A DNA stretch of 64,000 nucleotides, taken from positions 46,304-110,303 of the forward strand of contig CACXRO010000001.1 in NCBI GenBank assembly GCA_902770045.1, given 5' to 3'. Numbering within the stretch: the stretch's first letter is position 1; every line of letters begins with the position of its first letter. The position numbers were made by a program, and so were the translations under genes. Origin of the DNA: an uncultured bacterium. GTDB taxonomy: Bacteria > Verrucomicrobiota > Kiritimatiellia > RFP12 > UBA1067. The notes under the pieces are model-generated. The model saw nothing but the letters and a program-made list of their open reading frames with translations, was not told the origin of the DNA and did no database searches. Below are positions 1-64,000 of this stretch, piece after piece.

Positions 1-1964
1 GCCTTGTGCCGCAGGACCTGCTCGCCTACCGGTTCGCCCTCGCCGTCGTCGACTGGACGCCCCGAGGCCGTCACTGCATACGACATCGCGCACGTCCGCA
101 ACACGAGCCGAATGCCGCCGACTCCTTCCGCTACCGTAAAGCGCGCCGTTCTGTCCGCCGCAAACGGCATGCGGAAAACGGGAACTCGGTTGAACGCGTA
201 GTCGAGGCGGCCGAGCTTGAGCGGCACGCGCTTCTCCGTAGGTGGTTCCGGCGGCATTTCGCCGGGAGCCAGCACCAGTACGCCGCGCGGCTGGATCTCG
301 CACGGACGACGGACATCGCCTGAAACGGCGGCAAGCCGACGCGGCCCGTTGCACATGAGGTCGAGCGCGGCAATCGTGCCGTCCGCCCATTCGCGGACAA
401 CGAGTCCGTCGGCCGGCGTGCCGTCCTGCTCCAGGAAGCGGACGCGCCGCGAGGTGCGCTCCCATGCCCAGAGCCCGGCCTCGGTCATGTTGGTGAAGAC
501 CGTGCCGCTCTTCACGTCGACAAAGCAGTTGTCATTCTTCGCCTCGAAGACGATCGGCAGGTCGGACGTCTCCTCGTCCGAAAGCAAGTCGACCGAAATC
601 TGCCGTCCGTCCAGTTCGCGCAACAGCCATTCAATTCGCGGGCTGCTCCATCCCGCGAGACATGCGATTGAACCTTCGCGCCGCGGATAGCGCACTGCCA
701 CCTGATAGACCGAGTCCTGGCGGCGAGCGAGATGCGCCGCGCGCTTCGCGTCGGCAAAGAAGTCCTTGAGCTCGCCATGCCAGGGCTGGCCCGCCATCAT
801 CGGCGAAAGGTAGCCGTGCTTCTCGACGAGTCCGCGATGATCCATGACCTGCATCGATGAAATGTAGTGGTCAATGCCGTGAAGCGCCGACATCCACACC
901 ATCTGGCGCATCCGCGCGGCAGTCATGTCGTTCGGGCCGCAGGCGTAGAGCTCGATGAGTCCGCCACGCTTGTTGCGCGAGGTCGCGTGCTGCGCCGTCG
1001 CGAAGGTGAGCCACTCCGGCTCGTTCTTCTTCATGTCGTAGCCCTTGCCCAAGCTTGCCCGCGAATAGATTTCGTCGATGCCCGGCAGCGACTCGCCCTT
1101 GATTGCCACAAGCGGATCGCCGTTGCAGAGGCACGCGCCCCAGATTCCGTGCTCGTTGATCATGTGGCCGGTGAAGAGAATGTTCATCCTGTCGCACCAC
1201 TCGCGGATCTGGTCGAAGTAGCCGGTGCGGAAGCGCCGCCCCATCAGCTTTGCGTAGACCGACCACACCTCGGCAGAACCACTGCCCGCAAGAAAGCCCT
1301 CGACGTCGGCGCGGAAGTCGCGCCCCGTCTCTGCGCGGTATTCGTCCTCCATGCCGATCCAGCGGCGGAAATGCTTACGACAGCCGGGCTTCAGGGGAAC
1401 GGCGACGGGGTGACCTGGCTCGTCGGTGAAAATGCCGAGAATTGTCTTTGACGCGAAGTACTTTGCAAGGCGTTTTTCGTAGACCTCGTGCGTCATCTTG
1501 ATGAAGAGCCGAACAGCCTCCGGTTCGCAGACGTTCACCCATCCCTGCGGCGCCATGGTCACTTCCCAGCTGAAGCCGCCCTCCTTCTTCGGATAGACCG
1601 CCCACTCGCTGTAGCGAAAACGCTCGTCGGCGGCGGGGACGCGTCCCTTGCAGGTACCGCTCGGCCAGTTGTACTCGTCATAGAGCCAGACCTTCATGCC
1701 GCTTTGCTCGGCCTCGCGGCAGAGCGTCTCGACCGCGTGGAGCCACTCCTCGCCCATGTACTTGTACTGGAGGCCGCTCCTCGCGTAGATGAGGAACTGG
1801 TCGAAGCCGTCGGCCTTGAGCGCGGCGACCTTGGCGGCGAGTTCGGCGTCGGTGGGACGGCCGGTCACCGCGAGAAACGGCATGACGGGGTTGATTTCGG
1901 CGGACGCGCCAAGCGCGCCAACGGCGACCGCAGCCGCCACGAACAGCATAAGGTAGTTCTTCAT
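1..1964 (-). CDS. GH106-like glycoside hydrolase, runs off the window
   Basis: Manual translation from ATG 1964: signal peptide, WLYDEYNWPSG and GIFTDEPG motifs. Confidence 0.7.
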   Translation of the reverse strand, partial: MKNYLMLFVAAAVAVGALGASAEINPVMPFLAVTGRPTDAELAAKVAALKADGFDQFLIYARSGLQYKYMGEEWLHAVETLCREAEQSGMKVWLYDEYNWPSGTCKGRVPAADERFRYSEWAVYPKKEGGFSWEVTMAPQGWVNVCEPEAVRLFIKMTHEVYEKRLAKYFASKTILGIFTDEPGHPVAVPLKPGCRKHFRRWIGMEDEYRAETGRDFRADVEGFLAGSGSAEVWSVYAKLMGRRFRTGYFDQIREWCDRMNILFTGHMINEHGIWGACLCNGDPLVAIKGESLPGIDEIYSRASLGKGYDMKKNEPEWLTFATAQHATSRNKRGGLIELYACGPNDMTAARMRQMVWMSALHGIDHYISSMQVMDHRGLVEKHGYLSPMMAGQPWHGELKDFFADAKRAAHLARRQDSVYQVAVRYPRREGSIACLAGWSSPRIEWLLRELDGRQISVDLLSDEETSDLPIVFEAKNDNCFVDVKSGTVFTNMTEAGLWAWERTSRRVRFLEQDGTPADGLVVREWADGTIAALDLMCNGPRRLAAVSGDVRRPCEIQPRGVLVLAPGEMPPEPPTEKRVPLKLGRLDYAFNRVPVFRMPFAADRTARFTVAEGVGGIRLVLRTCAMSYAVTASGRPVDDGEGEPVGEQVLRHK

Positions 1965-2028
1965 GGCGTGAATTATACTATATTCGCGTCGTGCGGACAA
2001 CGAGCTCGGCCGGAGTCGGTGGCTGATT

Positions 2029-3177
2029 TCACTGGTTGAGGTCGGTGGTCCTGAAGTTCACCCCGTGACCCTCGCGCCAGAAGCGGCCGGGCCTGAAGTT
2101 CCCGGTCCCCAGTCCGAAGGCCGTGCCCTGGAGCGTGTAGGAGATGCTGCCGCGCCATCCGCCCGGCGTCTCCTCGGTCGCGGCGCGCTCGCCGTCGCCG
2201 TCGGGGTCGTCGGGGATGTAGTCGGCGTTGAAGCGCTCGGCGTTGAAGTCGATCGCCGTCAGGTGCCCGCGCCCGCGGAAGCGCGGCAGATGCGCGCAGC
2301 CCTCGTCGCAGCAGTTGATCATCGTGAGCGTCTTGGGGCTGCCGCGCTCGAACCAGTAGCCGTAGACGCAGCGCGCCGCCATGCAGCCGGTCATCACGAG
2401 GTGGTCTACCTCGTCGAACACGAAGCCGGTGTGCATTCCGCCCACGTTGACCTCGTTGTAGCGGCTCCTGGCGCTCTCGTCGTTGCTCCCCGGGAGCGAA
2501 TAGACGCCGATCGACCCCTTCGCCGGCGTCGCCGGCTTCCGGTGCTCGTAGCGGTCGGGGAAGTAGCGCTCGGTGTAGACGCCCACGAGGTCGAGCTCCA
2601 TCGAGCCGAAGTGGCGGCCGTCGATGCCGACGAGCGGCTTCGAGGCGTCGTGGAAGAGGATGCGGAAGTTGACGAAGTTCACGTTGTTGACGTGGGTGTA
2701 GGTGTAGGTGTCGCCGGGGCCCTCGGGGATGCGCCCGGCGCCGAAGAACACGCGGTAGACGCCGTTCGTCGCCATCGCGTCCATCGCGCGCTTGGTGACG
2801 TGCAGCGTGGCGCCGCGGTAGGCGCCGTAGACCTTGCCCTCGGTGGTGCCCTTCACCGTCACCACGCGGGTTAGGCCGTCGTTGTAGCCGAAGAGAATGG
2901 CGGAGTTCCCCTCGTTCGTGCAGGCGTCGAGCCGGTAGTCGCCGTCCGCGAGGCGCACCGTGCCGCCGTACTTCAGCCGCGCGATCGCCGCGTTGATGAC
3001 GGCCTCGTCGTTCGTCCCGGTGCAGACGAAGTCCGCCGCCTGCTTCTCGAACGCGCGAGAATTCGCCGCCGCGACGACGACTTCCGTCGGCGGCTCGGTC
3101 TCCGCCGGCGCCGGCGCGCACATTGCCAACGCAAGGACGGCGGCCGCGGCCGCATTCACTGTCGTCTGCTTCGTCAT
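2029..3177 (-). CDS. Secreted protein, probable pectin-lyase-like beta-helix
   Basis: Signal peptide; ADFVCTGTNDEAVINAAI..GGTVRLADGDY cap motif. Confidence 0.55.
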   Translation of the reverse strand: MTKQTTVNAAAAAVLALAMCAPAPAETEPPTEVVVAAANSRAFEKQAADFVCTGTNDEAVINAAIARLKYGGTVRLADGDYRLDACTNEGNSAILFGYNDGLTRVVTVKGTTEGKVYGAYRGATLHVTKRAMDAMATNGVYRVFFGAGRIPEGPGDTYTYTHVNNVNFVNFRILFHDASKPLVGIDGRHFGSMELDLVGVYTERYFPDRYEHRKPATPAKGSIGVYSLPGSNDESARSRYNEVNVGGMHTGFVFDEVDHLVMTGCMAARCVYGYWFERGSPKTLTMINCCDEGCAHLPRFRGRGHLTAIDFNAERFNADYIPDDPDGDGERAATEETPGGWRGSISYTLQGTAFGLGTGNFRPGRFWREGHGVNFRTTDLNQ

Positions 3178-3181
3178 GACG

Positions 3182-4456
3182 TCACTCCTCCTGTTTGCGG
3201 GGAAGGATGAAGGCGGCGAGGAACGCGAGAAGGATCGGCAAGGCGACGACGTTGACGGCGACGGCGCGCGCGACTTCGCGGGGCTCGACGCATTCATCGC
3301 GGGAAAGCCGCTCGAGCGGAGTGAGCGACGAGACCGGGTGCGTCGCGTCGGCGACCGTCCGCGCCACCATTAGCCCGATCCGGTCGGAGAGCGTCGCGCC
3401 AAATTCGTCCGGATACTGCTCCACCACGCTCGGGCTCATCTCGCTCACCAGCAGGAAGACTATCGCCGTGAAGAGCGCCACCGGGCGCCCCAGCGCAGCG
3501 GAAAGAAACACCCCGAAGGCGACGACAAGCGTGACCACCGCGGCCATCTCTGCCCACGACCGCAGCAGGTTCCAGACAAACGAGTCCGCCGGCACCAGCA
3601 GCTCCACGTCGCGGCGTGGACGCATCATCAGCGCGTCTTTGCCGTCGTTGCGGAACGTCAGCACCCCCTCCTCGCCGGCGTCGCCGCCGCGGTCGGCGAG
3701 CGGGAAGACAAGCACCGCCTGGGTCAGGTTGGAGACCACCGCGGAAAGCGCCCCGAGCCGCAGCTCGCCGGACACGTCCTGTCGCGCGTTGTAGGTGTTC
3801 GAGAACTTGAGCCGCGCCGAGACTTCGCCGGAACGCGGCGCCTCCACTCCGTCGAAGCGGAAGCGCCAGCGCGCCGTCGAGTTGGTGCGCACCGTCTCGT
3901 AGCGGTCCCACGCGCGCGTCTCCAGAATCCTCAGCACCGTCGAGCGCCGGGCCTTCTTCACCGCCTCGGGCGTGTCCGGCGACTTCATATACTCCGCGTA
4001 CATCGCCTTCGCCTCCTCGGCCGGCGACGGCATGACGGGATGGAGCACATGGACGCAGCGCCGCCCTTCCACGGCGGTTCCGGCCGCGAACGGGGCGAGC
4101 GCGCAGGCGAGAGCGAGCACCGCCGCGCCGGCTGACGCAAGCGCGGCGATCTTGGCCGCCGCGATCGTGAAGTACCTGACCGGCCGCACCATCGTCAGCT
4201 GCAGCCGCTTCGCCGCACGCTCCCGCGCGAGCGACCCGGTGGCCGCCGCCAGCATCGAGACGGTCACGAGCGCCATCACGCCGCCGAGGCCGTAGCGGAG
4301 GCAGACCTCGCGCATGCCCTCCGCAGTGCCGTCGCCCACCACCAGCCGCGGCACCGCGAGCATCCACGCCGCCGACGCCGCCGACAGCATCGCCAGCGAC
4401 CACGAGCGCGACAGCGCCCGGAGCTCCAGCAGGAATATGTCGAGAAACGCCCTCAT
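3182..4456 (-). CDS. ABC-2 type permease
   Basis: Multiple TM helices, ERAAKRLQLTMVRPV motif, next to ABC ATPase. Confidence 0.75.
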   Translation of the reverse strand: MRAFLDIFLLELRALSRSWSLAMLSAASAAWMLAVPRLVVGDGTAEGMREVCLRYGLGGVMALVTVSMLAAATGSLARERAAKRLQLTMVRPVRYFTIAAAKIAALASAGAAVLALACALAPFAAGTAVEGRRCVHVLHPVMPSPAEEAKAMYAEYMKSPDTPEAVKKARRSTVLRILETRAWDRYETVRTNSTARWRFRFDGVEAPRSGEVSARLKFSNTYNARQDVSGELRLGALSAVVSNLTQAVLVFPLADRGGDAGEEGVLTFRNDGKDALMMRPRRDVELLVPADSFVWNLLRSWAEMAAVVTLVVAFGVFLSAALGRPVALFTAIVFLLVSEMSPSVVEQYPDEFGATLSDRIGLMVARTVADATHPVSSLTPLERLSRDECVEPREVARAVAVNVVALPILLAFLAAFILPRKQEE

Positions 4457-4465
4457 CGCCGCCGG

Positions 4466-5236
4466 TCACCCCTTGAGGAAAGGCGCGAGCGCGAAGTCCT
4501 GCACGTCCCCGACCTTGGCGAGGAAGAACTCCTCGAGGCTCGTCCCCAGCTCCGCCACCCTGCCCTCGGCGACCGACTTGCCGTGGTTGAGGATCATCAC
4601 CCGGTCGCAGATGTCCTCGGCGTCCGCCAGCATGTGCGAGGTGGTGAGCACCGTCATTCCGCCGCGCGCGAGCGCCTTGACGAGCGTCTTCACCTCCTTG
4701 GTCGAGATCGGATCGAGTCCGGAGGTCGGCTCGTCCAGCACCAGCAGCTCGGGCCTGCCCACGAGCGCGGACGCGAGCGCCACCCTGCGCGCCATGCCCT
4801 TGGAAAATCCGCCCACCGGACGGTTCGCGACGTCCTCCAGCCCCACCATCGCCAGCAGCTCGCGCGTCCGCCGCGCCGCCTCGCGCCGCGGCAGGGAGCA
4901 GAGCCCGGCGTAGTAGCGGAGCGTCTCCGCGGCGGTCAGGAACGGGTGCAGGTAGCTGAGCTCGGGCAGGTACCCGAGCCGGCGGCGCGCGGCGACCGAC
5001 CGCGGACCAAGCCCGAAGAGCCGCACCTGGCCGGCGCTGGGCGAGAGGAGCCCGAGGATCATCTTGATCGTGGTCGACTTGCCGGAGCCGTTCGGGCCGA
5101 GGAGCCCGAACACCTCGCCGCGGCGGACTCCGAGCGAAAGCGCGTCCACCGCCACCACCGTCGGCCGCAGCCAGAAGTCGCGGAAGGTCTTGGACACGCC
5201 GTTGAGCGAAACTACGATTTCAGGTTCCATGGTCAT
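4466..5236 (-). CDS. ABC transporter ATP-binding protein
   Basis: GPNGSGKST, FSKGM, LVLDEPTSGLD; start taken at MTMEPE. Confidence 0.92.
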   Translation of the reverse strand: MTMEPEIVVSLNGVSKTFRDFWLRPTVVAVDALSLGVRRGEVFGLLGPNGSGKSTTIKMILGLLSPSAGQVRLFGLGPRSVAARRRLGYLPELSYLHPFLTAAETLRYYAGLCSLPRREAARRTRELLAMVGLEDVANRPVGGFSKGMARRVALASALVGRPELLVLDEPTSGLDPISTKEVKTLVKALARGGMTVLTTSHMLADAEDICDRVMILNHGKSVAEGRVAELGTSLEEFFLAKVGDVQDFALAPFLKG

Positions 5237-6114
5237 TCCCGGTTCAGGCTGAAGTGGATTCCGAAGATCAGGAAGCCGGCCACCGCCGGCAGCGCGGCGG
5301 CGACCGCGAGCGCGACGTCGCCGAGCGGGATCGACCCGCCGCGCGAAAGCGACTCGGCGCGGTAGTAGACGTCCATCGCCGGCAGCATCGCCGCGAGCAC
5401 GACGCCGGAAAGCGCCGCGGCGGCGTTGGCGCGGAAGCGCACCGCAAACGCGGCGGCAGCGGAGAGCAGCACCAGCGCCGGGCAGGCGACAAGCACCGCC
5501 GCCGGCACGAGCCTGAGGCAGTCCCCTCCGGACAGCGCGGCGGACACCGCTCCGCCCGCGACGGAGACGCCAGCCGCGATGAAGAACGCCGTCAGCACGA
5601 AGCGGAAGCGGAAGAACCGGTTGAGCGCGGCGGCGAGAGCAAGCGGCAGGACAATCGCGGCGACGCCGACGGCGACGCACGGGCCGTAAACGCGCGCGAG
5701 CTGGGCGGTCTGCTCGGCGATGGCGCCGCCGATGGCCGCGCCGGTGAACATCGTGACCGCGGTGCCCGCGACCGCCGCCGCGAAGACGGCGAAGGCGACG
5801 GCGACGCCGGCGGCCTTCGCGAGGAAGAATCCGCCGCGGGCGACCGCGTGGGCGAGCGCCATCTCCTGGGTGCCGGTCTCAATCTCGCGGCGGACGGCGC
5901 GGATCGCGCCAAAGACCGCGAAGACTGCGCCGCAGGTGAGGAGCGCCGACAGCGCCGCGTCCCGCGCCATGCGGGTGGGGTCGCCGAACTGGTGGTAGTG
6001 GAAGACCGGCGCGAACACCTCCAGCGCCATCGCCGCCAGCATGACAAGCAGCGAAAGCGGCGACGACGCCACCTCAAGCGCGGTCGCCAGCGTTATGGAG
6101 ACGTAGGGCTTCAA
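5233..6114 (-). CDS. ABC-2 type permease (start uncertain)
   Basis: Hydrophobic, REIETGT motif, operon context. Confidence 0.7.
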   Translation of the reverse strand: MKPYVSITLATALEVASSPLSLLVMLAAMALEVFAPVFHYHQFGDPTRMARDAALSALLTCGAVFAVFGAIRAVRREIETGTQEMALAHAVARGGFFLAKAAGVAVAFAVFAAAVAGTAVTMFTGAAIGGAIAEQTAQLARVYGPCVAVGVAAIVLPLALAAALNRFFRFRFVLTAFFIAAGVSVAGGAVSAALSGGDCLRLVPAAVLVACPALVLLSAAAAFAVRFRANAAAALSGVVLAAMLPAMDVYYRAESLSRGGSIPLGDVALAVAAALPAVAGFLIFGIHFSLNRE

Positions 6115-6122
6115 GCGCCAGA

Positions 6123-7418
6123 TCAGAAGTAGTTGGTCTGCGTGTTCTGGTAGAGGAACCACGCGAGCACGCCGATCGCCACGCACGCCGCGAACTGGAC
6201 GATCATCGAAAGCGTCTGCACCCAGCCGGCCACGTCGTCCACCGCCTGCACCGGCACCGGCGCCTGCGGCATGGACGGAATGTCCGGGATGTCGGCGACG
6301 TCGCCGTCGGCCGGAGGCTTCGCCGCGTCTGCCGGAGGCTTCGCCGCGTCGGCGCCGGGGCGCTTGACGGTGAACTTGCCGGACGGCCGCACCGGACCGC
6401 CGGGCCGGGAAATCTTGAGCGTCTTGCGCTGGGTGACGCTGACGGGCTGCGTTGTCGCGGCGGACTTCGCCGCCGGCGCGGCAGCCGTGCCGGCTGGCGC
6501 GGCCGGAGCCTCTGGCTTCGCCGCCGGCGCCGCGGGCGCGACTGCGGCCGGCTTCGCCGCAGGCTGGGCGGGGAGCCGCGAGGTGCCGCCCGCGATGTCG
6601 CTCGGCCGCTTGATGCGGATCGTCTTCATCGGGGCGTTCTCGTTCTTCACCGGCGCAACGCCCATCGCGTCCGAAAGCGAGATGCGGGCCGTCTTGTGCT
6701 TGGCGGCCTCCTTCTGCGCATCGGTCATCGAAGTGTCGGCGATGATGCCGGTCTTGTGCAGAATCGCCTGCTGCGGAATCGGCTGGGTGACGCCCTTCAG
6801 CTTCTGGGTGATCGTCTTGAGCGTCGAAAGCGAATTGGCCGGGGCGGCTTCAGCGGCCGGCGCGGCAGCGGGGGCGGCGGCTGGCGCGGCGGGAGCAGCG
6901 GGGGCGGCCGCCGGGCTGGTCGTCGCCACAGTTGGCGTCACCGGACGCGGCAGCGGCTTCGCGGCGACCGAGGCGCCGGGCTTGCGGATCTGCGGAATGC
7001 CAGGCTTGGTCGGCAGCTTGAAGCCGGGACGAAGCGCGCCCACCGTGGCACCGGGCTTCGGAGGCAGCTTGAGACCGGGCTTGAGGCCGCCGACCGTAGC
7101 GCCAGGCTTAGGCGGCAGCTTGAGACCGGGCTTGAGGCCGCCGACCGTGGCACCCGGCTTCGGCGGCAGCTTGAGACCCGGCCTGAGCGCGGCGGTCGCA
7201 GGCGACGCCGGCGCTTTCGGCGCGGCGGCGGGCGCCGTTGCTTTCGGCGCTGCAGGCGCAGGGGCGGGAGCTGGCGCTGGAGCGGGCGCTGGAGCGGGAA
7301 CGCCCACGGTCGGCGCAGGGGCCGCGCCCACGGCCGGACGCGCCAATGGATTCGCCTTCGGCGGCTCTTCCGCCACCGGGGTCATCTCGACCGGAATCAT
7401 CTCGACTTCGTCTGCCAT
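6123..7418 (-). CDS. Pro/Ala/Lys-rich disordered protein with C-terminal TM helix
   Basis: GGAGG RBS, GC3-biased codons, C-terminal hydrophobic helix. Confidence 0.7.
   Translation of the reverse strand: MADEVEMIPVEMTPVAEEPPKANPLARPAVGAAPAPTVGVPAPAPAPAPAPAPAPAAPKATAPAAAPKAPASPATAALRPGLKLPPKPGATVGGLKPGLKLPPKPGATVGGLKPGLKLPPKPGATVGALRPGFKLPTKPGIPQIRKPGASVAAKPLPRPVTPTVATTSPAAAPAAPAAPAAAPAAAPAAEAAPANSLSTLKTITQKLKGVTQPIPQQAILHKTGIIADTSMTDAQKEAAKHKTARISLSDAMGVAPVKNENAPMKTIRIKRPSDIAGGTSRLPAQPAAKPAAVAPAAPAAKPEAPAAPAGTAAAPAAKSAATTQPVSVTQRKTLKISRPGGPVRPSGKFTVKRPGADAAKPPADAAKPPADGDVADIPDIPSMPQAPVPVQAVDDVAGWVQTLSMIVQFAACVAIGVLAWFLYQNTQTNYF
7012..7187. repeat. 51-bp in-frame tandem repeat, ~3.5 copies (LKPGLKLPPKPGATVGG)
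   Basis: GGCAGCTTGA recurs at 7012, 7063, 7114, 7165. Confidence 0.9.
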
Positions 7419-7443
7419 GTCGTGCCTCCCGCGAATCAAGGGG

Positions 7444-8007
7444 TCAAACCGCCATCACCTCGGATTCCTTGGCCTTGAGCTCGGCGTCGATCTTCGCGAT
7501 GCCGTCGTCCGTGGCCTTCTGGATCTTGTCGAGGCCGGCCTTCATGTCGTCCTCGGAAATCTTCTTGTCCTTCTCGAGCTTCTTCACCGCGTCGTTGGCG
7601 TCGCGGCGGATGTTGCGCATCGCCACCTTCTGCGCCTCGGCCTGGGTCTTGGCGACCTTGACGATCTCCTTGCGGCGCTCCTCGTTCAGCTCCGGCACCG
7701 TGATGCGCAGCACCTTGCCGTCGGACTGCGGGGTGACGCCGATGTTCGCGGCGAGGATCGCCTTGTTCATCGCGTCGATCACCGTGGGGTCGAACGGCGC
7801 GATCTTGATCTGCCGCGGCTCCGGGGTGGAGATGGTGCCGAGGTTCTTGATCGGCGTCGGGCAGCCGTAGTAGTCCACCTTGATCTGGTCGACCATCGCC
7901 GGGGACGCCTTGCCGGTCCTGAGACCCGCGAACTGCGCCTTCAGCGCGTCGAAGCTCTTCGCGATCTTCGCCGTTGCGTCGTTGAGCACTTCTGCTACCG
8001 TGTTCAT
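7444..8007 (-). CDS. frr: Ribosome recycling factor
   Basis: LRTGKASP, PELNEERRKE, RNIRRDAN. Confidence 0.97.
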   Translation of the reverse strand: MNTVAEVLNDATAKIAKSFDALKAQFAGLRTGKASPAMVDQIKVDYYGCPTPIKNLGTISTPEPRQIKIAPFDPTVIDAMNKAILAANIGVTPQSDGKVLRITVPELNEERRKEIVKVAKTQAEAQKVAMRNIRRDANDAVKKLEKDKKISEDDMKAGLDKIQKATDDGIAKIDAELKAKESEVMAV

Positions 8008-8048
8008 TTCGTTTTCCTTTTGCCTTGTAGGTTCTAAGCCTGCCTCCG

Positions 8049-8777
8049 TCAGCTGACGATCGTCCCGACCGCCTCGCCCTTCACCACGCGCTCGAGCGCC
8101 TTCGGGTCGAAGAAGTCGAAGACCACGATCGGGATGTTGTTGTCCATGCACAGCGCGAACGCGGCGGAGTCCATCACCTTCAGCCGCTTCTCGAGCGCCG
8201 TCTCGTACTTGAGCGAGCCGTACTTCTTCGCCTTCGGGTCCTTCTTCGGGTCGGCGGTGTAGATGCCGTCGACCTTCGTCGCCTTGAGGAGCGCGTCCGC
8301 GCCGATCTCGCTCGCCTTGAGCGCGGCGGCGGAGTCGGTGGAGAAGTACGGGTTGCCGGTGCCGCCGCCGAAGATCAGCACGCGGCCCTTCTCGAAGTGG
8401 CGGAGCGCGCGGCGCTGGATGAACGGCTCGGCGAGTTTCGGCATCTCGATCGCGGTCATGACGCGGGTGGGGACGCCGATCGACTCGAGCGCGTTCATCA
8501 TCGCGAGCGCGTTGATGATCGTGGCGAGCATGCCCATCGAGTCGCCGGTCACGCGGTTGACGCCCTTGCCGGCGCCGGTAAGGCCGCGGAAGATGTTGCC
8601 GCCGCCGAGGACGATGCCGACCTCGACGCCGAGCGAGTGGATCTTCTTCACCCGAGCCGCCATGAAGGCGAGCTTCTCGGGGTCGATGCACTCGCCGGTT
8701 TCGCGGTTGCCGAGCACCTCTCCCGAGAGCTTCAGGAGGATGCGCCGGTACTTCAACTTCCTATTCGCCTTTTTCAC
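8049..8777 (-). CDS. pyrH: UMP kinase (start GTG 8777 or ATG 8786)
   Basis: LLKLSGE, GGGNIFRG, GNPYFSTD; upstream of frr. Confidence 0.97.
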   Translation of the reverse strand: MKKANRKLKYRRILLKLSGEVLGNRETGECIDPEKLAFMAARVKKIHSLGVEVGIVLGGGNIFRGLTGAGKGVNRVTGDSMGMLATIINALAMMNALESIGVPTRVMTAIEMPKLAEPFIQRRALRHFEKGRVLIFGGGTGNPYFSTDSAAALKASEIGADALLKATKVDGIYTADPKKDPKAKKYGSLKYETALEKRLKVMDSAAFALCMDNNIPIVVFDFFDPKALERVVKGEAVGTIVS

Positions 8778-8813
8778 GTCGCGCATTTTACCATTTTGGC
8801 GGCAAGAACGCAA

Positions 8814-9272
8814 CTACTGCTTGGCCTTCGCAGCGGGCGGATTCGGCGGCAGGATCAGGCAGCTGGTGCGTACCTCGTGGCGGTTCAGGAGGAAGAGGCT
8901 CCACGCCGAGCTGTCGTCCTGCGAGGTGATGACATGCGCGATCCGCCGCGAGCCGACGCGGTCGAGGGCGTAGTTGAGCGACTTGAGGTTGCCGTCCACC
9001 GTCGCCAGGTCGGTGAAGAAGCGGACCCTGTAGTCGTCCATGCAGTCCCCGCCGCCCTGCTCCTTCGACCACGGCACGCCGGAGCAGATCGGAATGCACC
9101 AGAGGAGCTGGTAGGAGAAGTTCTGGGTCAGGAAGGTCGCCATCGGCGTCTCGCCGTCGTTGACCTTGACCGCGGAGTTCCACCGCGCGATCTCGCTGTA
9201 CGAGCTGCACCCGGCGAGCGCAAGCGCCGCGAGCGCGATGAACGTAGCCTTTGCAGACGTGAGCATTTTCAT
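8814..9272 (-). CDS. Hypothetical lipoprotein
   Basis: Lipobox LAGC. Confidence 0.7.
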   Translation of the reverse strand: MKMLTSAKATFIALAALALAGCSSYSEIARWNSAVKVNDGETPMATFLTQNFSYQLLWCIPICSGVPWSKEQGGGDCMDDYRVRFFTDLATVDGNLKSLNYALDRVGSRRIAHVITSQDDSSAWSLFLLNRHEVRTSCLILPPNPPAAKAKQ

Positions 9273-9742
9273 TTCGCACCACCTTCCGTTTTGGGCACCA
9301 TCACCGCCGAGAGGCTGAGGTGCGACGACCCGAAGAATATCCCGATAAGCCCGGCGTAGCTGCTGAACCCGGCGTAGGTGGCGTCGGAATCGAGCAGCGA
9401 GTAGTCCACGAGGTCGCAGTTCTTCGCCGCGGCCGCCTTATGCAGCGTGTCCTGCAGCGTCTCGACGTCGAGGATGTCGTTGAAGAAAGTGACGCCGCCG
9501 TTGATGTCATTCGTCTTGTCGTTCCACCTCACGTCGCCGGCAAAGAGCGGGATCGACCAGAAGAGATAGTAGCAGGTCGTGTCGGCCACCACCAGCCTGG
9601 ACGGCTTGCCATCCGTTCCCTTGACCTCGACGCCGTCAAGCGCGCGCGGCGACGAATAGGTTAGCGACGCACACCCAGTGGCCAGCAGCGACAACGCCGC
9701 GACTGCGCCCAGGAGCGCCCTTCGACATGTTTCTGTTCTCAT
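9269..9742 (-). CDS. Hypothetical lipoprotein, probable paralog of neighbour
   Basis: Lipobox ATGC; YYLFWSIPLFAG resembles neighbour's YQLLWCIPICSG. Confidence 0.7.
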   Translation of the reverse strand: MRTETCRRALLGAVAALSLLATGCASLTYSSPRALDGVEVKGTDGKPSRLVVADTTCYYLFWSIPLFAGDVRWNDKTNDINGGVTFFNDILDVETLQDTLHKAAAAKNCDLVDYSLLDSDATYAGFSSYAGLIGIFFGSSHLSLSAVMVPKTEGGAK

Positions 9743-9881
9743 TCCGATTGTCCTTTCATCAGGTGCTGTTCTGCCCTGTGTTGCGTATTATACCAAAAAA
9801 ATCGTTGCTCGTGGACTACGGGAAGACCGAATCCGTCTCGGACTGTCACCTTGACCGCAGAGAACCTGACTGATTGGGTGT

Positions 9882-10505
9882 TCATGGCGTTTTCCCCGTT
9901 GTTGGCGTAAGAAGGCCGGCGCGGGACAGGGCGGACTTGAGCGAGGCCCACATCTTCCTCTTGCATTCCTTCTGCCCCTCCGAACCTTCGCTGAAGCGGA
10001 GTATGAATTCGGGCGAATAGGTGACGAGCGCATCGGCGCCAGAAGGCGTCTTCGTCCAGCTGCCAGGCTGACACGCCCCGCCGGGCATGATCTGCACAAG
10101 CGCATTGGAGCCCAGGACTACGCAGACCTTCGCCGGCGGCAGCGGTCCGCCGCCGAATACCACCTGGTACTGCCCCTCCCCGAGCTTCATTGCCTTGATG
10201 ATGTTGTCCATCAGCGCCTGGGCCCGCTCCGTGAACGGCCGATGATGGACAAAGAGGATGGGGACGAGGTTCGTGGCTCGTGGTTTTGCTGGGGGCGGAG
10301 CCTCTAGGGATCCTAGATTCCCTAGAATCCTAGATGAGGGCGTTTTGGCGCCGGCACCAGCGAGCGGAGGCGAAGCCAAAACCTGACTCGCCTCCTCGAG
10401 CGGCGCGAGCAGCTTGCGGTCGCAGGGGACGATCCTGTTGCCGAGCTCGCGCTCGAGCTCGAGCGCGGATTCAAAGCCGTCGAGGATGGCGTCGAGCGCC
10501 GTCAC
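9882..10505 (-). CDS. Degenerate uracil-DNA glycosylase family 4-like protein
   Basis: VVLGSNA and [17 protein letters not shown] resemble the UDG4 C-terminus. Confidence 0.55.
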
Positions 10506-11545
10506 TCCGCCTTGCCGCCCTTCCCGGCGTAGCCATACGGATTCTTCTTCTGCCAGCGCCAGGCGTCGGCGCACATCTCGTCGATGCCGCGCTCGGCCTT
10601 CCAGCCGAGCTCCTTCGCCGCGAGCGAGGGGTCGGCCCAGCACTCGGCGATGTCGCCGGGGCGGCGGGGGCAGATTTTATAGGGGACAGGACGCTTCGAC
10701 GCCTTCTCGAACGCCTTGACGACCTGCAGCACGGAATATCCGTGGCCGGTGCCGAGGTTGTAGATCTTAAGCCCGAGCTTCGGCTCGCGCTCAAGCTTCT
10801 CGATCGCCTTCAGGTGGCCGATGGCGAGGTCGACGACGTGGATGTAGTCGCGCACCCCGGTGCCGTCCGGCGTCGGATAGTCGTCGCCGAAGACGTTGAG
10901 CTCGGGCCGGCGCCCGACCGCCACCTGCGCGACGTAGGGCAGGAGGTTGTTGGGGATGCCGGCCGGGTCTTCGCCGATCAGCCCCGATTTGTGCGCGCCG
11001 ATCGGGTTGAAGTACCTAAGCAGGACGACGTTCCACTCGGGATCGGCCTTCTGCACGTCCTTGAACACCTGCTCCATCATGAGCTTCGTCCAGCCATACG
11101 GGTTGGTGCAGCCGGGGGTGGGGAAATCCTCGCGGATCGGCACGGTCTTCGGTTCGCCGTAGACGGTGGCGGAGGAGGAGAAGACGATGTTTTTGCAGCC
11201 GTGCGCGCCGAGGCGGTCGAGGAGGGTGAAAGTGCCGCCGAGGTTGTTGGCGTAGTACTTGAGCGGAATCTGGGTCGACTCGCCGACGGCCTTGAGCGCG
11301 GCGAAGTGGATGGCGGCATCGAACGGTCCTTCGCGGTCGAGGACTGCGTCGAGCTTCTTCGCGTCGCGGATGTCGACGCGGTAGAAGGCCGGCTTCCTGC
11401 CGGTGATGCGCTTCACGCGCGTAAGCGACTTCTTCGAGCTGTTGCAGAGGTTGTCGACCACCACCACTTCGTGGCCGGCGTTCAAAAGCTCGACGACGGT
11501 GTGGCTGCCGATGTAGCCGGCTCCGCCAGTGACGAGAATCTTCAT
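10502..11545 (-). CDS. galE: UDP-glucose 4-epimerase
   Basis: [24 protein letters not shown]. Confidence 0.97.
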
Positions 11546-11563
11546 GTCTATTCCGCTCCTTCC

Positions 11564-12331
11564 TTAGCCGATCATGCCGCCGTTGACCGAGATGATCTGG
11601 CCGGTGACGTAGGCGGCGTCGTCGCCGGCGAGCCAGGCCACCGCCTTGGCGATGTCCTCGGCGGTGCCGAAGCGGCGGAGCGGGATGGTGTCCATGTACG
11701 CCTTCTTCACTTCGTCGGGCAGGACGTCGGTCATCTTCGACTGGATGAAGCCGGGGGCGACGGCGTTGCAGCGGATGTTGCGCGAGCCGAGCTCCTTGGC
11801 GGTCGTCTTGGTGAGCGCGATGACGCCGCCCTTGGACGCGGTGTAGTTGGCCTGGCCGGCGTTGCCCATGATGCCGACCACGGAGGCGATGTTGATGATC
11901 GAGCCGCCGAGCTGCGCGCCGTCGGCTGACTTGTTCTTCATCATCGGGCGCGAGACAGCGCGGGTGAAGAGGAAGGTGCCCCTCAGGTTGACGTTGAGGA
12001 CGGCGTCCCAGTCCTCGTCGGACATGCGCATCAGGAGACCGTCCTTGGTGATGCCGGCGTTGTTGACCATGATGTCGACCTTGCCGAAGTCGGCGAGGAC
12101 GGCCTTGACGCAGGCGTCGACCTCGGCCGATACCGCCACGTTGACGCCGTAGCCCTTCGCCTTCACGCCCAGCGCCGCGAGCGCGGCGACGGTGTCGGCG
12201 CACCATTCCTCCTTGAGATCGCATATCGCGACGTCCGCCCCGCGCGACGCGAGCTCCTTCGCGATCGCCGCGCCGATTCCGCGCGCAGCGCCGGTGACGA
12301 TTGCCGTCTTGCCCTTGAGGTTCTTGTCCAT
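11564..12331 (-). CDS. fabG: 3-oxoacyl-ACP reductase
   Basis: TGAARGIG, NNAGITKD, GQANYTASK. Confidence 0.95.
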   Translation of the reverse strand: MDKNLKGKTAIVTGAARGIGAAIAKELASRGADVAICDLKEEWCADTVAALAALGVKAKGYGVNVAVSAEVDACVKAVLADFGKVDIMVNNAGITKDGLLMRMSDEDWDAVLNVNLRGTFLFTRAVSRPMMKNKSADGAQLGGSIINIASVVGIMGNAGQANYTASKGGVIALTKTTAKELGSRNIRCNAVAPGFIQSKMTDVLPDEVKKAYMDTIPLRRFGTAEDIAKAVAWLAGDDAAYVTGQIISVNGGMIG

Positions 12332-12373
12332 CTTCTTTCTCTCCTTGGTTTTTGCCGACTGGCGGCAGATTGT

Positions 12374-13231
12374 TTACGAAACTCCGAATTCGCCGCGGAC
12401 GAAGTCGGCGAGCGCGTCCTGCCACGCGGGCGTGCGGTAGCCGAGCAGGTTGAGGACGCTCTTCCTGAGCGCTGAGTTGCGCGGGCGCGGCGCCGGGCGC
12501 GGGAACTCCGCGGTGGTGCAGGGAACGATCTCGCGCTTGAGTCCCAGGAGCCGGAAGAGCTCCTTGGCGAAGCCGCACCAGCTGACCTGCCCTTCGCAGG
12601 TCGCGTGGACTACCCCGCTCACGTCGGGCTTGCCGAGCAGGAAGCGGATGGCGTCCGCGACCGCCTTGGTCGAGGTCGGGTTGCCGACCTGGTCGTCCAC
12701 CACCTTGAGCGGATCGCCGTCCTGCGCGCCGAGGCGCGCCATGGTGTGGACGAAGGACGGGCCGCCGGGGCCGTAGAGCCAGGCAATGCGCATGATGACC
12801 GCCTCGGGCAGGACCATCTGCACCATGCGCTCGCCGGCGAGCTTCGACGCGCCGTAGACGGTGCGCGGGCGCGGGATGTCGGTCTCGCCCCAGGCCCAGG
12901 GCTCGCTCGGCGGCTCGCCGGAGAAGACGTAGTCGGTGGAGATCGCGATCAGCCGCGCGCCGCAGGCGGAGGCGGCGACGGCGACATTGCGCGAGCCTTC
13001 CTCGTTGAGGCGGAAGGCGAGGTCGCGCTTCTCCTCGCAGTCGTCGACGCGGGTCATCGCGGCGCAGTGGACGACGACGTCGGGTTTGGCAGCGGCGGCC
13101 TTGGCGGTGAAGGCATCGGCGTCGAGGATGTCCCATTCCGGCAGGTCGGCGACGACGATTTCGTGGTCGGCAAGCTCATGCTGGAGCGTGCGCCCGAGCA
13201 TTCCCTTCCCGCCGGTGACGAGGATCTTCAC
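12374..13231 (-). CDS. rfbD: dTDP-4-dehydrorhamnose reductase
   Basis: GGKGMLG, ISTDYVF, YGASK, DQVGNPT; GTG start. Confidence 0.93.
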   Translation of the reverse strand: MKILVTGGKGMLGRTLQHELADHEIVVADLPEWDILDADAFTAKAAAAKPDVVVHCAAMTRVDDCEEKRDLAFRLNEEGSRNVAVAASACGARLIAISTDYVFSGEPPSEPWAWGETDIPRPRTVYGASKLAGERMVQMVLPEAVIMRIAWLYGPGGPSFVHTMARLGAQDGDPLKVVDDQVGNPTSTKAVADAIRFLLGKPDVSGVVHATCEGQVSWCGFAKELFRLLGLKREIVPCTTAEFPRPAPRPRNSALRKSVLNLLGYRTPAWQDALADFVRGEFGVS

Positions 13232-14193
13232 TTGCCGGCCTCCTCGGACGAGCGCGCGAACTCGCGCACCATGTTCGCGCCCAGCAGCACGATCTGCCAG
13301 CTCATGTAGAGCCAGGCGAGGACGATCGGCATGAAGGCGAAGGAGCCGTAGAGCGCCGAGGACTTGGCGATGCCGACCTGGGCGACGGCGCAGGCCTTCA
13401 TCCAGCAGCCGAAGAGGATCGCGGTCGCCGCGCCGCCGCGGACGGCAGCGCGGAACGGCACGCGGCAGTTGGGCATGAACCAGAAGATGAAGGCGAAGTT
13501 CAAGGTGGCGGTGACGAAGGCGATGGCGAACTTGACCGCCCAGGAGTCGATGAGCCAGAGGAGCGTGTCGCCGACCCACTTGGTGTAGTCGGTGACGCCG
13601 GTGGTGGCGGTGATGACGCTCTTCACCGCGCCCATGATCGGGAAGGACATCGCGACCGCCGCAAGGACGGGCATGACGATCATGACGAGCAGGTAGACCC
13701 AGGCGCGCTTCCACACCGGGCGCGGCTTGGGCACCCCCCAGATGCGGTTGAAGCTCATCTCCACCATGCCGAGCGAGGAGATGACCGTCCAGAGCAGGAG
13801 ACCGAAGCCAATCCAGCCGAAGGTGGCGACGTCGAACGCGTCGATGCGCTCGAAGAGCGCGTTGGAAATGGTCCTGGCCTGGGTGGCGAACTCCTCGGCG
13901 GCGATGCGCTTCTTCTGGACGTCCTCCTCGCTCGAGAACGCGCCAGCGGCGGCGGCGAGCTCGTCGTCCTGCCCCTTCTCGATGTTGGTGATGAGCGCGT
14001 CGATGCGCTCGTTGATGTGGCTGCGGGCGTAGTCGTCGACCCCGACCGCCTTGGCGACGACAAGGATGCAGCAGAGGATGGGCATCATCGCCAGCATCGA
14101 GAAGTAGGTGAGGCCGGCGGCGTGCATCGAACAATGGTTGTCGAGGAAGCCCTTGACGACTCCGCGGCACCAGGTCTTGATCTTGTTCATCAT
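13228..14193 (-). CDS. YihY/BrkB family membrane protein
   Basis: AAGLTYFS, LYGSFA..PIVLAWLY. Confidence 0.9.
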   Translation of the reverse strand: MMNKIKTWCRGVVKGFLDNHCSMHAAGLTYFSMLAMMPILCCILVVAKAVGVDDYARSHINERIDALITNIEKGQDDELAAAAGAFSSEEDVQKKRIAAEEFATQARTISNALFERIDAFDVATFGWIGFGLLLWTVISSLGMVEMSFNRIWGVPKPRPVWKRAWVYLLVMIVMPVLAAVAMSFPIMGAVKSVITATTGVTDYTKWVGDTLLWLIDSWAVKFAIAFVTATLNFAFIFWFMPNCRVPFRAAVRGGAATAILFGCWMKACAVAQVGIAKSSALYGSFAFMPIVLAWLYMSWQIVLLGANMVREFARSSEEAGK

Positions 14194-14212
14194 GGCTGTG
14201 TATTATACCAAA

Positions 14213-14824
14213 TCACGAACCGGGGTGGACGGGCCTGGAGCCGGCCTTGCACATCGGGCACTCTGCGGCGGTCCAGGTCTCGGGGGTCATCCGGACGAGC
14301 GGGAACATCGGGACGCGCCCGAACTTGGCCTTGCCGCCGGAGCGGTCGACCAGCACCACCACGCCGGCCACCCTGCCGCCCGCCGCCTTGACGAGGTCGA
14401 TCGTCTCCTGGACGCGGCCGCCCTTGGTGACGACGTCCTCGGCGACGACGTAGCGCTCGCCCTTCCTGATCGCGAAGCGGCGAAGCGCGAGGACGGTGTT
14501 GGGCTTGCCGGTCGCGTCCACGCCCTTGCCCTGCACCTTCTCGGCGAAGATGCACTTGACGTTCAGCTCGCGCGCGACCTCGTGGCCGACCAGGATGCCG
14601 CCCACGGCCGGCGAGATGACGCCGTCGATGCGCTTGCCGAGCTTGCCGCTCTTGACCGCGCGGCGAGTCACCTCGCGGCAGAGCTTCTCGGCGATGCGCG
14701 GGTACCGAAGCACGTTCGCGCACTGGAAGTAGCGGTTGGAGTGGAGCTTCGAGCGGAGCTCGAAGTGCCCTTCGAGAAGCGCCCCGGTTTTGCGGAACGC
14801 GTCGAAGGCCTGCTTGTCGGTCAT
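14213..14824 (-). CDS. pyrE: Orotate phosphoribosyltransferase
   Basis: GHFELRS, EDVVTKGG PRPP loop. Confidence 0.92.
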   Translation of the reverse strand: MTDKQAFDAFRKTGALLEGHFELRSKLHSNRYFQCANVLRYPRIAEKLCREVTRRAVKSGKLGKRIDGVISPAVGGILVGHEVARELNVKCIFAEKVQGKGVDATGKPNTVLALRRFAIRKGERYVVAEDVVTKGGRVQETIDLVKAAGGRVAGVVVLVDRSGGKAKFGRVPMFPLVRMTPETWTAAECPMCKAGSRPVHPGS

Positions 14825-15288
14825 GGTATGTCCCCTTTCCTGTTTTCGATCGATAGAAGCTCTGCACGCGAAAACGCCGGCTCCGGCCTCGCGCGCGCAT
14901 CGGACGGAATCGGCTGCGGCGCGGGGGCGGCGGCGGATGGACGCCAGGCCGACTTCCCCCACTCCACCGGCCGCGGCTCCTTCGCCGGCGGCAGCAGCAA
15001 CTCGCCGCCGAGGATCGGCCCGCTCTCAGTCTCCGGCAGCGCGCCGAGCGAAAGCACCCCGGCGCCGCGGCCGCGGCGGCCGCCGGATGCAAGCCACGCC
15101 GTCTTCGCGGCCTTGACCGCCTCGTCCTCCTCGTCCTCGGTGAGCTCCACGAAGGCGGCGGACGGCTCCGCCGGGCGCGGGTCGGAGGCGGCGAAGCCGA
15201 CCGCCCGGCGCGGGAAGATGGCGGCGACGGCGGCGACGGCGGCAAGCACGGGCGCGGCGCGCATCAGCTCGGCGGCGATTCCGGTCAT
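14821..15288 (-). CDS. Hypothetical protein with N-terminal TM
   Basis: 4-nt overlaps with both neighbours. Confidence 0.55.
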   Translation of the reverse strand: MTGIAAELMRAAPVLAAVAAVAAIFPRRAVGFAASDPRPAEPSAAFVELTEDEEDEAVKAAKTAWLASGGRRGRGAGVLSLGALPETESGPILGGELLLPPAKEPRPVEWGKSAWRPSAAAPAPQPIPSDARARPEPAFSRAELLSIENRKGDIP

Positions 15289-15758
15289 TCGCCCTCCCCC
15301 GCCCGCTTCTCGGCGAACAGCACCTTGCCTACGCCGCTGCGCTTCGCGATCGCCGCCATCTTCATGAGCTCGCCGCCGGCGACGCGGCGATCAGCGAGGA
15401 CGAGCATCGTCTTGCGGTCGGTGCGGGCCGCGCGCTCGGCGAGGTGGCGCGAGAAGGCGTCGGCCGAGGCACCGTCGGAAAGCATGTAGCGCGCGTCGTC
15501 GAAGAACACCAGGGTCTCGTGGTGCATCGGCAGCACCAACGCCACCAGGCCGGACGCCTCGCCTTCGGCGACGCCGGGGTCGGGCAGGTCGAACAGGACG
15601 CCCTTCGCGGCGACGAGCTCGCCGTCGAGCAGGTGGAACATCACCATGAGCAGCATCACCGCGAGCCACGGCGCGGCGGCGACGAGCGGGCGCATCGCCG
15701 GCAGGCCGTGGCGCCAGATCCCCTCGGTGCGCCCGGGACGCCATCCCCAGGAAATCAT
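15285..15758 (-). CDS. ExbD/TolR family protein
   Basis: Single TM, DLP, LADRRV; follows ExbB-like gene. Confidence 0.8.
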   Translation of the reverse strand: MISWGWRPGRTEGIWRHGLPAMRPLVAAAPWLAVMLLMVMFHLLDGELVAAKGVLFDLPDPGVAEGEASGLVALVLPMHHETLVFFDDARYMLSDGASADAFSRHLAERAARTDRKTMLVLADRRVAGGELMKMAAIAKRSGVGKVLFAEKRAGEGE

Positions 15759-16366
15759 CTGCGCTGCTCCTCCCGGCGGGTGGCGAGATAGCCCACGATC
15801 TGGCTCGCCGCGGCCTCGAGCTCCACGACGATGCGGTCAAGCCGCACCCTGAGCGAACCGTACATCACCGTCACCGCGATCGCCACCGCCAGGCCTAGCG
15901 CGGCGGAGACGAGCGCCTCCATCGCGCCGCCAACGAGGTCGGCGCGGCTGGCGAGGTCCGCCCCCGATACGCGCATCACCACCTTGATGAAGCCGACCAC
16001 GGTGCCGAAGAGTCCAAGCAACGGAGCCACCTGGGCCACGATCGCGAGCACCGCGAGCCGCCGGTCGAGCCGCCCCGCCGCCGCGCGCCCCTCGGAGTCC
16101 ACCGCGTCCCTGAGCAGCCGCGCGCTGCCGTTCGCGTGCCGGATCGCCGTCGCCACCACCGCCGCGACCGGCGCTGGCTCGTCCTCGCAGATCGCCAGCG
16201 CCTCCTCGTCGTTGCCGGAGTCGAGCACGTTGATCACTCCCTTGAGGAAGTCCTGCACGTTGATCTGCGCGCGCCGAAGGTCGACGAGGCGCTCGAGCCA
16301 CACGAACGCCGACGACGCCACCAGCGCCAGCAGTATCCAGAACACGGGTCCACCGGTGATTGTCAT
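15755..16366 (-). CDS. MotA/TolQ/ExbB family protein
   Basis: APLLGLFGTVVG, ALVSAALGL. Confidence 0.9.
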   Translation of the reverse strand: MTITGGPVFWILLALVASSAFVWLERLVDLRRAQINVQDFLKGVINVLDSGNDEEALAICEDEPAPVAAVVATAIRHANGSARLLRDAVDSEGRAAAGRLDRRLAVLAIVAQVAPLLGLFGTVVGFIKVVMRVSGADLASRADLVGGAMEALVSAALGLAVAIAVTVMYGSLRVRLDRIVVELEAAASQIVGYLATRREEQRR

Positions 16367-18399
16367 AGAAACCTGCCTTTCCTTGAAATCCGCTCCAGGC
16401 GGCGCGCCGCCTCCTCGGCGGCGGGAACGTCGCTCGCCGCCACCAGCCTCAGCACGCCAACCGCCTGCTCCTCGCGGCCGCGGCTCTCGAACTCGTCCGC
16501 CAGCCGGAACGCCGCGCGGGAGAACGCCGCGCGCGCGTCGTCGTCGAAGTTCTCGCCTTTGGCGCGGCCGTCGCGGTAGGCCACCACCACCTGCGCGTAG
16601 TACTGCTCCACCGCCTCGTCGTAGCGCCGCAGCTTTTCGAGCGTGCGGCCGATGCGGAACGCCACCGCGAGCCGCCCGCTCGCGTCGAGCGCTCCGTCGA
16701 ACGCGATCGCGCGGTAGGCCTCGAGCGCCGTGCCGTAGCTCGCCGGGTTGTCCGCCCCGAGCGCGAAGAGCGCGTCCGCCCGCAGGAGGCGCGCCCGCGC
16801 GCGATCCACCGGACGCGCCGACTCGGCCTTGGCCACGCGGTCCAGCACCAGCGACGCCTCGCCGTAACGCGCCTGCTCTAAGAGCGCCTCGCCCTGCACC
16901 AGCAGCGCGTCGGTCCGCGACGGCGAGTCCGGGTACTTCGCCACCATCCTGGTCGAGGTGTCGATCGCGCCCTTGTAGTCGCCGTCGGACAAGAATGATC
17001 GCGCCGCCCAGACCAGCGCCTCGGCCGCGGCCGCAGGGCGCGAGGACATCGCCGCGCAGGAGAGGAAGAGGTTCGCGGCGTCCTTCCACTCGCCGCGGTT
17101 GTAGGTGAACTTCGCAAGCCACAGCGTCGCGTCCTCCTTCACCGCCGCGTCGGGGCAGCCCTCGGCGAGGCCCTGCGCCTTCGTCCGCGCCGCGTCATCG
17201 TCGCCCTGCCCGTAGAGGCAAAGCACCTCGAAGTAGTCCATCCGGTCCTTCCGCCGCGGATCCGCCGCCGCCACCGCCGCGAACGCCTTCTGCGCCTCGG
17301 CGAAGCGGTAGTCGCGGAAGTAGTCGCGCCCGCGGGACTCCAGCTCCATCACCTCCACCGCCCGCTTCAGCTTCGCGGCGATCTCGGTCTTCGGGTATTC
17401 GGAGAGCACCGTGCGGTAGCGCGCCATCGCCTCCGCGCCGCGGCCGAGGTCGGCGAGCACGTCCCCCTGGCGCAGCACCGCGACCGCGCGGGCTGACGGG
17501 TCGTCCTTCGACAGCTCCTCCGCGCGCGCGAACGCCGCCAGCGCGTCCTCGCCGCGCCCGAGCCTGAGGAACGCCTCGCCGCGCCCCTGCTGCACGTCTG
17601 CCCGGAGCGCCGCGGCCGGCCAGATCTCGATCGCGTCCGCCCAGATCTCCGCGGCCTCCTTCCACTGCCCCGCAGCGGCCTTGGCGCGGGCGAGCCCGAG
17701 GAACGCCTCCTCGGCGTCCGGCGCGTCCGGCGACTCCTTGGCCACCGCGCGCACGATCCGCTCGCCCTCCGCAGCAGTCGCCGGGTCCTTCGCCAGCGCC
17801 ATCCCCAGCCGCACGCTCGCCAGCGCGCGGAGCGACGAGTTCGGCGCCGCGTCGAGCGCACGCCTCAGCGCCGCAGCGTCCCCGAGATTGGCCGCCGCCA
17901 CCGTCAGCGCGCGCGCCCCGGCGTTGGTGGACGACACCACCACCCGCCACAGCCGCTCCGCCTTTGCCCGGTCGCCCTTGCGCGAGAGCGCGTCCGCCTC
18001 CAGCATCAGCGCCTCGTCGACCCCGGCGGCGGACCCGCTCGCCTTCAGGAGCTGCGCCGCCTTGTCCCACTCGCCCGCGACCATCGCGCGGTAGTAGCCG
18101 AATCCCGGCGACTTGAGCCCGTCGCCCCAGGACGAAAGCGCCTTCTTCACTTCGTCCCAACGGCCCTCGTCGGCATAGCTTTCCAGGACGATCAGCTTAG
18201 CCGCTTCGCTCGCGTTGGTACGCGCATGCGCGCGGGCAAGCTCCCAGAGCCCGTCGCGAAGGGCCTGCCTCGCCACCGAAAGCCCGTCGTCCGCGCCCGC
18301 GCCGACGGCCACGGAGGCACAGAACGCGGCGGCCAGCGCGGCAAATGCGCGGCGGCAAACGGCCATACGAACGGCCACGACTATCTGGTTGTCAGACAT
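16363..18399 (-). CDS. Exported TPR-repeat protein
   Basis: Signal peptide, repeated TPR helices with YP.S motifs. Confidence 0.85.
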   Translation of the reverse strand: MSDNQIVVAVRMAVCRRAFAALAAAFCASVAVGAGADDGLSVARQALRDGLWELARAHARTNASEAAKLIVLESYADEGRWDEVKKALSSWGDGLKSPGFGYYRAMVAGEWDKAAQLLKASGSAAGVDEALMLEADALSRKGDRAKAERLWRVVVSSTNAGARALTVAAANLGDAAALRRALDAAPNSSLRALASVRLGMALAKDPATAAEGERIVRAVAKESPDAPDAEEAFLGLARAKAAAGQWKEAAEIWADAIEIWPAAALRADVQQGRGEAFLRLGRGEDALAAFARAEELSKDDPSARAVAVLRQGDVLADLGRGAEAMARYRTVLSEYPKTEIAAKLKRAVEVMELESRGRDYFRDYRFAEAQKAFAAVAAADPRRKDRMDYFEVLCLYGQGDDDAARTKAQGLAEGCPDAAVKEDATLWLAKFTYNRGEWKDAANLFLSCAAMSSRPAAAAEALVWAARSFLSDGDYKGAIDTSTRMVAKYPDSPSRTDALLVQGEALLEQARYGEASLVLDRVAKAESARPVDRARARLLRADALFALGADNPASYGTALEAYRAIAFDGALDASGRLAVAFRIGRTLEKLRRYDEAVEQYYAQVVVAYRDGRAKGENFDDDARAAFSRAAFRLADEFESRGREEQAVGVLRLVAASDVPAAEEAARRLERISRKGRFL

Positions 18400-18449
18400 T
18401 GATGCAGATTATACCATAATCCACACGAAGATGGCGTGGGGAAATCTCT

Positions 18450-19163
18450 TCAACGGCTGGACCGGGGGCCACGCAAGGCGAGGTACTCGGCGAGCCCGCG
18501 GCGGCGGAGGAGGCAGGCGGGGCACTTGCCGCAGCCGTCTCCGGGCACGCCGTTGTAGCAGGTGACGGTGCCGGTGCGGATCAGCTCCATAAGCCCGAGC
18601 CGGTCGGCGAGCGCCCACTCCTCGGCCTTGGTCTTGTGGAGGAACGGCGCGACGACGCGGACGGGCCAGTCGAGGGCGAGGCGCATCGCGCGCTCCTGCG
18701 CGCGCAGGAAGGCGCCGCGGCAGTCGGGGTAGCCGGAGAAGTCCGCCTCGCTCACGCCAATGTGCACCTCGGCCGCACCGAGGGTCTTGGCCCACACCGC
18801 CGCAAGCTGGAGGAAGACGGCGTTGCGCCCCTCGACGACGGTCGTCGGGCACTTCGCGCCCTTCGGCCGGACGATCCTCGCGCCGTGATCGAGGAGCGCG
18901 TTGGCTGTGATCTCGCCGAAGAAGCCGAGCCGGACCACCTTGTGGCGCAAGACGCCGAAGTGTTTCGCAAGCCGCCGCGCGTACTTCGTCTCGACCGCGT
19001 GCCGCTGGCCGTAGGCGAAGGTGATGGCGGCGACCGCGTCGGCGCCGAACCTGCGCACGGCAAGCGCAAGGCAGAGCGCGGAGTCCTGTCCGCCCGACAG
19101 CACCACCACCGCCTTCACTCCGCCGGACTTTCTGCCAGTCCCCTTCCCGTTACCAGTTCTCAT
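18450..19163 (-). CDS. queC: 7-cyano-7-deazaguanine synthase
   Basis: SGGQDS, YGQRH, GYPDCR, CGKCPAC. Confidence 0.95.
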   Translation of the reverse strand: MRTGNGKGTGRKSGGVKAVVVLSGGQDSALCLALAVRRFGADAVAAITFAYGQRHAVETKYARRLAKHFGVLRHKVVRLGFFGEITANALLDHGARIVRPKGAKCPTTVVEGRNAVFLQLAAVWAKTLGAAEVHIGVSEADFSGYPDCRGAFLRAQERAMRLALDWPVRVVAPFLHKTKAEEWALADRLGLMELIRTGTVTCYNGVPGDGCGKCPACLLRRRGLAEYLALRGPRSSR

Positions 19164-19237
19164 AACGAGCGTATTATACCATATCCGAGGTTCGGGTCGG
19201 GCGCCTTTCAACTTTTCAACCCTTGCGGATGCCTGGG

Positions 19238-21574
19238 CTATTGCCGGAAGGCCCGGAAAACCGACCAGGCGGCAAGGGCGCGCGCGTAGTGGCGGCCACA
19301 TTCCGCCTCGTCGAACGGATTGCGCTTCTCGCCATCGTAGCGCTCGCGGATGTCGCGCACCACCTCCTCGGCCGCGGCATAGTCCCCGGTCTGCGCCAGC
19401 CACGCCGCCACCACGTACTCGAAGCCGGTCATGGTTTCGGAATGATACGGGAACGGCGTGCCGGGACGGCGTCCCGGAGGATACCACGCCATCACCAGCG
19501 AGCGCTCCCCGGCGAGCGCGAAGTCGCGCATGTGGTTGAAGACCGGTGCGTCCGGCTCGCGGCGGTTGCGCCTGAGAATCGTCATCGTGGCGGTGCGCGC
19601 GTGCGCAAGGTCGGCAACCGGGTCGAGTCCGGCGCAGCGCGCGGCGTAGTCGCCCACGAGCTGGTCCACGAGACAGCCTGGCCCGAGCTGAAAATCCGGG
19701 TTCTTCGGGTCGGCGAGCTTGGTCCAGCCGCACTTCGTGGCGGGATGGAAGTCCCCTTCCGCCGACGCGACGCGATGCTCGTACCACTCGCCGTTGAAGA
19801 GGTTCTTCTCGGTCCAGGCGCTTCCGCGCGCGCGGAGGTCCGCGCACTTCGCGGCGAACGAGGCGTCGGCGTCGAACCTCTCCGCCAGGCGCTCGACGGC
19901 CTGGAGCGCGGCGAGGTAGAGAAACTCCATCTGCGGATTGGGGCCGTAGTAGTCGACATCCATCGTGTTGTGCTGGCAGCCTTCCATCACGCCGTCCCGG
20001 TCGGCGTCCCAGCCGCCCTCGGCCCAGCAGAACTCGAGCGCCTTCCTGACGCGCGGGTAGAGCGAGCGCATCCACGCGTCGTCGCCGGTCTTCGCCCAGC
20101 ATTCGTAGGCCTTGACGATGCACTGCATCTGCCCGTCGGCGGCCGCGCGGGCGAGGCTGGCGCCGTTGCGCGCGAGCGGCTGCCCGATCCGGAACGAGAT
20201 TGCGCCCTCGTCGGTCATCGCGTGCCTGAACTCGATGTCCCGCATATCCTTGGCGATGGACGGCCAGAGGTCGACGAGCGCATGTTCGTAGCCCCAGACG
20301 TGGGTGCAGCTGCCGTAGCAGCTGCCGGACGAATCGCCGACGCCCTCCCAGCCGAAAAAGTGTCCGTCGGCGGTGCGGAAGCAGGTGGGCGAGCGCAAGG
20401 TGGAGAGGTTGAAGAGCGCGGCCTCCTTCACCACGGCGGGCGCGCGCGGCGCATCGACGACGGACCGGACGAACGCGACGGTGGCCGCCTCCAGCTCGCC
20501 GAGGCGCGCGAACAGGTCTTCGGCGGCGGCGCTCGCGGTTGGATACTTCGTGCAGTAGAAGTTGCCGACATGGTCGTCCGCGGCGTAGAACCCGCCGTCG
20601 GTCCGCTCCCACGCGGCGCGGTTGGGGAAGCGCCAGGCAATCGCGAACGGAATCGACCTGGACTCCCCGGGGGCGATGTCCACCGTCGCCGCGAGCGTAC
20701 CGAAGTCGCATTTCTCGCGTCCTGGCATGTCGCCCACGTCCCCCTTCTCCACCAGCCGCCGCCAGAACTGCTCGAGTCCGTCGCTCCAGCCGGCGTGGCG
20801 CACGTCGACGCCGGACGAGATTTCGCCCGCCGACGCCGGCACGACGACGGCGAATTCGCCGGTCTCGCGGCCGAGCGGCCTGTCGCCGCCGTCTTTGTCG
20901 GCGTTGCCGCGGAAGACGACCCCGCGCAGCGCGACGGATTCGAACCGCTCCTGCGAGAGCGCGCCGCCGCAGGGATTGGGCATCGCGGCGGCGACAGTCG
21001 CGCGGACACGCGTGCCGGAAGTGTTGACGAGGCGCCACCTCAGCAGCGCCACCGGCATCCCGCTCGAATCGGCGTCGCCCTTCACCAGCGGGTTCATGGC
21101 CTCAAGCGTCGCCTTCACCGGAACCGCGGCGTCGGCGAACTCGACCTCGGCAAGCGGATAGGCGGCCCGGAAGACGCAGTTTCCGAAGCGCGGATAGCCG
21201 TGGTTGGGCGCGGGGCACCCGAACGCGCCTTCGTAGCGGGTCTTGTCGAGCGGGCCCTCGAGCAGCCGCGCCACCACCGTCCCGGAGCCGTCCACGGTGC
21301 GCAGGACGAATGCGGGGCAGACGGACTGCCGGCAGGGCACGAAGCCGCGCTCGGCGGAGTTGCGGATCTCGAACGCGCCGAGTCCGCCAGTGCCGGAAAG
21401 GCATACTGCGCCGGTGCCGATTCCCCCAAGCGGCATCATGACGCGGCGGAGGCAGTCGCCCCGGTACTCGCGGACGGCCGGCCAGGCAGGCTGGGGCCCG
21501 GCGGCGGACGAAGACACGGCGACGGCGGCCGCCGCTGCCAGCATCATGCCCAGGGTGACGATTCTGTTGCGCAT
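19238..21574 (-). CDS. GH116 family beta-glucosidase/glucosylceramidase
   Basis: MPLGGIGTG, EGCQHNTMD, ECGRHYAR. Confidence 0.88.
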   Translation of the reverse strand: MRNRIVTLGMMLAAAAAVAVSSSAAGPQPAWPAVREYRGDCLRRVMMPLGGIGTGAVCLSGTGGLGAFEIRNSAERGFVPCRQSVCPAFVLRTVDGSGTVVARLLEGPLDKTRYEGAFGCPAPNHGYPRFGNCVFRAAYPLAEVEFADAAVPVKATLEAMNPLVKGDADSSGMPVALLRWRLVNTSGTRVRATVAAAMPNPCGGALSQERFESVALRGVVFRGNADKDGGDRPLGRETGEFAVVVPASAGEISSGVDVRHAGWSDGLEQFWRRLVEKGDVGDMPGREKCDFGTLAATVDIAPGESRSIPFAIAWRFPNRAAWERTDGGFYAADDHVGNFYCTKYPTASAAAEDLFARLGELEAATVAFVRSVVDAPRAPAVVKEAALFNLSTLRSPTCFRTADGHFFGWEGVGDSSGSCYGSCTHVWGYEHALVDLWPSIAKDMRDIEFRHAMTDEGAISFRIGQPLARNGASLARAAADGQMQCIVKAYECWAKTGDDAWMRSLYPRVRKALEFCWAEGGWDADRDGVMEGCQHNTMDVDYYGPNPQMEFLYLAALQAVERLAERFDADASFAAKCADLRARGSAWTEKNLFNGEWYEHRVASAEGDFHPATKCGWTKLADPKNPDFQLGPGCLVDQLVGDYAARCAGLDPVADLAHARTATMTILRRNRREPDAPVFNHMRDFALAGERSLVMAWYPPGRRPGTPFPYHSETMTGFEYVVAAWLAQTGDYAAAEEVVRDIRERYDGEKRNPFDEAECGRHYARALAAWSVFRAFRQ

Positions 21575-21583
21575 GGCCAGCAC

Positions 21584-23692
21584 CTACTTTACCGGGAAGT
21601 CGAAATACGTGTCGGGGTAGGGCTCGTTGGCGAGGGTGAAGTGCCACCACTCCTCCTCCAGCGGCTTGAATCCGTGGGCGAGCATGATCTCGCGGAGCAG
21701 CATGCGGTTCGCGAACTGCTGCTGCGTTATGCCCTTGTAGTCGGGATGCGACTCCGCGCCGAACCAGTCGAAGGTTCCGCCCATGTCCACCTCCTTGCCG
21801 GTCTTCGCGTCGAAGAGCGTGAGGTCGACGGTACTGCCGCGGCTATGACCGGACTTCTCGGCGATGTAGCCCTGCGCGAAGAGGACGGACTTGTCCAGGT
21901 TGGGGTAGAACGGCGCCTTCATCCGGGCGTCGGACGTGTCCTTCGCCCAGCGCATGAAGTGGCTGACGGCGCGCTGCGGACGATAGGCGTCGTAGACCTT
22001 GAGCCGGTAGCCGCGGCGGACGCAGTCGTCGCTCGCCGCCTTGAGCGCCGCGGCCGCCTCCTTGGTGATCAGCGCGCAGGGGCGCTCATAGCCGTCGATG
22101 CGGTCGCCGACGAAGTTGTAGGTCGAGTAGTAGCGGATCTCCTGGATCACGTCCGGCACCGCCTCCGCGATGTACACGAAGCCCCTGCGCCCGGAATAGT
22201 CGTCAACCGAAGCCTCGAATGGACCGAGCGGAAGCCCGGCCGAGGAGAAGACGTTGCCGGTCCATGGCCGTTGGAAGAGATAGCGCACGCGGCAAGGAGC
22301 GGAAACGGAGTCGGACTTCAGGATCAGCTCCCTGCCCTTGACCACGCCGGTCGTCTTGTAGGCGATCGCCTCGCGCGTTCCGTCGTTGAGGTTGACGAGC
22401 CTCGCAGGGCGAAAGTCGCCGTCGGCGCCGGCAACCTCGAACGGAACCGAGGAACCCCAGTCCGCGTTGTACACGTACCATCCCTCGGCGTTGTCGAACG
22501 AAAGGACGAGGCTGTCGCCGTCCGCGCGCACCTCGCGGATCGTCGGCGAATCGGCGGCAAGCGAATCGAAGCCGTAGTCGCGCCGGAGCGCAAGCGCGGC
22601 AAGGCGTCGCCCGATCGGCCCCTTGTCCGCCGGGTGGATGTCGCAGTTGTTTCCAGTGTCGGCCGTGACGACCATCCCGGCGTTCGGCTCCTCGGCCGCG
22701 AACTTCGCCTGCGCGAGCTGGATGCCGGTTATGTCCTGGCTCCATGGCGCGAGCTGCACGAAGTAGAGCTTGAGGCCGGGGTTCTCGAACTTCGCCGACC
22801 ACCCCTTGTAGAGCGCGTGCATCTTGTCGCAGTAGCGCTCGGGCTCGTTCCTGTTCGTGCAGCCCTGGTACCAGATGAGGCCCTTCATGGTCATCGGACA
22901 CCACGGCTCGACCATCTCGTTCCACAGCACGGTCGGCTGCTGCATCGCGTTGAGGATCGGCCCCCTCGCCATGGTGTTCGTCCATGCGTTCATCTCGACG
23001 ACCGGGAACTCCGCCGTCTCGCGGATGGATTCCGGCGCGCCGTCATAGCCCGCGCGCGGCGTCCAGGCGTCGATGTTCGAGCCGCCGCAGTAGGATCCGA
23101 CGATCCCGATCGGGACGTCGAGCGCGTTGTGGAGCGCGATGGCGAAATAAACCCCCATGGCGGAGAAGCTCGGGGGGTTGCCGAGATTCTCGGGCGTGAA
23201 CGGGCGCCAGGCGACCGGATAAGTCGCTTCGCGCCGAGGCGTCGCGCTTCCCTTGTAGTCGCTCGCGAACACGCAGCGCACGGTCTTGAGGTTCGTGATT
23301 CCGGCGAGGAGGATGCCCTCGCGGTCACGGTAGTGCGGATTGCCGAAGACGAGCGGCATGTCGGTGTTGGACTGCCCGCAGCAGAACCAAACTTCACCGA
23401 CAAGCACGTCCTTGACCTCGACGCCGTTCGCCCTGAGCGTCCGTCCTTCCTTCGAGGCGGCCATCGGCGCGAGGCGGACAAGCCACCGCCCCTCCGCGTC
23501 CGCAGTCGCCGACACGCTCTGCCCCGCGAACGAGACGGTCACCCTTTCGCCCGCGTCGGCAGTTCCCCAGACGGCGGTCTTCGCGTCGCGCTGGAGAACC
23601 ATGCCGTCCGCGAACGGCGTGGCGAGCTTCACTTCGGCGAAGGCGCACGCGAGCCCCGCCCCCGCCACGATTGTCAGCAGCATTTTCCTCAT
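21584..23692 (-). CDS. Sialate O-acetylesterase fused to VanX-type D-Ala-D-Ala dipeptidase
   Basis: GQSN, WYQG, DIHP; then YDAYRP, SGHSRGSTVD, EWWHF. Confidence 0.85.
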   Translation of the reverse strand: MRKMLLTIVAGAGLACAFAEVKLATPFADGMVLQRDAKTAVWGTADAGERVTVSFAGQSVSATADAEGRWLVRLAPMAASKEGRTLRANGVEVKDVLVGEVWFCCGQSNTDMPLVFGNPHYRDREGILLAGITNLKTVRCVFASDYKGSATPRREATYPVAWRPFTPENLGNPPSFSAMGVYFAIALHNALDVPIGIVGSYCGGSNIDAWTPRAGYDGAPESIRETAEFPVVEMNAWTNTMARGPILNAMQQPTVLWNEMVEPWCPMTMKGLIWYQGCTNRNEPERYCDKMHALYKGWSAKFENPGLKLYFVQLAPWSQDITGIQLAQAKFAAEEPNAGMVVTADTGNNCDIHPADKGPIGRRLAALALRRDYGFDSLAADSPTIREVRADGDSLVLSFDNAEGWYVYNADWGSSVPFEVAGADGDFRPARLVNLNDGTREAIAYKTTGVVKGRELILKSDSVSAPCRVRYLFQRPWTGNVFSSAGLPLGPFEASVDDYSGRRGFVYIAEAVPDVIQEIRYYSTYNFVGDRIDGYERPCALITKEAAAALKAASDDCVRRGYRLKVYDAYRPQRAVSHFMRWAKDTSDARMKAPFYPNLDKSVLFAQGYIAEKSGHSRGSTVDLTLFDAKTGKEVDMGGTFDWFGAESHPDYKGITQQQFANRMLLREIMLAHGFKPLEEEWWHFTLANEPYPDTYFDFPVK

Positions 23693-23780
23693 GTCTTCAA
23701 TCTCCTTCCTTGCCATTTTCGTCTTTACACCCTCATGCCAACTGCCAATATGACATCAAGGTTATAGTGCGCAGCATCAA

Positions 23781-23795
23781 AAGGGTCAGACCCTT
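23781..23795. repeat. REP-like palindrome AAGGGTCAGACCCTT
   Basis: 7-bp arms around one central base. Confidence 0.85.
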
Positions 23796-23943
23796 CTGTA
23801 TATGTTTTTACCGTATCTGCTGCCCCTGCGTTCATGCCATGCCCGGCCTCCGACGGCGCGGCGGAAACGGCGAACGGCGCTATGTGGCTTATGCGCATGG
23901 TATTGCTCGGTCTCACTGGCGCGTATTATACCATATCCGCCGC

Positions 23944-23964
23944 GATTACGGTGCGGACGAAATC
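23944..23964. repeat. 21-bp motif GATTACGGTGCGGACGAAATC, copy 1
   Basis: Identical to 42265-42285. Confidence 0.9.
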
Positions 23965-24062
23965 CAATCCCTTCATCGCATTTGCATCCATCATCCTACT
24001 TGCTATCGCATCCCTGTACTAACGCGCATAGCCAAAAACCATTGCCATTAGACACATTGTTA

Positions 24063-24635
24063 TCAAAGGACTCGTTTTAAAAATTTTATGTCTAATTTTT
24101 TATTACATGACTTAAAATGGTACACAGAAATATTCTTTTTTTCTCCATCCGCATTTATCCCAACATCATATCCAATACAATCATAAAAAGCAATATTGCG
24201 AGGCAATTGGATCGATGGGATAAAGACAAGTTTGCTTGTTATACAACCTTTACCATCAAGACTATCCAGGCAACCAACCTCATAATGTGGATACGCCCTA
24301 AAACAATTTCGTGACACATATAATGTGCCAGATTCCATATTCATAATTGCCGCCTCTATTTCAGAATCTTTTAATTGCAATTCACCATCCTCGGCAATTA
24401 CAAGCTCTCCATTACCCTCAACGAACAAATTAACCGAGAATTCCTCCACCCTGACATTATCATCTGTTGTCTCGCAACTTAAAATATATGTATCGTCATC
24501 AAAGCCGATGATAATGTCAGAATTTTTCTCGTTGATGCGGTTTACAATTTTTAAAGAGGGAAAAGAAACGTTATTGTTGACAGCACAACCGCATAAAGAA
24601 CTAAACAATGCCATTATCCATAATAATTTATTCAT
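24063..24635 (-). CDS. Low-GC lipoprotein, candidate orphan immunity protein
   Basis: MNKLLWIMALFSSLCGC lipobox; AT-rich versus flanks. Confidence 0.7.
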   Translation of the reverse strand: MNKLLWIMALFSSLCGCAVNNNVSFPSLKIVNRINEKNSDIIIGFDDDTYILSCETTDDNVRVEEFSVNLFVEGNGELVIAEDGELQLKDSEIEAAIMNMESGTLYVSRNCFRAYPHYEVGCLDSLDGKGCITSKLVFIPSIQLPRNIAFYDCIGYDVGINADGEKKNISVYHFKSCNKKLDIKFLKRVL

Positions 24636-24765
24636 ATTTTTTATTCCATTCATCTTGTTTATCAGGAATAGTTCCATGTTCTGTTTCGCTATCATACTTG
24701 TTTTGTTTATCCATAAATTGACGAGGGGGACTGTCCCCCGCGATTGTTAGAAATCCGAAAACCAT
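24628..24765 (-). pseudogene. 45-aa chimeric ORF: host-like start plus DUF922-like C-terminal fragment
   Basis: AAGGAG RBS; MVFGFLTIA-GDSP-...QNKYDSETEHG..KQDEW; stop overlaps lipoprotein ATG. Confidence 0.5.
24725..24739. repeat. REP-like palindrome GGGGGACTGTCCCCC
   Basis: 7-bp arms at the edge of the AT-rich insert. Confidence 0.88.
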
Positions 24766-24826
24766 GATTGACTCCTTTCCCTTTGCAATCGTTTGCCTAA
24801 TAGGATACCGAATTTTCCCCGCGAAA

Positions 24827-26701
24827 TCAAGCGCGAATCGACCAGCCGTAGGCGCCGATCGCGTCGGCCACGGCCGCAACGTAGTCCGCCTCCTCGTCCG
24901 TCACCTTGCCGTCCTGCGCAATCGTCTCCTTCAGCCCGGTAAGAAGCTCGCGCTTCGCAAGCGGGGGCAGATGCATGAGCGAATCGAGCGCCGCAAGAAT
25001 CTCAGTCGCATCGTCGTAGGGCTCGGGCATCGGCGGCAAAGCTGGGCCAAAGAGCGAAAGTTTCCGCCCTGCCGCCACATAGCCACCCTCGGGGTCGCCG
25101 CCAAACGACGCTACCGTTGCTATCACGCGCGCGGCGACGGGAAGAAGAGTCTTCGCCGGCACCATCTTCGGGACGCGTCCGTCCGAGAGAAGCCGACGCC
25201 TGACGGACGCCATGACCATCATCTCGAAGGAATCGTACATTCCGTCCTCCTGGACGACGCGCTCCGCCTCCTCCGCCCAGTGGCGACGCTGAGATATCGA
25301 CGCACCGTCCCGAAGCGTGTTGACGCACCTGAGCGCGAGCGTACGCCGCTCGGCCGCAGAAATCTCCCCTACCCATCCCTCCGGCACTTGGCCGCGCAGA
25401 AGCGCGATGAGCATCCCGCCGGCTTTCGCCGGACTCCGCGCTGACGCGAGCACGGCGGGCTGCACCTTCGCATCCGCGAGCGACACGTCCGCCGCCTTGA
25501 GCCCCCTCGCGCGGGAGACGCTCTTCGCGAAATTCTCGTTCGCCGCCTTGGCCATCGCGCGGCGGCGCTCCTTGACCGCATTGATGCGCAACTTCACCGA
25601 TTCGTCCGCGGCAGTCTCGCCGCGCGGAGAGAGACGGCGGATGCGCTCCTTGACCGGCGGATGGGTCTCAAAGAGGGAGTCGCCTGTCGACGCGAAGAGC
25701 ATGTGCGAGACATCGCCCTTCCACGCACCGAATGCACGGCCGCCGCCAACCACATCCGCAAGGTACGTGAACCTGAGCGCATTCGCAAGCCCCTCTGGAT
25801 TTCTGGTGAACTGCGCCGACGCGGCGTCCGCAAGGAACTCGCGCTCGCGCGATACAGCACACTGGACGAGCCGCGCGAAGAAGGTGCCGATCGATCCGAC
25901 AAGCCACAGCGCGATGCCGGTGAGGACATATATGACGAGGAGCGGCAGCGGACCGCCGCCCTTGCCCTTGCTTTTGCCGCGCGGAACCACAATGACGCAA
26001 GAGCCGTCTTCTCCGTCTCCACCAAGCAACGACAGCATGCCCTTCCCAAAACGCGAGACGGAGGAAATGCCAGCGACAAGCGCAGTGAGACGAAAGTTAA
26101 GCCGCATGTCGCCGTTCAGGATGTGGCTGAATTCGTGCGCGACAACACCCTGCAGCTCATCGCGCGTAAGCCACTCAAGCGCACCGCGAGTCACGCATAC
26201 GGCCGCAGAAGAAGGGTCTGTCCCCGCCGCAAGCGCGTTGACTCCGCCTTCTCCCTCAAGAACCCATACGGTCGGCATGTCGAGTCCGGACGCGATGGAC
26301 ATCTCCTCGCAGACATTGAGAAAACGGTCTCGCGCAAGGTCGGCTTCGGCGTCAGACGAAACCTTGCCGCGGCTCAGGCGCGTCGCGCCGATTGACTTCA
26401 TCAACATGTCGCCTGAAGAAAGTCCAAAGAACTTCGAAAGCGTCGCAATGGCGATGAGCAGGAAGGAAAAGACGAAGCAGGCAGCGCCGACTTGCGGATA
26501 TGCGCGGCAGAACGCGGCAATACCGGCCTCGGTTGCATCGCACGCCAAGTCGGCATCACCGAAATACAGCCAGACGCCCCAGCAGGCGAGCAAAAAGACA
26601 ATGCCCGTTGCCACGGCTGTCGCGATTATCGCAACAGCTGCGAGCGGGACAAGGCGGAATGTTCTGGTGCGCGCCGCCTGCTGGAGCGCGAATGGGTCCA
26701 T
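24827..26701 (-). CDS. M48 family metalloprotease (LemA-associated)
   Basis: HEFSH, SREREFLAD, THPP. Confidence 0.9.
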   Translation of the reverse strand: MDPFALQQAARTRTFRLVPLAAVAIIATAVATGIVFLLACWGVWLYFGDADLACDATEAGIAAFCRAYPQVGAACFVFSFLLIAIATLSKFFGLSSGDMLMKSIGATRLSRGKVSSDAEADLARDRFLNVCEEMSIASGLDMPTVWVLEGEGGVNALAAGTDPSSAAVCVTRGALEWLTRDELQGVVAHEFSHILNGDMRLNFRLTALVAGISSVSRFGKGMLSLLGGDGEDGSCVIVVPRGKSKGKGGGPLPLLVIYVLTGIALWLVGSIGTFFARLVQCAVSREREFLADAASAQFTRNPEGLANALRFTYLADVVGGGRAFGAWKGDVSHMLFASTGDSLFETHPPVKERIRRLSPRGETAADESVKLRINAVKERRRAMAKAANENFAKSVSRARGLKAADVSLADAKVQPAVLASARSPAKAGGMLIALLRGQVPEGWVGEISAAERRTLALRCVNTLRDGASISQRRHWAEEAERVVQEDGMYDSFEMMVMASVRRRLLSDGRVPKMVPAKTLLPVAARVIATVASFGGDPEGGYVAAGRKLSLFGPALPPMPEPYDDATEILAALDSLMHLPPLAKRELLTGLKETIAQDGKVTDEEADYVAAVADAIGAYGWSIRA

Positions 26702-26702
26702 A

Positions 26703-27305
26703 TCAGAACTTCACCTGCGGCGCCTCGCGCTGCGCGGCGGAGTCGGTCGACTCAAGGAGCGCTGCGGGCGCGAAGTTGAAGATGCCCGCGACGATCGAAG
26801 TCGGAAAAAGCTCGCGCTTCGTATTGTACTCCGTTACGGCGTCGTTGTACGCCTGGCGCGCGAAGGCGATGCGGTTCTCGGTCGAGGAAAGCTCCTCCAT
26901 GACACGCGACATCTGTCCGTCCGCCTTGAGATCGGGATAGCGCTCGACAACGACCATGAGGCGGGAGAGAAGCCCCGCGAGCCCGGATTCGGCGGCGGAG
27001 AAGGCCTTGACCGCAGACGGATCGCCCGGCGCTGCGGCGAGCGCCTTCGCGGCGCCCGCGGCCTGGTTGCGCGCCTCGATGACGGCAGTCAGCGTCTCGC
27101 GCTCGTGCTTGAGGTAGCCCTTCGCCGTCTCGACGAGGTTGGGGATGAGGTCGTAGCGGCGGCGGAGCTGCACGTCGATCTGCGCGAATGCGTTCTTGAA
27201 CCTGTTCTTGAGAACGACGAGTCCGTTGTAGAGCCCAACGATCCACGCAATGAGAACGATGGCGATAACGACAATGACCAACAGTGCAATCAGGATTCCG
27301 TACAT
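26703..27305 (-). CDS. lemA: LemA family protein
   Basis: IDVQLRRRYDLIPNLV, YPDLKA. Confidence 0.95.
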   Translation of the reverse strand: MYGILIALLVIVVIAIVLIAWIVGLYNGLVVLKNRFKNAFAQIDVQLRRRYDLIPNLVETAKGYLKHERETLTAVIEARNQAAGAAKALAAAPGDPSAVKAFSAAESGLAGLLSRLMVVVERYPDLKADGQMSRVMEELSSTENRIAFARQAYNDAVTEYNTKRELFPTSIVAGIFNFAPAALLESTDSAAQREAPQVKF

Positions 27306-27453
27306 GTTGTTCCTCCTTTTGGTTGTTGTTTTCGGTTATTATACCATTTTTGCCGCGCTCCGTGTTGGCTTTCGCGGCAGATTTTCGCCGCTCTGAAAGG
27401 TGAGCGTCGTTAAACGCGAACAAATCCGCGTGTTAAACCAAAACCGCCGCGGC

Positions 27454-27493
27454 CTTTCAACTTTTCAACCTTTCAACTTTTCAACCTTTCAAC
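27454..27493. repeat. (YTTTCAAC)x5 tandem octamer
   Basis: Five units; two more at 19205-19220. Confidence 0.9.
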
Positions 27494-27572
27494 CTCTCGG
27501 GTGCCGCGCAAGGTGCCGCGCTCAGCCGCGGCGGGCGAGGGCGGCGCGGACAGGCGCTGCAGACAGCCGGCG

Positions 27573-28901
27573 TCACTGCGGCCGCCTCGTGGACATGAGC
27601 ACCGCGTAGATGGTCGCGGTGACGCAGACGGGGGCGATGAAGATCGCGGTGACGGCCATCGCCCAGCCCGGGACGCCAAGGGGAAGGAGAATGGAGCAGA
27701 CCGTGAAGAGCGACGCGGTGTAGGCGATCTGCCCGGCCATGATGGCCTTCGGTCGTTTCGCCAGCGCGGCGAGTCCCTCCACGCGCGCTCGAACCGCGTG
27801 GATGACGGATATGAGCGAATAGATCCCGATGGCGAGGCGCGCCGTCCCGACGATGCGCGGCGGGACGTTCTGGTAGGTGCCAAAGTACCAGCCGCCGACG
27901 AGCGGAGTGGAGAACACGAGCGGCACGACGCCGAGGAGAAGTCCCGCGGCAGCTGCATACGCGAGCAGGCGCCTGTCGCCGGCGTACTCCGGCGGGAACT
28001 TGATCGCCACCGTCTGCATGCGGAGCGCGGCGAACGCCACCGGGTTCGCGACGCCGATGGTGACATAGTGGATGGCGAGCATGTCGTTGGCGTCGGCCGT
28101 CCTGCCGACGAAGGCGGCGATCACGAGCGGCGAGAGCATCAGCAGAAAGCCGCCGAGCGAAAGCGGAAGCGTGAAGCGGAACTGCTCGAGCGTGAGGCGG
28201 GGGATGCTCGGAAGCGACGGCGCGCCTTCGGACTGCGGCCGGTTGGGGAGCCGCGCGACGTATGGCCGCGCATAGAGCCAGGTGGCGACGAGCTCCATGC
28301 CGACGCCGAAGGTCAGCGCCGCGAGCCCCCACCACGGCCCGACCAGGCCCATCTGCGGAAAGGCGACGGCAAGCGCGAAGGTCACGACCAGGCGGATGAC
28401 CGTCGCATAGTTCGCCTTCGCGCTTTCGAGGTTGTTGAAGAGGACGACCATCGGGACGTTGCGGAGGAAGAAGAACCCGTTCATCACCACGCCATAGAGG
28501 AGCGTGCGCGACGCGATCTCGGCGAGCTCCGGCGTCAGCGCGAAGAGTCCCGAGAATATCCAGTCCGAGAACGGCGGCAGCGCAGCGACGCACTGGACCG
28601 CCAGGAGCGCGGACATCATCAGCGTGTTGAGGCGCCTGAAGGCGACGTAGCCCATCCAGGTCTTGGCGAAGACGAGTCCGGTGGTGATGAGCCCGCCGCC
28701 AATCGCGCCGATCATGAACATGACCATCTGACCCTGGCTGAAGGCAGTGAGCGCGTCGACGCCATGTTCGCCGTGCGTGACGATGCCGGCGACAAGCGGA
28801 TACGCGAGCGACTGCGAGAACCCCTGCAGCAGCAGCGGCACGTAGAAGCGCGTGACGCTTCCGACGCTGAACTTCGACTCTGCCGCTGCGCCTGACTGCA
28901 T
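27573..28901 (-). CDS. MATE/MOP-like membrane transporter
   Basis: ~12 TM in two halves (FYVPL / FTLPL). Confidence 0.65.
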   Translation of the reverse strand: MQSGAAAESKFSVGSVTRFYVPLLLQGFSQSLAYPLVAGIVTHGEHGVDALTAFSQGQMVMFMIGAIGGGLITTGLVFAKTWMGYVAFRRLNTLMMSALLAVQCVAALPPFSDWIFSGLFALTPELAEIASRTLLYGVVMNGFFFLRNVPMVVLFNNLESAKANYATVIRLVVTFALAVAFPQMGLVGPWWGLAALTFGVGMELVATWLYARPYVARLPNRPQSEGAPSLPSIPRLTLEQFRFTLPLSLGGFLLMLSPLVIAAFVGRTADANDMLAIHYVTIGVANPVAFAALRMQTVAIKFPPEYAGDRRLLAYAAAAGLLLGVVPLVFSTPLVGGWYFGTYQNVPPRIVGTARLAIGIYSLISVIHAVRARVEGLAALAKRPKAIMAGQIAYTASLFTVCSILLPLGVPGWAMAVTAIFIAPVCVTATIYAVLMSTRRPQ

Positions 28902-28909
28902 ATTGCCGT

Positions 28910-30118
28910 TCACCTTAGATTGTCGTCTCTTCGGCCACGCAGCGCGGCGCCGGCACCGTGCGCATAACGACACCCCAGGATTGCGCCAAGCGCGACGCAG
29001 GCGGCAATCGGGCCAAGACCAAACGAAAAATAATCGCAGGCGATGCTTCTAAGAAATACCAAAGACAGCATGGCCAGCCCAACTATCCACGCATAAATGC
29101 TCAGAAGGCCGACCTTGTCCCTGATGCGCAATTCGGGCCACGCAGAAGACGCATACGCCAGATAGCCAAGTGCGATCGGGGAGATGCCGACAAGCCGCCC
29201 CGAAGCGAGTCCAAGCCCCGCGAAGGCCACCTGCGCGATGACCGAGGCCGCCGCAAACGAGAGGAAAAGCCCGATGAATTTGCGATGTCCGGCCCGTCGC
29301 TCAACTACAGCCAACGGCAGGAAAAGCAGAAAGGCGAAAATCAAGGCAACCCTTCCGGACATCTGCACAAACGGGAACGAGAGGGCCGTCAGCGGAGAAG
29401 AGACGTCGAATCCGCACTTTTCGGCCATTGCCTCTGTCAGCACCCAGAAGTCGCGATAGTACACCCTTTCCCTGACTCCAACGTCTGTTATTTCCGTCGT
29501 AATGTCGTGGCAGCTGTAAAACACGCAGGCATGGACAATTGGCAAGGCGAGCGTCAGCACAATGGTAAAGATCGGCGACTCTGGCTTGACCATCCGCCAA
29601 AGAGTCGGCGCGCCGATGACGATCCGCGCGACATCGCGCAGAATGTCGCCAAGGTCGTAATCACCCGGCGAGACTTCTTCCGGCAGCGAGTCAAGCACCG
29701 CGGCGGCGTAGCGTTCGCGCGCCTCGGGCGTCGCGCGCGCGAGAATCTGGCGCATCGTCGCCTCGCCATGCTTCGGCGGCGGCGGCGGCGCAAGCACCTC
29801 GTACTCTCCCTTGTCGCACCAGACCGAAAGGCAGCGTCCGCAGACGTCGATCTCCAGTTTGTCCGCCCCGTCGCCGACCTTCATCAGGGTCATCTGTCCG
29901 GCGCACCCGGGGCACAGGCATCCGATGTGCTCAGCGGTGCGGGCGGCGCGCATCAGCGCGGCAATGCTTTGGGCGTCCAGCGATTCACGGAGCACAGGGA
30001 GCGTCACGGCCATGCCGCCGCACGACGGACAGCGGAAGCACACCTTGCCAGTCGGCGTCGCGCCGCGCACAAGTTCGCGCCCGCACCTCGGGCAGAAGCC
30101 TATGTCCTTTTCGTCCAT
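28910..30118 (-). CDS. Zn-ribbon plus rhomboid-like membrane protein
   Basis: Four CxxC, CLSVWCDKGE; ERRAG..F, VGISP. Confidence 0.7.
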   Translation of the reverse strand: MDEKDIGFCPRCGRELVRGATPTGKVCFRCPSCGGMAVTLPVLRESLDAQSIAALMRAARTAEHIGCLCPGCAGQMTLMKVGDGADKLEIDVCGRCLSVWCDKGEYEVLAPPPPPKHGEATMRQILARATPEARERYAAAVLDSLPEEVSPGDYDLGDILRDVARIVIGAPTLWRMVKPESPIFTIVLTLALPIVHACVFYSCHDITTEITDVGVRERVYYRDFWVLTEAMAEKCGFDVSSPLTALSFPFVQMSGRVALIFAFLLFLPLAVVERRAGHRKFIGLFLSFAAASVIAQVAFAGLGLASGRLVGISPIALGYLAYASSAWPELRIRDKVGLLSIYAWIVGLAMLSLVFLRSIACDYFSFGLGPIAACVALGAILGCRYAHGAGAALRGRRDDNLR

Positions 30119-30121
30119 ATA

Positions 30122-30604
30122 TTACCCACCATGGACCGCCGTCCAGAACTGGTAGGCAATGAATCCGCAGCAGGCGACCTTCAGCGCCACGCCGCACAAA
30201 TATCCGAGAAATGCGCCGAACGCACCCTTGAGCGACCGCCCGAACGGCTTGCCGGAAATGAGTTCTCCTGCAAGCGCGCCGAGAAACGGCCCCAGGACGA
30301 CGCCGAGCGGGAGGAAGAAGAGACCGACGATCGTGCCGATGAAACAACCGAGCATCCCGACGCGCGAGCAGTTGAACTTCTTCGCCCCCAGCGTCGGCAC
30401 GATCCAGTCAAGCACCAGCACCGCCGCCGTGACCGCGCCGGCAACGACAAGCGCAGCGACGCCGGGCGACGAGTGGTCACCGCGCGCCAGCGCGAGGAAA
30501 AGCGCCGCGTACGCGATCGGCGGGCCGGGCAGCACCGGCAGAAAGCAGCCAACGGCTCCAATCGCAATCAGAATCCAGCCAATCCATTCGTAGACGATGT
30601 CCAT
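30122..30604 (-). CDS. DUF456 family membrane protein
   Basis: PVLPGPP, LGPFLGALAGE. Confidence 0.85.
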   Translation of the reverse strand: MDIVYEWIGWILIAIGAVGCFLPVLPGPPIAYAALFLALARGDHSSPGVAALVVAGAVTAAVLVLDWIVPTLGAKKFNCSRVGMLGCFIGTIVGLFFLPLGVVLGPFLGALAGELISGKPFGRSLKGAFGAFLGYLCGVALKVACCGFIAYQFWTAVHGG

Positions 30605-31482
30605 CAGCACGGAGGCAGATTCTGGAGCGCCTCGATGCGGTCGTCGATCGACGGGTGCGTCGACCAGATGGAAGTGCCGCGCTTCGACGCAACGCCGAAC
30701 GCCTTGAGCGAGTCGGGGAGGACGCCGGGCTGCAGGTTCCCGAGCCGGCGGAGCGCCGCGATCATCGGCCCGGGCGTGCCCAGGAGCCGCGCGCTGCCCG
30801 CGTCCGCCGCGTACTCGCGCCGCCGCGAGAACGCGAACACCACCAGCGAGGCGAGGATGCCGAGCCCGACCTGCAGCACGACCACGAAGAGGACGTATGC
30901 GCCGCCGTTGCCGCGGCGGTTGCCCTTGCCGCCGGAAAGCACCGAGGCCAGCACCCGCGAGAAGAAGAGGACGAACGCGTTGAGGACGCCCTGGACCAGG
31001 GTAAGCGTCACCATGTCGCCGTTCGCGACGTGGCTCATCTCGTGGCCGAGCACCGCCTTGAGCTCCTCCTTCGTCATCTGGCCCATGATGTCCGTCGAGA
31101 CGGCAACGAGCGCGTGGTTCTTGAACGCGCCGGTCGCGAAGGCGTTCGCCGCGCCGGGATAGATCGCCACCTCGGGCATGCGCACGTTCGCGCGCCGGGC
31201 GAGGTCCTCCACCGTCGCCACCAGCCAGCGCTCCGCCTCGCCTTCGCTGCCGTCGATGGTCTTCGCCCCGCAGGCGAACTTGGCCATCTGCTTGGAGAGC
31301 AGCAGCGAGATGATCGAGCCGACGAAGCCGTAGACGACGGCGAAGATCAGGAGATCCGCGTATTCAGCGCCGAGCTGCTTCTCGAGGTCGGCGCCGAAGA
31401 ACGCGAAGAGGAGCTGCGACACGACGACAAGCGTGAGCAGCACCGCGATGTTGGTGACGAGGAAGAGGAATATGCGCTTCAT
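30604..31482 (-). CDS. htpX: Protease HtpX
   Basis: MKRIFLFLVTN, HEMSHVANGDMVT. Confidence 0.95.
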   Translation of the reverse strand: MKRIFLFLVTNIAVLLTLVVVSQLLFAFFGADLEKQLGAEYADLLIFAVVYGFVGSIISLLLSKQMAKFACGAKTIDGSEGEAERWLVATVEDLARRANVRMPEVAIYPGAANAFATGAFKNHALVAVSTDIMGQMTKEELKAVLGHEMSHVANGDMVTLTLVQGVLNAFVLFFSRVLASVLSGGKGNRRGNGGAYVLFVVVLQVGLGILASLVVFAFSRRREYAADAGSARLLGTPGPMIAALRRLGNLQPGVLPDSLKAFGVASKRGTSIWSTHPSIDDRIEALQNLPPC

Positions 31483-31513
31483 GGCTGTACTTTGCCTCCG
31501 TTGACGGGTGTGA

Positions 31514-31825
31514 TCAATGGCCGGCGCGGTCGTCGGTCTTCTCGGGGAAGGACACCTTCACCCCGGCCTCGTCGATCGCGTAGCGGATGTTCGCCTGGGC
31601 GATCTTCATCGAGTCGTACTTGAGCGTCAGCGTCTTCGCGGCCATGTCCCAGACATAGGAGTCCTTCAGCACCCCCTGGTACTTCGCGAGCGACTCCGCC
31701 ACCTTCGCGCGGTCCGCCTCCTTGAGCTCCGGCATCAGCACCGTCATCTCGCGCACGTCCTCGCGGCGGCAGCCGCCGAGGGCGGCCAGCGCGGCGAACA
31801 GTGCCAGCACAATCGCACTTCTCAT
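31514..31825 (-). CDS. Small lipoprotein, HMA-like fold
   Basis: Lipobox LGGC; TLTLKYDS..IDEAG. Confidence 0.6.
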   Translation of the reverse strand: MRSAIVLALFAALAALGGCRREDVREMTVLMPELKEADRAKVAESLAKYQGVLKDSYVWDMAAKTLTLKYDSMKIAQANIRYAIDEAGVKVSFPEKTDDRAGH

Positions 31826-31845
31826 CTTTCTGCTCCCTTCTGTGT

Positions 31846-33030
31846 TCAGGAATAGGTGGTTACGTCGCTGCCCGGGCCGAACGGCGACAGCTCCCTGAGG
31901 CCGCGGATCACCGGACCGATGTGACTGAGCGCGTAGTCGATGTCCTCGTCGGTGGTGTAGCGCGAGAGCGAGAACCTGACCGAGCCGTGGACCGCGGTGA
32001 ACGGCACGCCCATCGCGCGGATGACGTGGCTCGGGTCGAGCGAACCGCTCGCGCAGGCGGACCCGGTCGAGATGCAGATGCCGAGGTCGCTCAGGCGGTA
32101 GGCGATCGCCTCGCCCTCGACATACTCGAAGCTCACGTTGAGCGTGTTCGGGAGCCGACGCGACCTGTCGCCGTTGACGCGCACGTCCGGGCAGGTGGCG
32201 AGGATGCCCTGCTCAAGCCGGTCGCGGAGCCGCCCGAGGCGCTCGCCTTCCGCGGCCATGCCAAGCCGCGCCATCTCGCACGCCTTGGCGAGGCCCATGA
32301 TGTAGGGGACGTTCTCCGTGCCGGCGCGGCGGCCGCGCTCCTGGTGGCCGCCGAGCATGAACGGCTTCGCCTTCGTTCCGCCGCGGATGTACATGATGCC
32401 AATCCCCTTCGGCGCGTGGAACTTGTGGCCGGACATCGAAAGCATGTCCACCGGCACCTTCCTGACGTCCACCGGAATCTTGCCCGCCACCTGCACCGCG
32501 TCGGTGTGGAGGATCGCCCCGTGCTCGCGGCAGATCTGGGCGATCTCCTCCATCGGAAATACTACGCCAGTCTCGTTGTTCGCCCACATCACGGAGACGA
32601 GCTTCGGTCCCTTGGACGCGAGCTCGCGGCGGAGAGCGTCGAGGTCGAGGTTGCCGAGGCCGTCCACGCCCAGCTCCACCGTCTCGTGGCCGAGCGCCTT
32701 CAATCGACGCACCGGCTGGAGCACGGCTGGGTGCTCAACCGCCGTGGTAATCACCTTGAGCTCGCGGCCGAACCAGTCCGCCGCGCCGCGGATCGCCGCG
32801 TTGTCCGACTCGGTTGCGCAGCCGGTGAAGACCACTTCGTCCGGGTCGGCGTTCAAGAACCTCGCCACCTCCTCGCGCGCGCGCTTGACGAAGCGCGCCA
32901 CCTTTCCGCCGAAGGCGTGCATCGAGCTGGGATTGCCGTAGAGATCGCAGAAAAACGGCAGCATCACGTCCCGCACCTCGGGCGCGACCCGGGTGGTGGC
33001 GTTGTTGTCGAGATATACCGTCCGTTCCAT
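31846..33030 (-). CDS. nifS: Cysteine desulfurase (NifS/IscS)
   Basis: YLDNNATT, SGHKFH, STGSACAS. Confidence 0.9.
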   Translation of the reverse strand: MERTVYLDNNATTRVAPEVRDVMLPFFCDLYGNPSSMHAFGGKVARFVKRAREEVARFLNADPDEVVFTGCATESDNAAIRGAADWFGRELKVITTAVEHPAVLQPVRRLKALGHETVELGVDGLGNLDLDALRRELASKGPKLVSVMWANNETGVVFPMEEIAQICREHGAILHTDAVQVAGKIPVDVRKVPVDMLSMSGHKFHAPKGIGIMYIRGGTKAKPFMLGGHQERGRRAGTENVPYIMGLAKACEMARLGMAAEGERLGRLRDRLEQGILATCPDVRVNGDRSRRLPNTLNVSFEYVEGEAIAYRLSDLGICISTGSACASGSLDPSHVIRAMGVPFTAVHGSVRFSLSRYTTDEDIDYALSHIGPVIRGLRELSPFGPGSDVTTYS

Positions 33031-33039
33031 AGGTTGCGT

Positions 33040-33086
33040 ATTATACCAAATATCGGCACACCGCTGACGCGGCAATTTGGTATAAT
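33040..33086. promoter_or_regulatory. Divergent pair of TGGTATAAT extended -10 promoters
   Basis: ATTATACCA 33040-33048 (minus) and TGGTATAAT 33078-33086 (plus). Confidence 0.8.
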
Positions 33087-33103
33087 ATGCGACGGAGGCG
33101 GAC

Positions 33104-34465
33104 ATGGACACAACGAGCGATACAATCGGACGCGCGCTTGCGCGAGCAGTAGACACCAGGGCCTGCGTCATCGGCGACGGCGCGGTCGCGCAGGCGGCAG
33201 ACCTCTTCAGGTCGCAGTTCCCGGGGGCGCGGCGGGCGATGCTCGTCTTCGACCCGCGCACCAGGGCGGCGGCCGGGGTGAGGACGGCGCAGCTGCTCGC
33301 GGACGCGGAAATCGCCGTCGACACGCACGTCATCGAGCCCGGTGGCGCCACCTTCCACGCCGACTACCGCTATGTAGACGAGGTGCGCGGGGCGGTCAAG
33401 GCGACCTGCGAAGCCCATCCGGACGACGGGACGGTGCCGGTGGCGGTCGGCTCGGGCGTGGTCAACGACCTCGTCAAGCTCGCGTCGGGCGAGCTCGGGC
33501 GGCCCTACATGGTCGTCGCGACCGCGGCGAGCGTGGACGGCTACTCCAGCTTCGGCGCGGCAATCCGCAGCCCCGAGGGCGCGAAGAAGACCTATCCCTG
33601 CCCGGCGCCGCGGGCGATCCTCGCCGACCTCGACGTGATGCGCACAGCTCCGGCGTGGATGGCGGCGAGCGGCTTCGCCGACCTGATGGCGAAAGTGCCG
33701 GCGGGGGCGGACTGGATCCTCGCCTACGAGTTCGGCGCGGCGGAATGGCACGACTCGGCGTGGCACACGGTGCAGGACGGCCTCAAGGATGCGATCGGCG
33801 ACCCGGAAGGCGTCGCGGCGATGGCCACAGGTCCGCTCACGCGCCTGGTCGAGGGGCTGATGCTCGGCGGCTTTGCGATGCAGGATATGCAGAGCTCGCG
33901 TCCCGCCTCTGGCGCGGAGCACCTCTTCAGCCACCTGCTGGAGATGCGCGACCACACCTTCAGGGGCGAAATCGTCCCCCACGGCATCCAGGTCGGCGTC
34001 TTCACCCTCTTCATGTCCCGCGTCTACGAGCAGATCCTCGCCTTCGACTACTCCGCGCTCGACGTGGAGAGGTGCCTGGCGAACTGGCGTCCGCTCGCGG
34101 AGCAGGAGCGGCTCGCCGCCGCGGCGTTCGCAGGCACGAAATTCCCGGATCTCGGCGTCAAGGCGGTGCGCGCGAAGTTCGCCGACCGAGAGGAGACGCG
34201 GCGGCGGCTCGAGGGTTTCAGGCGCCGATGGCCGGAGATCCGCGCGCGGCTTGCCGACCAGCTCGTCCCCGCCGCAGAGATCGAGCGCCGGCTGCGGGTG
34301 GTCGGCGCGCCGGCGACGCCGGAGGAGATCGGCTCCACCGTCGCCGCGTCGCTCGCCGACGTGCGCCGGACCATCTACATGCGCGACCGCTACATGGCGC
34401 TCGACTTCCTCGACCTCACCGGACAGCTCGACGACTTCGCCGCCCGCGCGTTCCTTCCCCGCTGA
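33104..34465 (+). CDS. sn-glycerol-1-phosphate dehydrogenase (AraM/EgsA-like)
   Basis: GSGVVNDLVK, SVDGY, ASGAEHLFSH, HGIQVG. Confidence 0.88.
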   Translation: MDTTSDTIGRALARAVDTRACVIGDGAVAQAADLFRSQFPGARRAMLVFDPRTRAAAGVRTAQLLADAEIAVDTHVIEPGGATFHADYRYVDEVRGAVKATCEAHPDDGTVPVAVGSGVVNDLVKLASGELGRPYMVVATAASVDGYSSFGAAIRSPEGAKKTYPCPAPRAILADLDVMRTAPAWMAASGFADLMAKVPAGADWILAYEFGAAEWHDSAWHTVQDGLKDAIGDPEGVAAMATGPLTRLVEGLMLGGFAMQDMQSSRPASGAEHLFSHLLEMRDHTFRGEIVPHGIQVGVFTLFMSRVYEQILAFDYSALDVERCLANWRPLAEQERLAAAAFAGTKFPDLGVKAVRAKFADREETRRRLEGFRRRWPEIRARLADQLVPAAEIERRLRVVGAPATPEEIGSTVAASLADVRRTIYMRDRYMALDFLDLTGQLDDFAARAFLPR

Positions 34466-34470
34466 TCAGG

Positions 34471-34554
34471 CTATCTCTCGTGCTTCTTGGTCGGGCTGTG
34501 GGGGCAGCCAAAGCCGGTGGAGGTGGAGCCGCAGTATCTGCATTGAGTGCTCAT
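34471..34554 (-). CDS. 27-aa Cys/His microprotein MSTQCRYCGSTSTGFGCPHSPTKKHER
   Basis: AAGGAGG RBS upstream of ATG; fills the gap after tonB. Confidence 0.7.
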   Translation of the reverse strand: MSTQCRYCGSTSTGFGCPHSPTKKHER

Positions 34555-34579
34555 GGTTCCTCCTTCATGTTGATTGATG

Positions 34580-35251
34580 TTACTTCAGGCGAAAGACGAG
34601 CTTGATGCGGGCGGACGACTCGACCGGCGAGCCGCCGGATTGGGCTGGAGTGAACTCCGCCGCCTTCACCGCGCGCACCGCGGCGGCGTCCAGCTCCGGA
34701 TGGCCGGAGGACACCGCCACCGCCACGGACGAGACGCGGCCCGCCGCGTCCACCGTCAGCTCCAGCGTCGTCTCGCCTTCGATGCCGCGGCGCCTGGCCT
34801 CGGCCGGGTAGTCGGGACGGATCGTGCGGCGCGGACGCGGCGGCGCGTCGACCTTCGCCTGCCGCGGCGCGGCGGCTGGCGCCGGCGCGGACTCGGCCGC
34901 CGGCTGCTCCGGCCGCGGCTCCTCGACCTTGGCCGCCTCCGGCAGCGGACGCACCTCGGTCACCGGCTCGGCAAACGCGACGGCGTCCGGCTCGACCGCC
35001 TCCAGCTCCGGCTTCTCCTCCGGCGGCGGCAGCTCCTTGGGGCGCTCGGGCTGGGACGGCGGCGCGGGCGGCGGCGTGGGCGCGGCGGCGGCGGAGTCGT
35101 CCTCTTCCTCCGCGAACGACAGCTCCACGCTCGACAGGTCCAGGCGCGCAAGCTCGCGGTCGCCGGAAGCGCCGAGCCACCAGGCGAGCGCCAGCGCGAG
35201 CACGGCGTGGGCGGCCAGCGAGGCGGCGATGGCGGCGAGGAAGCGCATCAC
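34580..35251 (-). CDS. tonB: TonB family energy transducer
   Basis: SLAAH TM, Pro-rich linker, YPAEARRRGIEG. Confidence 0.9.
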   Translation of the reverse strand: MMRFLAAIAASLAAHAVLALALAWWLGASGDRELARLDLSSVELSFAEEEDDSAAAAPTPPPAPPSQPERPKELPPPEEKPELEAVEPDAVAFAEPVTEVRPLPEAAKVEEPRPEQPAAESAPAPAAAPRQAKVDAPPRPRRTIRPDYPAEARRRGIEGETTLELTVDAAGRVSSVAVAVSSGHPELDAAAVRAVKAAEFTPAQSGGSPVESSARIKLVFRLK

Positions 35252-35646
35252 TCCCCCTTCACCTGGAAGCTCGCCTTCTCCACCCCGGCTGCCTTCAGGT
35301 CGGCGACAAGACCGATGCCGGCGCCAAGCGACGCCTTGCGGTCGCCGGAGACGAGCACCGGCAGGTTTACCTTCGCGTCGTGGAGCGCCTTCACCCTCCG
35401 CACGATCTCCTCGCGGTCAAGGTCGAGGCCGTTGAGCTGCATCGTGTCGTCGGCGCGGATGGTGATCACAATCCGCTCGCCCTTCTCGCGCGCGCCGGCG
35501 GCGGAGGGCAGATCGACCTTGAGGCCGCGGTGCACCGCCATGTCGAAAATGCAGTAGATGAAGAACACCAGCACCAGGAACATGACGTCCATCAGCGACG
35601 TCAGCTCCAGCCTCGGCGGTCTCGTCTTCCTGCCCATTGCGTCCAT
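35248..35646 (-). CDS. exbD: ExbD family protein
   Basis: LMDVMFLVLVFF, VDLP. Confidence 0.9.
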   Translation of the reverse strand: MDAMGRKTRPPRLELTSLMDVMFLVLVFFIYCIFDMAVHRGLKVDLPSAAGAREKGERIVITIRADDTMQLNGLDLDREEIVRRVKALHDAKVNLPVLVSGDRKASLGAGIGLVADLKAAGVEKASFQVKGE

Positions 35647-35649
35647 CCC

Positions 35650-37230
35650 CTATTTCCAGACCCCGAGCGAAAGATACGGCAGCACCTGCTTCTCCAGGGT
35701 GACGTCGAGGTCGAAGAGCGCGTTGCCGGCGAAGCCGAACTTGCGGGTGAGGTTGATCTGGTCGATCACCTGCCGCGCGTCGAGCCGCGACTCGTTCGCC
35801 GTCACCCCGATGCCGACGATTGTCCGCCGCGCCCGCGACTTCTTCGACGCCTGCTGGACCAGCAGCTCGGTTAACTTCAGCGTTGACTCGGTGTAGTCCA
35901 TCGGCGCGACATAGTCCACCACCCCGGCGTCGAGCCACGCCGTCCAGTCCTGCCCGACCGACGCCACGCACTTCGGGTAGCTGCCGTAGACCGCCGCGGT
36001 CAGCCACTTCGGACGCGGCGCGCGCCGCCGCGCGTCGGCCACGAACCGGGTGACATGTGCCGCCGCGTCCGCCGGGCGCACCGTCCCCTCGCCCCAGCGC
36101 ACGAAGTCGAGGTGGACGCCGGCGACGGCGTAGCGGGACGACATCTCGGCCACCGCCGCGAGCAGGTACTCGCGCACCGCCGGGTTGGCCGGGTCGAGGA
36201 ACTCCGAAAAGCCGCCGCCGGTCTTCTTCAGCAGCCACCCGCGCCGGCGGAACGCCTCGACGCGATCCGGCGTCGCGCGGGACGAGGTGAACGCGAGCAG
36301 CCAGGCGTGGACCCGTATCCCGGACCCCTTCGCCGCCGCGACGCACGCGGCGAGCTGGTCGCCCTCCTGCTCGAACGTCTTCGAGCGCGGCAGCACCGTG
36401 GACGGATAGTGGGCGAAGCCGGCGCCGGCAACGTTCACGAAGATGTCGGTCACCTTGGCGGACTTGAGGAGCGCAATCGTCTTCGGCCAGTTGCCGGGAT
36501 AAAGCCCGCAGCCGCTGTGGTCCCACACCGCCCGGATCTCGCCCTGACGCGACACCTGCCGCGCGGCATACGAGCGCAGCTCCCGCGCCTTCGCCTCGAC
36601 CCGCGCCTGGTGCGCGGCATAGCTCCAGCGCTTCGGCTCCACCGAGCCGACCAGTGCCCCGACGAGCTGCGCCTTGAGGTCCTCGTCGCCGTCGGCGGAG
36701 AGGATGTGGGTCATCCAGTAGCCGCCGCCGGTGGCGATCCACGCCGGCTCGCCGGTGGCGCGGCCGCGGCGGTCGGTCCAGGTGGCGAGCACCCGCCCCT
36801 TGCCGGGCTTGGGCGCGGCACGGAGGAGCACCGAGGACGTCTGGCGGATCGCCGACGGCAGTCCTTCGGGAACGCGCGAGACGAAGTCCATGCGGCTCCA
36901 CGCGCCCGGATACGGCGCGGCGGCGTAGCCGTTCTGCTTCACGTCCATCAGGTCTGCGAGCGCTGTCGAGGCGGAATGGAACACCACCAGCTTGCCGCCG
37001 CGCGCGCGGAACGACTTGAGCGCGCGCATTTCGTCCGCCGAAGGATTGCTTAGCCCGACAAGGAAGGCGACCTTCTCCTGCGCGAGCTGAGTCACCATCT
37101 GCGCCGGCGCGACTGTCCGCACCGGGATCTTCTCGCCCTCGAGCCAGCGCCTCAGGTGTCCGGCAAGCGAGGCGTCGTAGCCGGTCGGCTGCGACACCAC
37201 TGCAACGGCCAGCAACAACGAACTAAGCAA
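35650..37230 (-). CDS. Glycosyl hydrolase-like 10 (GHL10) protein
   Basis: EIRAVW, LDPANP, GVHLDFVR, GQDW, PMDY. Confidence 0.8.
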   Translation of the reverse strand: MLSSLLLAVAVVSQPTGYDASLAGHLRRWLEGEKIPVRTVAPAQMVTQLAQEKVAFLVGLSNPSADEMRALKSFRARGGKLVVFHSASTALADLMDVKQNGYAAAPYPGAWSRMDFVSRVPEGLPSAIRQTSSVLLRAAPKPGKGRVLATWTDRRGRATGEPAWIATGGGYWMTHILSADGDEDLKAQLVGALVGSVEPKRWSYAAHQARVEAKARELRSYAARQVSRQGEIRAVWDHSGCGLYPGNWPKTIALLKSAKVTDIFVNVAGAGFAHYPSTVLPRSKTFEQEGDQLAACVAAAKGSGIRVHAWLLAFTSSRATPDRVEAFRRRGWLLKKTGGGFSEFLDPANPAVREYLLAAVAEMSSRYAVAGVHLDFVRWGEGTVRPADAAAHVTRFVADARRRAPRPKWLTAAVYGSYPKCVASVGQDWTAWLDAGVVDYVAPMDYTESTLKLTELLVQQASKKSRARRTIVGIGVTANESRLDARQVIDQINLTRKFGFAGNALFDLDVTLEKQVLPYLSLGVWK

Positions 37231-37909
37231 GGTCGGGCCTCCTTTGCGCCGTGAGGCGACGCGACTGGGCCGCGCGCCAGGCTTCGATCTTGGCGTGGTC
37301 GCCGGAGAGCAGAACTTCAGGGACCTTCATGCCCCGGAAATCCGGCGGCTGGGTGTACTGCGGAGACTCGAGCATTCCGCCGCGGCCGAAACTTTCCTCG
37401 GCCGTCGCCGCGGCGCCGCCGCCGAGCACGCCCGGAACCAGGCGCACCGCCGCGTCGGCCATCGCCGCCGCCGCGATCTCGCCGCCGGTCATCACGAAGT
37501 CGCCGACCGAGAAGATGTCGGTCGCCAGCGTCTCGATGCGCGCGTCGAAGCCCTCGTAGTGCCCGCACATGAAGACCACATGACCCGCCGCGGCGAGTGA
37601 GCGAGCGTCGGCCTGGGAGAACGGACGCCCGGCAGGCGAGGTCATCACCACCCGCGGGCGCACGCCTTCCGGCGCTGCGGCAAGGCGGGACTCCACCGCG
37701 GCAAACCAGGGCTCGCAGCGCATCAGCATCCCGGGGCCGCCGCCGTAGGGGCGCTCGTCGGTCTTGCGCCAGCGGCCGACGCCGAAGTCGCGGAGGTCGA
37801 CGACGTTGACCTCGCACAGACCCTTCTTCACGGCGCGCGCGACAATGGACTCCGTCAGGAATCCACTGAACATCCCCGGCTGGACGCTGATGATGTCGAT
37901 CCTGAGCAT
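37223..37909 (-). CDS. trmD: tRNA (guanine-N1)-methyltransferase
   Basis: PYGGGPGM, CGHYEGFD, GDFVMTGGE. Confidence 0.96.
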   Translation of the reverse strand: MLRIDIISVQPGMFSGFLTESIVARAVKKGLCEVNVVDLRDFGVGRWRKTDERPYGGGPGMLMRCEPWFAAVESRLAAAPEGVRPRVVMTSPAGRPFSQADARSLAAAGHVVFMCGHYEGFDARIETLATDIFSVGDFVMTGGEIAAAAMADAAVRLVPGVLGGGAAATAEESFGRGGMLESPQYTQPPDFRGMKVPEVLLSGDHAKIEAWRAAQSRRLTAQRRPDLA

Positions 37910-37926
37910 TGGCGCCCCGCGGAATC

Positions 37927-38331
37927 CTACCCCTTCACCTTGAAGCCGGTGCCGACGAACTGGGCGACGTCGCGCCCGGCGTCGTCGGAGACGTCGACCA
38001 CCACCACGCAGGAGGTGCGCCCGTCCTTGCGCCAGCGGGACTTCGCCACCAGCCGCTCGCCCTTCGGCGCGGCGAGGTAGTTGACGCTGACCTGCTGGGC
38101 CACGGTGATCCGCTCGCGGTCGTTGGTGAGCGTGGCGAACGCGAAGTCGGCGAGGGTGAAGATCGCCCCGCCCATCACGCCGCCGTAGGCGTTGCGGTGC
38201 CGCGGCGAAAGCGTCATGCTGCAGACGGAATGCTCCGCGTCCAGCTCGTCGATCGCCATCCCGTTCTCGGTCGCGAACCTGTCGTTGGAAAAGTACTCCC
38301 TCGCCTCCTCTATGTCCTTGAATCCGCCCAT
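37927..38331 (-). CDS. PaaI family thioesterase
   Basis: HRNAYGGVMGGAIFTLAD. Confidence 0.88.
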   Translation of the reverse strand: MGGFKDIEEAREYFSNDRFATENGMAIDELDAEHSVCSMTLSPRHRNAYGGVMGGAIFTLADFAFATLTNDRERITVAQQVSVNYLAAPKGERLVAKSRWRKDGRTSCVVVVDVSDDAGRDVAQFVGTGFKVKG

Positions 38332-38367
38332 GCGGCCTCCTTTCGGAGGTGTATTATACCAAATTGG

Positions 38368-40443
<2,076 letters not shown>

Positions 40444-40483
40444 GGTTGTCTCCTTTTTTTAAATGCTGTCTGCCAAGAAGCAT

Positions 40484-40499
40484 AGCAGAGCGCGTGCCA
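40484..40499 (-). promoter_or_regulatory. Sigma-54 -24/-12 promoter for clpB
   Basis: TGGCACGCGCTCTGCT, GG-N10-GC spacing. Confidence 0.65.
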
Positions 40500-40601
40500 C
40501 CGCGCGACGGCGCGGCGGCAGCCCGCCGACTGCGACATTTTGGCCCGACCGCGACTTTTCGCCCCGCAGCGTCGCGCACCGGCGCGCGGGGTGGACGCGC
40601 A

Positions 40602-42176
40602 TCAGCGCCCCGGCGCCTTGCCGACGATGACGGCGCCGGTGAACTCCATCACGCCGCCGCGCTTCGGACGGGCGAGGGCCTTCAGCTGCTCGAGCCCGCG
40701 GCGAAAGCCGTCGTCGTCCGCGGCGGACATGGAGATGCGGTCGAACTCGAGGTCGAGGCGGTAGGAGCCCTTCTCCATCGACGCGTCGCGCGTGGCGAAG
40801 ACGCGGCGGAAAGAGTCCCGCCTGTCGTTAAGGTCGAACTGGAGGACGCTGAAGTTGAGCGGATTGTCGAGCATCTTCGCAAAGTCGAGCCGCTTGCCGT
40901 TCTCGGACTTGAGCGACTCGTAGCGCGCACCGGGCAGCAGGTCCGGCACCGGCTTGAAAAGCGGGCCGAGCGGCGCGGCGTTGACGCCGCGGCGGACGAG
41001 GTCGTCGCGGATCTTCTGCATCCTGGCCATGAAGGCCGGGATGTCTTTCGCAGGGCCGTTCCTGAGCACGTCCGCGAGCGCCGCAAGACGCGGCCAGGTG
41101 CGCCAGTCGGCCGCCTTCTGGTCGGTGACAAGCTCGGTCCACAGGTTCCCCTGTCCGCCCAGGATGTGCTTGCGGCAGTCCTCCGGCACGCCTGCGCACG
41201 GATCGAAGCGGGCGATCTTGGCGACGGTGAGGAGGACTCCAAACGGCTGGTACTCCTCCGGATCGCCCTCGAGCCCCTGCACGTAGTCGAGGTAGCAGAA
41301 GGTGTCGGGGCTCATCACCACGTCGAAGCCCTTCTTCGCCGCGGCGACGCCGTAGGACGCCCCGCGGTAGCTCTGGATGATGACGCTCCGCGGCAGATCG
41401 TCCCAGGTCGCGAGCTCGTCCCAGCCCATCAGCCGGCGGCCCTTCTTCGCGAGGTAGTCCGCGAAGCGCTTCGTCGCCCAGCCCTGGAGGTCGTGGGAGC
41501 TCTTGAGCCCCAGTTCCTTGATGCGCGACTGGCAGTCGGGGCACTTCTTCCAGTTCGAACCCGAGCACTCGTCGCCGCCGATGTGAATCACCTCGCCCGG
41601 GAAGAGCTCCGCCACCTCGTCCAGGATGTTCTCATACATCTCGAACGTCGATTCCTTGCCGAGGCAGAGTTCGCTGCAGTTCCCGATGCCGGTGCAGCCG
41701 AGCTCCGGATAGGCGGAGATGGCGGCTCCGGAATGTCCGGGGATGTCTATCTCGGGCACGATGCGGATGCCGCGCGCGGCGGCGTAGCGGACGATGTCGC
41801 GCACCTGGTCCTTGGTGTAGAAGTACGGGCCGTAGTCGCCGTCCACCACGTCGAGGAACATCGTCGAAGAGCGCTTCGAGGACGCCTTGCGGACGGAGCC
41901 GACCGAGGTGAGCTTCGGATAGCGGTCGATCGCGAGCCGCCAGCCGTTGTGGTCCGTGAGATGCCAGTGGAAGACGTTGAGGCCGTGCTCGTGCATGAGG
42001 TCGAGCGTCCGTTTTACCTCGTCCGCCGTGAAGAAGTGGCGGCTGACGTCGAGCATGTAGCCGCGCCAGGCGTACTTCGGGGACTTCTCCGCCGGCCCGC
42101 AGCTCCTGCACGCCGTGAACGCCAACACCCCCGCGACCCCGCACAACGCGAGCGCGGCAAACAGCATCTTTCTCAT
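40602..42176 (-). CDS. GH20 beta-N-acetylhexosaminidase
   Basis: WRGYMLDVSRHF, HWHLTD, EIDIPGH, HIGGDE. Confidence 0.93.
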   Translation of the reverse strand: MRKMLFAALALCGVAGVLAFTACRSCGPAEKSPKYAWRGYMLDVSRHFFTADEVKRTLDLMHEHGLNVFHWHLTDHNGWRLAIDRYPKLTSVGSVRKASSKRSSTMFLDVVDGDYGPYFYTKDQVRDIVRYAAARGIRIVPEIDIPGHSGAAISAYPELGCTGIGNCSELCLGKESTFEMYENILDEVAELFPGEVIHIGGDECSGSNWKKCPDCQSRIKELGLKSSHDLQGWATKRFADYLAKKGRRLMGWDELATWDDLPRSVIIQSYRGASYGVAAAKKGFDVVMSPDTFCYLDYVQGLEGDPEEYQPFGVLLTVAKIARFDPCAGVPEDCRKHILGGQGNLWTELVTDQKAADWRTWPRLAALADVLRNGPAKDIPAFMARMQKIRDDLVRRGVNAAPLGPLFKPVPDLLPGARYESLKSENGKRLDFAKMLDNPLNFSVLQFDLNDRRDSFRRVFATRDASMEKGSYRLDLEFDRISMSAADDDGFRRGLEQLKALARPKRGGVMEFTGAVIVGKAPGR

Positions 42177-42264
42177 ATCTGGGCTCCTCTTGGGCATATG
42201 GGATTGATTTTTGGCGGAATTATACCATATTCCGCCCCGCCTGTGTGGCGAGTATCTGTTGTGA

Positions 42265-42758
42265 GATTACGGTGCGGACGAAATCAAACTGCCGCGCAAG
42301 GTGCCGCGTGGGTCTGTCCCCGCGCCCCTTATGTAGCTCCGACAATGCGGTTGTCGGCGCAATACGAGCGCACCTGACGGGGAGTTATTCCCCATCTGGC
42401 TGCAATCTCATCTATCGTCAGAAAATCCATCAACAAGCCTCCTTCGTGTTCTGCGGAAGTTTATCTCCCTCAATAGGAAGCATATCCAATGGCAAACCGC
42501 ACCCTGTTTTGCCAATATAAACTTCCGGCACGCCCATATATTCCGTTTTTCACCTCCATTTGAAAGCTTTGATGCGTATTATACCACATTTTCGGTCCAA
42601 ACTGCCGCGCAAACTGCCGCGCAGACTGCCGCGGTGTCTGTCCCCGGCGCCGTTTCCGAATCAAGTGGTAGATTCCATTTTTTGGTGGACATCCGCCTAA
42701 AAATGGAATGACCGGCTCTCGAGCTTCTCCTCGCAAACTGCCGCGCAATGTGCCACGG
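42265..42758. repeat. Repeat-delimited junction: 21-bp motif copy 2, AAACTGCCGCGC-type 12-mer clusters, degenerate GGGTCTGTCCCC palindromes
   Basis: Modules at 42265-42321, 42599-42645, 42735-42758. Confidence 0.85.
42329..42430 (-). pseudogene. 33-aa truncated excisionase-like HTH
   Basis: AAGGAGG RBS; MDFLTIDEIAARWGITPRQVRSYCADNRIVGAT*. Confidence 0.65.
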
Positions 42759-42800
42759 ACAGGACGGCCTGAATTTGCAATTTGCAAAAAATGCACATTG

Positions 42801-44858
42801 CTACCTGACCATATCCAATATCAACTCTGAAGGGACGCCTGCTGACGTTATCAGCAAATAGTCCCTCGCCCTTGTGCAAGCGACATAAAGAAGATTCCTC
42901 TCTGTGTCGTATATCTCCTCCAGGCCTGCGACAAGGTCTGCCTCTGCGATCCGCTCCGGCGATGGAAGGACACCATTGTCGCATGCCATAACGACAGCGG
43001 CACGGTACTCAAGCCCCTTCGCCTGAAACATCTCCAACACCCTCGGCTTCACAATCCCATCATTGTAGGCACTTTTTTCAAGCGCACCATGCGCCCTCGG
43101 GAATTCCCTCTGACTCCGGCAGAATATCGCCACAGCCTCTGGAGGAATGTTCAAGTCATTCGCCAGACGATCCAACCACTCAGCGACGCCGTTGATTTCC
43201 GCCTCTTTGTCCTCAAATCTACGCACCTCAGGTTTTGGCCCACTCAACAGTGAAATCGATCGTCTCCTTTCCTCTATGTCGTCAGCATCTCGCCCGTTGA
43301 GGTCCGTGAGCCTATCCGCCATAGAGCGTATTTCTTGAGTAGTACGATAGTTCACTTTCAGCACCCTGCTCATGCCACGCAGATCGATACCGTGAGGGCG
43401 CCATGGGAAGGGATATCGAATTATCCGCTGCCCAATATCCCCAGCAAAGAACATCCTCTTCGACTCACCCATGTATGCGACAATGAAGTCAAGCTCTACC
43501 TCGCACAAATCTTGGCACTCGTCCACGACGAAATGCGTATAGTATCGCGGCATATCGGAATGTTCATGGCAATATTCCACAAGCTTAGCGTACATCTGTT
43601 CAACAGTAATATAGCCGCAATCTACGTTCAGCCCGTGATACACATAACCAAGCACCTTCCATAGTGCCTTGCGCCGCTCGACAGAAAGCTTCGTGTGCAC
43701 CCCACGCCTCACCGTGTGTAGATATTCCTCCTCCGTCTTGATCTGTCTTGGCTCAACTACAAGCCGCCATTCTGAAAGTGCGAACGCCGGTGTAATTCCC
43801 TTTGGCAGCTCGTTTGCGTGAAACTGCAATATCTTAAGCGCCTCTGCATTTGCCTCATCGTGAGGCACCACCGCCCCGTGCCCCGGGAAAAGCGCGTCGA
43901 ACTGCCTGCGTGCGAATTGCTCGAGAGTCGTCACATCGCAGCGCTCCAGCGCCTTAGGGCTCAGCAATGCACAGCACCGCTTTTTCAGGTCGGCCGCAAG
44001 CTCCGGCGAATATGTGGAAACCAGCACCCGAGCCCCCGCGTCCTCGCCAAGCACGAACTTCGCATGGTGGAGAGCTACGACCGTCTTGCCAGTACCCGCA
44101 CTGCCGCACACGCGGAACGGCTTGATGTATGAACGGTAGGCGACCTTCCTTTGCGATGGATGCAGATATACGCACCAGGCCCCCCAATCGGCATTCTCAA
44201 GAACAGATTTGAGATCGTCGTCGTCCGATACAACCCACCAGCTCTGCGGATTCCATTTCGTCCCGCCGCCCTGATCCGGCTGCTCCTCTGGTTCAATCGA
44301 AGGCCTTTCTCCGGCGGCAATGGACAGCACAACTTCAGCAATGTCAGGCGGCAAATGATACTGCCCTATGTTAAGAAGCTCGTCTTCTTCTGTCGCTGCC
44401 ACCACCCGCTCGACCCATTCTTCCGGCACACCCCAGGCAAGGAGTTCGGCGCGAGTAATCGCCAATATGTCGCAAAGGGAACGCTTTGGCTTCACTCCTT
44501 TTTGCCGCACCTCTATCTTCGGTTCGGCAGCAACCTCAGGTATCTCGACAAGTTGCATCGCCCCAGTCGTGGGATGCTCCTTCAGGACATGGTTTTTCGC
44601 CCACACATACGCCTTGTCGTGATGGTCAACCCAGCACAAAACCATCTGTCCGTCGTCGCCGCGATAAAAAATAATGCGCATGTCTCCATTGACATACGCG
44701 CTCCACCACCCCGCGTTGCCGTCCAGCTTGTGAAGCGACAAGGTCGACGCCGTAGGATCGATGTTGAGATCCATTATGGTGTGCGAAATGACCTTCTGCT
44801 CCTTCTGCGGGAAGGTGCGATACTGTTTCGTGAACGCCGCCGAGAATATCACAGACAT
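42801..44858 (-). CDS. SF1 UvrD-like helicase with N-terminal RelE/ParE-like domain
   Basis: GSAGTGKT, VDECQD, GDIGQ, NYR, KGLE, YVACTRA; N-term LHKL..WSAYVNGDMRIIF. Confidence 0.85.
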   Translation of the reverse strand: MSVIFSAAFTKQYRTFPQKEQKVISHTIMDLNIDPTASTLSLHKLDGNAGWWSAYVNGDMRIIFYRGDDGQMVLCWVDHHDKAYVWAKNHVLKEHPTTGAMQLVEIPEVAAEPKIEVRQKGVKPKRSLCDILAITRAELLAWGVPEEWVERVVAATEEDELLNIGQYHLPPDIAEVVLSIAAGERPSIEPEEQPDQGGGTKWNPQSWWVVSDDDDLKSVLENADWGAWCVYLHPSQRKVAYRSYIKPFRVCGSAGTGKTVVALHHAKFVLGEDAGARVLVSTYSPELAADLKKRCCALLSPKALERCDVTTLEQFARRQFDALFPGHGAVVPHDEANAEALKILQFHANELPKGITPAFALSEWRLVVEPRQIKTEEEYLHTVRRGVHTKLSVERRKALWKVLGYVYHGLNVDCGYITVEQMYAKLVEYCHEHSDMPRYYTHFVVDECQDLCEVELDFIVAYMGESKRMFFAGDIGQRIIRYPFPWRPHGIDLRGMSRVLKVNYRTTQEIRSMADRLTDLNGRDADDIEERRRSISLLSGPKPEVRRFEDKEAEINGVAEWLDRLANDLNIPPEAVAIFCRSQREFPRAHGALEKSAYNDGIVKPRVLEMFQAKGLEYRAAVVMACDNGVLPSPERIAEADLVAGLEEIYDTERNLLYVACTRARDYLLITSAGVPSELILDMVR

Positions 44859-44859
44859 G

Positions 44860-47718
44860 TCACTTCACCTCGAACACTTTCATCACCTCGTCTCCGAAGT
44901 GGTTGATGACCTTTACCGCAATCTGCCCGGACCTCGGACGCGCGAACGGACGGGACACCGTCTTCGCGACCGTCTCCCATTCCTCCTCGTCTATGTCGTT
45001 CTTCAGAAACACCTTAAACGCCTTGTACACGTCGTCTCGCCCTGGGAAATAAACCTGCCTCGCGATGAACGACTCGCCCGAATAGTCCGTGTCGAGCATC
45101 CAGCAGTCGATGGCGTCGGCGTTGTCGCTACGCACCTCATCCCGTTTCGGGTCATAGACATCGACACCTTTGATAGCCACCGTGTATAGGTCGTCCTCAG
45201 TGTGCGTGACATCGATATCCGGTTCGCCGAAGATGACGAACGGATTGCCGCTACCAGTCTCCTTGAGGTCGGTCGACATGTGCAAGTCGCTGTTCATCCG
45301 CGCCTGAAGCACCTTGAGCCGCCCCATCGCAGAATCGCTCCCCTCCTCCACATACGCCTCGAAGTTGAACGCACAGTAGACAAGCACGTCAAATCCGCAC
45401 TCCAGCGCCTCGCGCGACGCGTTCTTCATGTCGAGCCGCGTCACCGAACCAAACTCAGGGCCGAACGCTACTGCATACCTCTTCGACTTCCCGTTTTCCG
45501 AAGCCGCGCCCCAAGCCTCGGCAACGATGTATTTCCCGTTCGCCCACGGCTCCACGCTCGTGAACTCAATACGGTCGCCCTTCCGTGCCTGCTTGATTCC
45601 GTTCTTTCGGAGCGTCCGTATCATGCGCGTGATGTAGTTCGCGCCGTTGCCATAGTCGATGTCCTTGGCAAGCTTCATCGCAGGATCGGAGAGCGTCCCG
45701 TCCGCCTCGCTCACGAGGGCGCGCACCGGCGCGACGGACTCCACTGTGAACGGTCCCGCCACACGCACTCGCTTCTTGTCCTCATACGGCTTGTCGTACA
45801 GATATTCCATTTCCGCTGTTCGCGCGATAGAGTCGTCTATCTCCTTCTGTCGCGCGCGCTTCAGTTTCATGAACTCTGCATGAAGCTTCTTTGCCTCGTC
45901 CGACCAAGCCTCCAATGCCTCAAACGGCACCTCCCATTCCTGAAACTCCGGCCGCGCCGTTTTCTCCGCCAACTCCTTCCTCAGCCTATCGCTCTCCGTC
46001 TCGTACTTCTCCCAGATTGTGTCAATCTCCGAGTTATTGGCAATCGCCTTCAGCGTGATGTGCGGGACACGCTCATAGACAAATCCCTGCGAGATCTTGT
46101 TGAATGTCGGACGTTGAATCACCCTTCCAGTAATCTCCATCTCCTTCTTCAACCCCGCCTCCGAGTCAGCAAGCAGATAGTACGGATACTTCGACGTCAT
46201 AATTCGCCGCCTTGCAAGCGCAATCGCCACACGCGACGTGTCGATTGTAATCCAACGACGCCCCCACTGCTCGGCCACATACGCAGTTGTTCCCGAACCG
46301 CACGTTGGGTCAAGAACGAGATCGCCAGGATCGGTACACATCAGCATGCAACGCTGAATAACCAAATCAGACGTCTGACATACATATCTCTTTTCTGAAA
46401 ACGTGCCTATTATAGTGTCTCCCCAAACATGATCAATTGGCATGAGTGTGAAGTCTTCGGAAAACAACTTGTATGATAAAACCTTTCCAAGTGCGACAAC
46501 TCTATCCGCCCTAACCAATCGTTCCATTCCAATAGGCCAACTTGCTGCCCAGTGTCGCCCTGGCGAAGGCAAGAATTCTTTACCAGCGAATGAAAATGGA
46601 GTCATAATATCTGAAGAACCTTGCCTTGAAATATCCGCGGCACGAAAGAGTTTCAATCCATCAAATGACCCAGACTTCAGCTCGGCTTTACTAAGCCTTT
46701 TCCATGATCCTCTAACTTCTACACAATTATACGTCCCCCCGTCCGTTTTTTCTTTTCGAGCGACAAGTGGTTTCCTATACTTCATCATTGGTCTGTTTTT
46801 AGCATACCAAACGAGGAAATCATGTGTTACTCCCAAGAAATTTGCTTTTATTGAAGCCGTCTTGGCAAACGTAATCAGGCAAACATAATTTTCCTCGCCA
46901 AACACTTCATCCATAAGTGCACGCACCCTATGGACATTATCATCACTAATTTGCACAAACACGCTTCCTGTCTCACACAGCAAATCCCTCGCCACAGTCA
47001 ATCTATCGCGCAGATATCCGAGATAGGAATGTACGCCGTCATGCCAAGTATCGCGAAACGCTTTTACCATTTCCGGCTCGCGTGTGATGTCCTCCTTCTT
47101 GCCGTCCTTCACGTTCGTTGATTTCGTGCTGGGTTGCCAGTTGGAATTGAACTTGATTCCATATGGCGGATCGAAGTAAATCATCTGCACCTTGCCGCGC
47201 AACCGCTCGTTCTCGGCAAGCGAAGCCATCACCTGAAGCGAGTCGCCGAGGATCATGCGGTTCTTCCACCCCTCCTCATGGTTGTAGAAGCAGGGCTTGG
47301 CGTTCGGGTCAAAATCCTCGGAAAGCTCGCCAAGCGTCATCTGCGCATCGGCGGCGTCACGGCGAATCGCCGACTGCCGCTTCATCTCCTCGATGAGCAT
47401 GCGCGGGAATATCTTCTCCTGCTGGTAGATGTAGGGCGCGGCTGTTTCCAGCTCATTGACGTCGTTCGGTTTCTTGCCACGCCAGATGTACTGCGGATCA
47501 AGGTCGGGATCTCGCGCAGCAAATTCTTCGCCAAGCGGTGGCGGTGGAACGGCTCCATCCAAGGGATACTTTGCCGTTGGCGTAGGTGCACCAACAAGCT
47601 CTTCTGGATTGATGCCGCTGTACTCTCCTGTCAGGATCGTGGTGCGGGTGTACTCGCGGTGCATCTCGTAGTCTTCTACCGGAGTAGGCCCCGTCGATTT
47701 CTTCTTACCCTTAGCCAT
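44860..47718 (-). CDS. mod: Type III R-M adenine methyltransferase
   Basis: YFDPPY followed by LDPTCGSGTT; coupled to res. Confidence 0.9.
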   Translation of the reverse strand: MAKGKKKSTGPTPVEDYEMHREYTRTTILTGEYSGINPEELVGAPTPTAKYPLDGAVPPPPLGEEFAARDPDLDPQYIWRGKKPNDVNELETAAPYIYQQEKIFPRMLIEEMKRQSAIRRDAADAQMTLGELSEDFDPNAKPCFYNHEEGWKNRMILGDSLQVMASLAENERLRGKVQMIYFDPPYGIKFNSNWQPSTKSTNVKDGKKEDITREPEMVKAFRDTWHDGVHSYLGYLRDRLTVARDLLCETGSVFVQISDDNVHRVRALMDEVFGEENYVCLITFAKTASIKANFLGVTHDFLVWYAKNRPMMKYRKPLVARKEKTDGGTYNCVEVRGSWKRLSKAELKSGSFDGLKLFRAADISRQGSSDIMTPFSFAGKEFLPSPGRHWAASWPIGMERLVRADRVVALGKVLSYKLFSEDFTLMPIDHVWGDTIIGTFSEKRYVCQTSDLVIQRCMLMCTDPGDLVLDPTCGSGTTAYVAEQWGRRWITIDTSRVAIALARRRIMTSKYPYYLLADSEAGLKKEMEITGRVIQRPTFNKISQGFVYERVPHITLKAIANNSEIDTIWEKYETESDRLRKELAEKTARPEFQEWEVPFEALEAWSDEAKKLHAEFMKLKRARQKEIDDSIARTAEMEYLYDKPYEDKKRVRVAGPFTVESVAPVRALVSEADGTLSDPAMKLAKDIDYGNGANYITRMIRTLRKNGIKQARKGDRIEFTSVEPWANGKYIVAEAWGAASENGKSKRYAVAFGPEFGSVTRLDMKNASREALECGFDVLVYCAFNFEAYVEEGSDSAMGRLKVLQARMNSDLHMSTDLKETGSGNPFVIFGEPDIDVTHTEDDLYTVAIKGVDVYDPKRDEVRSDNADAIDCWMLDTDYSGESFIARQVYFPGRDDVYKAFKVFLKNDIDEEEWETVAKTVSRPFARPRSGQIAVKVINHFGDEVMKVFEVK

Positions 47719-50700
47719 TGTCTTTCTCTCCCTTGGTAAATTCATCGATAGCCGACGCATACGCGGTGCGGCAGTTCACTAGCAATTGCTCATCATTAGC
47801 AAAACCGTCTAATTCGAAGTGATCCCTGTTCAGCTCGATAAACGCCCAGCGCCCGAAGTTCTTGAGTTTGTTCACGCCGGGAATCCAGTAAGTTTCCATC
47901 GTCGACTTCTTGGCATTCGCGTCAATATACCGATAGCCCTTCACCTCAATGACAAGATGAAGAGGGTCGTCTAATCCTTTTCCATCGTCGAGCAGCACAA
48001 TGAAATCAGGCAGATACTCACGTCGTTCGCTACCGATCACATACGGAACCTCGAAGTCGAGGCCGTAGTTCTTCACGTATGCAATTGTCTGCGGATGTTC
48101 CTCGAGCACTCTGCAGAGAATCTCTTCCCACGACGAATCGCAGATTGCGTAGTTGACATGTGATTTCCCAGGGCTCGTCTCGTAGGCGATTTTCTTTGTG
48201 CGCGAAATACGGAAATTGACAGAAGAAGTGGAGCCTGTCGGCAAGAAGTCGTCCAGCAAGACCGATATCGACGCCTTGTCCTCCGCAACTGCCTTGCGCA
48301 CAATCGCGTCATTGATCTTGTTGCAGGCCTCGTCCTTTAAGTTCGGCGATTCTACTACAACATCCTCAGGTACGCCTATGCATTTAAGATAGCCCTTGTC
48401 GATCCAATCAGTGAAAAGCGTCCGCACTTGTCCAAACAGACGAACGCGATCCAATGCAGTGTAGCCAGAATAGAACTTCTCGACGAAACGCTTCGCAAGC
48501 TGCATGATGATGTCAGACCTCCGACGGCCGACGCCTTCGTATGTCAGCACCTGCTTTTCGCCGATTGCGCTAGCGTTCAGCACTTTGGTCGGGCCAACTT
48601 CGTTAACCGTGATGCGCAGTTCGGAACTGTCCTTGAAGTCCGCCTCAAGTCGCACATCAGGTGAATTCGTCTCCAGATAGTATCCAAGAACGCGAGGGAA
48701 GCGTATCGTAAGCATATCGCGCTCTGGCTTTACGGCATGGACATGAATGACGTCAGGGGGCTCAATCGGAGGCGGATTCTTGATACCAGAAGCAAAGTGG
48801 AACGGTATGCCGAAGATATCCGCATACTCAGGGGCGTAGAGTCCCGTGTCTTTGCTCAACTCGTAGTTGAGGCGACGAAGTCCGCGCCCAACCACCTGTT
48901 CGCAAAGAAGTTGCGTGCCAAACGCCCTTACACCAAGAATATGCGTGACTGTGTTCGCATCCCAGCCCTCGGTAAGCATCGAGACTGAGACGACGCAACG
49001 AATCGATTCGCCCAGTTTGCCCGGCTTGCCGACAGTGTTCATCACCTCTCGCAGTATGTCTTCATCACTGAGATTTCGCGCTTTCTCCATTTCGCCACGA
49101 TTTCGCAGCTCGCGCTTGAACACCTCCAGCTCTTCGGCGGCAGCTTTTTTGAAATCATCGGCAAGCGCCTCCCCGGACTCCAGCTGCGCGGAGTCGATGA
49201 GCAGAGTGTGCGGACGAGCCAATGGCTGGTCGCAGTCGTCATAATTGTCGAAGAGATCGCATGCGCCCTTCACATGCTGCACATTACCTTCGGCATCGGC
49301 AATGTCGAAACCAGCGATGAACTGGTATACTATTTTCGAGATCGCGGTGTTCTGGCAAACGATTATGAAGCACGGTGGCGCCTTGCAGTTGGCCGCCTGC
49401 CACTTCTCGAAAACTTCTTTGTAGCCTCCGTAAAGAACATTGATCGCCGTTCGCAGCAAATCCGGTATCTTGCGTGGATCAAAAGAATCGGCCTTGCTTT
49501 TGCCGCGGATGGAACAGAACGATTTGCCTTCCTTCGTATCCTTCAAATGCTTCCAAAGTTCGCGGTACTTCGGCAGTTCGGACGCTGTGACGACGTTATC
49601 GTCTATCGGAATGCGCGGCAATTTTACAATGCCGCACTCAAGTGCGTCCATAAGGGAAAAGTCGCTGACCGTCCAGGGGAACAGCGTTCCCTCCTTGTAG
49701 CCACTGCCGCTCAGGAAGAACGGCGTGGCCGAAAGGTCGACTACTCGCGCTTTCGGCATCTTGGCACGAATCGCTTCAAGGCCGGATATCCAAAGCCGCG
49801 CCGTCTCCTCGTTCTTCTTGGCCTCGTCCCGCCCGTCGGCATCGAGATCTTCCTCTTCCTCACCGATGGCATCAACAGGTCGATGTCGGTAGCAGTGATG
49901 CGCTTCGTCGTTGATCATGAGAATATTCTTGAGCCCCGCCGCATCGCCGAGAACGCGCGAAACCATCTGGCCTTCTGTCTCGACCATCTGCGGACCATCT
50001 CCGCCATCAGGCCCCACTAGCATTGCTTTTGTCCCAGAAGAAAGCTCCATCGTGCTTTTCCGCTGAAACTGTTGGAAGTTCGTAATGATAATGCGCGCCG
50101 TCTCCATCAGCGGCAGCAAGTCTTTTGGTACGAGATTACGATGCTGGTAGTACGATTCGTCATCATTCGGCAGCAGTACGCGCAGACGATCCTTGATTGT
50201 GATGCCCGGTGTTGTGATTAGGAATCCATTGGTAAACTTACCGCTATTTAAACCATGTCGAGCGGCATTTATTGTCTGCCACGCAATGATCATGGCCATG
50301 ACGGTTGTCTTTCCTGCGCCAGTGGCCAGTTTAAGTGCAATGCGGTATAGTTCCTTATCCGCATCATCGTTTGCTAGAGCGAGCTGTTCAAGGAACTGCC
50401 TGCCGCTCGAGGATTCATTTGCCACCTCTGTAAGCCATATCAAAGTCTCGACTGCCTCCACCTGACAGAAGAATGGACGGATATCAGGGAAATTGTCGCC
50501 GTTTCGCCAGTGCTTCAGGAGCCGTGCAGTCTCAGCTGTTACACCCCATCTTTCGGGTGGGAGTCTACGCCATTCATCAACCTTCGCGCGAATGGAATTA
50601 ATTAACTCGTTGGTAGAATATGTGGAATAGTCAACACCATTTGCCGTTTGAGAAAAAAGATCGCCTTGGTATTGCCCTCCCTTGACACGTCGATTAATGG

Positions 50701-50899
50701 CAATAGGCGACTTTAAGCTGGATGGACGACGGAACTCGTTTATCTTCTGAGTTGGGAGGTTGTCGGCATCCATCTCCCAATGCCGCCCTGGATATTCATA
50801 GGGAGAATTGAGAATTGGATTCAGTGCAAAATCCCTTGTATTAGGAACCGTCTCTTCCACATCCGTCCCTTCCTTCCGCGCCTGTTCCGGAGAGAGCAT
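47711..50899 (-). CDS. res: Type III restriction endonuclease/helicase (start uncertain)
   Basis: ATGAGKT, DEAHH, SAT, EQVVGRGLR, PD..EVK nuclease. Confidence 0.9.
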   Translation of the reverse strand: MLSPEQARKEGTDVEETVPNTRDFALNPILNSPYEYPGRHWEMDADNLPTQKINEFRRPSSLKSPIAINRRVKGGQYQGDLFSQTANGVDYSTYSTNELINSIRAKVDEWRRLPPERWGVTAETARLLKHWRNGDNFPDIRPFFCQVEAVETLIWLTEVANESSSGRQFLEQLALANDDADKELYRIALKLATGAGKTTVMAMIIAWQTINAARHGLNSGKFTNGFLITTPGITIKDRLRVLLPNDDESYYQHRNLVPKDLLPLMETARIIITNFQQFQRKSTMELSSGTKAMLVGPDGGDGPQMVETEGQMVSRVLGDAAGLKNILMINDEAHHCYRHRPVDAIGEEEEDLDADGRDEAKKNEETARLWISGLEAIRAKMPKARVVDLSATPFFLSGSGYKEGTLFPWTVSDFSLMDALECGIVKLPRIPIDDNVVTASELPKYRELWKHLKDTKEGKSFCSIRGKSKADSFDPRKIPDLLRTAINVLYGGYKEVFEKWQAANCKAPPCFIIVCQNTAISKIVYQFIAGFDIADAEGNVQHVKGACDLFDNYDDCDQPLARPHTLLIDSAQLESGEALADDFKKAAAEELEVFKRELRNRGEMEKARNLSDEDILREVMNTVGKPGKLGESIRCVVSVSMLTEGWDANTVTHILGVRAFGTQLLCEQVVGRGLRRLNYELSKDTGLYAPEYADIFGIPFHFASGIKNPPPIEPPDVIHVHAVKPERDMLTIRFPRVLGYYLETNSPDVRLEADFKDSSELRITVNEVGPTKVLNASAIGEKQVLTYEGVGRRRSDIIMQLAKRFVEKFYSGYTALDRVRLFGQVRTLFTDWIDKGYLKCIGVPEDVVVESPNLKDEACNKINDAIVRKAVAEDKASISVLLDDFLPTGSTSSVNFRISRTKKIAYETSPGKSHVNYAICDSSWEEILCRVLEEHPQTIAYVKNYGLDFEVPYVIGSERREYLPDFIVLLDDGKGLDDPLHLVIEVKGYRYIDANAKKSTMETYWIPGVNKLKNFGRWAFIELNRDHFELDGFANDEQLLVNCRTAYASAIDEFTKGEKDNG

Positions 50900-50924
50900 G
50901 CCACCGGCGCGGCAGAAGAAGAGC

Positions 50925-50998
50925 GGCGCACTCCCAAGATTCAGTTTCGTTGAGGCACCGGAAAGAGCCTTGAATGGAACCGACTATGAAAGTGCACC
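50925..50998 (-). other. Rod-like RNA hairpin upstream of res
   Basis: GGTGCACTTTCA pairs with TGGGAGTGCGCC, plus inner stems. Confidence 0.5.
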
Positions 50999-51079
50999 GC
51001 GTGGAATTATTCCACACGTGCGCACAGCCGTATTTCGCCCCACTCAGTGAAAATTTCCGGTTTTCAACGAAGCTACTTT

Positions 51080-51192
51080 ACGTACTATTGCGTACGTCGG
51101 CGGATGTTGCCACCCGCCCTTGGCGATCTCCGCACTTGCGTGTCGCCGTTCCTGGGCCAGCCTGCACCCAGGAATGTGTCAAAGAGCGATTT
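51080..51192 (-). ncRNA. Candidate structured RNA/leader: boxA-like motif plus four hairpins
   Basis: CGCTCTTTGACA then stems 51149-51174, 51122-51147, 51099-51118, 51080-51097. Confidence 0.6.
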
Positions 51193-51198
51193 GCGGAT

Positions 51199-51227
51199 AT
51201 TATACTATAATGCCCTGGCGTGGTCAA
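51199..51227 (-). promoter_or_regulatory. Sigma-70 promoter TTGACC-N17-TATAAT
   Basis: Near-consensus hexamers with 17-bp spacing. Confidence 0.75.
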
Positions 51228-51257
51228 TGGGGCTAGGGATAATGCCATTCTGCCGCG
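51227..51257. repeat. 31-bp direct repeat, left of AbiE
   Basis: 26/31 identical to 53131-53161. Confidence 0.75.
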
Positions 51258-51426
51258 GACTGGCGGGCGTAGAGGCGTTTGAAGGTGACGAGCGCCGGCG
51301 AATCAGCTAGCGCGCGCGGGACGCGCTTCAGCACTAGCGCCCGCGCATCCCATAGCCGCCAAGTCCATGGTCACAAACTGTGATCTTGAACTGGTCTGGT
51401 CAGAGAATACGCCTTGCCGAAATCCA

Positions 51427-52332
51427 TCATAAGAGTATCCTTTCCAACGCCAATGCATTATCTGCGAATTTCCTTGCATCCCTTTGACGCAGTGTTTCCA
51501 GGTTCATGCGTTTCCAAATGACGGCCGGAAGCTTCTCCAGCCCGGGTATGCCAAAAACGTCAGCGTCCACCTCAAGCGCGGTGAACGCCACAAGCCGTTC
51601 TCGGTCTTCTCGCGTAAGCGAGGCGTTGATGTCCGCGACAAGCCGCCGAAAAGTCGCAACATGCTCGTCGTACTCAAACGGAACGTCACTCATGCCGGCA
51701 AACTGCGAGGCAAACGTTTCAGACTGGTCGAGCATGTTCGGCGCGAGCATCTCGTGCAGCGGACGGTTGTGGCCAAGCGCCAATGCGATAAATCCGCCTT
51801 TCACGTCATCGACGGTTCCGCCCCCGCCGAAGAACTGAGCCACGTCGAAGAGGTCACGTGGATGCTGCCTGTCCAGCGCCGCGCAGAACTTGCCGCCATA
51901 CAGCTCCTCACGGGAAAGAACTGCCATTTCCGCCGAAGCCCCAACGATTTCGGACATCTTGGGGGCAAGTTCAAGTTGACGGGTGGGATAGACCGTGCCG
52001 CGCAAGATGAAATTAGGTTCAACCTTGATTTCTGCTCCATTCGCAAAACATGTCATCTTGCGCGATGCATCCGTCCCGTGCATACGAACGAGGAATCCGC
52101 GTGCCCTCAGCCTCTCGGCAATGCGATCCAGCGCGGCGTTGATCTCGCGTATCGCGGTATCGCGGCCGGACACGGGGAGAAAAGTCAAGTCAATATCTAC
52201 GGAAAGACGTGGCAGGTCAAGCTCAAAGAGATTGATGGCCGTTCCGCCTTTTATCGCAAAGCAGCTTTCCTCCGCTATCGACGGAATGCATCGCACGACC
52301 AACTCGGACTGGCGAAGATAGCGCCCTTCCAT
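51427..52332 (-). CDS. abiEii: AbiEii nucleotidyltransferase toxin (type IV TA)
   Basis: KGGTAINL..RLSVDIDL, K..AALDRQHPRDLFD. Confidence 0.92.
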   Translation of the reverse strand: MEGRYLRQSELVVRCIPSIAEESCFAIKGGTAINLFELDLPRLSVDIDLTFLPVSGRDTAIREINAALDRIAERLRARGFLVRMHGTDASRKMTCFANGAEIKVEPNFILRGTVYPTRQLELAPKMSEIVGASAEMAVLSREELYGGKFCAALDRQHPRDLFDVAQFFGGGGTVDDVKGGFIALALGHNRPLHEMLAPNMLDQSETFASQFAGMSDVPFEYDEHVATFRRLVADINASLTREDRERLVAFTALEVDADVFGIPGLEKLPAVIWKRMNLETLRQRDARKFADNALALERILL

Positions 52333-53084
52333 CAATATTCCCTCCATGGCTTGACAACGACGTTGTATTTCGGCTGGAACTCCCCGTCTTTGTCGATTAC
52401 ACGACATCCTGAGCCAAGATCTATGCCCGAAAGGTCAACCCTCTTCGTCCATCGATGACCAATGTCGTCGGCAAGTAGCAGAAAGACGCGCTTAGCCTTG
52501 ACAGAACCGCACTTCGTCAACAGTTCAGAGACGAGTTTAGGGCGCAATGTATCCGCAAATTCCATCAGCTGGTATAGCTCTCCAAGCGCGACCTTCTGCG
52601 GCACCTCCGCCGCAAGTTCCAAGAACGCTCGTTCCGGCGACGAAACCGCGCACACCGCCTCGCGATGTTCAACACCCGTTTCGTCGGGGAATAGCGAAGT
52701 GCGTTTGCAGACGAATCGGCCGGCATACGCGACTGAAAACCATTTCGGCAGACGGACACCCCGCCTGAGGTATATCTCAGCTGGCAATCCCCCAATCGGA
52801 ACATACTGCATAATGCCGCGCCGGGCCAACGCAGTCTTTCCCCCGAGATGAAGCGGCAACCCAAGCTGCTCGACGAGCGCGGCGAGCGCGGCGTCAATCG
52901 ACGGGACATCGCCGCTTTCGCAAAATGCTCCATTACCCAGCGAACGCAGCCAATTCGACTTGCGGTATTTCAGCATGCTTTGGTAGCTCACACCATGTCG
53001 CCGCAGATAAACTGCCGTCACTACGCCTTTTTGATGGACAAGGCGCATGATGTTCTTTATTTTCGTGTCGTTTTCTGAACTCAT
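52332..53084 (-). CDS. abiEi: AbiEi antitoxin (type IV TA)
   Basis: HLGGKTAL, SSPERAFLE, CGSVKAKR, IDLGSG; overlaps toxin start. Confidence 0.9.
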   Translation of the reverse strand: MSSENDTKIKNIMRLVHQKGVVTAVYLRRHGVSYQSMLKYRKSNWLRSLGNGAFCESGDVPSIDAALAALVEQLGLPLHLGGKTALARRGIMQYVPIGGLPAEIYLRRGVRLPKWFSVAYAGRFVCKRTSLFPDETGVEHREAVCAVSSPERAFLELAAEVPQKVALGELYQLMEFADTLRPKLVSELLTKCGSVKAKRVFLLLADDIGHRWTKRVDLSGIDLGSGCRVIDKDGEFQPKYNVVVKPWREY

Positions 53085-53130
53085 GGTTGATGTATTGTAT
53101 CAAAAACAAAACGGGACTGCAACCACCAGC

Positions 53131-53161
53131 ATGGGGCTTGGCATCATGCAATTCTGTCGCG
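53131..53161. repeat. 31-bp direct repeat, right of AbiE
   Basis: 26/31 identical to 51227-51257. Confidence 0.75.
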
Positions 53162-53265
53162 CTAGGCGCCGCGGGACTGCGAGCCAATTTCCCAATTATC
53201 GGCAATTTTGGAATTCTGCCGAGGTTTAAGTGATTTAGCGAATAGTGCGAATAAAATAATCACAT

Positions 53266-53278
53266 GGGGACAGTCCCC
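53266..53278. repeat. REP-like palindrome GGGGACAGTCCCC
   Basis: 6-bp arms at the right edge of the island. Confidence 0.88.
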
Positions 53279-53305
53279 TGCAATACATCGCGCTTCCGCG
53301 GCGCT

Positions 53306-54187
53306 TCACGACGCCAGGGCCAGCAGCGAGACGCCGGCGACGATGGCCGCGAGCGCGATTCCCTTGCGGACAAGGTTGGTCTCGTGGAAGAACCGCGCGC
53401 CCAGGAGGAACGTCAGCACCACCGATAGGCGGCGCATCAGCGAAGCGGCCGAGATTGGCGAGCCGGGGTGGGCGACCCCCTTGAAGTAGAGCCAGTCCGC
53501 GCCGGCGAGCAGGATGCCGACGAGGGGAATGGTCCAGCGCCACTCGAACGCGTCCCGTCCGAGCCGCAGCGCGCGCGACGCCGCCAGGGACAGCGCGTAG
53601 AACGCCACCAGTCCGGCCTGGAACACCAGCTGCACCGCCTCCACCGGCATGGCACGCACCTGGAACACGTACTTGTCCCAGATGGACGACACGGCGGAGA
53701 GCACCGCGCCGGCGATGGCGCACCAGACAGCGCGGCTCCTGAAGAAGTCGATGCCCTCGTGCCGTCCGGCCCAGGAGAACGCGAAATAGCCGGCGAACAC
53801 GGCGGCCATGCCGACTCCCTGCAGCGGCGACGGCGTCTCGCCGTAGAGCGGAACGGCGATCAGCAGCACCAGCGCGGGCGCCGAGGCGCGGATCGGCGTC
53901 GCGATCGTGATCGGCAGCGTCCGCAGCGCACAGAAGGTGAACACCCACGAGGTGCCGACGATGACGCTCTTGGCGATGCCCAGCGAAACCGCCGCGCCAG
54001 AGACCGCGCCAAGCGCGCGGAAATGTCCGGTCGCCAGCAGTCCGACGGCGTAGGCGGCGAAGCCGAACGCCGTCGACGCGAGCAGTACGGGCAAAACGGC
54101 GTTCGCGCCCACGCTCGCCTTCTTGGCGAGGTCGTAGAGCGCGAGCAGCACCGCGCTCGCCAGCACCCATGACGCCCAGTCGGCCAT
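53306..54187 (-). CDS. EamA/DMT family transporter
   Basis: Two 5-TM repeats, LYGET / FFHET. Confidence 0.88.
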   Translation of the reverse strand: MADWASWVLASAVLLALYDLAKKASVGANAVLPVLLASTAFGFAAYAVGLLATGHFRALGAVSGAAVSLGIAKSVIVGTSWVFTFCALRTLPITIATPIRASAPALVLLIAVPLYGETPSPLQGVGMAAVFAGYFAFSWAGRHEGIDFFRSRAVWCAIAGAVLSAVSSIWDKYVFQVRAMPVEAVQLVFQAGLVAFYALSLAASRALRLGRDAFEWRWTIPLVGILLAGADWLYFKGVAHPGSPISAASLMRRLSVVLTFLLGARFFHETNLVRKGIALAAIVAGVSLLALAS

Positions 54188-54228
54188 GACGGGATGCGGC
54201 GGCGGGAGCCTCGCCTAGGCTGCTGCGC

Positions 54229-54669
54229 CTAGGCGACCGAGCCGCCGGCGGCCTCGATGGCGGCCTTGGCGGAGGCGGAGCAGGGCACGCCCTTCACCGA
54301 GAACTTCTTGGTGACCGAGCCCTTGCCGAGAATCTTGACCTTCGGGCGCTTGTTGTCCGAGAAGCCGGCCTTGGCGAGCGCGGCGACGGTGATCTCGGCG
54401 CCAGTCTCGAACTTCTTCTCGAGGTCGGAGAGGTTGACGGCGAGGGCCTTCGCGGCGAACGCGGCGTTGTTGAACCCGCGCTTCGGGAGGCGCCTGACGA
54501 GCGGCATCTGGCCGCCTTCGAAGACGAGCTTGTGCTTGTGGCCCTTGCGGCTCTGCTGGCCCTTCTGACCCTTGCCGGCGGTCTTGCCGAGACCCGAGCC
54601 GCAGCCGCGGCCGACGCGCTTCCTGCTCTTGCGGGCGCCGGGGGTGTTGGTGAGATTGCTGAGTTCCAT
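54229..54669 (-). CDS. rplO: 50S ribosomal protein L15
   Basis: [19 protein letters not shown]. Confidence 0.97.
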
Positions 54670-54689
54670 CCTGTGTTCTCCTTTCGGCG

Positions 54690-55178
54690 TTACGCCCTGA
54701 TCGCGGCGATCTCCTCCGCCGAGCGGAGCTTGGAGAGCGCGTTGAGCGTGGCCTTGACCACGTTGAGGCGGTTCTTGGAGCCGAGCGACTTGCCGACGGC
54801 GTCGCGGATGCCGGCCGCCTCGAGGACGGGGCGCATGCCGCCGCCGACGATGAGGCCGGTGCCGGCGGGCGCCGGCTTGAGGATGACGCGGCCGCCGTCG
54901 CAGACGCCTTCGACGTCGTGCGGGATGGACGAGCCCTTCATCACCACCTTGCGCATCGCCTTGCGGGCGGCCTCGCCGCCCTTGCGGATGGCGTCGGCGA
55001 CCTCGTTGGCCTTGCCGAACCCGACGCCGACGCTGCCTTCCTTGTCGCCGACGACGATGACGGCGGAGAAGCTCATGCGGCGGCCGCCCTTCACGGTCTT
55101 GGCGCAGCGGTTGATGAACACGGTGTGCTCGTCGAGCGCGTCTTCCTGCGTCTCGCGCTTGTCACGATTGAATGCCAT
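54690..55178 (-). CDS. rpsE: 30S ribosomal protein S5
   Basis: [15 protein letters not shown]. Confidence 0.97.
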
Positions 55179-55181
55179 GGC

Positions 55182-55541
55182 TTACTTCTCCTCCTTCTTG
55201 GCCGAGATCGACACGCCGGCGGCGACGGCGGCCTCGACGATCGCCGCGACGCGGCCGGTGTACTTGTGGCCGCCGCGGTCGACGACCACCGACGAGATGC
55301 CGGCCGCCTTCGCCGCCTCCGCGGCGCGGGCACCGAGCTCCTTGGCGACGCCGAGGTTGGCCTTCGCGTCCTTGAGCGAGTTCGCCTGGGCGAGCGTGCG
55401 CCCGGCGTCGTCGTCGATGAACTGCACGTACATGTTCTTGTTGGTGACGCAGATCGACATGCGCGGACGCGCCGCGGTGCCGATGACGCGCTGGCGGAGG
55501 CGGAGGTGCCTCTTCTGGCGCTGGACTTTGCGATTGAACAT
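55182..55541 (-). CDS. rplR: 50S ribosomal protein L18
   Basis: RPRM, DRGGHKYTGRV. Confidence 0.95.
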   Translation of the reverse strand: MFNRKVQRQKRHLRLRQRVIGTAARPRMSICVTNKNMYVQFIDDDAGRTLAQANSLKDAKANLGVAKELGARAAEAAKAAGISSVVVDRGGHKYTGRVAAIVEAAVAAGVSISAKKEEK

Positions 55542-55565
55542 AAGTTGCTCTCCTTCGCGGCGCCG

Positions 55566-56111
55566 TTAGGCGACCTTCTTGCCCTGTTTGCGGCGGATGT
55601 GCTCGCCGACGTACTTGATGCCCTTGCCCTTGTAGGGCTCGGCCGGGTAGTACGAGCGGATGCGGCGGATGCGCGCGGCGGCCTCGCCGACCATCTGCTT
55701 GTCGCAGCCCTTGATCGTCACCTGCAGCCCGTCGTTCTCGACCGTGACCGTGAGGCCGGCCGGAATCGCGAACACCTTGGGCGACGCAAAGCCGAGCGAA
55801 AGCGCCAGCTCCTGCCCCTTCAGAACCGCCTTGAAGCCGGTGCCCTCGATCGAGAGCTGCTTCTGGAAGCCCTGGGAGACGCCGACCGCCATGTTGTTGA
55901 TCAGTGCGCGGGCGAGGCCGTGGAAGGCGCCGAGCGCCTTGTCGTCGGCGCAGGAGACGACGACCGAGCCGTCCTCCACCTTCGCGGTGATGCCCTCGTG
56001 CATCGTGTACGAAAGCTCGCCGAGCTTGCCCTTGACCGTCACCGTCTGGCCCGAGACCGTGGCGGTGACGCCATCGGCGAGCTTGACGGGTTCTTTACCG
56101 ATTCGAGACAT
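55566..56111 (-). CDS. rplF: 50S ribosomal protein L6
   Basis: MSRIGK, EPYKGKG. Confidence 0.97.
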   Translation of the reverse strand: MSRIGKEPVKLADGVTATVSGQTVTVKGKLGELSYTMHEGITAKVEDGSVVVSCADDKALGAFHGLARALINNMAVGVSQGFQKQLSIEGTGFKAVLKGQELALSLGFASPKVFAIPAGLTVTVENDGLQVTIKGCDKQMVGEAAARIRRIRSYYPAEPYKGKGIKYVGEHIRRKQGKKVA

Positions 56112-56127
56112 GTTCTTGACTCCTCAA

Positions 56128-56520
56128 TTAGGCGACCGTGCAGATTACCTCGCCGCCGAGCTTCTCCTTCTTCGCCTCGACGCCGGACATGACGCCCTTC
56201 GAAGTGGAGAGGATCGTGAGACCCATGCCGTCGAGGACGGCGGGTATCTTGGCGGTGCTTACGTAGTGGCGCAGGCCCGGCTTGGACACGCGCTTGAGCT
56301 CCGTGATGGCGGGCTTCGCCTTCGCGGTGTACTTGAGCGTGATCACGAGCTTGCGGGGAAACTCGGTGGTCATGGCGAAGTCGGCGATGTAGCCGGCGTC
56401 CTTCATCACGCGGGCGATCTCGCCCTTGAGCCTGCTCGCGGGGACCTCGACGGAGTAGAGGCGGGCCTTCAGTCCGTTGCGGATCGTCGTGAGCATGTCG
56501 GAAATGGGATCCATAGTCAT
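56128..56520 (-). CDS. rpsH: 30S ribosomal protein S8
   Basis: DPISDMLT, SKPGLR, GGE. Confidence 0.97.
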   Translation of the reverse strand: MTMDPISDMLTTIRNGLKARLYSVEVPASRLKGEIARVMKDAGYIADFAMTTEFPRKLVITLKYTAKAKPAITELKRVSKPGLRHYVSTAKIPAVLDGMGLTILSTSKGVMSGVEAKKEKLGGEVICTVA

Positions 56521-56542
56521 AGCGTCGGTTCCTTTCCTTGGT

Positions 56543-56728
56543 TTACCACGAGGCCTTGGTCACGCCGGGGATGAGGCCGGCGACGGCGAGTTCGCGGAAG
56601 CAGAGGCGGCAGACGCCGAACTTGCGCAGGTACGCGTGGCGGCGGCCGCAGCGCTGGCAGCGGTTGTAGGCGCGGACCTTGAACTTGGGCGCGCGCTTCT
56701 GCTTTTCGATGAGACACTGTTTTGCCAT
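56543..56728 (-). CDS. rpsN: 30S ribosomal protein S14, zinc-binding form
   Basis: RCQRCGR..CRLCFRE. Confidence 0.97.
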
Positions 56729-56731
56729 GGC

Positions 56732-57265
56732 TTAGTTCCTTCCTGCGAACGGCATGCCCATGGAGACGAGAAGCTCCTTGCAGGCCTTGTTGTCGGTCGA
56801 GCTGGTCACGAACGTGATGTCCATGCCGGAGTGGGCCGAGGACTCCACCAGCTCGGGGAAGATCGTGTGCTCCTTCACGCCGAGGGTGTAGTTGCCGGCG
56901 CCGTCGAAGCCGCGGTTGGGAACGCCGCGGAAGTCGCGGATCCTCGGCAGCGCGGCGGAGATCAGCCGGTCGGCGAACTCCCACATGCGCTCGCCGCGCA
57001 GCGTGACCTTCGCGCCGATGACCATGCCCTCGCGCAGCTTGAAGTTCGAGATCGACTTCTTCGCGCGGCAGAGCATCGGGCGCTGGCCGGTGATGGCCGC
57101 CAGGTCGTCCACCAGGGTCTTCTGCTCGTCCTTGGTGACGATGCCGAAGCCCATGTTGATGACGATCTTCTGGAGGCGCGGAACGAGCATCCGGTTGGTC
57201 GTGCCCAGCTTCTTCTCGAGCTCGGGCACGATGCGGCTCGCGTATTCGTCCTTGAGTCTTGCCAT
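56732..57265 (-). CDS. rplE: 50S ribosomal protein L5
   Basis: KIVINMG, PRIRDFRG. Confidence 0.97.
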   Translation of the reverse strand: MARLKDEYASRIVPELEKKLGTTNRMLVPRLQKIVINMGFGIVTKDEQKTLVDDLAAITGQRPMLCRAKKSISNFKLREGMVIGAKVTLRGERMWEFADRLISAALPRIRDFRGVPNRGFDGAGNYTLGVKEHTIFPELVESSAHSGMDITFVTSSTDNKACKELLVSMGMPFAGRN

Positions 57266-57282
57266 GATGTCCTGTTCCTTCC

Positions 57283-57594
57283 TTAGAGGGCCTTGCCGCT
57301 CTTGATGGAGACGCGGGCCTTCTTGCCCTCCTTCTCCCCGGTCTTGACCCGCGTGCCGCACTTCTTCTCGGCGTCGTAGGGCATGAGCTTGCAGAGGCGG
57401 ATCGGCAGCTCGACGTCGATGATGCCGCCCGGGGTCTTCTCCGTCCGGCGCATCGCCTTCTTGTGCACGTTGATGCCGCCGACGACGGCGACGCCCTTCT
57501 TGGGGTCGACCCTGACGACCGTGCCCGTCTTGCCGGCGTCGTTGCCGCTGACGACGATCACGGTGTCGTTCTTCCTGATTCTTGCGATAGCCAT
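57283..57594 (-). CDS. rplX: 50S ribosomal protein L24
   Basis: KOW motif DTVIVVSGNDAGKTG. Confidence 0.95.
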   Translation of the reverse strand: MAIARIRKNDTVIVVSGNDAGKTGTVVRVDPKKGVAVVGGINVHKKAMRRTEKTPGGIIDVELPIRLCKLMPYDAEKKCGTRVKTGEKEGKKARVSIKSGKAL

Positions 57595-57611
57595 TTGACT
57601 GCTCCTTTTCG

Positions 57612-57977
57612 TCAGACCACTTCCGGGGCCATCGAGAGGATCTTCATGTAGTTCTTTTCGCGGAGCTCGCGCGCCACCGGCCCGAAGACGCGGGTGCCGA
57701 TGGGGTTGAGCTTCGAGTCGACGAGGACGCAGGCGTTCTGGTCGAAGTGGACCGTCGAGCCGTCCGCGCGGCGGATGGGGTTGCCGGTGCGGATGATGAC
57801 GGCGGTGGCGACCGACCCCTTCTTGATGGAAGAGGTGGGCGACGCCTCCTTGATCGCGACGCGGATGACGTCGCCGAGGTGCGCGTACTCCTTGCGCTGC
57901 TTGAGGATGCGGAAGCACATCGCGCGCTTGGCGCCCGTGTTGTCCGCAACCACTAGGTTGGAGAGTTCCTGAAGCAT
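57612..57977 (-). CDS. rplN: 50S ribosomal protein L14
   Basis: VADNTGAK, GTRVFGPV. Confidence 0.97.
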   Translation of the reverse strand: MLQELSNLVVADNTGAKRAMCFRILKQRKEYAHLGDVIRVAIKEASPTSSIKKGSVATAVIIRTGNPIRRADGSTVHFDQNACVLVDSKLNPIGTRVFGPVARELREKNYMKILSMAPEVV

Positions 57978-57990
57978 GGCGTTTGCTCCT

Positions 57991-58242
57991 TTACTTCACG
58001 ATCCGCCAGCGCTTGGTGGCCGAAAGCGGACGGGTTTCCATGATGGCGACGACGTCGCCGACCTTGGCGGTGTCGGCCTCGTCGTGCACGTGGTAGTTCT
58101 TCGTGCGCGTGACGATCTTGCCGTACACGGGATGGCGCTCACGGTACGAGACCGCGACCTTGACGGTCTTGGCGCCGGACTTGGAGACGACGACGCCCTT
58201 CCTGAGCTTGCGGGCGCCGCGGGTGTTGTTTTCCGTGCTCAT
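57991..58242 (-). CDS. rpsQ: 30S ribosomal protein S17
   Basis: HPVYGK, ETRPLSATKRW. Confidence 0.96.
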   Translation of the reverse strand: MSTENNTRGARKLRKGVVVSKSGAKTVKVAVSYRERHPVYGKIVTRTKNYHVHDEADTAKVGDVVAIMETRPLSATKRWRIVK

Positions 58243-58664
58243 CAGATCTTTACTCCTGCGCGGGTTATGAACTTGGTGTGGATGCCGATCTTGGTGGCGG
58301 CGAGGCGGAGGCACTCCTTGGCGACCTCCTCGCTGACGCCGCCGACCTCGAAGAGCACCTTGCCGGGGAGGATCACGGCAGCCCAGAACTCCGGGTTGCC
58401 CTTGCCCCCGCCCATACGCACTTCGATCGGCTTGCGGGTGACCGGCTTGTCGGGGAACACGCGGATCCAGAGCTTGCCCTTGCGCTTCATCTCGCGGTTG
58501 ATCGCCACGCGGCACGCCTCGATCTGGGTGGCCGTGAGCAGGCCGCGGGTGAGCGCCTTGAGGCCGAACTCGCCGTACGCGAGCTCAGTCCCCGAAGTGG
58601 CGTAGCCGGAGCGGTTGCCCTTGGAAACCTTGCGGTACTTTACTCTCTTGGGCATCAGCGGCAT
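58242..58664 (-). CDS. rplP: 50S ribosomal protein L16
   Basis: [16 protein letters not shown]. Confidence 0.97.
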
Positions 58665-58667
58665 GGC

Positions 58668-59363
58668 TTAGCTCCTCTCCTTGCGGTCCCCGCGCTCGCG
58701 GCGGCCTTCGCGGCGCTCGCCGCGCGGCGCCCGCGCCTGGAAACCTTCCTTCTTGCAGATCCACACCTTGATGCCGATCTTGCCGGCGGTGGTGTTGGCC
58801 TCAGCGAACCCGTAGTCGATGTTCGCCCTCAGGGTGTGCAGCGGCACCTTGCCCTCGCGCGACCACTCGACGCGCGCGATCTCCGCGCCGTTGATGCGGC
58901 CGCCGGCGTGGATCTTGATGCCGTCGACGCCCATGTCCATCGCCACCTTCTGCGCGCGCTTCATCGCGCGCTTGAGCATGATGCGGCGCTCGAGCTGCTG
59001 GGCGATCGACTCGGCCACGAGCTGCGCGTCGGCGTCGGCGCCGGCCACCTCCTTGACCTCGATGTAGACCTCCTTCTTGGTCAGCTTCTCGAGCTCCTTG
59101 CGGATCGCCTCGACGTCGCCGCCGTTGCGCCCGAGGATCACGCCGGGGCGCGCGCTGAAGAGCGTGACCCTGGCGCGGCTGGCGTAGCGCTCGATGAGGA
59201 TCTTGGAGACTCCCGCCTCGGCAAGCCTCTTCTTGCAGACCTCGCGGATCTTCTGGTCCTCGACCAGCAGCGCCCCGAACGTCTTCTTGGGCGCGAACCA
59301 GCGGCTGCCCCAGGCGTGGTTGACGCCGACGCGGAACCCGACCGGATTGACTTTCTGTCCCAT
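58668..59363 (-). CDS. rpsC: 30S ribosomal protein S3
   Basis: MGQKVNP, PLHTLRA. Confidence 0.97.
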
Positions 59364-59857
59364 TACTTAGACTCCTTCCCCTTCTTCGCGTCCACGAGAA
59401 CCACCCGGCAGTGGCACAGGCGCCGCGCGATCGGATGGGCCGAGCCGCGGGCCGTGGGCCAGTAGCGGCGCATCCTCACCGACTCCTCGAGCACGCAGAG
59501 GCGCACCTTCAGCGCGCCCGCGTCGGCGACGCCGTCGTTGTTCGACGCGTTCGCCATCGCGCTCAGGATCGTCTTCTTGATGATCTGCGCCGCCTTCTTG
59601 GGCGAGAACTCCACTATCTTCAGCGCCTCCGAGGCCTTCAGCCCCTGGCACGCCGCCGCCAGCGGGCGGCCCTTGAACGCCGACATCCGCGAGTTGCGCG
59701 TCACGGCGACGTACGCCTGCTCGAGGCCGAGGACCTTGACCTTCGACCCCTGCGGGAACTTCGCCTCGAGCTTGGCGCCCGCCTCCTGCTCGGAGCCGGC
59801 CGAGATGCACCCCTCGGCCGCGGCGCCGTTCTTGCTGATTCTATAAAGGAACGTCAT
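59363..59857 (-). CDS. rplV: 50S ribosomal protein L22 with ~47-aa N-terminal extension
   Basis: SAMANA, PTARGSA; RBS before ATG 59857. Confidence 0.9.
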
Positions 59858-59869
59858 AGCTCACTTCCC

Positions 59870-60148
59870 TTACTTTTCGGCCTTGGCCGCCGAGTTGCCG
59901 TGCGCCTTGAACGTGCGCGTGGGGGCGAACTCGCCGAGCCGGTGCCCGACCATGTTTTCCGTGATGAAGACCGGCATGTGCTGGCGGCCGTTGTGGATCG
60001 CGAACGTGAGACCCACGAAGTCCGGGAGCACCATCGAACGGCGGCTCCAGGTCTTGATCGGCTGCTTCTTGCCGCTCGCCTGCATCTTCTCGACCTTGCG
60101 GAGGAGGCTCTCCTCGACATAAGGTCCCTTCTTGAGAGAACGACTCAT
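59870..60148 (-). CDS. rpsS: 30S ribosomal protein S19
   Basis: RSLKKGP, GHRLGEF. Confidence 0.97.
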
Positions 60149-60151
60149 GGA

Positions 60152-60976
60152 CTACTTCCTCCTCTTGACGATGACCTTGTCGGACGCCTTCCTCTTCGCG
60201 CGGGTCTTGCCGCCCTTCGCGAGCTGGCCCCACGGCGAACGCGGGTGGCTGCCGCCGGACGTGCGGCCCTCGCCGCCGCCCATCGGGTGGTCGACCGGGT
60301 TCATCGCGACGCCGCGCACCGTCGGGCGGATGCCGAGGTAGCGCTTGCGGCCGGCCTTGCCGAGCTTGATCGAGCCCCAGTCCTTGTTGCCGACCGAGCC
60401 GACGCAGGCGCGGCAGCGGCCGTCGAAGATCCTCACCTCTCCGGAGGGCATCTTGAGCGTCACCCTGCCGCCGTCGCGCGCCATCACCTGGCAGGCGTTG
60501 CCGGCGGAGCGGGCGACCTTGGCGCCCTGGCCCGGGACGAGCTCGATCGCGTGGACCGTCAGGCCCAGCGGGATCTGCGAGAGCGGCAGGCAGTTGCCGA
60601 CCGTCGCCTCGGCCTTCGCGCCGTTCATGACCTTCATGCCCTGCTTGAGCCCCTCGGGCGCGAGGATGTAGCTCTTCTCGCCGTCGGCGTACTCGATGAG
60701 CGCCAGGTAGGCGCTGCGGGTGGGGTCGTAGGCGATGTCCTTCACCGTCGCCTCAACGCCCTCCTTCCGGCGCTTGAAGTCGACGATGCGCATGCGCTGC
60801 TTGGCGCCGCCGCCGCGGTGGCGGACGGTGATGCGGCCCTGGTTGTTGCGGCCGGCGGTCTTGCGGACCGCCTTGGTCAGGCGCTTCACCGGGCTCTTCT
60901 CGGTGATCTCCTCGAACGTCGCGGACTCGCGGAACCGCATGCCGCACGAGCGGGCTTTGTACTTTTTCAGTGCCAT
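60152..60976 (-). CDS. rplB: 50S ribosomal protein L2
   Basis: GRNNQGRIT, MNPVDHPMGGGEG. Confidence 0.98.
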   Translation of the reverse strand: MALKKYKARSCGMRFRESATFEEITEKSPVKRLTKAVRKTAGRNNQGRITVRHRGGGAKQRMRIVDFKRRKEGVEATVKDIAYDPTRSAYLALIEYADGEKSYILAPEGLKQGMKVMNGAKAEATVGNCLPLSQIPLGLTVHAIELVPGQGAKVARSAGNACQVMARDGGRVTLKMPSGEVRIFDGRCRACVGSVGNKDWGSIKLGKAGRKRYLGIRPTVRGVAMNPVDHPMGGGEGRTSGGSHPRSPWGQLAKGGKTRAKRKASDKVIVKRRK

Positions 60977-60991
60977 ATTCTCCGGTCTCCC

Positions 60992-61294
60992 TTACGCGAG
61001 CTCGATGCGCTCGCCGGCCCTGACGGTGACGATCGCCTTCTTCCAGGTCGGCTCCGCGACCGCGCGGCGGGTGCCGCGCACATACCTCATGCCGCCCTTC
61101 ATGTTGGCGGTGCGCACCTTGAGCACGTGAACGCCGAAGGCCTTCTCGGCCATCTCGGCGATCATCGGCTTGCGGGCGTCGCGCGCGACCTCGAGCGGGT
61201 AGCGGTTCTCAGCCGAGATCCGCGAGCCCTTCTCGGTGATCAGCACGTCGAGAATGACGCCGTTCGTCTTTTCCTTAAGCTCCTGCTTCGTCAT
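60992..61294 (-). CDS. rplW: 50S ribosomal protein L23
   Basis: ITEK, WKKAIVT. Confidence 0.93.
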   Translation of the reverse strand: MTKQELKEKTNGVILDVLITEKGSRISAENRYPLEVARDARKPMIAEMAEKAFGVHVLKVRTANMKGGMRYVRGTRRAVAEPTWKKAIVTVRAGERIELA

Positions 61295-61307
61295 GACTCT
61301 TCCCTCC

Positions 61308-61901
61308 TTACCTGGCGATGCGGGCCATGAGCGCGTCGAACGCCGCCTTGTCGCAGACGAGCTTGCGGTTCGCGAGGACCGCGTAGACGTCGAGCGCCTG
61401 CGCCGTCGAGTAGTCGATCCGCGGCAGGTTGGACATCGCCAGCACCACCGTGTCGTCCACGTCCTTCTGCACGATCACCGCCGTGCGGTCCACGCCGAGC
61501 GTCTTCAGGAACGCGGCCATCAGCTTCGTCTTCGGAGCCTCGAGCTTGAACTCGTCGACCACGATCACGTCGCCGGCCTTCAGCTTGTCGGAGAAGGCGC
61601 GCGCAAAGGCGAGCTTCATCACCTTCTTGTTCACCTTCTGCTCGTAGGAGCGCGGGTGGGGGCCGTGCGCCACGCCGCCGCCGCGCCACACCGGGCTCTG
61701 GCGGAAGCCGGCGCGGGCGTTGCCCGTGCCCTTCTGCTTCCACGGCTTCTTGTTGGAGCCGGCCACCTCGCCCTTGGACTTGGTGGACGCCGTGCCGGCG
61801 CGCATCGCGTTGCGGATCGCGGTAACCGCGTCCTTCACCGCCTGCGCGCCCTTGTCGAGCGTCAGCTGCGACTCGTCGTAAGCGACTTCAATCTTCTGCA
61901 T
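61308..61901 (-). CDS. rplD: 50S ribosomal protein L4
   Basis: KPWKQKGTGNARAG. Confidence 0.96.
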   Translation of the reverse strand: MQKIEVAYDESQLTLDKGAQAVKDAVTAIRNAMRAGTASTKSKGEVAGSNKKPWKQKGTGNARAGFRQSPVWRGGGVAHGPHPRSYEQKVNKKVMKLAFARAFSDKLKAGDVIVVDEFKLEAPKTKLMAAFLKTLGVDRTAVIVQKDVDDTVVLAMSNLPRIDYSTAQALDVYAVLANRKLVCDKAAFDALMARIAR

Positions 61902-61904
61902 GGC

Positions 61905-62567
61905 TTACTTCCCCCCTTTCGCGGCCTTGGCCGCGACCACGTTGTTCTTGAGGGACTTGCGCACGAACACGATGCCGTTCCGGGCGCCGGGGATCGACCC
62001 CTTCACGAGCAGCGCGTTGTCCTCGGGGCGGATCGCCACGACCTCGAGGTTCATGGCCTTGCGGCTCACGTCGCCCATGTCGCCGGGCATCTTCTTGCCC
62101 TTTTCGATCCAGCCGGGCAGGTCGCGCGCCGCGAGGCCGCCCGTCCTGCGCTTCGAATGGCCGCCGTGGGTCATGTTGCCGCCGGCGAAGCCCCACTTCT
62201 TGAGGACGCCCGCGAAGCCCTTGCCCTTGGTCATGCCCGTCACGTCCACGTACTTGACGCCCTCGAAGTTGGCCACCGTCACCGCCTGGCCGACCTCCAC
62301 GGTCTCGCCCTCGTCGAGCGCGAACTCCTTGAGCACCTTGAGCGCCCCGACGCCGGCCTTCTCGAAGCGCGTGCGCTCCGCCTTCGCCAGGCGCTGCGGC
62401 TTCTGCGGGCCGAAACCGACCTGCGCCGCCGAATAGCCGTCCTTCTCCAGCGTCTTGAGCTGGACCACCGGGCAGGGCCCGACCTCGATCACCGTGACGC
62501 AGGTCCTGACGCCGTCGGCGTCGAACACCTGGGTCATCCCGACCTTCTTTCCAATCAATCCTTCCAT
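61905..62567 (-). CDS. rplC: 50S ribosomal protein L3
   Basis: GKKVGMTQ, KGKGFAG. Confidence 0.97.
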   Translation of the reverse strand: MEGLIGKKVGMTQVFDADGVRTCVTVIEVGPCPVVQLKTLEKDGYSAAQVGFGPQKPQRLAKAERTRFEKAGVGALKVLKEFALDEGETVEVGQAVTVANFEGVKYVDVTGMTKGKGFAGVLKKWGFAGGNMTHGGHSKRRTGGLAARDLPGWIEKGKKMPGDMGDVSRKAMNLEVVAIRPEDNALLVKGSIPGARNGIVFVRKSLKNNVVAAKAAKGGK

Positions 62568-62577
62568 CGCGACCCCC

Positions 62578-62886
62578 TCAGACCTTGATGGTGATGTCGA
62601 CGCCGGCCGGAAGATTGAGCTTCTTCAGCTCGTCGATCGTCTGCGCCGTCGGGTTGACGATGTCGAGAAGCCGCTTGTGCGTCCTCATCTCGAACTGGTC
62701 CATCGACTTCTTGTCGACGTTGGGCGAGCGGTTCACCGTGAAGCGCTCCACCCGCGTCGGCAGCGGGATCGGACCCACCACCTGCGCACCCGTGCTCCGG
62801 GCCGTGTCGATGATGCCACCGACGGCCTGGTCCAGCACACGATGGTCGTATGCCTGGAGCCGGATGCGTACTCTCTGCTGCTGCAT
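62578..62886 (-). CDS. rpsJ: 30S ribosomal protein S10
   Basis: [16 protein letters not shown]. Confidence 0.97.
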
Positions 62887-63143
62887 GTCTTTGCCTTTCT
62901 TCGTTTTCGTTTCCTGGAGTCCGACGGCTGCGATCTCCGCGTGCGCCCCGCCGCCTTCCGGCGGACTCTTGGCGTTGGCGCGAGAAGCCCTTTGCGGCGC
63001 TTCGTTCGCAGCTGGGTCTCGCCCCAGCCATCCCCCCAAAACAAGGCCCGCGGCCGACATCACGACCGCGAGCGAACTGCTTGGCGGTCACGACGCGACG
63101 GGATTTACCTGCCCGTATCGCGACCCTTCTCATGGGAGAATTG
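62887..63143 (-). promoter_or_regulatory. ~255-nt structured S10 operon leader
   Basis: TGGTATACT at 63150-63158; at least four hairpins. Confidence 0.6.
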
Positions 63144-63356
63144 GCGCGTAGTATACCAAAAACCCCCGCAACTTGACAAGGGGGTATTTTGCAAAACGAC
63201 CGTCCGCGCCAATTTGCCCCCTTGCGGCGAAATTTGGTATAATCCGCGAATATCCAACTGCCAAACTGGAGACCCCTAGCATGGAAAACCGCAATCTCGC
63301 GCCGATCGGACTCGGCTGCCTCGTCCGCCGACCAGGGGGCGAGTTTCCTCTTCTAC

Positions 63357-64000
63357 ATGGTGCTGATGGCGATCCCGGCGTGGATCGTACGCTATTTCGT
63401 CTTCGACGACGACACCCCGCTCTGGATGCGCGCGCTCCTCGGCCCCGCCGGCGCGCTCCTCGCCCTCGCCGCCGCCGCGCTCTTCCCACTCCATGTCGAC
63501 TCCGACGACGAAAAACCGGCGGAAAGCGCGGCAAAAGCCGGAACCGGCGCCGCGGCGAATGCCGGGATTGCGGAAAACGCCCCGCGCGAGACCGTGGAGG
63601 ACGTGCTCGCCGAGCTCGACTCGCTCGTCGGCCTCGAAGAGGTCAAGGCCGAGGTCCGGAAGCTCGTCAATCTCGCCAAGGTCAACGAGGCCCGCCGCGC
63701 CCAGGGCCTCAAGGTGCCGCCGATGTCCTACCACATGGTCTTCACCGGCAACCCCGGCACCGGCAAGACCACCGTCGCGCGCATCGTCGCGCGCGCCTTC
63801 CGCGCCCTCGGCATCGCCAAAACCGGACAGCTCGTCGAAACCGACCGCGCCGGGCTCGTCGGCACCTACGCCGGCGAGACCGCCACCAAGACCAACGCCA
63901 AGGTCGACGAGGCCATCGGCGGCGTCCTCTTCGTGGACGAGGCGTACCAGCTCGTCTCCGGAGACAACGACAACTACGGCAGGGAGGCGATCGCCACCCT
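63357..64000 (+). CDS. Membrane-anchored SpoVK/CbbX-type AAA ATPase, partial
   Basis: LVGLEEVK, HMVFTGNPGTGKTT, LFVDEAY; TM N-terminus. Confidence 0.85.
   Translation, partial: MVLMAIPAWIVRYFVFDDDTPLWMRALLGPAGALLALAAAALFPLHVDSDDEKPAESAAKAGTGAAANAGIAENAPRETVEDVLAELDSLVGLEEVKAEVRKLVNLAKVNEARRAQGLKVPPMSYHMVFTGNPGTGKTTVARIVARAFRALGIAKTGQLVETDRAGLVGTYAGETATKTNAKVDEAIGGVLFVDEAYQLVSGDNDNYGREAIAT

Follow-up and report, generated by a model that had tools for sequence, protein, structure and literature searches.

IS200/IS605 elements encode TnpA, a Y1 transposase, carry subterminal hairpins and move by single-strand peel-and-paste, while the attC sites of integrons are 57-141 nt long. RAYT-like genes with flanking, moderately abundant terminal inverted repeat (TIR) families that share GGGGWSAS (TIRtrons, TIRYT) are described in the part of Di Nocera et al. 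(2013, PMC3733652) that deals with such elements. Our literature search found no REP or RAYT study of Kiritimatiellia.

Here, we analyzed a window of 64,000 nt (the whole stretch of DNA under study) on contig C1 of an uncultured bacterium of the Kiritimatiellia. The original prediction had placed five short palindromes of a single family at the edges of two compositionally foreign segments, and had taken them for points at which defence genes are captured, as in integrons, by an enzyme encoded elsewhere. The reading that we favor, with a probability of roughly 0.8, is that the elements are the cores of two dispersed hairpin-repeat families, which in inverted orientation flank one clade each of RAYT/TIRYT-like Y1 (HUH, IS200-like) transposase genes in this Kiritimatiellia genus.

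Palindromes in the window and in the genome

All five predicted elements were found in place, but the one at 42633-42645 (GGTGTCTGTCCCC) is degenerate and does not fit the pattern that the prediction itself had given. The window has five occurrences of the motif GGGWCWGWCCC where 0.12 would be expected, and 0 of 100 shuffles reached five; these five include a match at 26214, and the 42633-42645 copy falls outside the pattern. The match at 26214-26224, overlooked earlier, lies in an M48 peptidase gene and is a chance occurrence in ordinary coding sequence, because the residues encoded there (AAGTDPS) are conserved and orthologues have them too. Over the 2.27 Mb of the genome, we counted 83 11-mers and 48 13-mers of the palindrome, for which our own estimate from base composition gives a chance level of ~12 and ~1.3, respectively, and a reversed-pattern control gave 0-1 matches per genome. 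The palindromes are genuine and far above chance. They are not members of one family, as had been proposed, but belong to two unrelated repeat families with different cognate genes.

Family B has the form GGGGAC-W-G-W-CCCC and is a REP/TIR-type repeat with GGGGAC(A/T)G(T/A)CCCC as its core. In the window, we mapped GGGGGACTGTCCCCC to 24725-24739, between the M48 gene and a low-GC ORF, and GGGGACAGTCCCC to 53266-53278, 28 nt past the stop of an EamA-family gene (53306-54187, minus strand). An asymmetric copy, GGGTCTGTCCCC, was mapped to 42310-42321, and the degenerate copy GTCTGTCCCC to 42633-42645. The palindrome at 24725-24739 folds with -8.4 kcal/mol (z -3.65) and that at 53266-53278 forms a weak hairpin (-4.2 kcal/mol, z -1.2), both without a larger surrounding repeat; for one of the window copies, the fold is no more stable than that of shuffled sequence. 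Only the 13-nt core, with a stem of 5-6 bp, is conserved in the family, and the flanks vary among clusters. No conserved GTAG tag was found, GTAG lying within 8 nt of 3/19 asymmetric copies and in 0/54 strand views of symmetric copies. Tandem clusters of the palindrome were observed on contigs C1, C4, C10, C11, C17, C37, C43, and C54, and in-frame arrays with a 21-nt period in one gene of the relative G013. Similarly, the transposase-like gene on C37 has a 56-residue insert with three GDSP units.

Within the genus, 21 of 24 relatives hold 2-88 copies of the palindrome. Outside it, copies are present in 5/16 genomes, one of which has 74 and its congener 1. This patchy distribution is typical of mobile repeats. 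By our own rough gene calls, 36 of the 83 11-mers lie inside coding sequence, and 30 of the 48 13-mers do not overlap any called gene even though such genes cover ~92% of the genome; the 13-mers are therefore extragenic-biased, but only moderately abundant.

Family g is represented by the module at 23778-23823 (plus strand), which combines an A-tract with the hairpin GGGTCAGACCC (23783-23793) and with two direct repeats of the CTGTATATG type. The module corresponds to the 46-nt TIR found in a second RAYT-like clade and in small MITE-like derivatives; its fold energies are -8.2 and -10.3 kcal/mol, one per strand. With at most two mismatches over a 22-mer, 14 copies were found in the genome of the window and 13 in the relative G031. 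The module is the arm of a MITE-like dispersed repeat of ~190 nt (23778-23970), in which the internal part is present and the second arm is missing, and which holds a minus-strand extended -10 promoter (the reverse complement of TGGTATAAT, 23925-23933). BLAST found >15 full or partial copies of this repeat in the genome at 78-90% identity (e.g., on C74, C60, C37, and C26), and a gene-less MITE-like doublet with both family g arms was located at G000:C37:13161/13395.

RAYT-like Y1 transposase genes paired with the repeats

The link to Y1/RAYT-like transposases, which the original prediction had pointed to, was borne out. At 52 RAYT-like loci in 22 genomes, 35 of which have at least one exact 13-mer, there are 82 copies of the motif against 2.0 expected from each genome's own motif density, a 40-fold excess with a fixed inverted layout. 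Among the 42 loci chosen by the protein match list alone, 28 carry at least one exact 13-mer. In contigs of public genomes, the motif was detected at 38/51 loci with at least 39% identity versus 2/29 more distant loci. Family B copies lie 140-280 nt 5′ of the gene in one orientation and ~45 nt past its stop in the inverse orientation, the upstream copies being in the ACAGA orientation and the downstream copies in the TCTGT orientation (L096, L103, L104, and many public-contig loci). A further copy lies within the transposase gene, as codons for G(S/T)VPE. The 112 copies mapped at loci include 48 upstream, 23 at +600-699, and 17 at +800-999. In the genome of the window, PF01797 matches at three places, and the C37 locus has three palindrome copies upstream and three within the ORF.

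The search for Y1_Tnp genes flanked by the motif was positive for family g as well as for family B. In G012, inverted family g copies surround a 386-aa RAYT-like gene, 48 nt past its stop and 34 nt before its start, and in G033 an internally deleted, 163-aa derivative of the gene lies between the same repeats. The genome of the window, which is 85% complete, yielded no cognate gene for family g.

Pfam Y1_Tnp matched the encoded proteins with 31-41.5 bits, above its cut-off of 23. The NCBIfam model REP_Tyr_transpos was the best match for all five proteins tested, with 38-68 bits, below its curated cut-off of 80; the profile matches in two stretches, because ~50-60 inserted residues separate the HUH region from the Tyr region. 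E-values were 1e-9 to 1e-19 for the RAYT model versus 1e-3 to 1e-6 for the IS200 model, and the HUH histidines are invariant in the seven sequences aligned. Several genomes have more than one copy of the gene (up to 15-31 matches). G002 has 36 palindrome copies and no match to the C37 protein, and G026 has 31 matches and one palindrome copy.

We propose that family B surrounds the first RAYT-like clade and that family g, in the form of 46-nt TIRs, surrounds the second clade and the gene-less MITE-like doublets. The transposases would recognize the hairpins as single-stranded DNA and would spread them as solo copies, in tandem arrays, and as small derivatives, if the repeats are indeed mobile. 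Copies may then settle where they do little harm, either in intergenic spacers or in frame in tolerant protein loops. Weighing against this proposal are the split, sub-cut-off profile matches, the short core with its weak fold in one window copy, the missing GTAG tag, copy numbers lower than those of classical REP families, the unmatched gene and palindrome counts of G002 and G026, the lack of a family g gene in the genome of the window, and the lean of palindrome-bearing spacers towards variable DNA, together with the lower-GC flanks of family g spacers.

An alternative is that the elements are mainly host regulatory signals, i.e., bidirectional terminators or insulators between tandem genes, or protein docking sites, the transposase link being secondary. 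Family g, with its A-tract, GC hairpin, and T-tract, does have the shape of a bidirectional intrinsic terminator, but no T-run follows the family B copies. The copies at 53266 and C6:9968 lie 28 and 8 nt past stop codons, and 24/29 family B spacers and 7/9 family g spacers separate genes of one direction; tandem is, however, the commonest class among all spacers too (275/364). REPs are reported as terminators and mRNA stabilizers in the part of PMC3733652 that bears on their function. A range of 0-88 copies within one genus is ill-suited to a conserved regulon, and the in-frame copies within proteins, as well as the fixed inverted layout and excess at Y1 transposase loci, argue for the transposase-linked families instead. 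We consider a mainly regulatory function improbable, but regulatory and transposase-linked roles are not mutually exclusive.

Low-GC islands and their breakpoints

The two low-GC stretches that the original prediction called foreign are real (GC of 0.41 at 24001-25000 and 0.47-0.59 at 42001-53000, versus ~0.65-0.70 elsewhere), but the ends of the strain-variable segments coincide with the palindromes only partly. The first stretch contains a 210-aa ORF (24063-24695, minus strand) with a lipoprotein-like signal-peptide/Cys start that gave no family match, has no paralogue in the genome and was not found beside M48 in five more distant relatives. The adjacent genes for the M48 peptidase (24827-26701) and LemA (26703-27305), on the minus strand and of native GC, belong to a 3.8-kb segment (23710-27540) that is missing from G031, a relative 96-98% identical to the window. 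The right end of this segment is a mosaic promoter module (27338-27540, minus strand) with TGGTATAAT, 8-nt CTTTCAAC units in tandem, and GGTGCCGCGCAA repeats, a 110-nt part of which has >10 copies in the genome. Relative to G031, island 1 thus ends at 23709/27541 and not at 23781/24725, and the palindrome at 24725-24739 is interior to the missing segment, not at its edge.

In island 2, the left junction zone (42163-42802) combines hairpin repeats with 12-nt CTGCCGCG repeats and has several independent structural breakpoints. The G031 alignment breaks exactly where a MITE-like repeat fragment with the GATTACGGTGCGGACGAAATC module starts (42261-42299; ~35 or more genome copies). A 36-nt filler (42293-42328) that holds GGGTCTGTCCCC stands in place of ~880 bp, the Fic domain, present in G043 and G031. 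The HTH ORF predicted to stop 7 nt from the 42310 element does so; it has 33 codons (42329-42430, minus strand) and is a truncated ORF, all that is left, at the 5′ end, of a 305-aa HTH-Fic gene; G043 has this gene intact (Pfam Fic and HTH_17 on the G043 ORF). At 42598-42645, the 12-nt repeat (C)AAACTGCCGCG occurs three times and precedes the degenerate GTCTGTCCCC. AAACTGCCGCG occurs 72 times genome-wide versus once for its reversed control. G031 diverges exactly past 42645, and G043 near 42748, at a CTGCCGCGCAA unit.

The cargo of island 2 lies on the minus strand and was assigned by Pfam as a UvrD-like helicase (42801-44858), a Type III methyltransferase (44860-47760), and a Res-like helicase/nuclease (47711-50899), for which PADLOC gave MTase_III at 1005 bits, a weak REase_III, and a GajB-like UvrD. 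An AbiEii toxin (51427-52407) and an AbiEi antitoxin (52332-53084) follow on the same strand, by both Pfam and PADLOC. Every unit comes with a TGGTATAAT-type promoter of its own. The place of the Type III cargo is taken in G043 by a Type I HsdR and a YgjP-like protein. The AbiE DNA is 99% identical in another species, G006, and 51453-52327 is missing from G031. More generally, the Type III restriction system and AbiE of the window give way, in its closest relatives, to a Type I system or Fic/VapBC-like cassettes, and three genomes of 96-98% identity have three different cargoes at the hotspots. Both islands are real hypervariable hotspots, which could be natural test beds for integrase-free island turnover.

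The same junctions can be read as capture sites, the palindromes being crossover or attachment points for cassettes at which islands start or end, with the enzyme (e.g., a Y1 transposase) encoded elsewhere. Consistent with this are the replacement of 880 bp of the HTH-Fic gene by the filler with the 42310 copy, and the breaks on the left side of island 2 that fall in or beside repeats, exactly past GTCTGTCCCC in G031 and at CTGCCGCGCAA in G043. Alternative joints near 42308-42633 (42308>42604, 42621>51303, and 42633>42289) were found in assembled contigs of other cattle-gut runs, but these were set at 90% likeness on repeat-rich DNA, where such joints often stem from repeats or other organisms. 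On C17, a 13.5-kb island ends 47 nt past a three-copy cluster that is duplicated within it, but its empty site in G031 is a palindrome-free spacer of ~60 nt. On C44, a low-GC segment of 1.2 kb with two genes is enclosed by two inverted family g copies, and a family B copy separates the genes. In addition, 11/83 copies are at most 300 nt away from a contig end, versus 2.3% of the sequence.

Comparison across relatives does not bear out capture at the palindromes, and the prediction fails the refuting tests that it had named itself. Only 2 of the 11 break regions between the window and G031 are near a palindrome; the other nine have none within 100 nt, most of them lying just outside a TGGTATAAT promoter module. 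The copy at 53266 lies in DNA common to the window and G031 at 98% identity, while the cargo to its left differs. Over 175 kb, and among spacers of at least 50 nt, breakpoints were found in 8/17 palindrome-bearing spacers versus 18/45 others (p=0.41), with a lean towards variable DNA (15/17 versus 32/45, p=0.14). Outside the window, low-GC flanks were observed at 10/23 family B spacers versus 110/280 controls (p=0.43); family g spacers have lower-GC flanks there (n=7, p ~0.01). The enrichment at breakpoints and GC shifts that had been predicted was thus absent for breakpoints and, for family B, for GC shifts. The five elements are moreover split over two unrelated families with different cognate genes, and the units, each with a promoter, differ in this from integron cassettes. 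In line with the original prediction, an integrase appeared in none of the 48 ORFs scanned from 19 to 56 kb; no tyrosine recombinase was found on C1, the four PF00589 matches of the genome all being on other contigs. With palindromes scattered genome-wide and present in conserved DNA, integron-like capture of defence genes at these points is unlikely, although a weaker form of the idea may hold for the junction zone at 42163-42802.

Under the preferred reading of two transposase-linked repeat families, the low-GC islands would be ordinary accessory/defence hotspots with cargo that differs between near-identical genomes, bordered by long mosaic-repeat spacers of hairpins, 12-nt CTGCCGCG repeats, CTTTCAAC arrays, and TGGTATAAT promoter modules. 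The palindromes would be found at island edges because they live in such repeat-rich spacers, and would have no part in directing capture. Their presence at the edges of both foreign islands would then be explained by selfish or domesticated DNA of a known kind, and the idea of a single family is corrected. Most doubtful is a scheme in which the hairpin repeats of both Y1 clades and the 12-nt CTGCCGCG repeats act as recombination-prone junction modules, through which rumen Kiritimatiellia strains swap integrase-free accessory/defence cassettes that have a promoter module and a terminator-like end of their own; if true, these modules would form a hairpin-guided, single-strand cassette exchange system.

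Comparison with known systems

Integrons resemble the islands in having small accessory/defence units of differing content side by side, with conserved flanks and imperfect palindromes between them. Here, no integrase is encoded on the contig, whereas an integron has an adjacent one with an attI site and a common promoter; the units have their own promoters, the palindromes are 13 nt long and occur genome-wide and inside genes, and the unit boundaries in relatives are mostly away from palindromes (2/11 near). Rickettsia palindromic elements and intragenic REPs, as presented in the relevant part of PMC3733652, share the tolerance of in-frame copies in protein genes, but the units here are much shorter and have a clear link to Y1 genes.

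IS200/IS605 elements share the catalytic family (Pfam Y1_Tnp above cut-off) and the hairpins close to either end of the gene unit. The IS200 model scores far below the RAYT model in NCBIfam, the proteins here have 270-390 aa versus ~130-150, and solo hairpins far outnumber genes.

REPtrons, in those parts of the original descriptions that define them (Nunvar 2010, Bertels and Rainey 2011, Bertels 2017; PMC2817692, PMC3116915, PMC5581495), are similar in their short palindromes, over-represented in spacers and patchy among relatives, in the inverted flanking of a Y1 transposase-like gene, and in their doublets and arrays. The RAYT model is also the best NCBIfam match of our proteins, below the family cut-off. 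In these same descriptions, REPs number in the hundreds (>100 per genome, mainly extragenic), versus 48 copies here, have a GTAG/CGTC tag that is absent here, and are imperfect palindromes of 20-40 nt versus a 13-nt core; classical RAYTs are single-copy, while the genes here are multi-copy in several genomes.

The layout of TIRtrons, as set out in the corresponding part of Di Nocera et al. (PMC3733652), recurs in both families: a Y1/HUH transposase-like gene between inverted repeats at fixed distances, with the repeats also forming moderately abundant dispersed families, dimers, and clusters. The family B core starts with GGGGACAG and fits GGGGWSAS, whereas the family g core, GGGTCAGA, does not. 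The host phylum differs, the hosts named in that part being mainly Acidobacteria, Stenotrophomonas, and others; the conserved unit here is ~13 nt, with one copy inside the gene as codons; and the proteins, which we liken to TIRYT by layout and printed consensus, have the ~50-60-residue insertion and a C-terminal extension. To these systems, our analysis adds two clear pairs of hairpin repeat and Y1 transposase in the Kiritimatiellia, an uncultured gut/rumen group represented here by a cattle-gut lineage. The unusual traits of the pairs are the 13-nt core, the codon-encoded copy in the transposase gene, the in-frame arrays, and the deleted gene between intact repeats.

Palindromic elements and their gene setting

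All five palindromic elements of the original prediction were found in the window, the copy at 42633-42645 in degenerate form. The 11-mer GGGWCWGWCCC occurs there at 5 sites, against 0.12 expected from shuffled sequences. One of the 5, at 26214 inside the M48 peptidase gene, had been overlooked; it codes for AAGTDPS, also seen in the orthologues, and must therefore be ordinary coding sequence. The two low-GC stretches were likewise confirmed. The first (island 1, near 24-25 kb) follows an esterase/M15 gene (21584-23716) and contains a low-GC lipoprotein-like ORF of 210 aa (24063-24695); the M48 gene and then LemA lie within the segment 23710-27540, with trmD and a ClpB-like gene to the right of LemA, before GH20 (40602-42197). 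An HTH ORF of 33 codons separates GH20 from the cargo of island 2 (near 42-53 kb), which comprises a UvrD-like helicase, a Type III methyltransferase and a Res-like protein. AbiEii and AbiEi come next, then an EamA-family gene (53306-54187) and, beyond it, a ribosomal protein cluster. No Rfam family was detected in the whole window at gathering thresholds and no tRNA by ARAGORN; the elements are thus not accounted for by a known RNA or by tRNA attachment.

Two repeat families in mosaic spacers

The genome to which the window belongs, on contig C1 (G000; 2.27 Mb, 87 contigs, 65% GC), contains 83 copies of the 11-mer and 48 of the 13-mer core GGGGAC-W-G-W-CCCC. Public runs in which this DNA occurs point to Kiritimatiellia of the gut and rumen. 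A single palindrome family had been claimed; the contexts of the genome-wide copies sort into two groups instead. Family g is a 46-nt module made of an A-tract, GGGTCAGACCC and two CTGTATATG-type repeats, with 14 copies in this genome (at most 2 mismatches over a 22-mer), and forms one arm of a dispersed ~190-nt repeat whose window copy lies at 23778-23970. Family B is GGGGAC(A/T)GTCCCC, or the asymmetric form GGGGACAGACCCC, and is often found in local tandem arrays, with flanks that are the same within an array and differ between arrays.

A small ORF that begins like a signal peptide (MKPHAKSALALALA...) is present in multiple copies, at G000:C44:21460-21795, on contigs C24, C52, C21 and C17, and in the window at 23778-23935. 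This putative ORF has its own conserved promoter module, and its 3′ part crosses the family g module (...AYTVKxYTEGSDPF). The idea that family g encodes the end of a small protein was set aside as the main reading, because copies whose upstream parts are unrelated are conserved as nucleotide sequence, even at third positions, and because the frame continues past the module to no common stop.

The spacers of this genome are mosaics of the two hairpins, AAACTGCCGCG, CTTTCAAC arrays and the GATTACGGTGCGGACGAAATC module (at least 35 copies). Adjacent to many palindrome copies is ATTATACCA, the reverse complement of the extended -10 promoter TGGTATAAT, which occurs 298 times, against 4 for the reversed control. 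AAACTGCCGCG has 72 copies, against 1 for its control, and often appears as 12-nt tandem repeats immediately upstream of TGGTATAAT promoters (window 42598-42633). The 8-nt CTTTCAAC arrays are present in many spacers, in the window at 27453-27498. An association of AAACTGCCGCG with the palindromes was considered and rejected: ACTGCCGCG lies within 100 nt of just 12 of the 83 palindromes, and the two are thus mostly separate modules.

Y1 transposase genes flanked by the repeats

The original prediction proposed a search for Y1_Tnp genes flanked by the motif, and such genes were found, for family B as well as family g. PF01797 matches at three places in the window's own genome. At the end of contig C37, three family B copies precede the matching gene and another three lie within the ORF, read as GDSP; alignment with relatives identified the intragenic copies as a 56-residue in-frame insert.

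The distribution of the motif is patchy, with 2-88 copies in 21 of 24 genus relatives; outside the genus it was seen in 5 of 16 genomes, one having 74 copies and its congener 1. At least one exact 13-mer is present at 35 of 52 RAYT-like loci (22 genomes), and the 52 loci together contain 82 copies, where the motif density of the individual genomes predicts 2.0. Ten of these loci were chosen once motif positions were known; among the remaining 42, 28 have a 13-mer. In public genome contigs, the motif accompanies 38 of 51 loci with at least 39% identity to the query, against 2 of 29 more distant ones, a count that is not independent of the first, as the loci overlap in part with genomes of the 52-locus set.

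The layout of family B is fixed: upstream copies lie 140-280 nt before the RAYT-like gene in one orientation, an internal copy is placed at +605 to +670 and written as G(S/T)VPE, and a downstream copy follows ~45 nt past the stop in inverse orientation. For family g, a relative (G012) has a 386-aa RAYT-like gene between inverted copies, 34 nt before the start and 48 nt after the stop, and another (G033) has an internally deleted 163-aa derivative between inverted repeats 573 nt apart. Doublets of family g without a gene also exist, e.g., G000:C37:13161/13395. The proteins pass Pfam Y1_Tnp, and their best NCBIfam match is the REP-associated tyrosine transposase model, at 38-68 bits, below its cut-off of 80.

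On our reading, the palindromes are the hairpin repeats of two Y1-transposase systems, which in this lineage have populated spacers and also certain protein loops. From their anatomy and distribution, we infer that the repeats are mobile and the proteins active.

Copies were also observed in other apparent coding regions. In a relative, locus L068 (G013:C178) contains five family B copies at 180-460, three of them at a 21-nt period, likely an in-frame array. At G000:C43:8351-8500, a predicted membrane protein carries in its N-terminal part three motif copies at spacings divisible by three, which read as GSVP, GSVP and GTVP; the alignment with the close relative G031 stops inside this array.

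Comparison of the islands with close relatives

Both islands are genuine hotspots for accessory and defence genes; three near-identical genomes have three different contents at each of them. The relatives close enough for mapping ends were G031 and G043, each at 95-98% identity. The repeat copy, low-GC ORF, M48 and LemA of 23710-27540 are absent in G031, making the 24725 palindrome internal to the segment; G031 has there 852 bp of a radical-SAM-type gene, represented in the window by its first codons alone. G043 departs from the window again leftwards from 27572. The left end of island 1 is 74 nt from the hairpin at 23783, and its right end is in a promoter module without a palindrome. Neither the low-GC ORF nor a palindrome follows M48 in any of five more distant relatives, and synteny around L15, EamA, ClpB and M48 is absent beyond G031 and G043, so that insert ends are definable from these two genomes only.

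At island 2, G043 has an intact 305-aa HTH-Fic gene in place of the window's 33-codon remnant, where a 36-nt filler with the 42310 copy replaces ~880 bp; G031 has the Fic gene and an extra putative VapBC-like pair, by ORF reading. G031 departs from the window exactly after GTCTGTCCCC at 42645, and G043 carries beyond 42748 a Type I HsdR and a YgjP-like gene, not the window's cargo. On the right, 52328-57000 is common to the window and G031 at 98% identity, the 53266 palindrome included, and AbiEii (51453-52327) is absent in G031. Over 1.9 kb, the AbiEii/AbiEi pair (51233-53149) has a 99% identical counterpart in G006, which belongs to another species of the genus and has core genes only ~82% identical; this points to recent horizontal transfer. 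The Type III Res gene is preceded by a ~330-nt leader that has its own promoter (50866-51452); in G031 this leader stands at 91% identity before another gene, with divergence at the Res start codon and no palindrome there. Portions of the leader are repeated in other relatives, e.g., at three places on one G013 contig, and it may serve a regulatory function common to restriction or defence operons.

Contigs of four other cattle-gut runs gave several alternative joints inside 42163-42802, weak hints only, as they were placed at 90% likeness on repeats; for runs X14-X16, bins without cover were left out of use. The Logan-contig joints 42737>53154 and 40561>54030 (both run X2) were considered as island-free forms and not counted as empty sites, because the shorter side is just 27 letters at 90% likeness on repeat units. 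For the 30-base sequence to the right of the 53266 palindrome, 0 exact matches were obtained in JGI metagenome contigs, which thus provide no alternative left contexts.

Several native-GC, gene-sized segments of the window are absent at these places in G031, with ends lacking a palindrome: 19182-21583 (781-aa ORF), 28877-30128 (402-aa zinc-ribbon protein) and 33068-34456 (Fe-ADH_2 gene). On one G031 contig, matches to window 1-1995 and to 34582 onwards are only 94 nt apart, the intervening 32.6 kb therefore being elsewhere, located on two other contigs; genomes of 96-98% identity thus differ by a large rearrangement.

Tests of a directing role

The original prediction had the palindromes acting as capture points for defence genes, and nothing was found to support hairpins setting the point of cargo entry. 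Between the window and G031, 2 of 11 break regions lie within 100 nt of a palindrome, and most of the others fall just outside a TGGTATAAT promoter module. Enrichment at GC shifts was not seen for family B: with the window's own spacers left out and control spacers of at least 150 nt, the median flank GC difference was 0.058 (n=23) against 0.039 (280 controls; p=0.13), and low-GC flanks were found at 10/23 against 110/280 (p=0.43). This rerun supersedes an initial significant test that included the four window spacers behind the hypothesis. Family g spacers (n=7, window's own left out) do have lower-GC flanks (p ~0.01).

Six further stretches picked for many motif spacers were compared with G031 (with the window, 175 kb in total, 61% aligned). 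By rough gene calls, 8 palindrome-bearing spacers were at breakpoints, 7 within absent segments and 2 conserved, against 18, 14 and 13 of the other spacers of at least 50 nt; palindrome spacers were not enriched at breakpoints (Fisher p=0.41; variable against conserved, p=0.14). The low-GC C17 island (G000:C17:63948-77504; 13.5 kb, GC 0.35-0.60) sits in a divergent promoter spacer and is absent in G031, where the empty site is a ~60-nt spacer without a palindrome. A ~110-nt terminal repeat with three family B copies lies 47 nt inward of the island's right end, and this cluster is duplicated inside the island at 73150-73250. At the C6 empty site, a palindrome kept in both genomes lies 10 nt from a 666-aa native-GC gene (G000:C6:7952-9957) that only one of them has; G031 lacks everything from the ribosome-binding site through the last codon, leaving a three-codon ORF. 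An inverted family g pair with hairpins inward was also observed at G000:C44:20311-21579, around two low-GC membrane-protein-like ORFs (163 and 173 aa) with a family B palindrome between them; the entire unit is absent at that place in G031.

To the left of island 2, the junction zone shows an unusual number of independent breaks that fall in repeat modules, and a part for the hairpins, or for the 12-nt CTGCCGCG repeats, in illegitimate recombination accordingly keeps a small probability.

Relation to known systems

Among the matches listed, no literature joined RAYT or REPIN with Kiritimatiellia; in PMC3733652, a Verrucomicrobia species is named as rich in GTAG repeats. The same source (Di Nocera et al.) describes TIRtrons, RAYT-like genes between inverted repeats sharing GGGGWSAS, which also form moderately abundant dispersed families. 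The TIRtron is the closest printed description of the hairpin repeats reported here, and the family B core fits its GGGGWSAS consensus.
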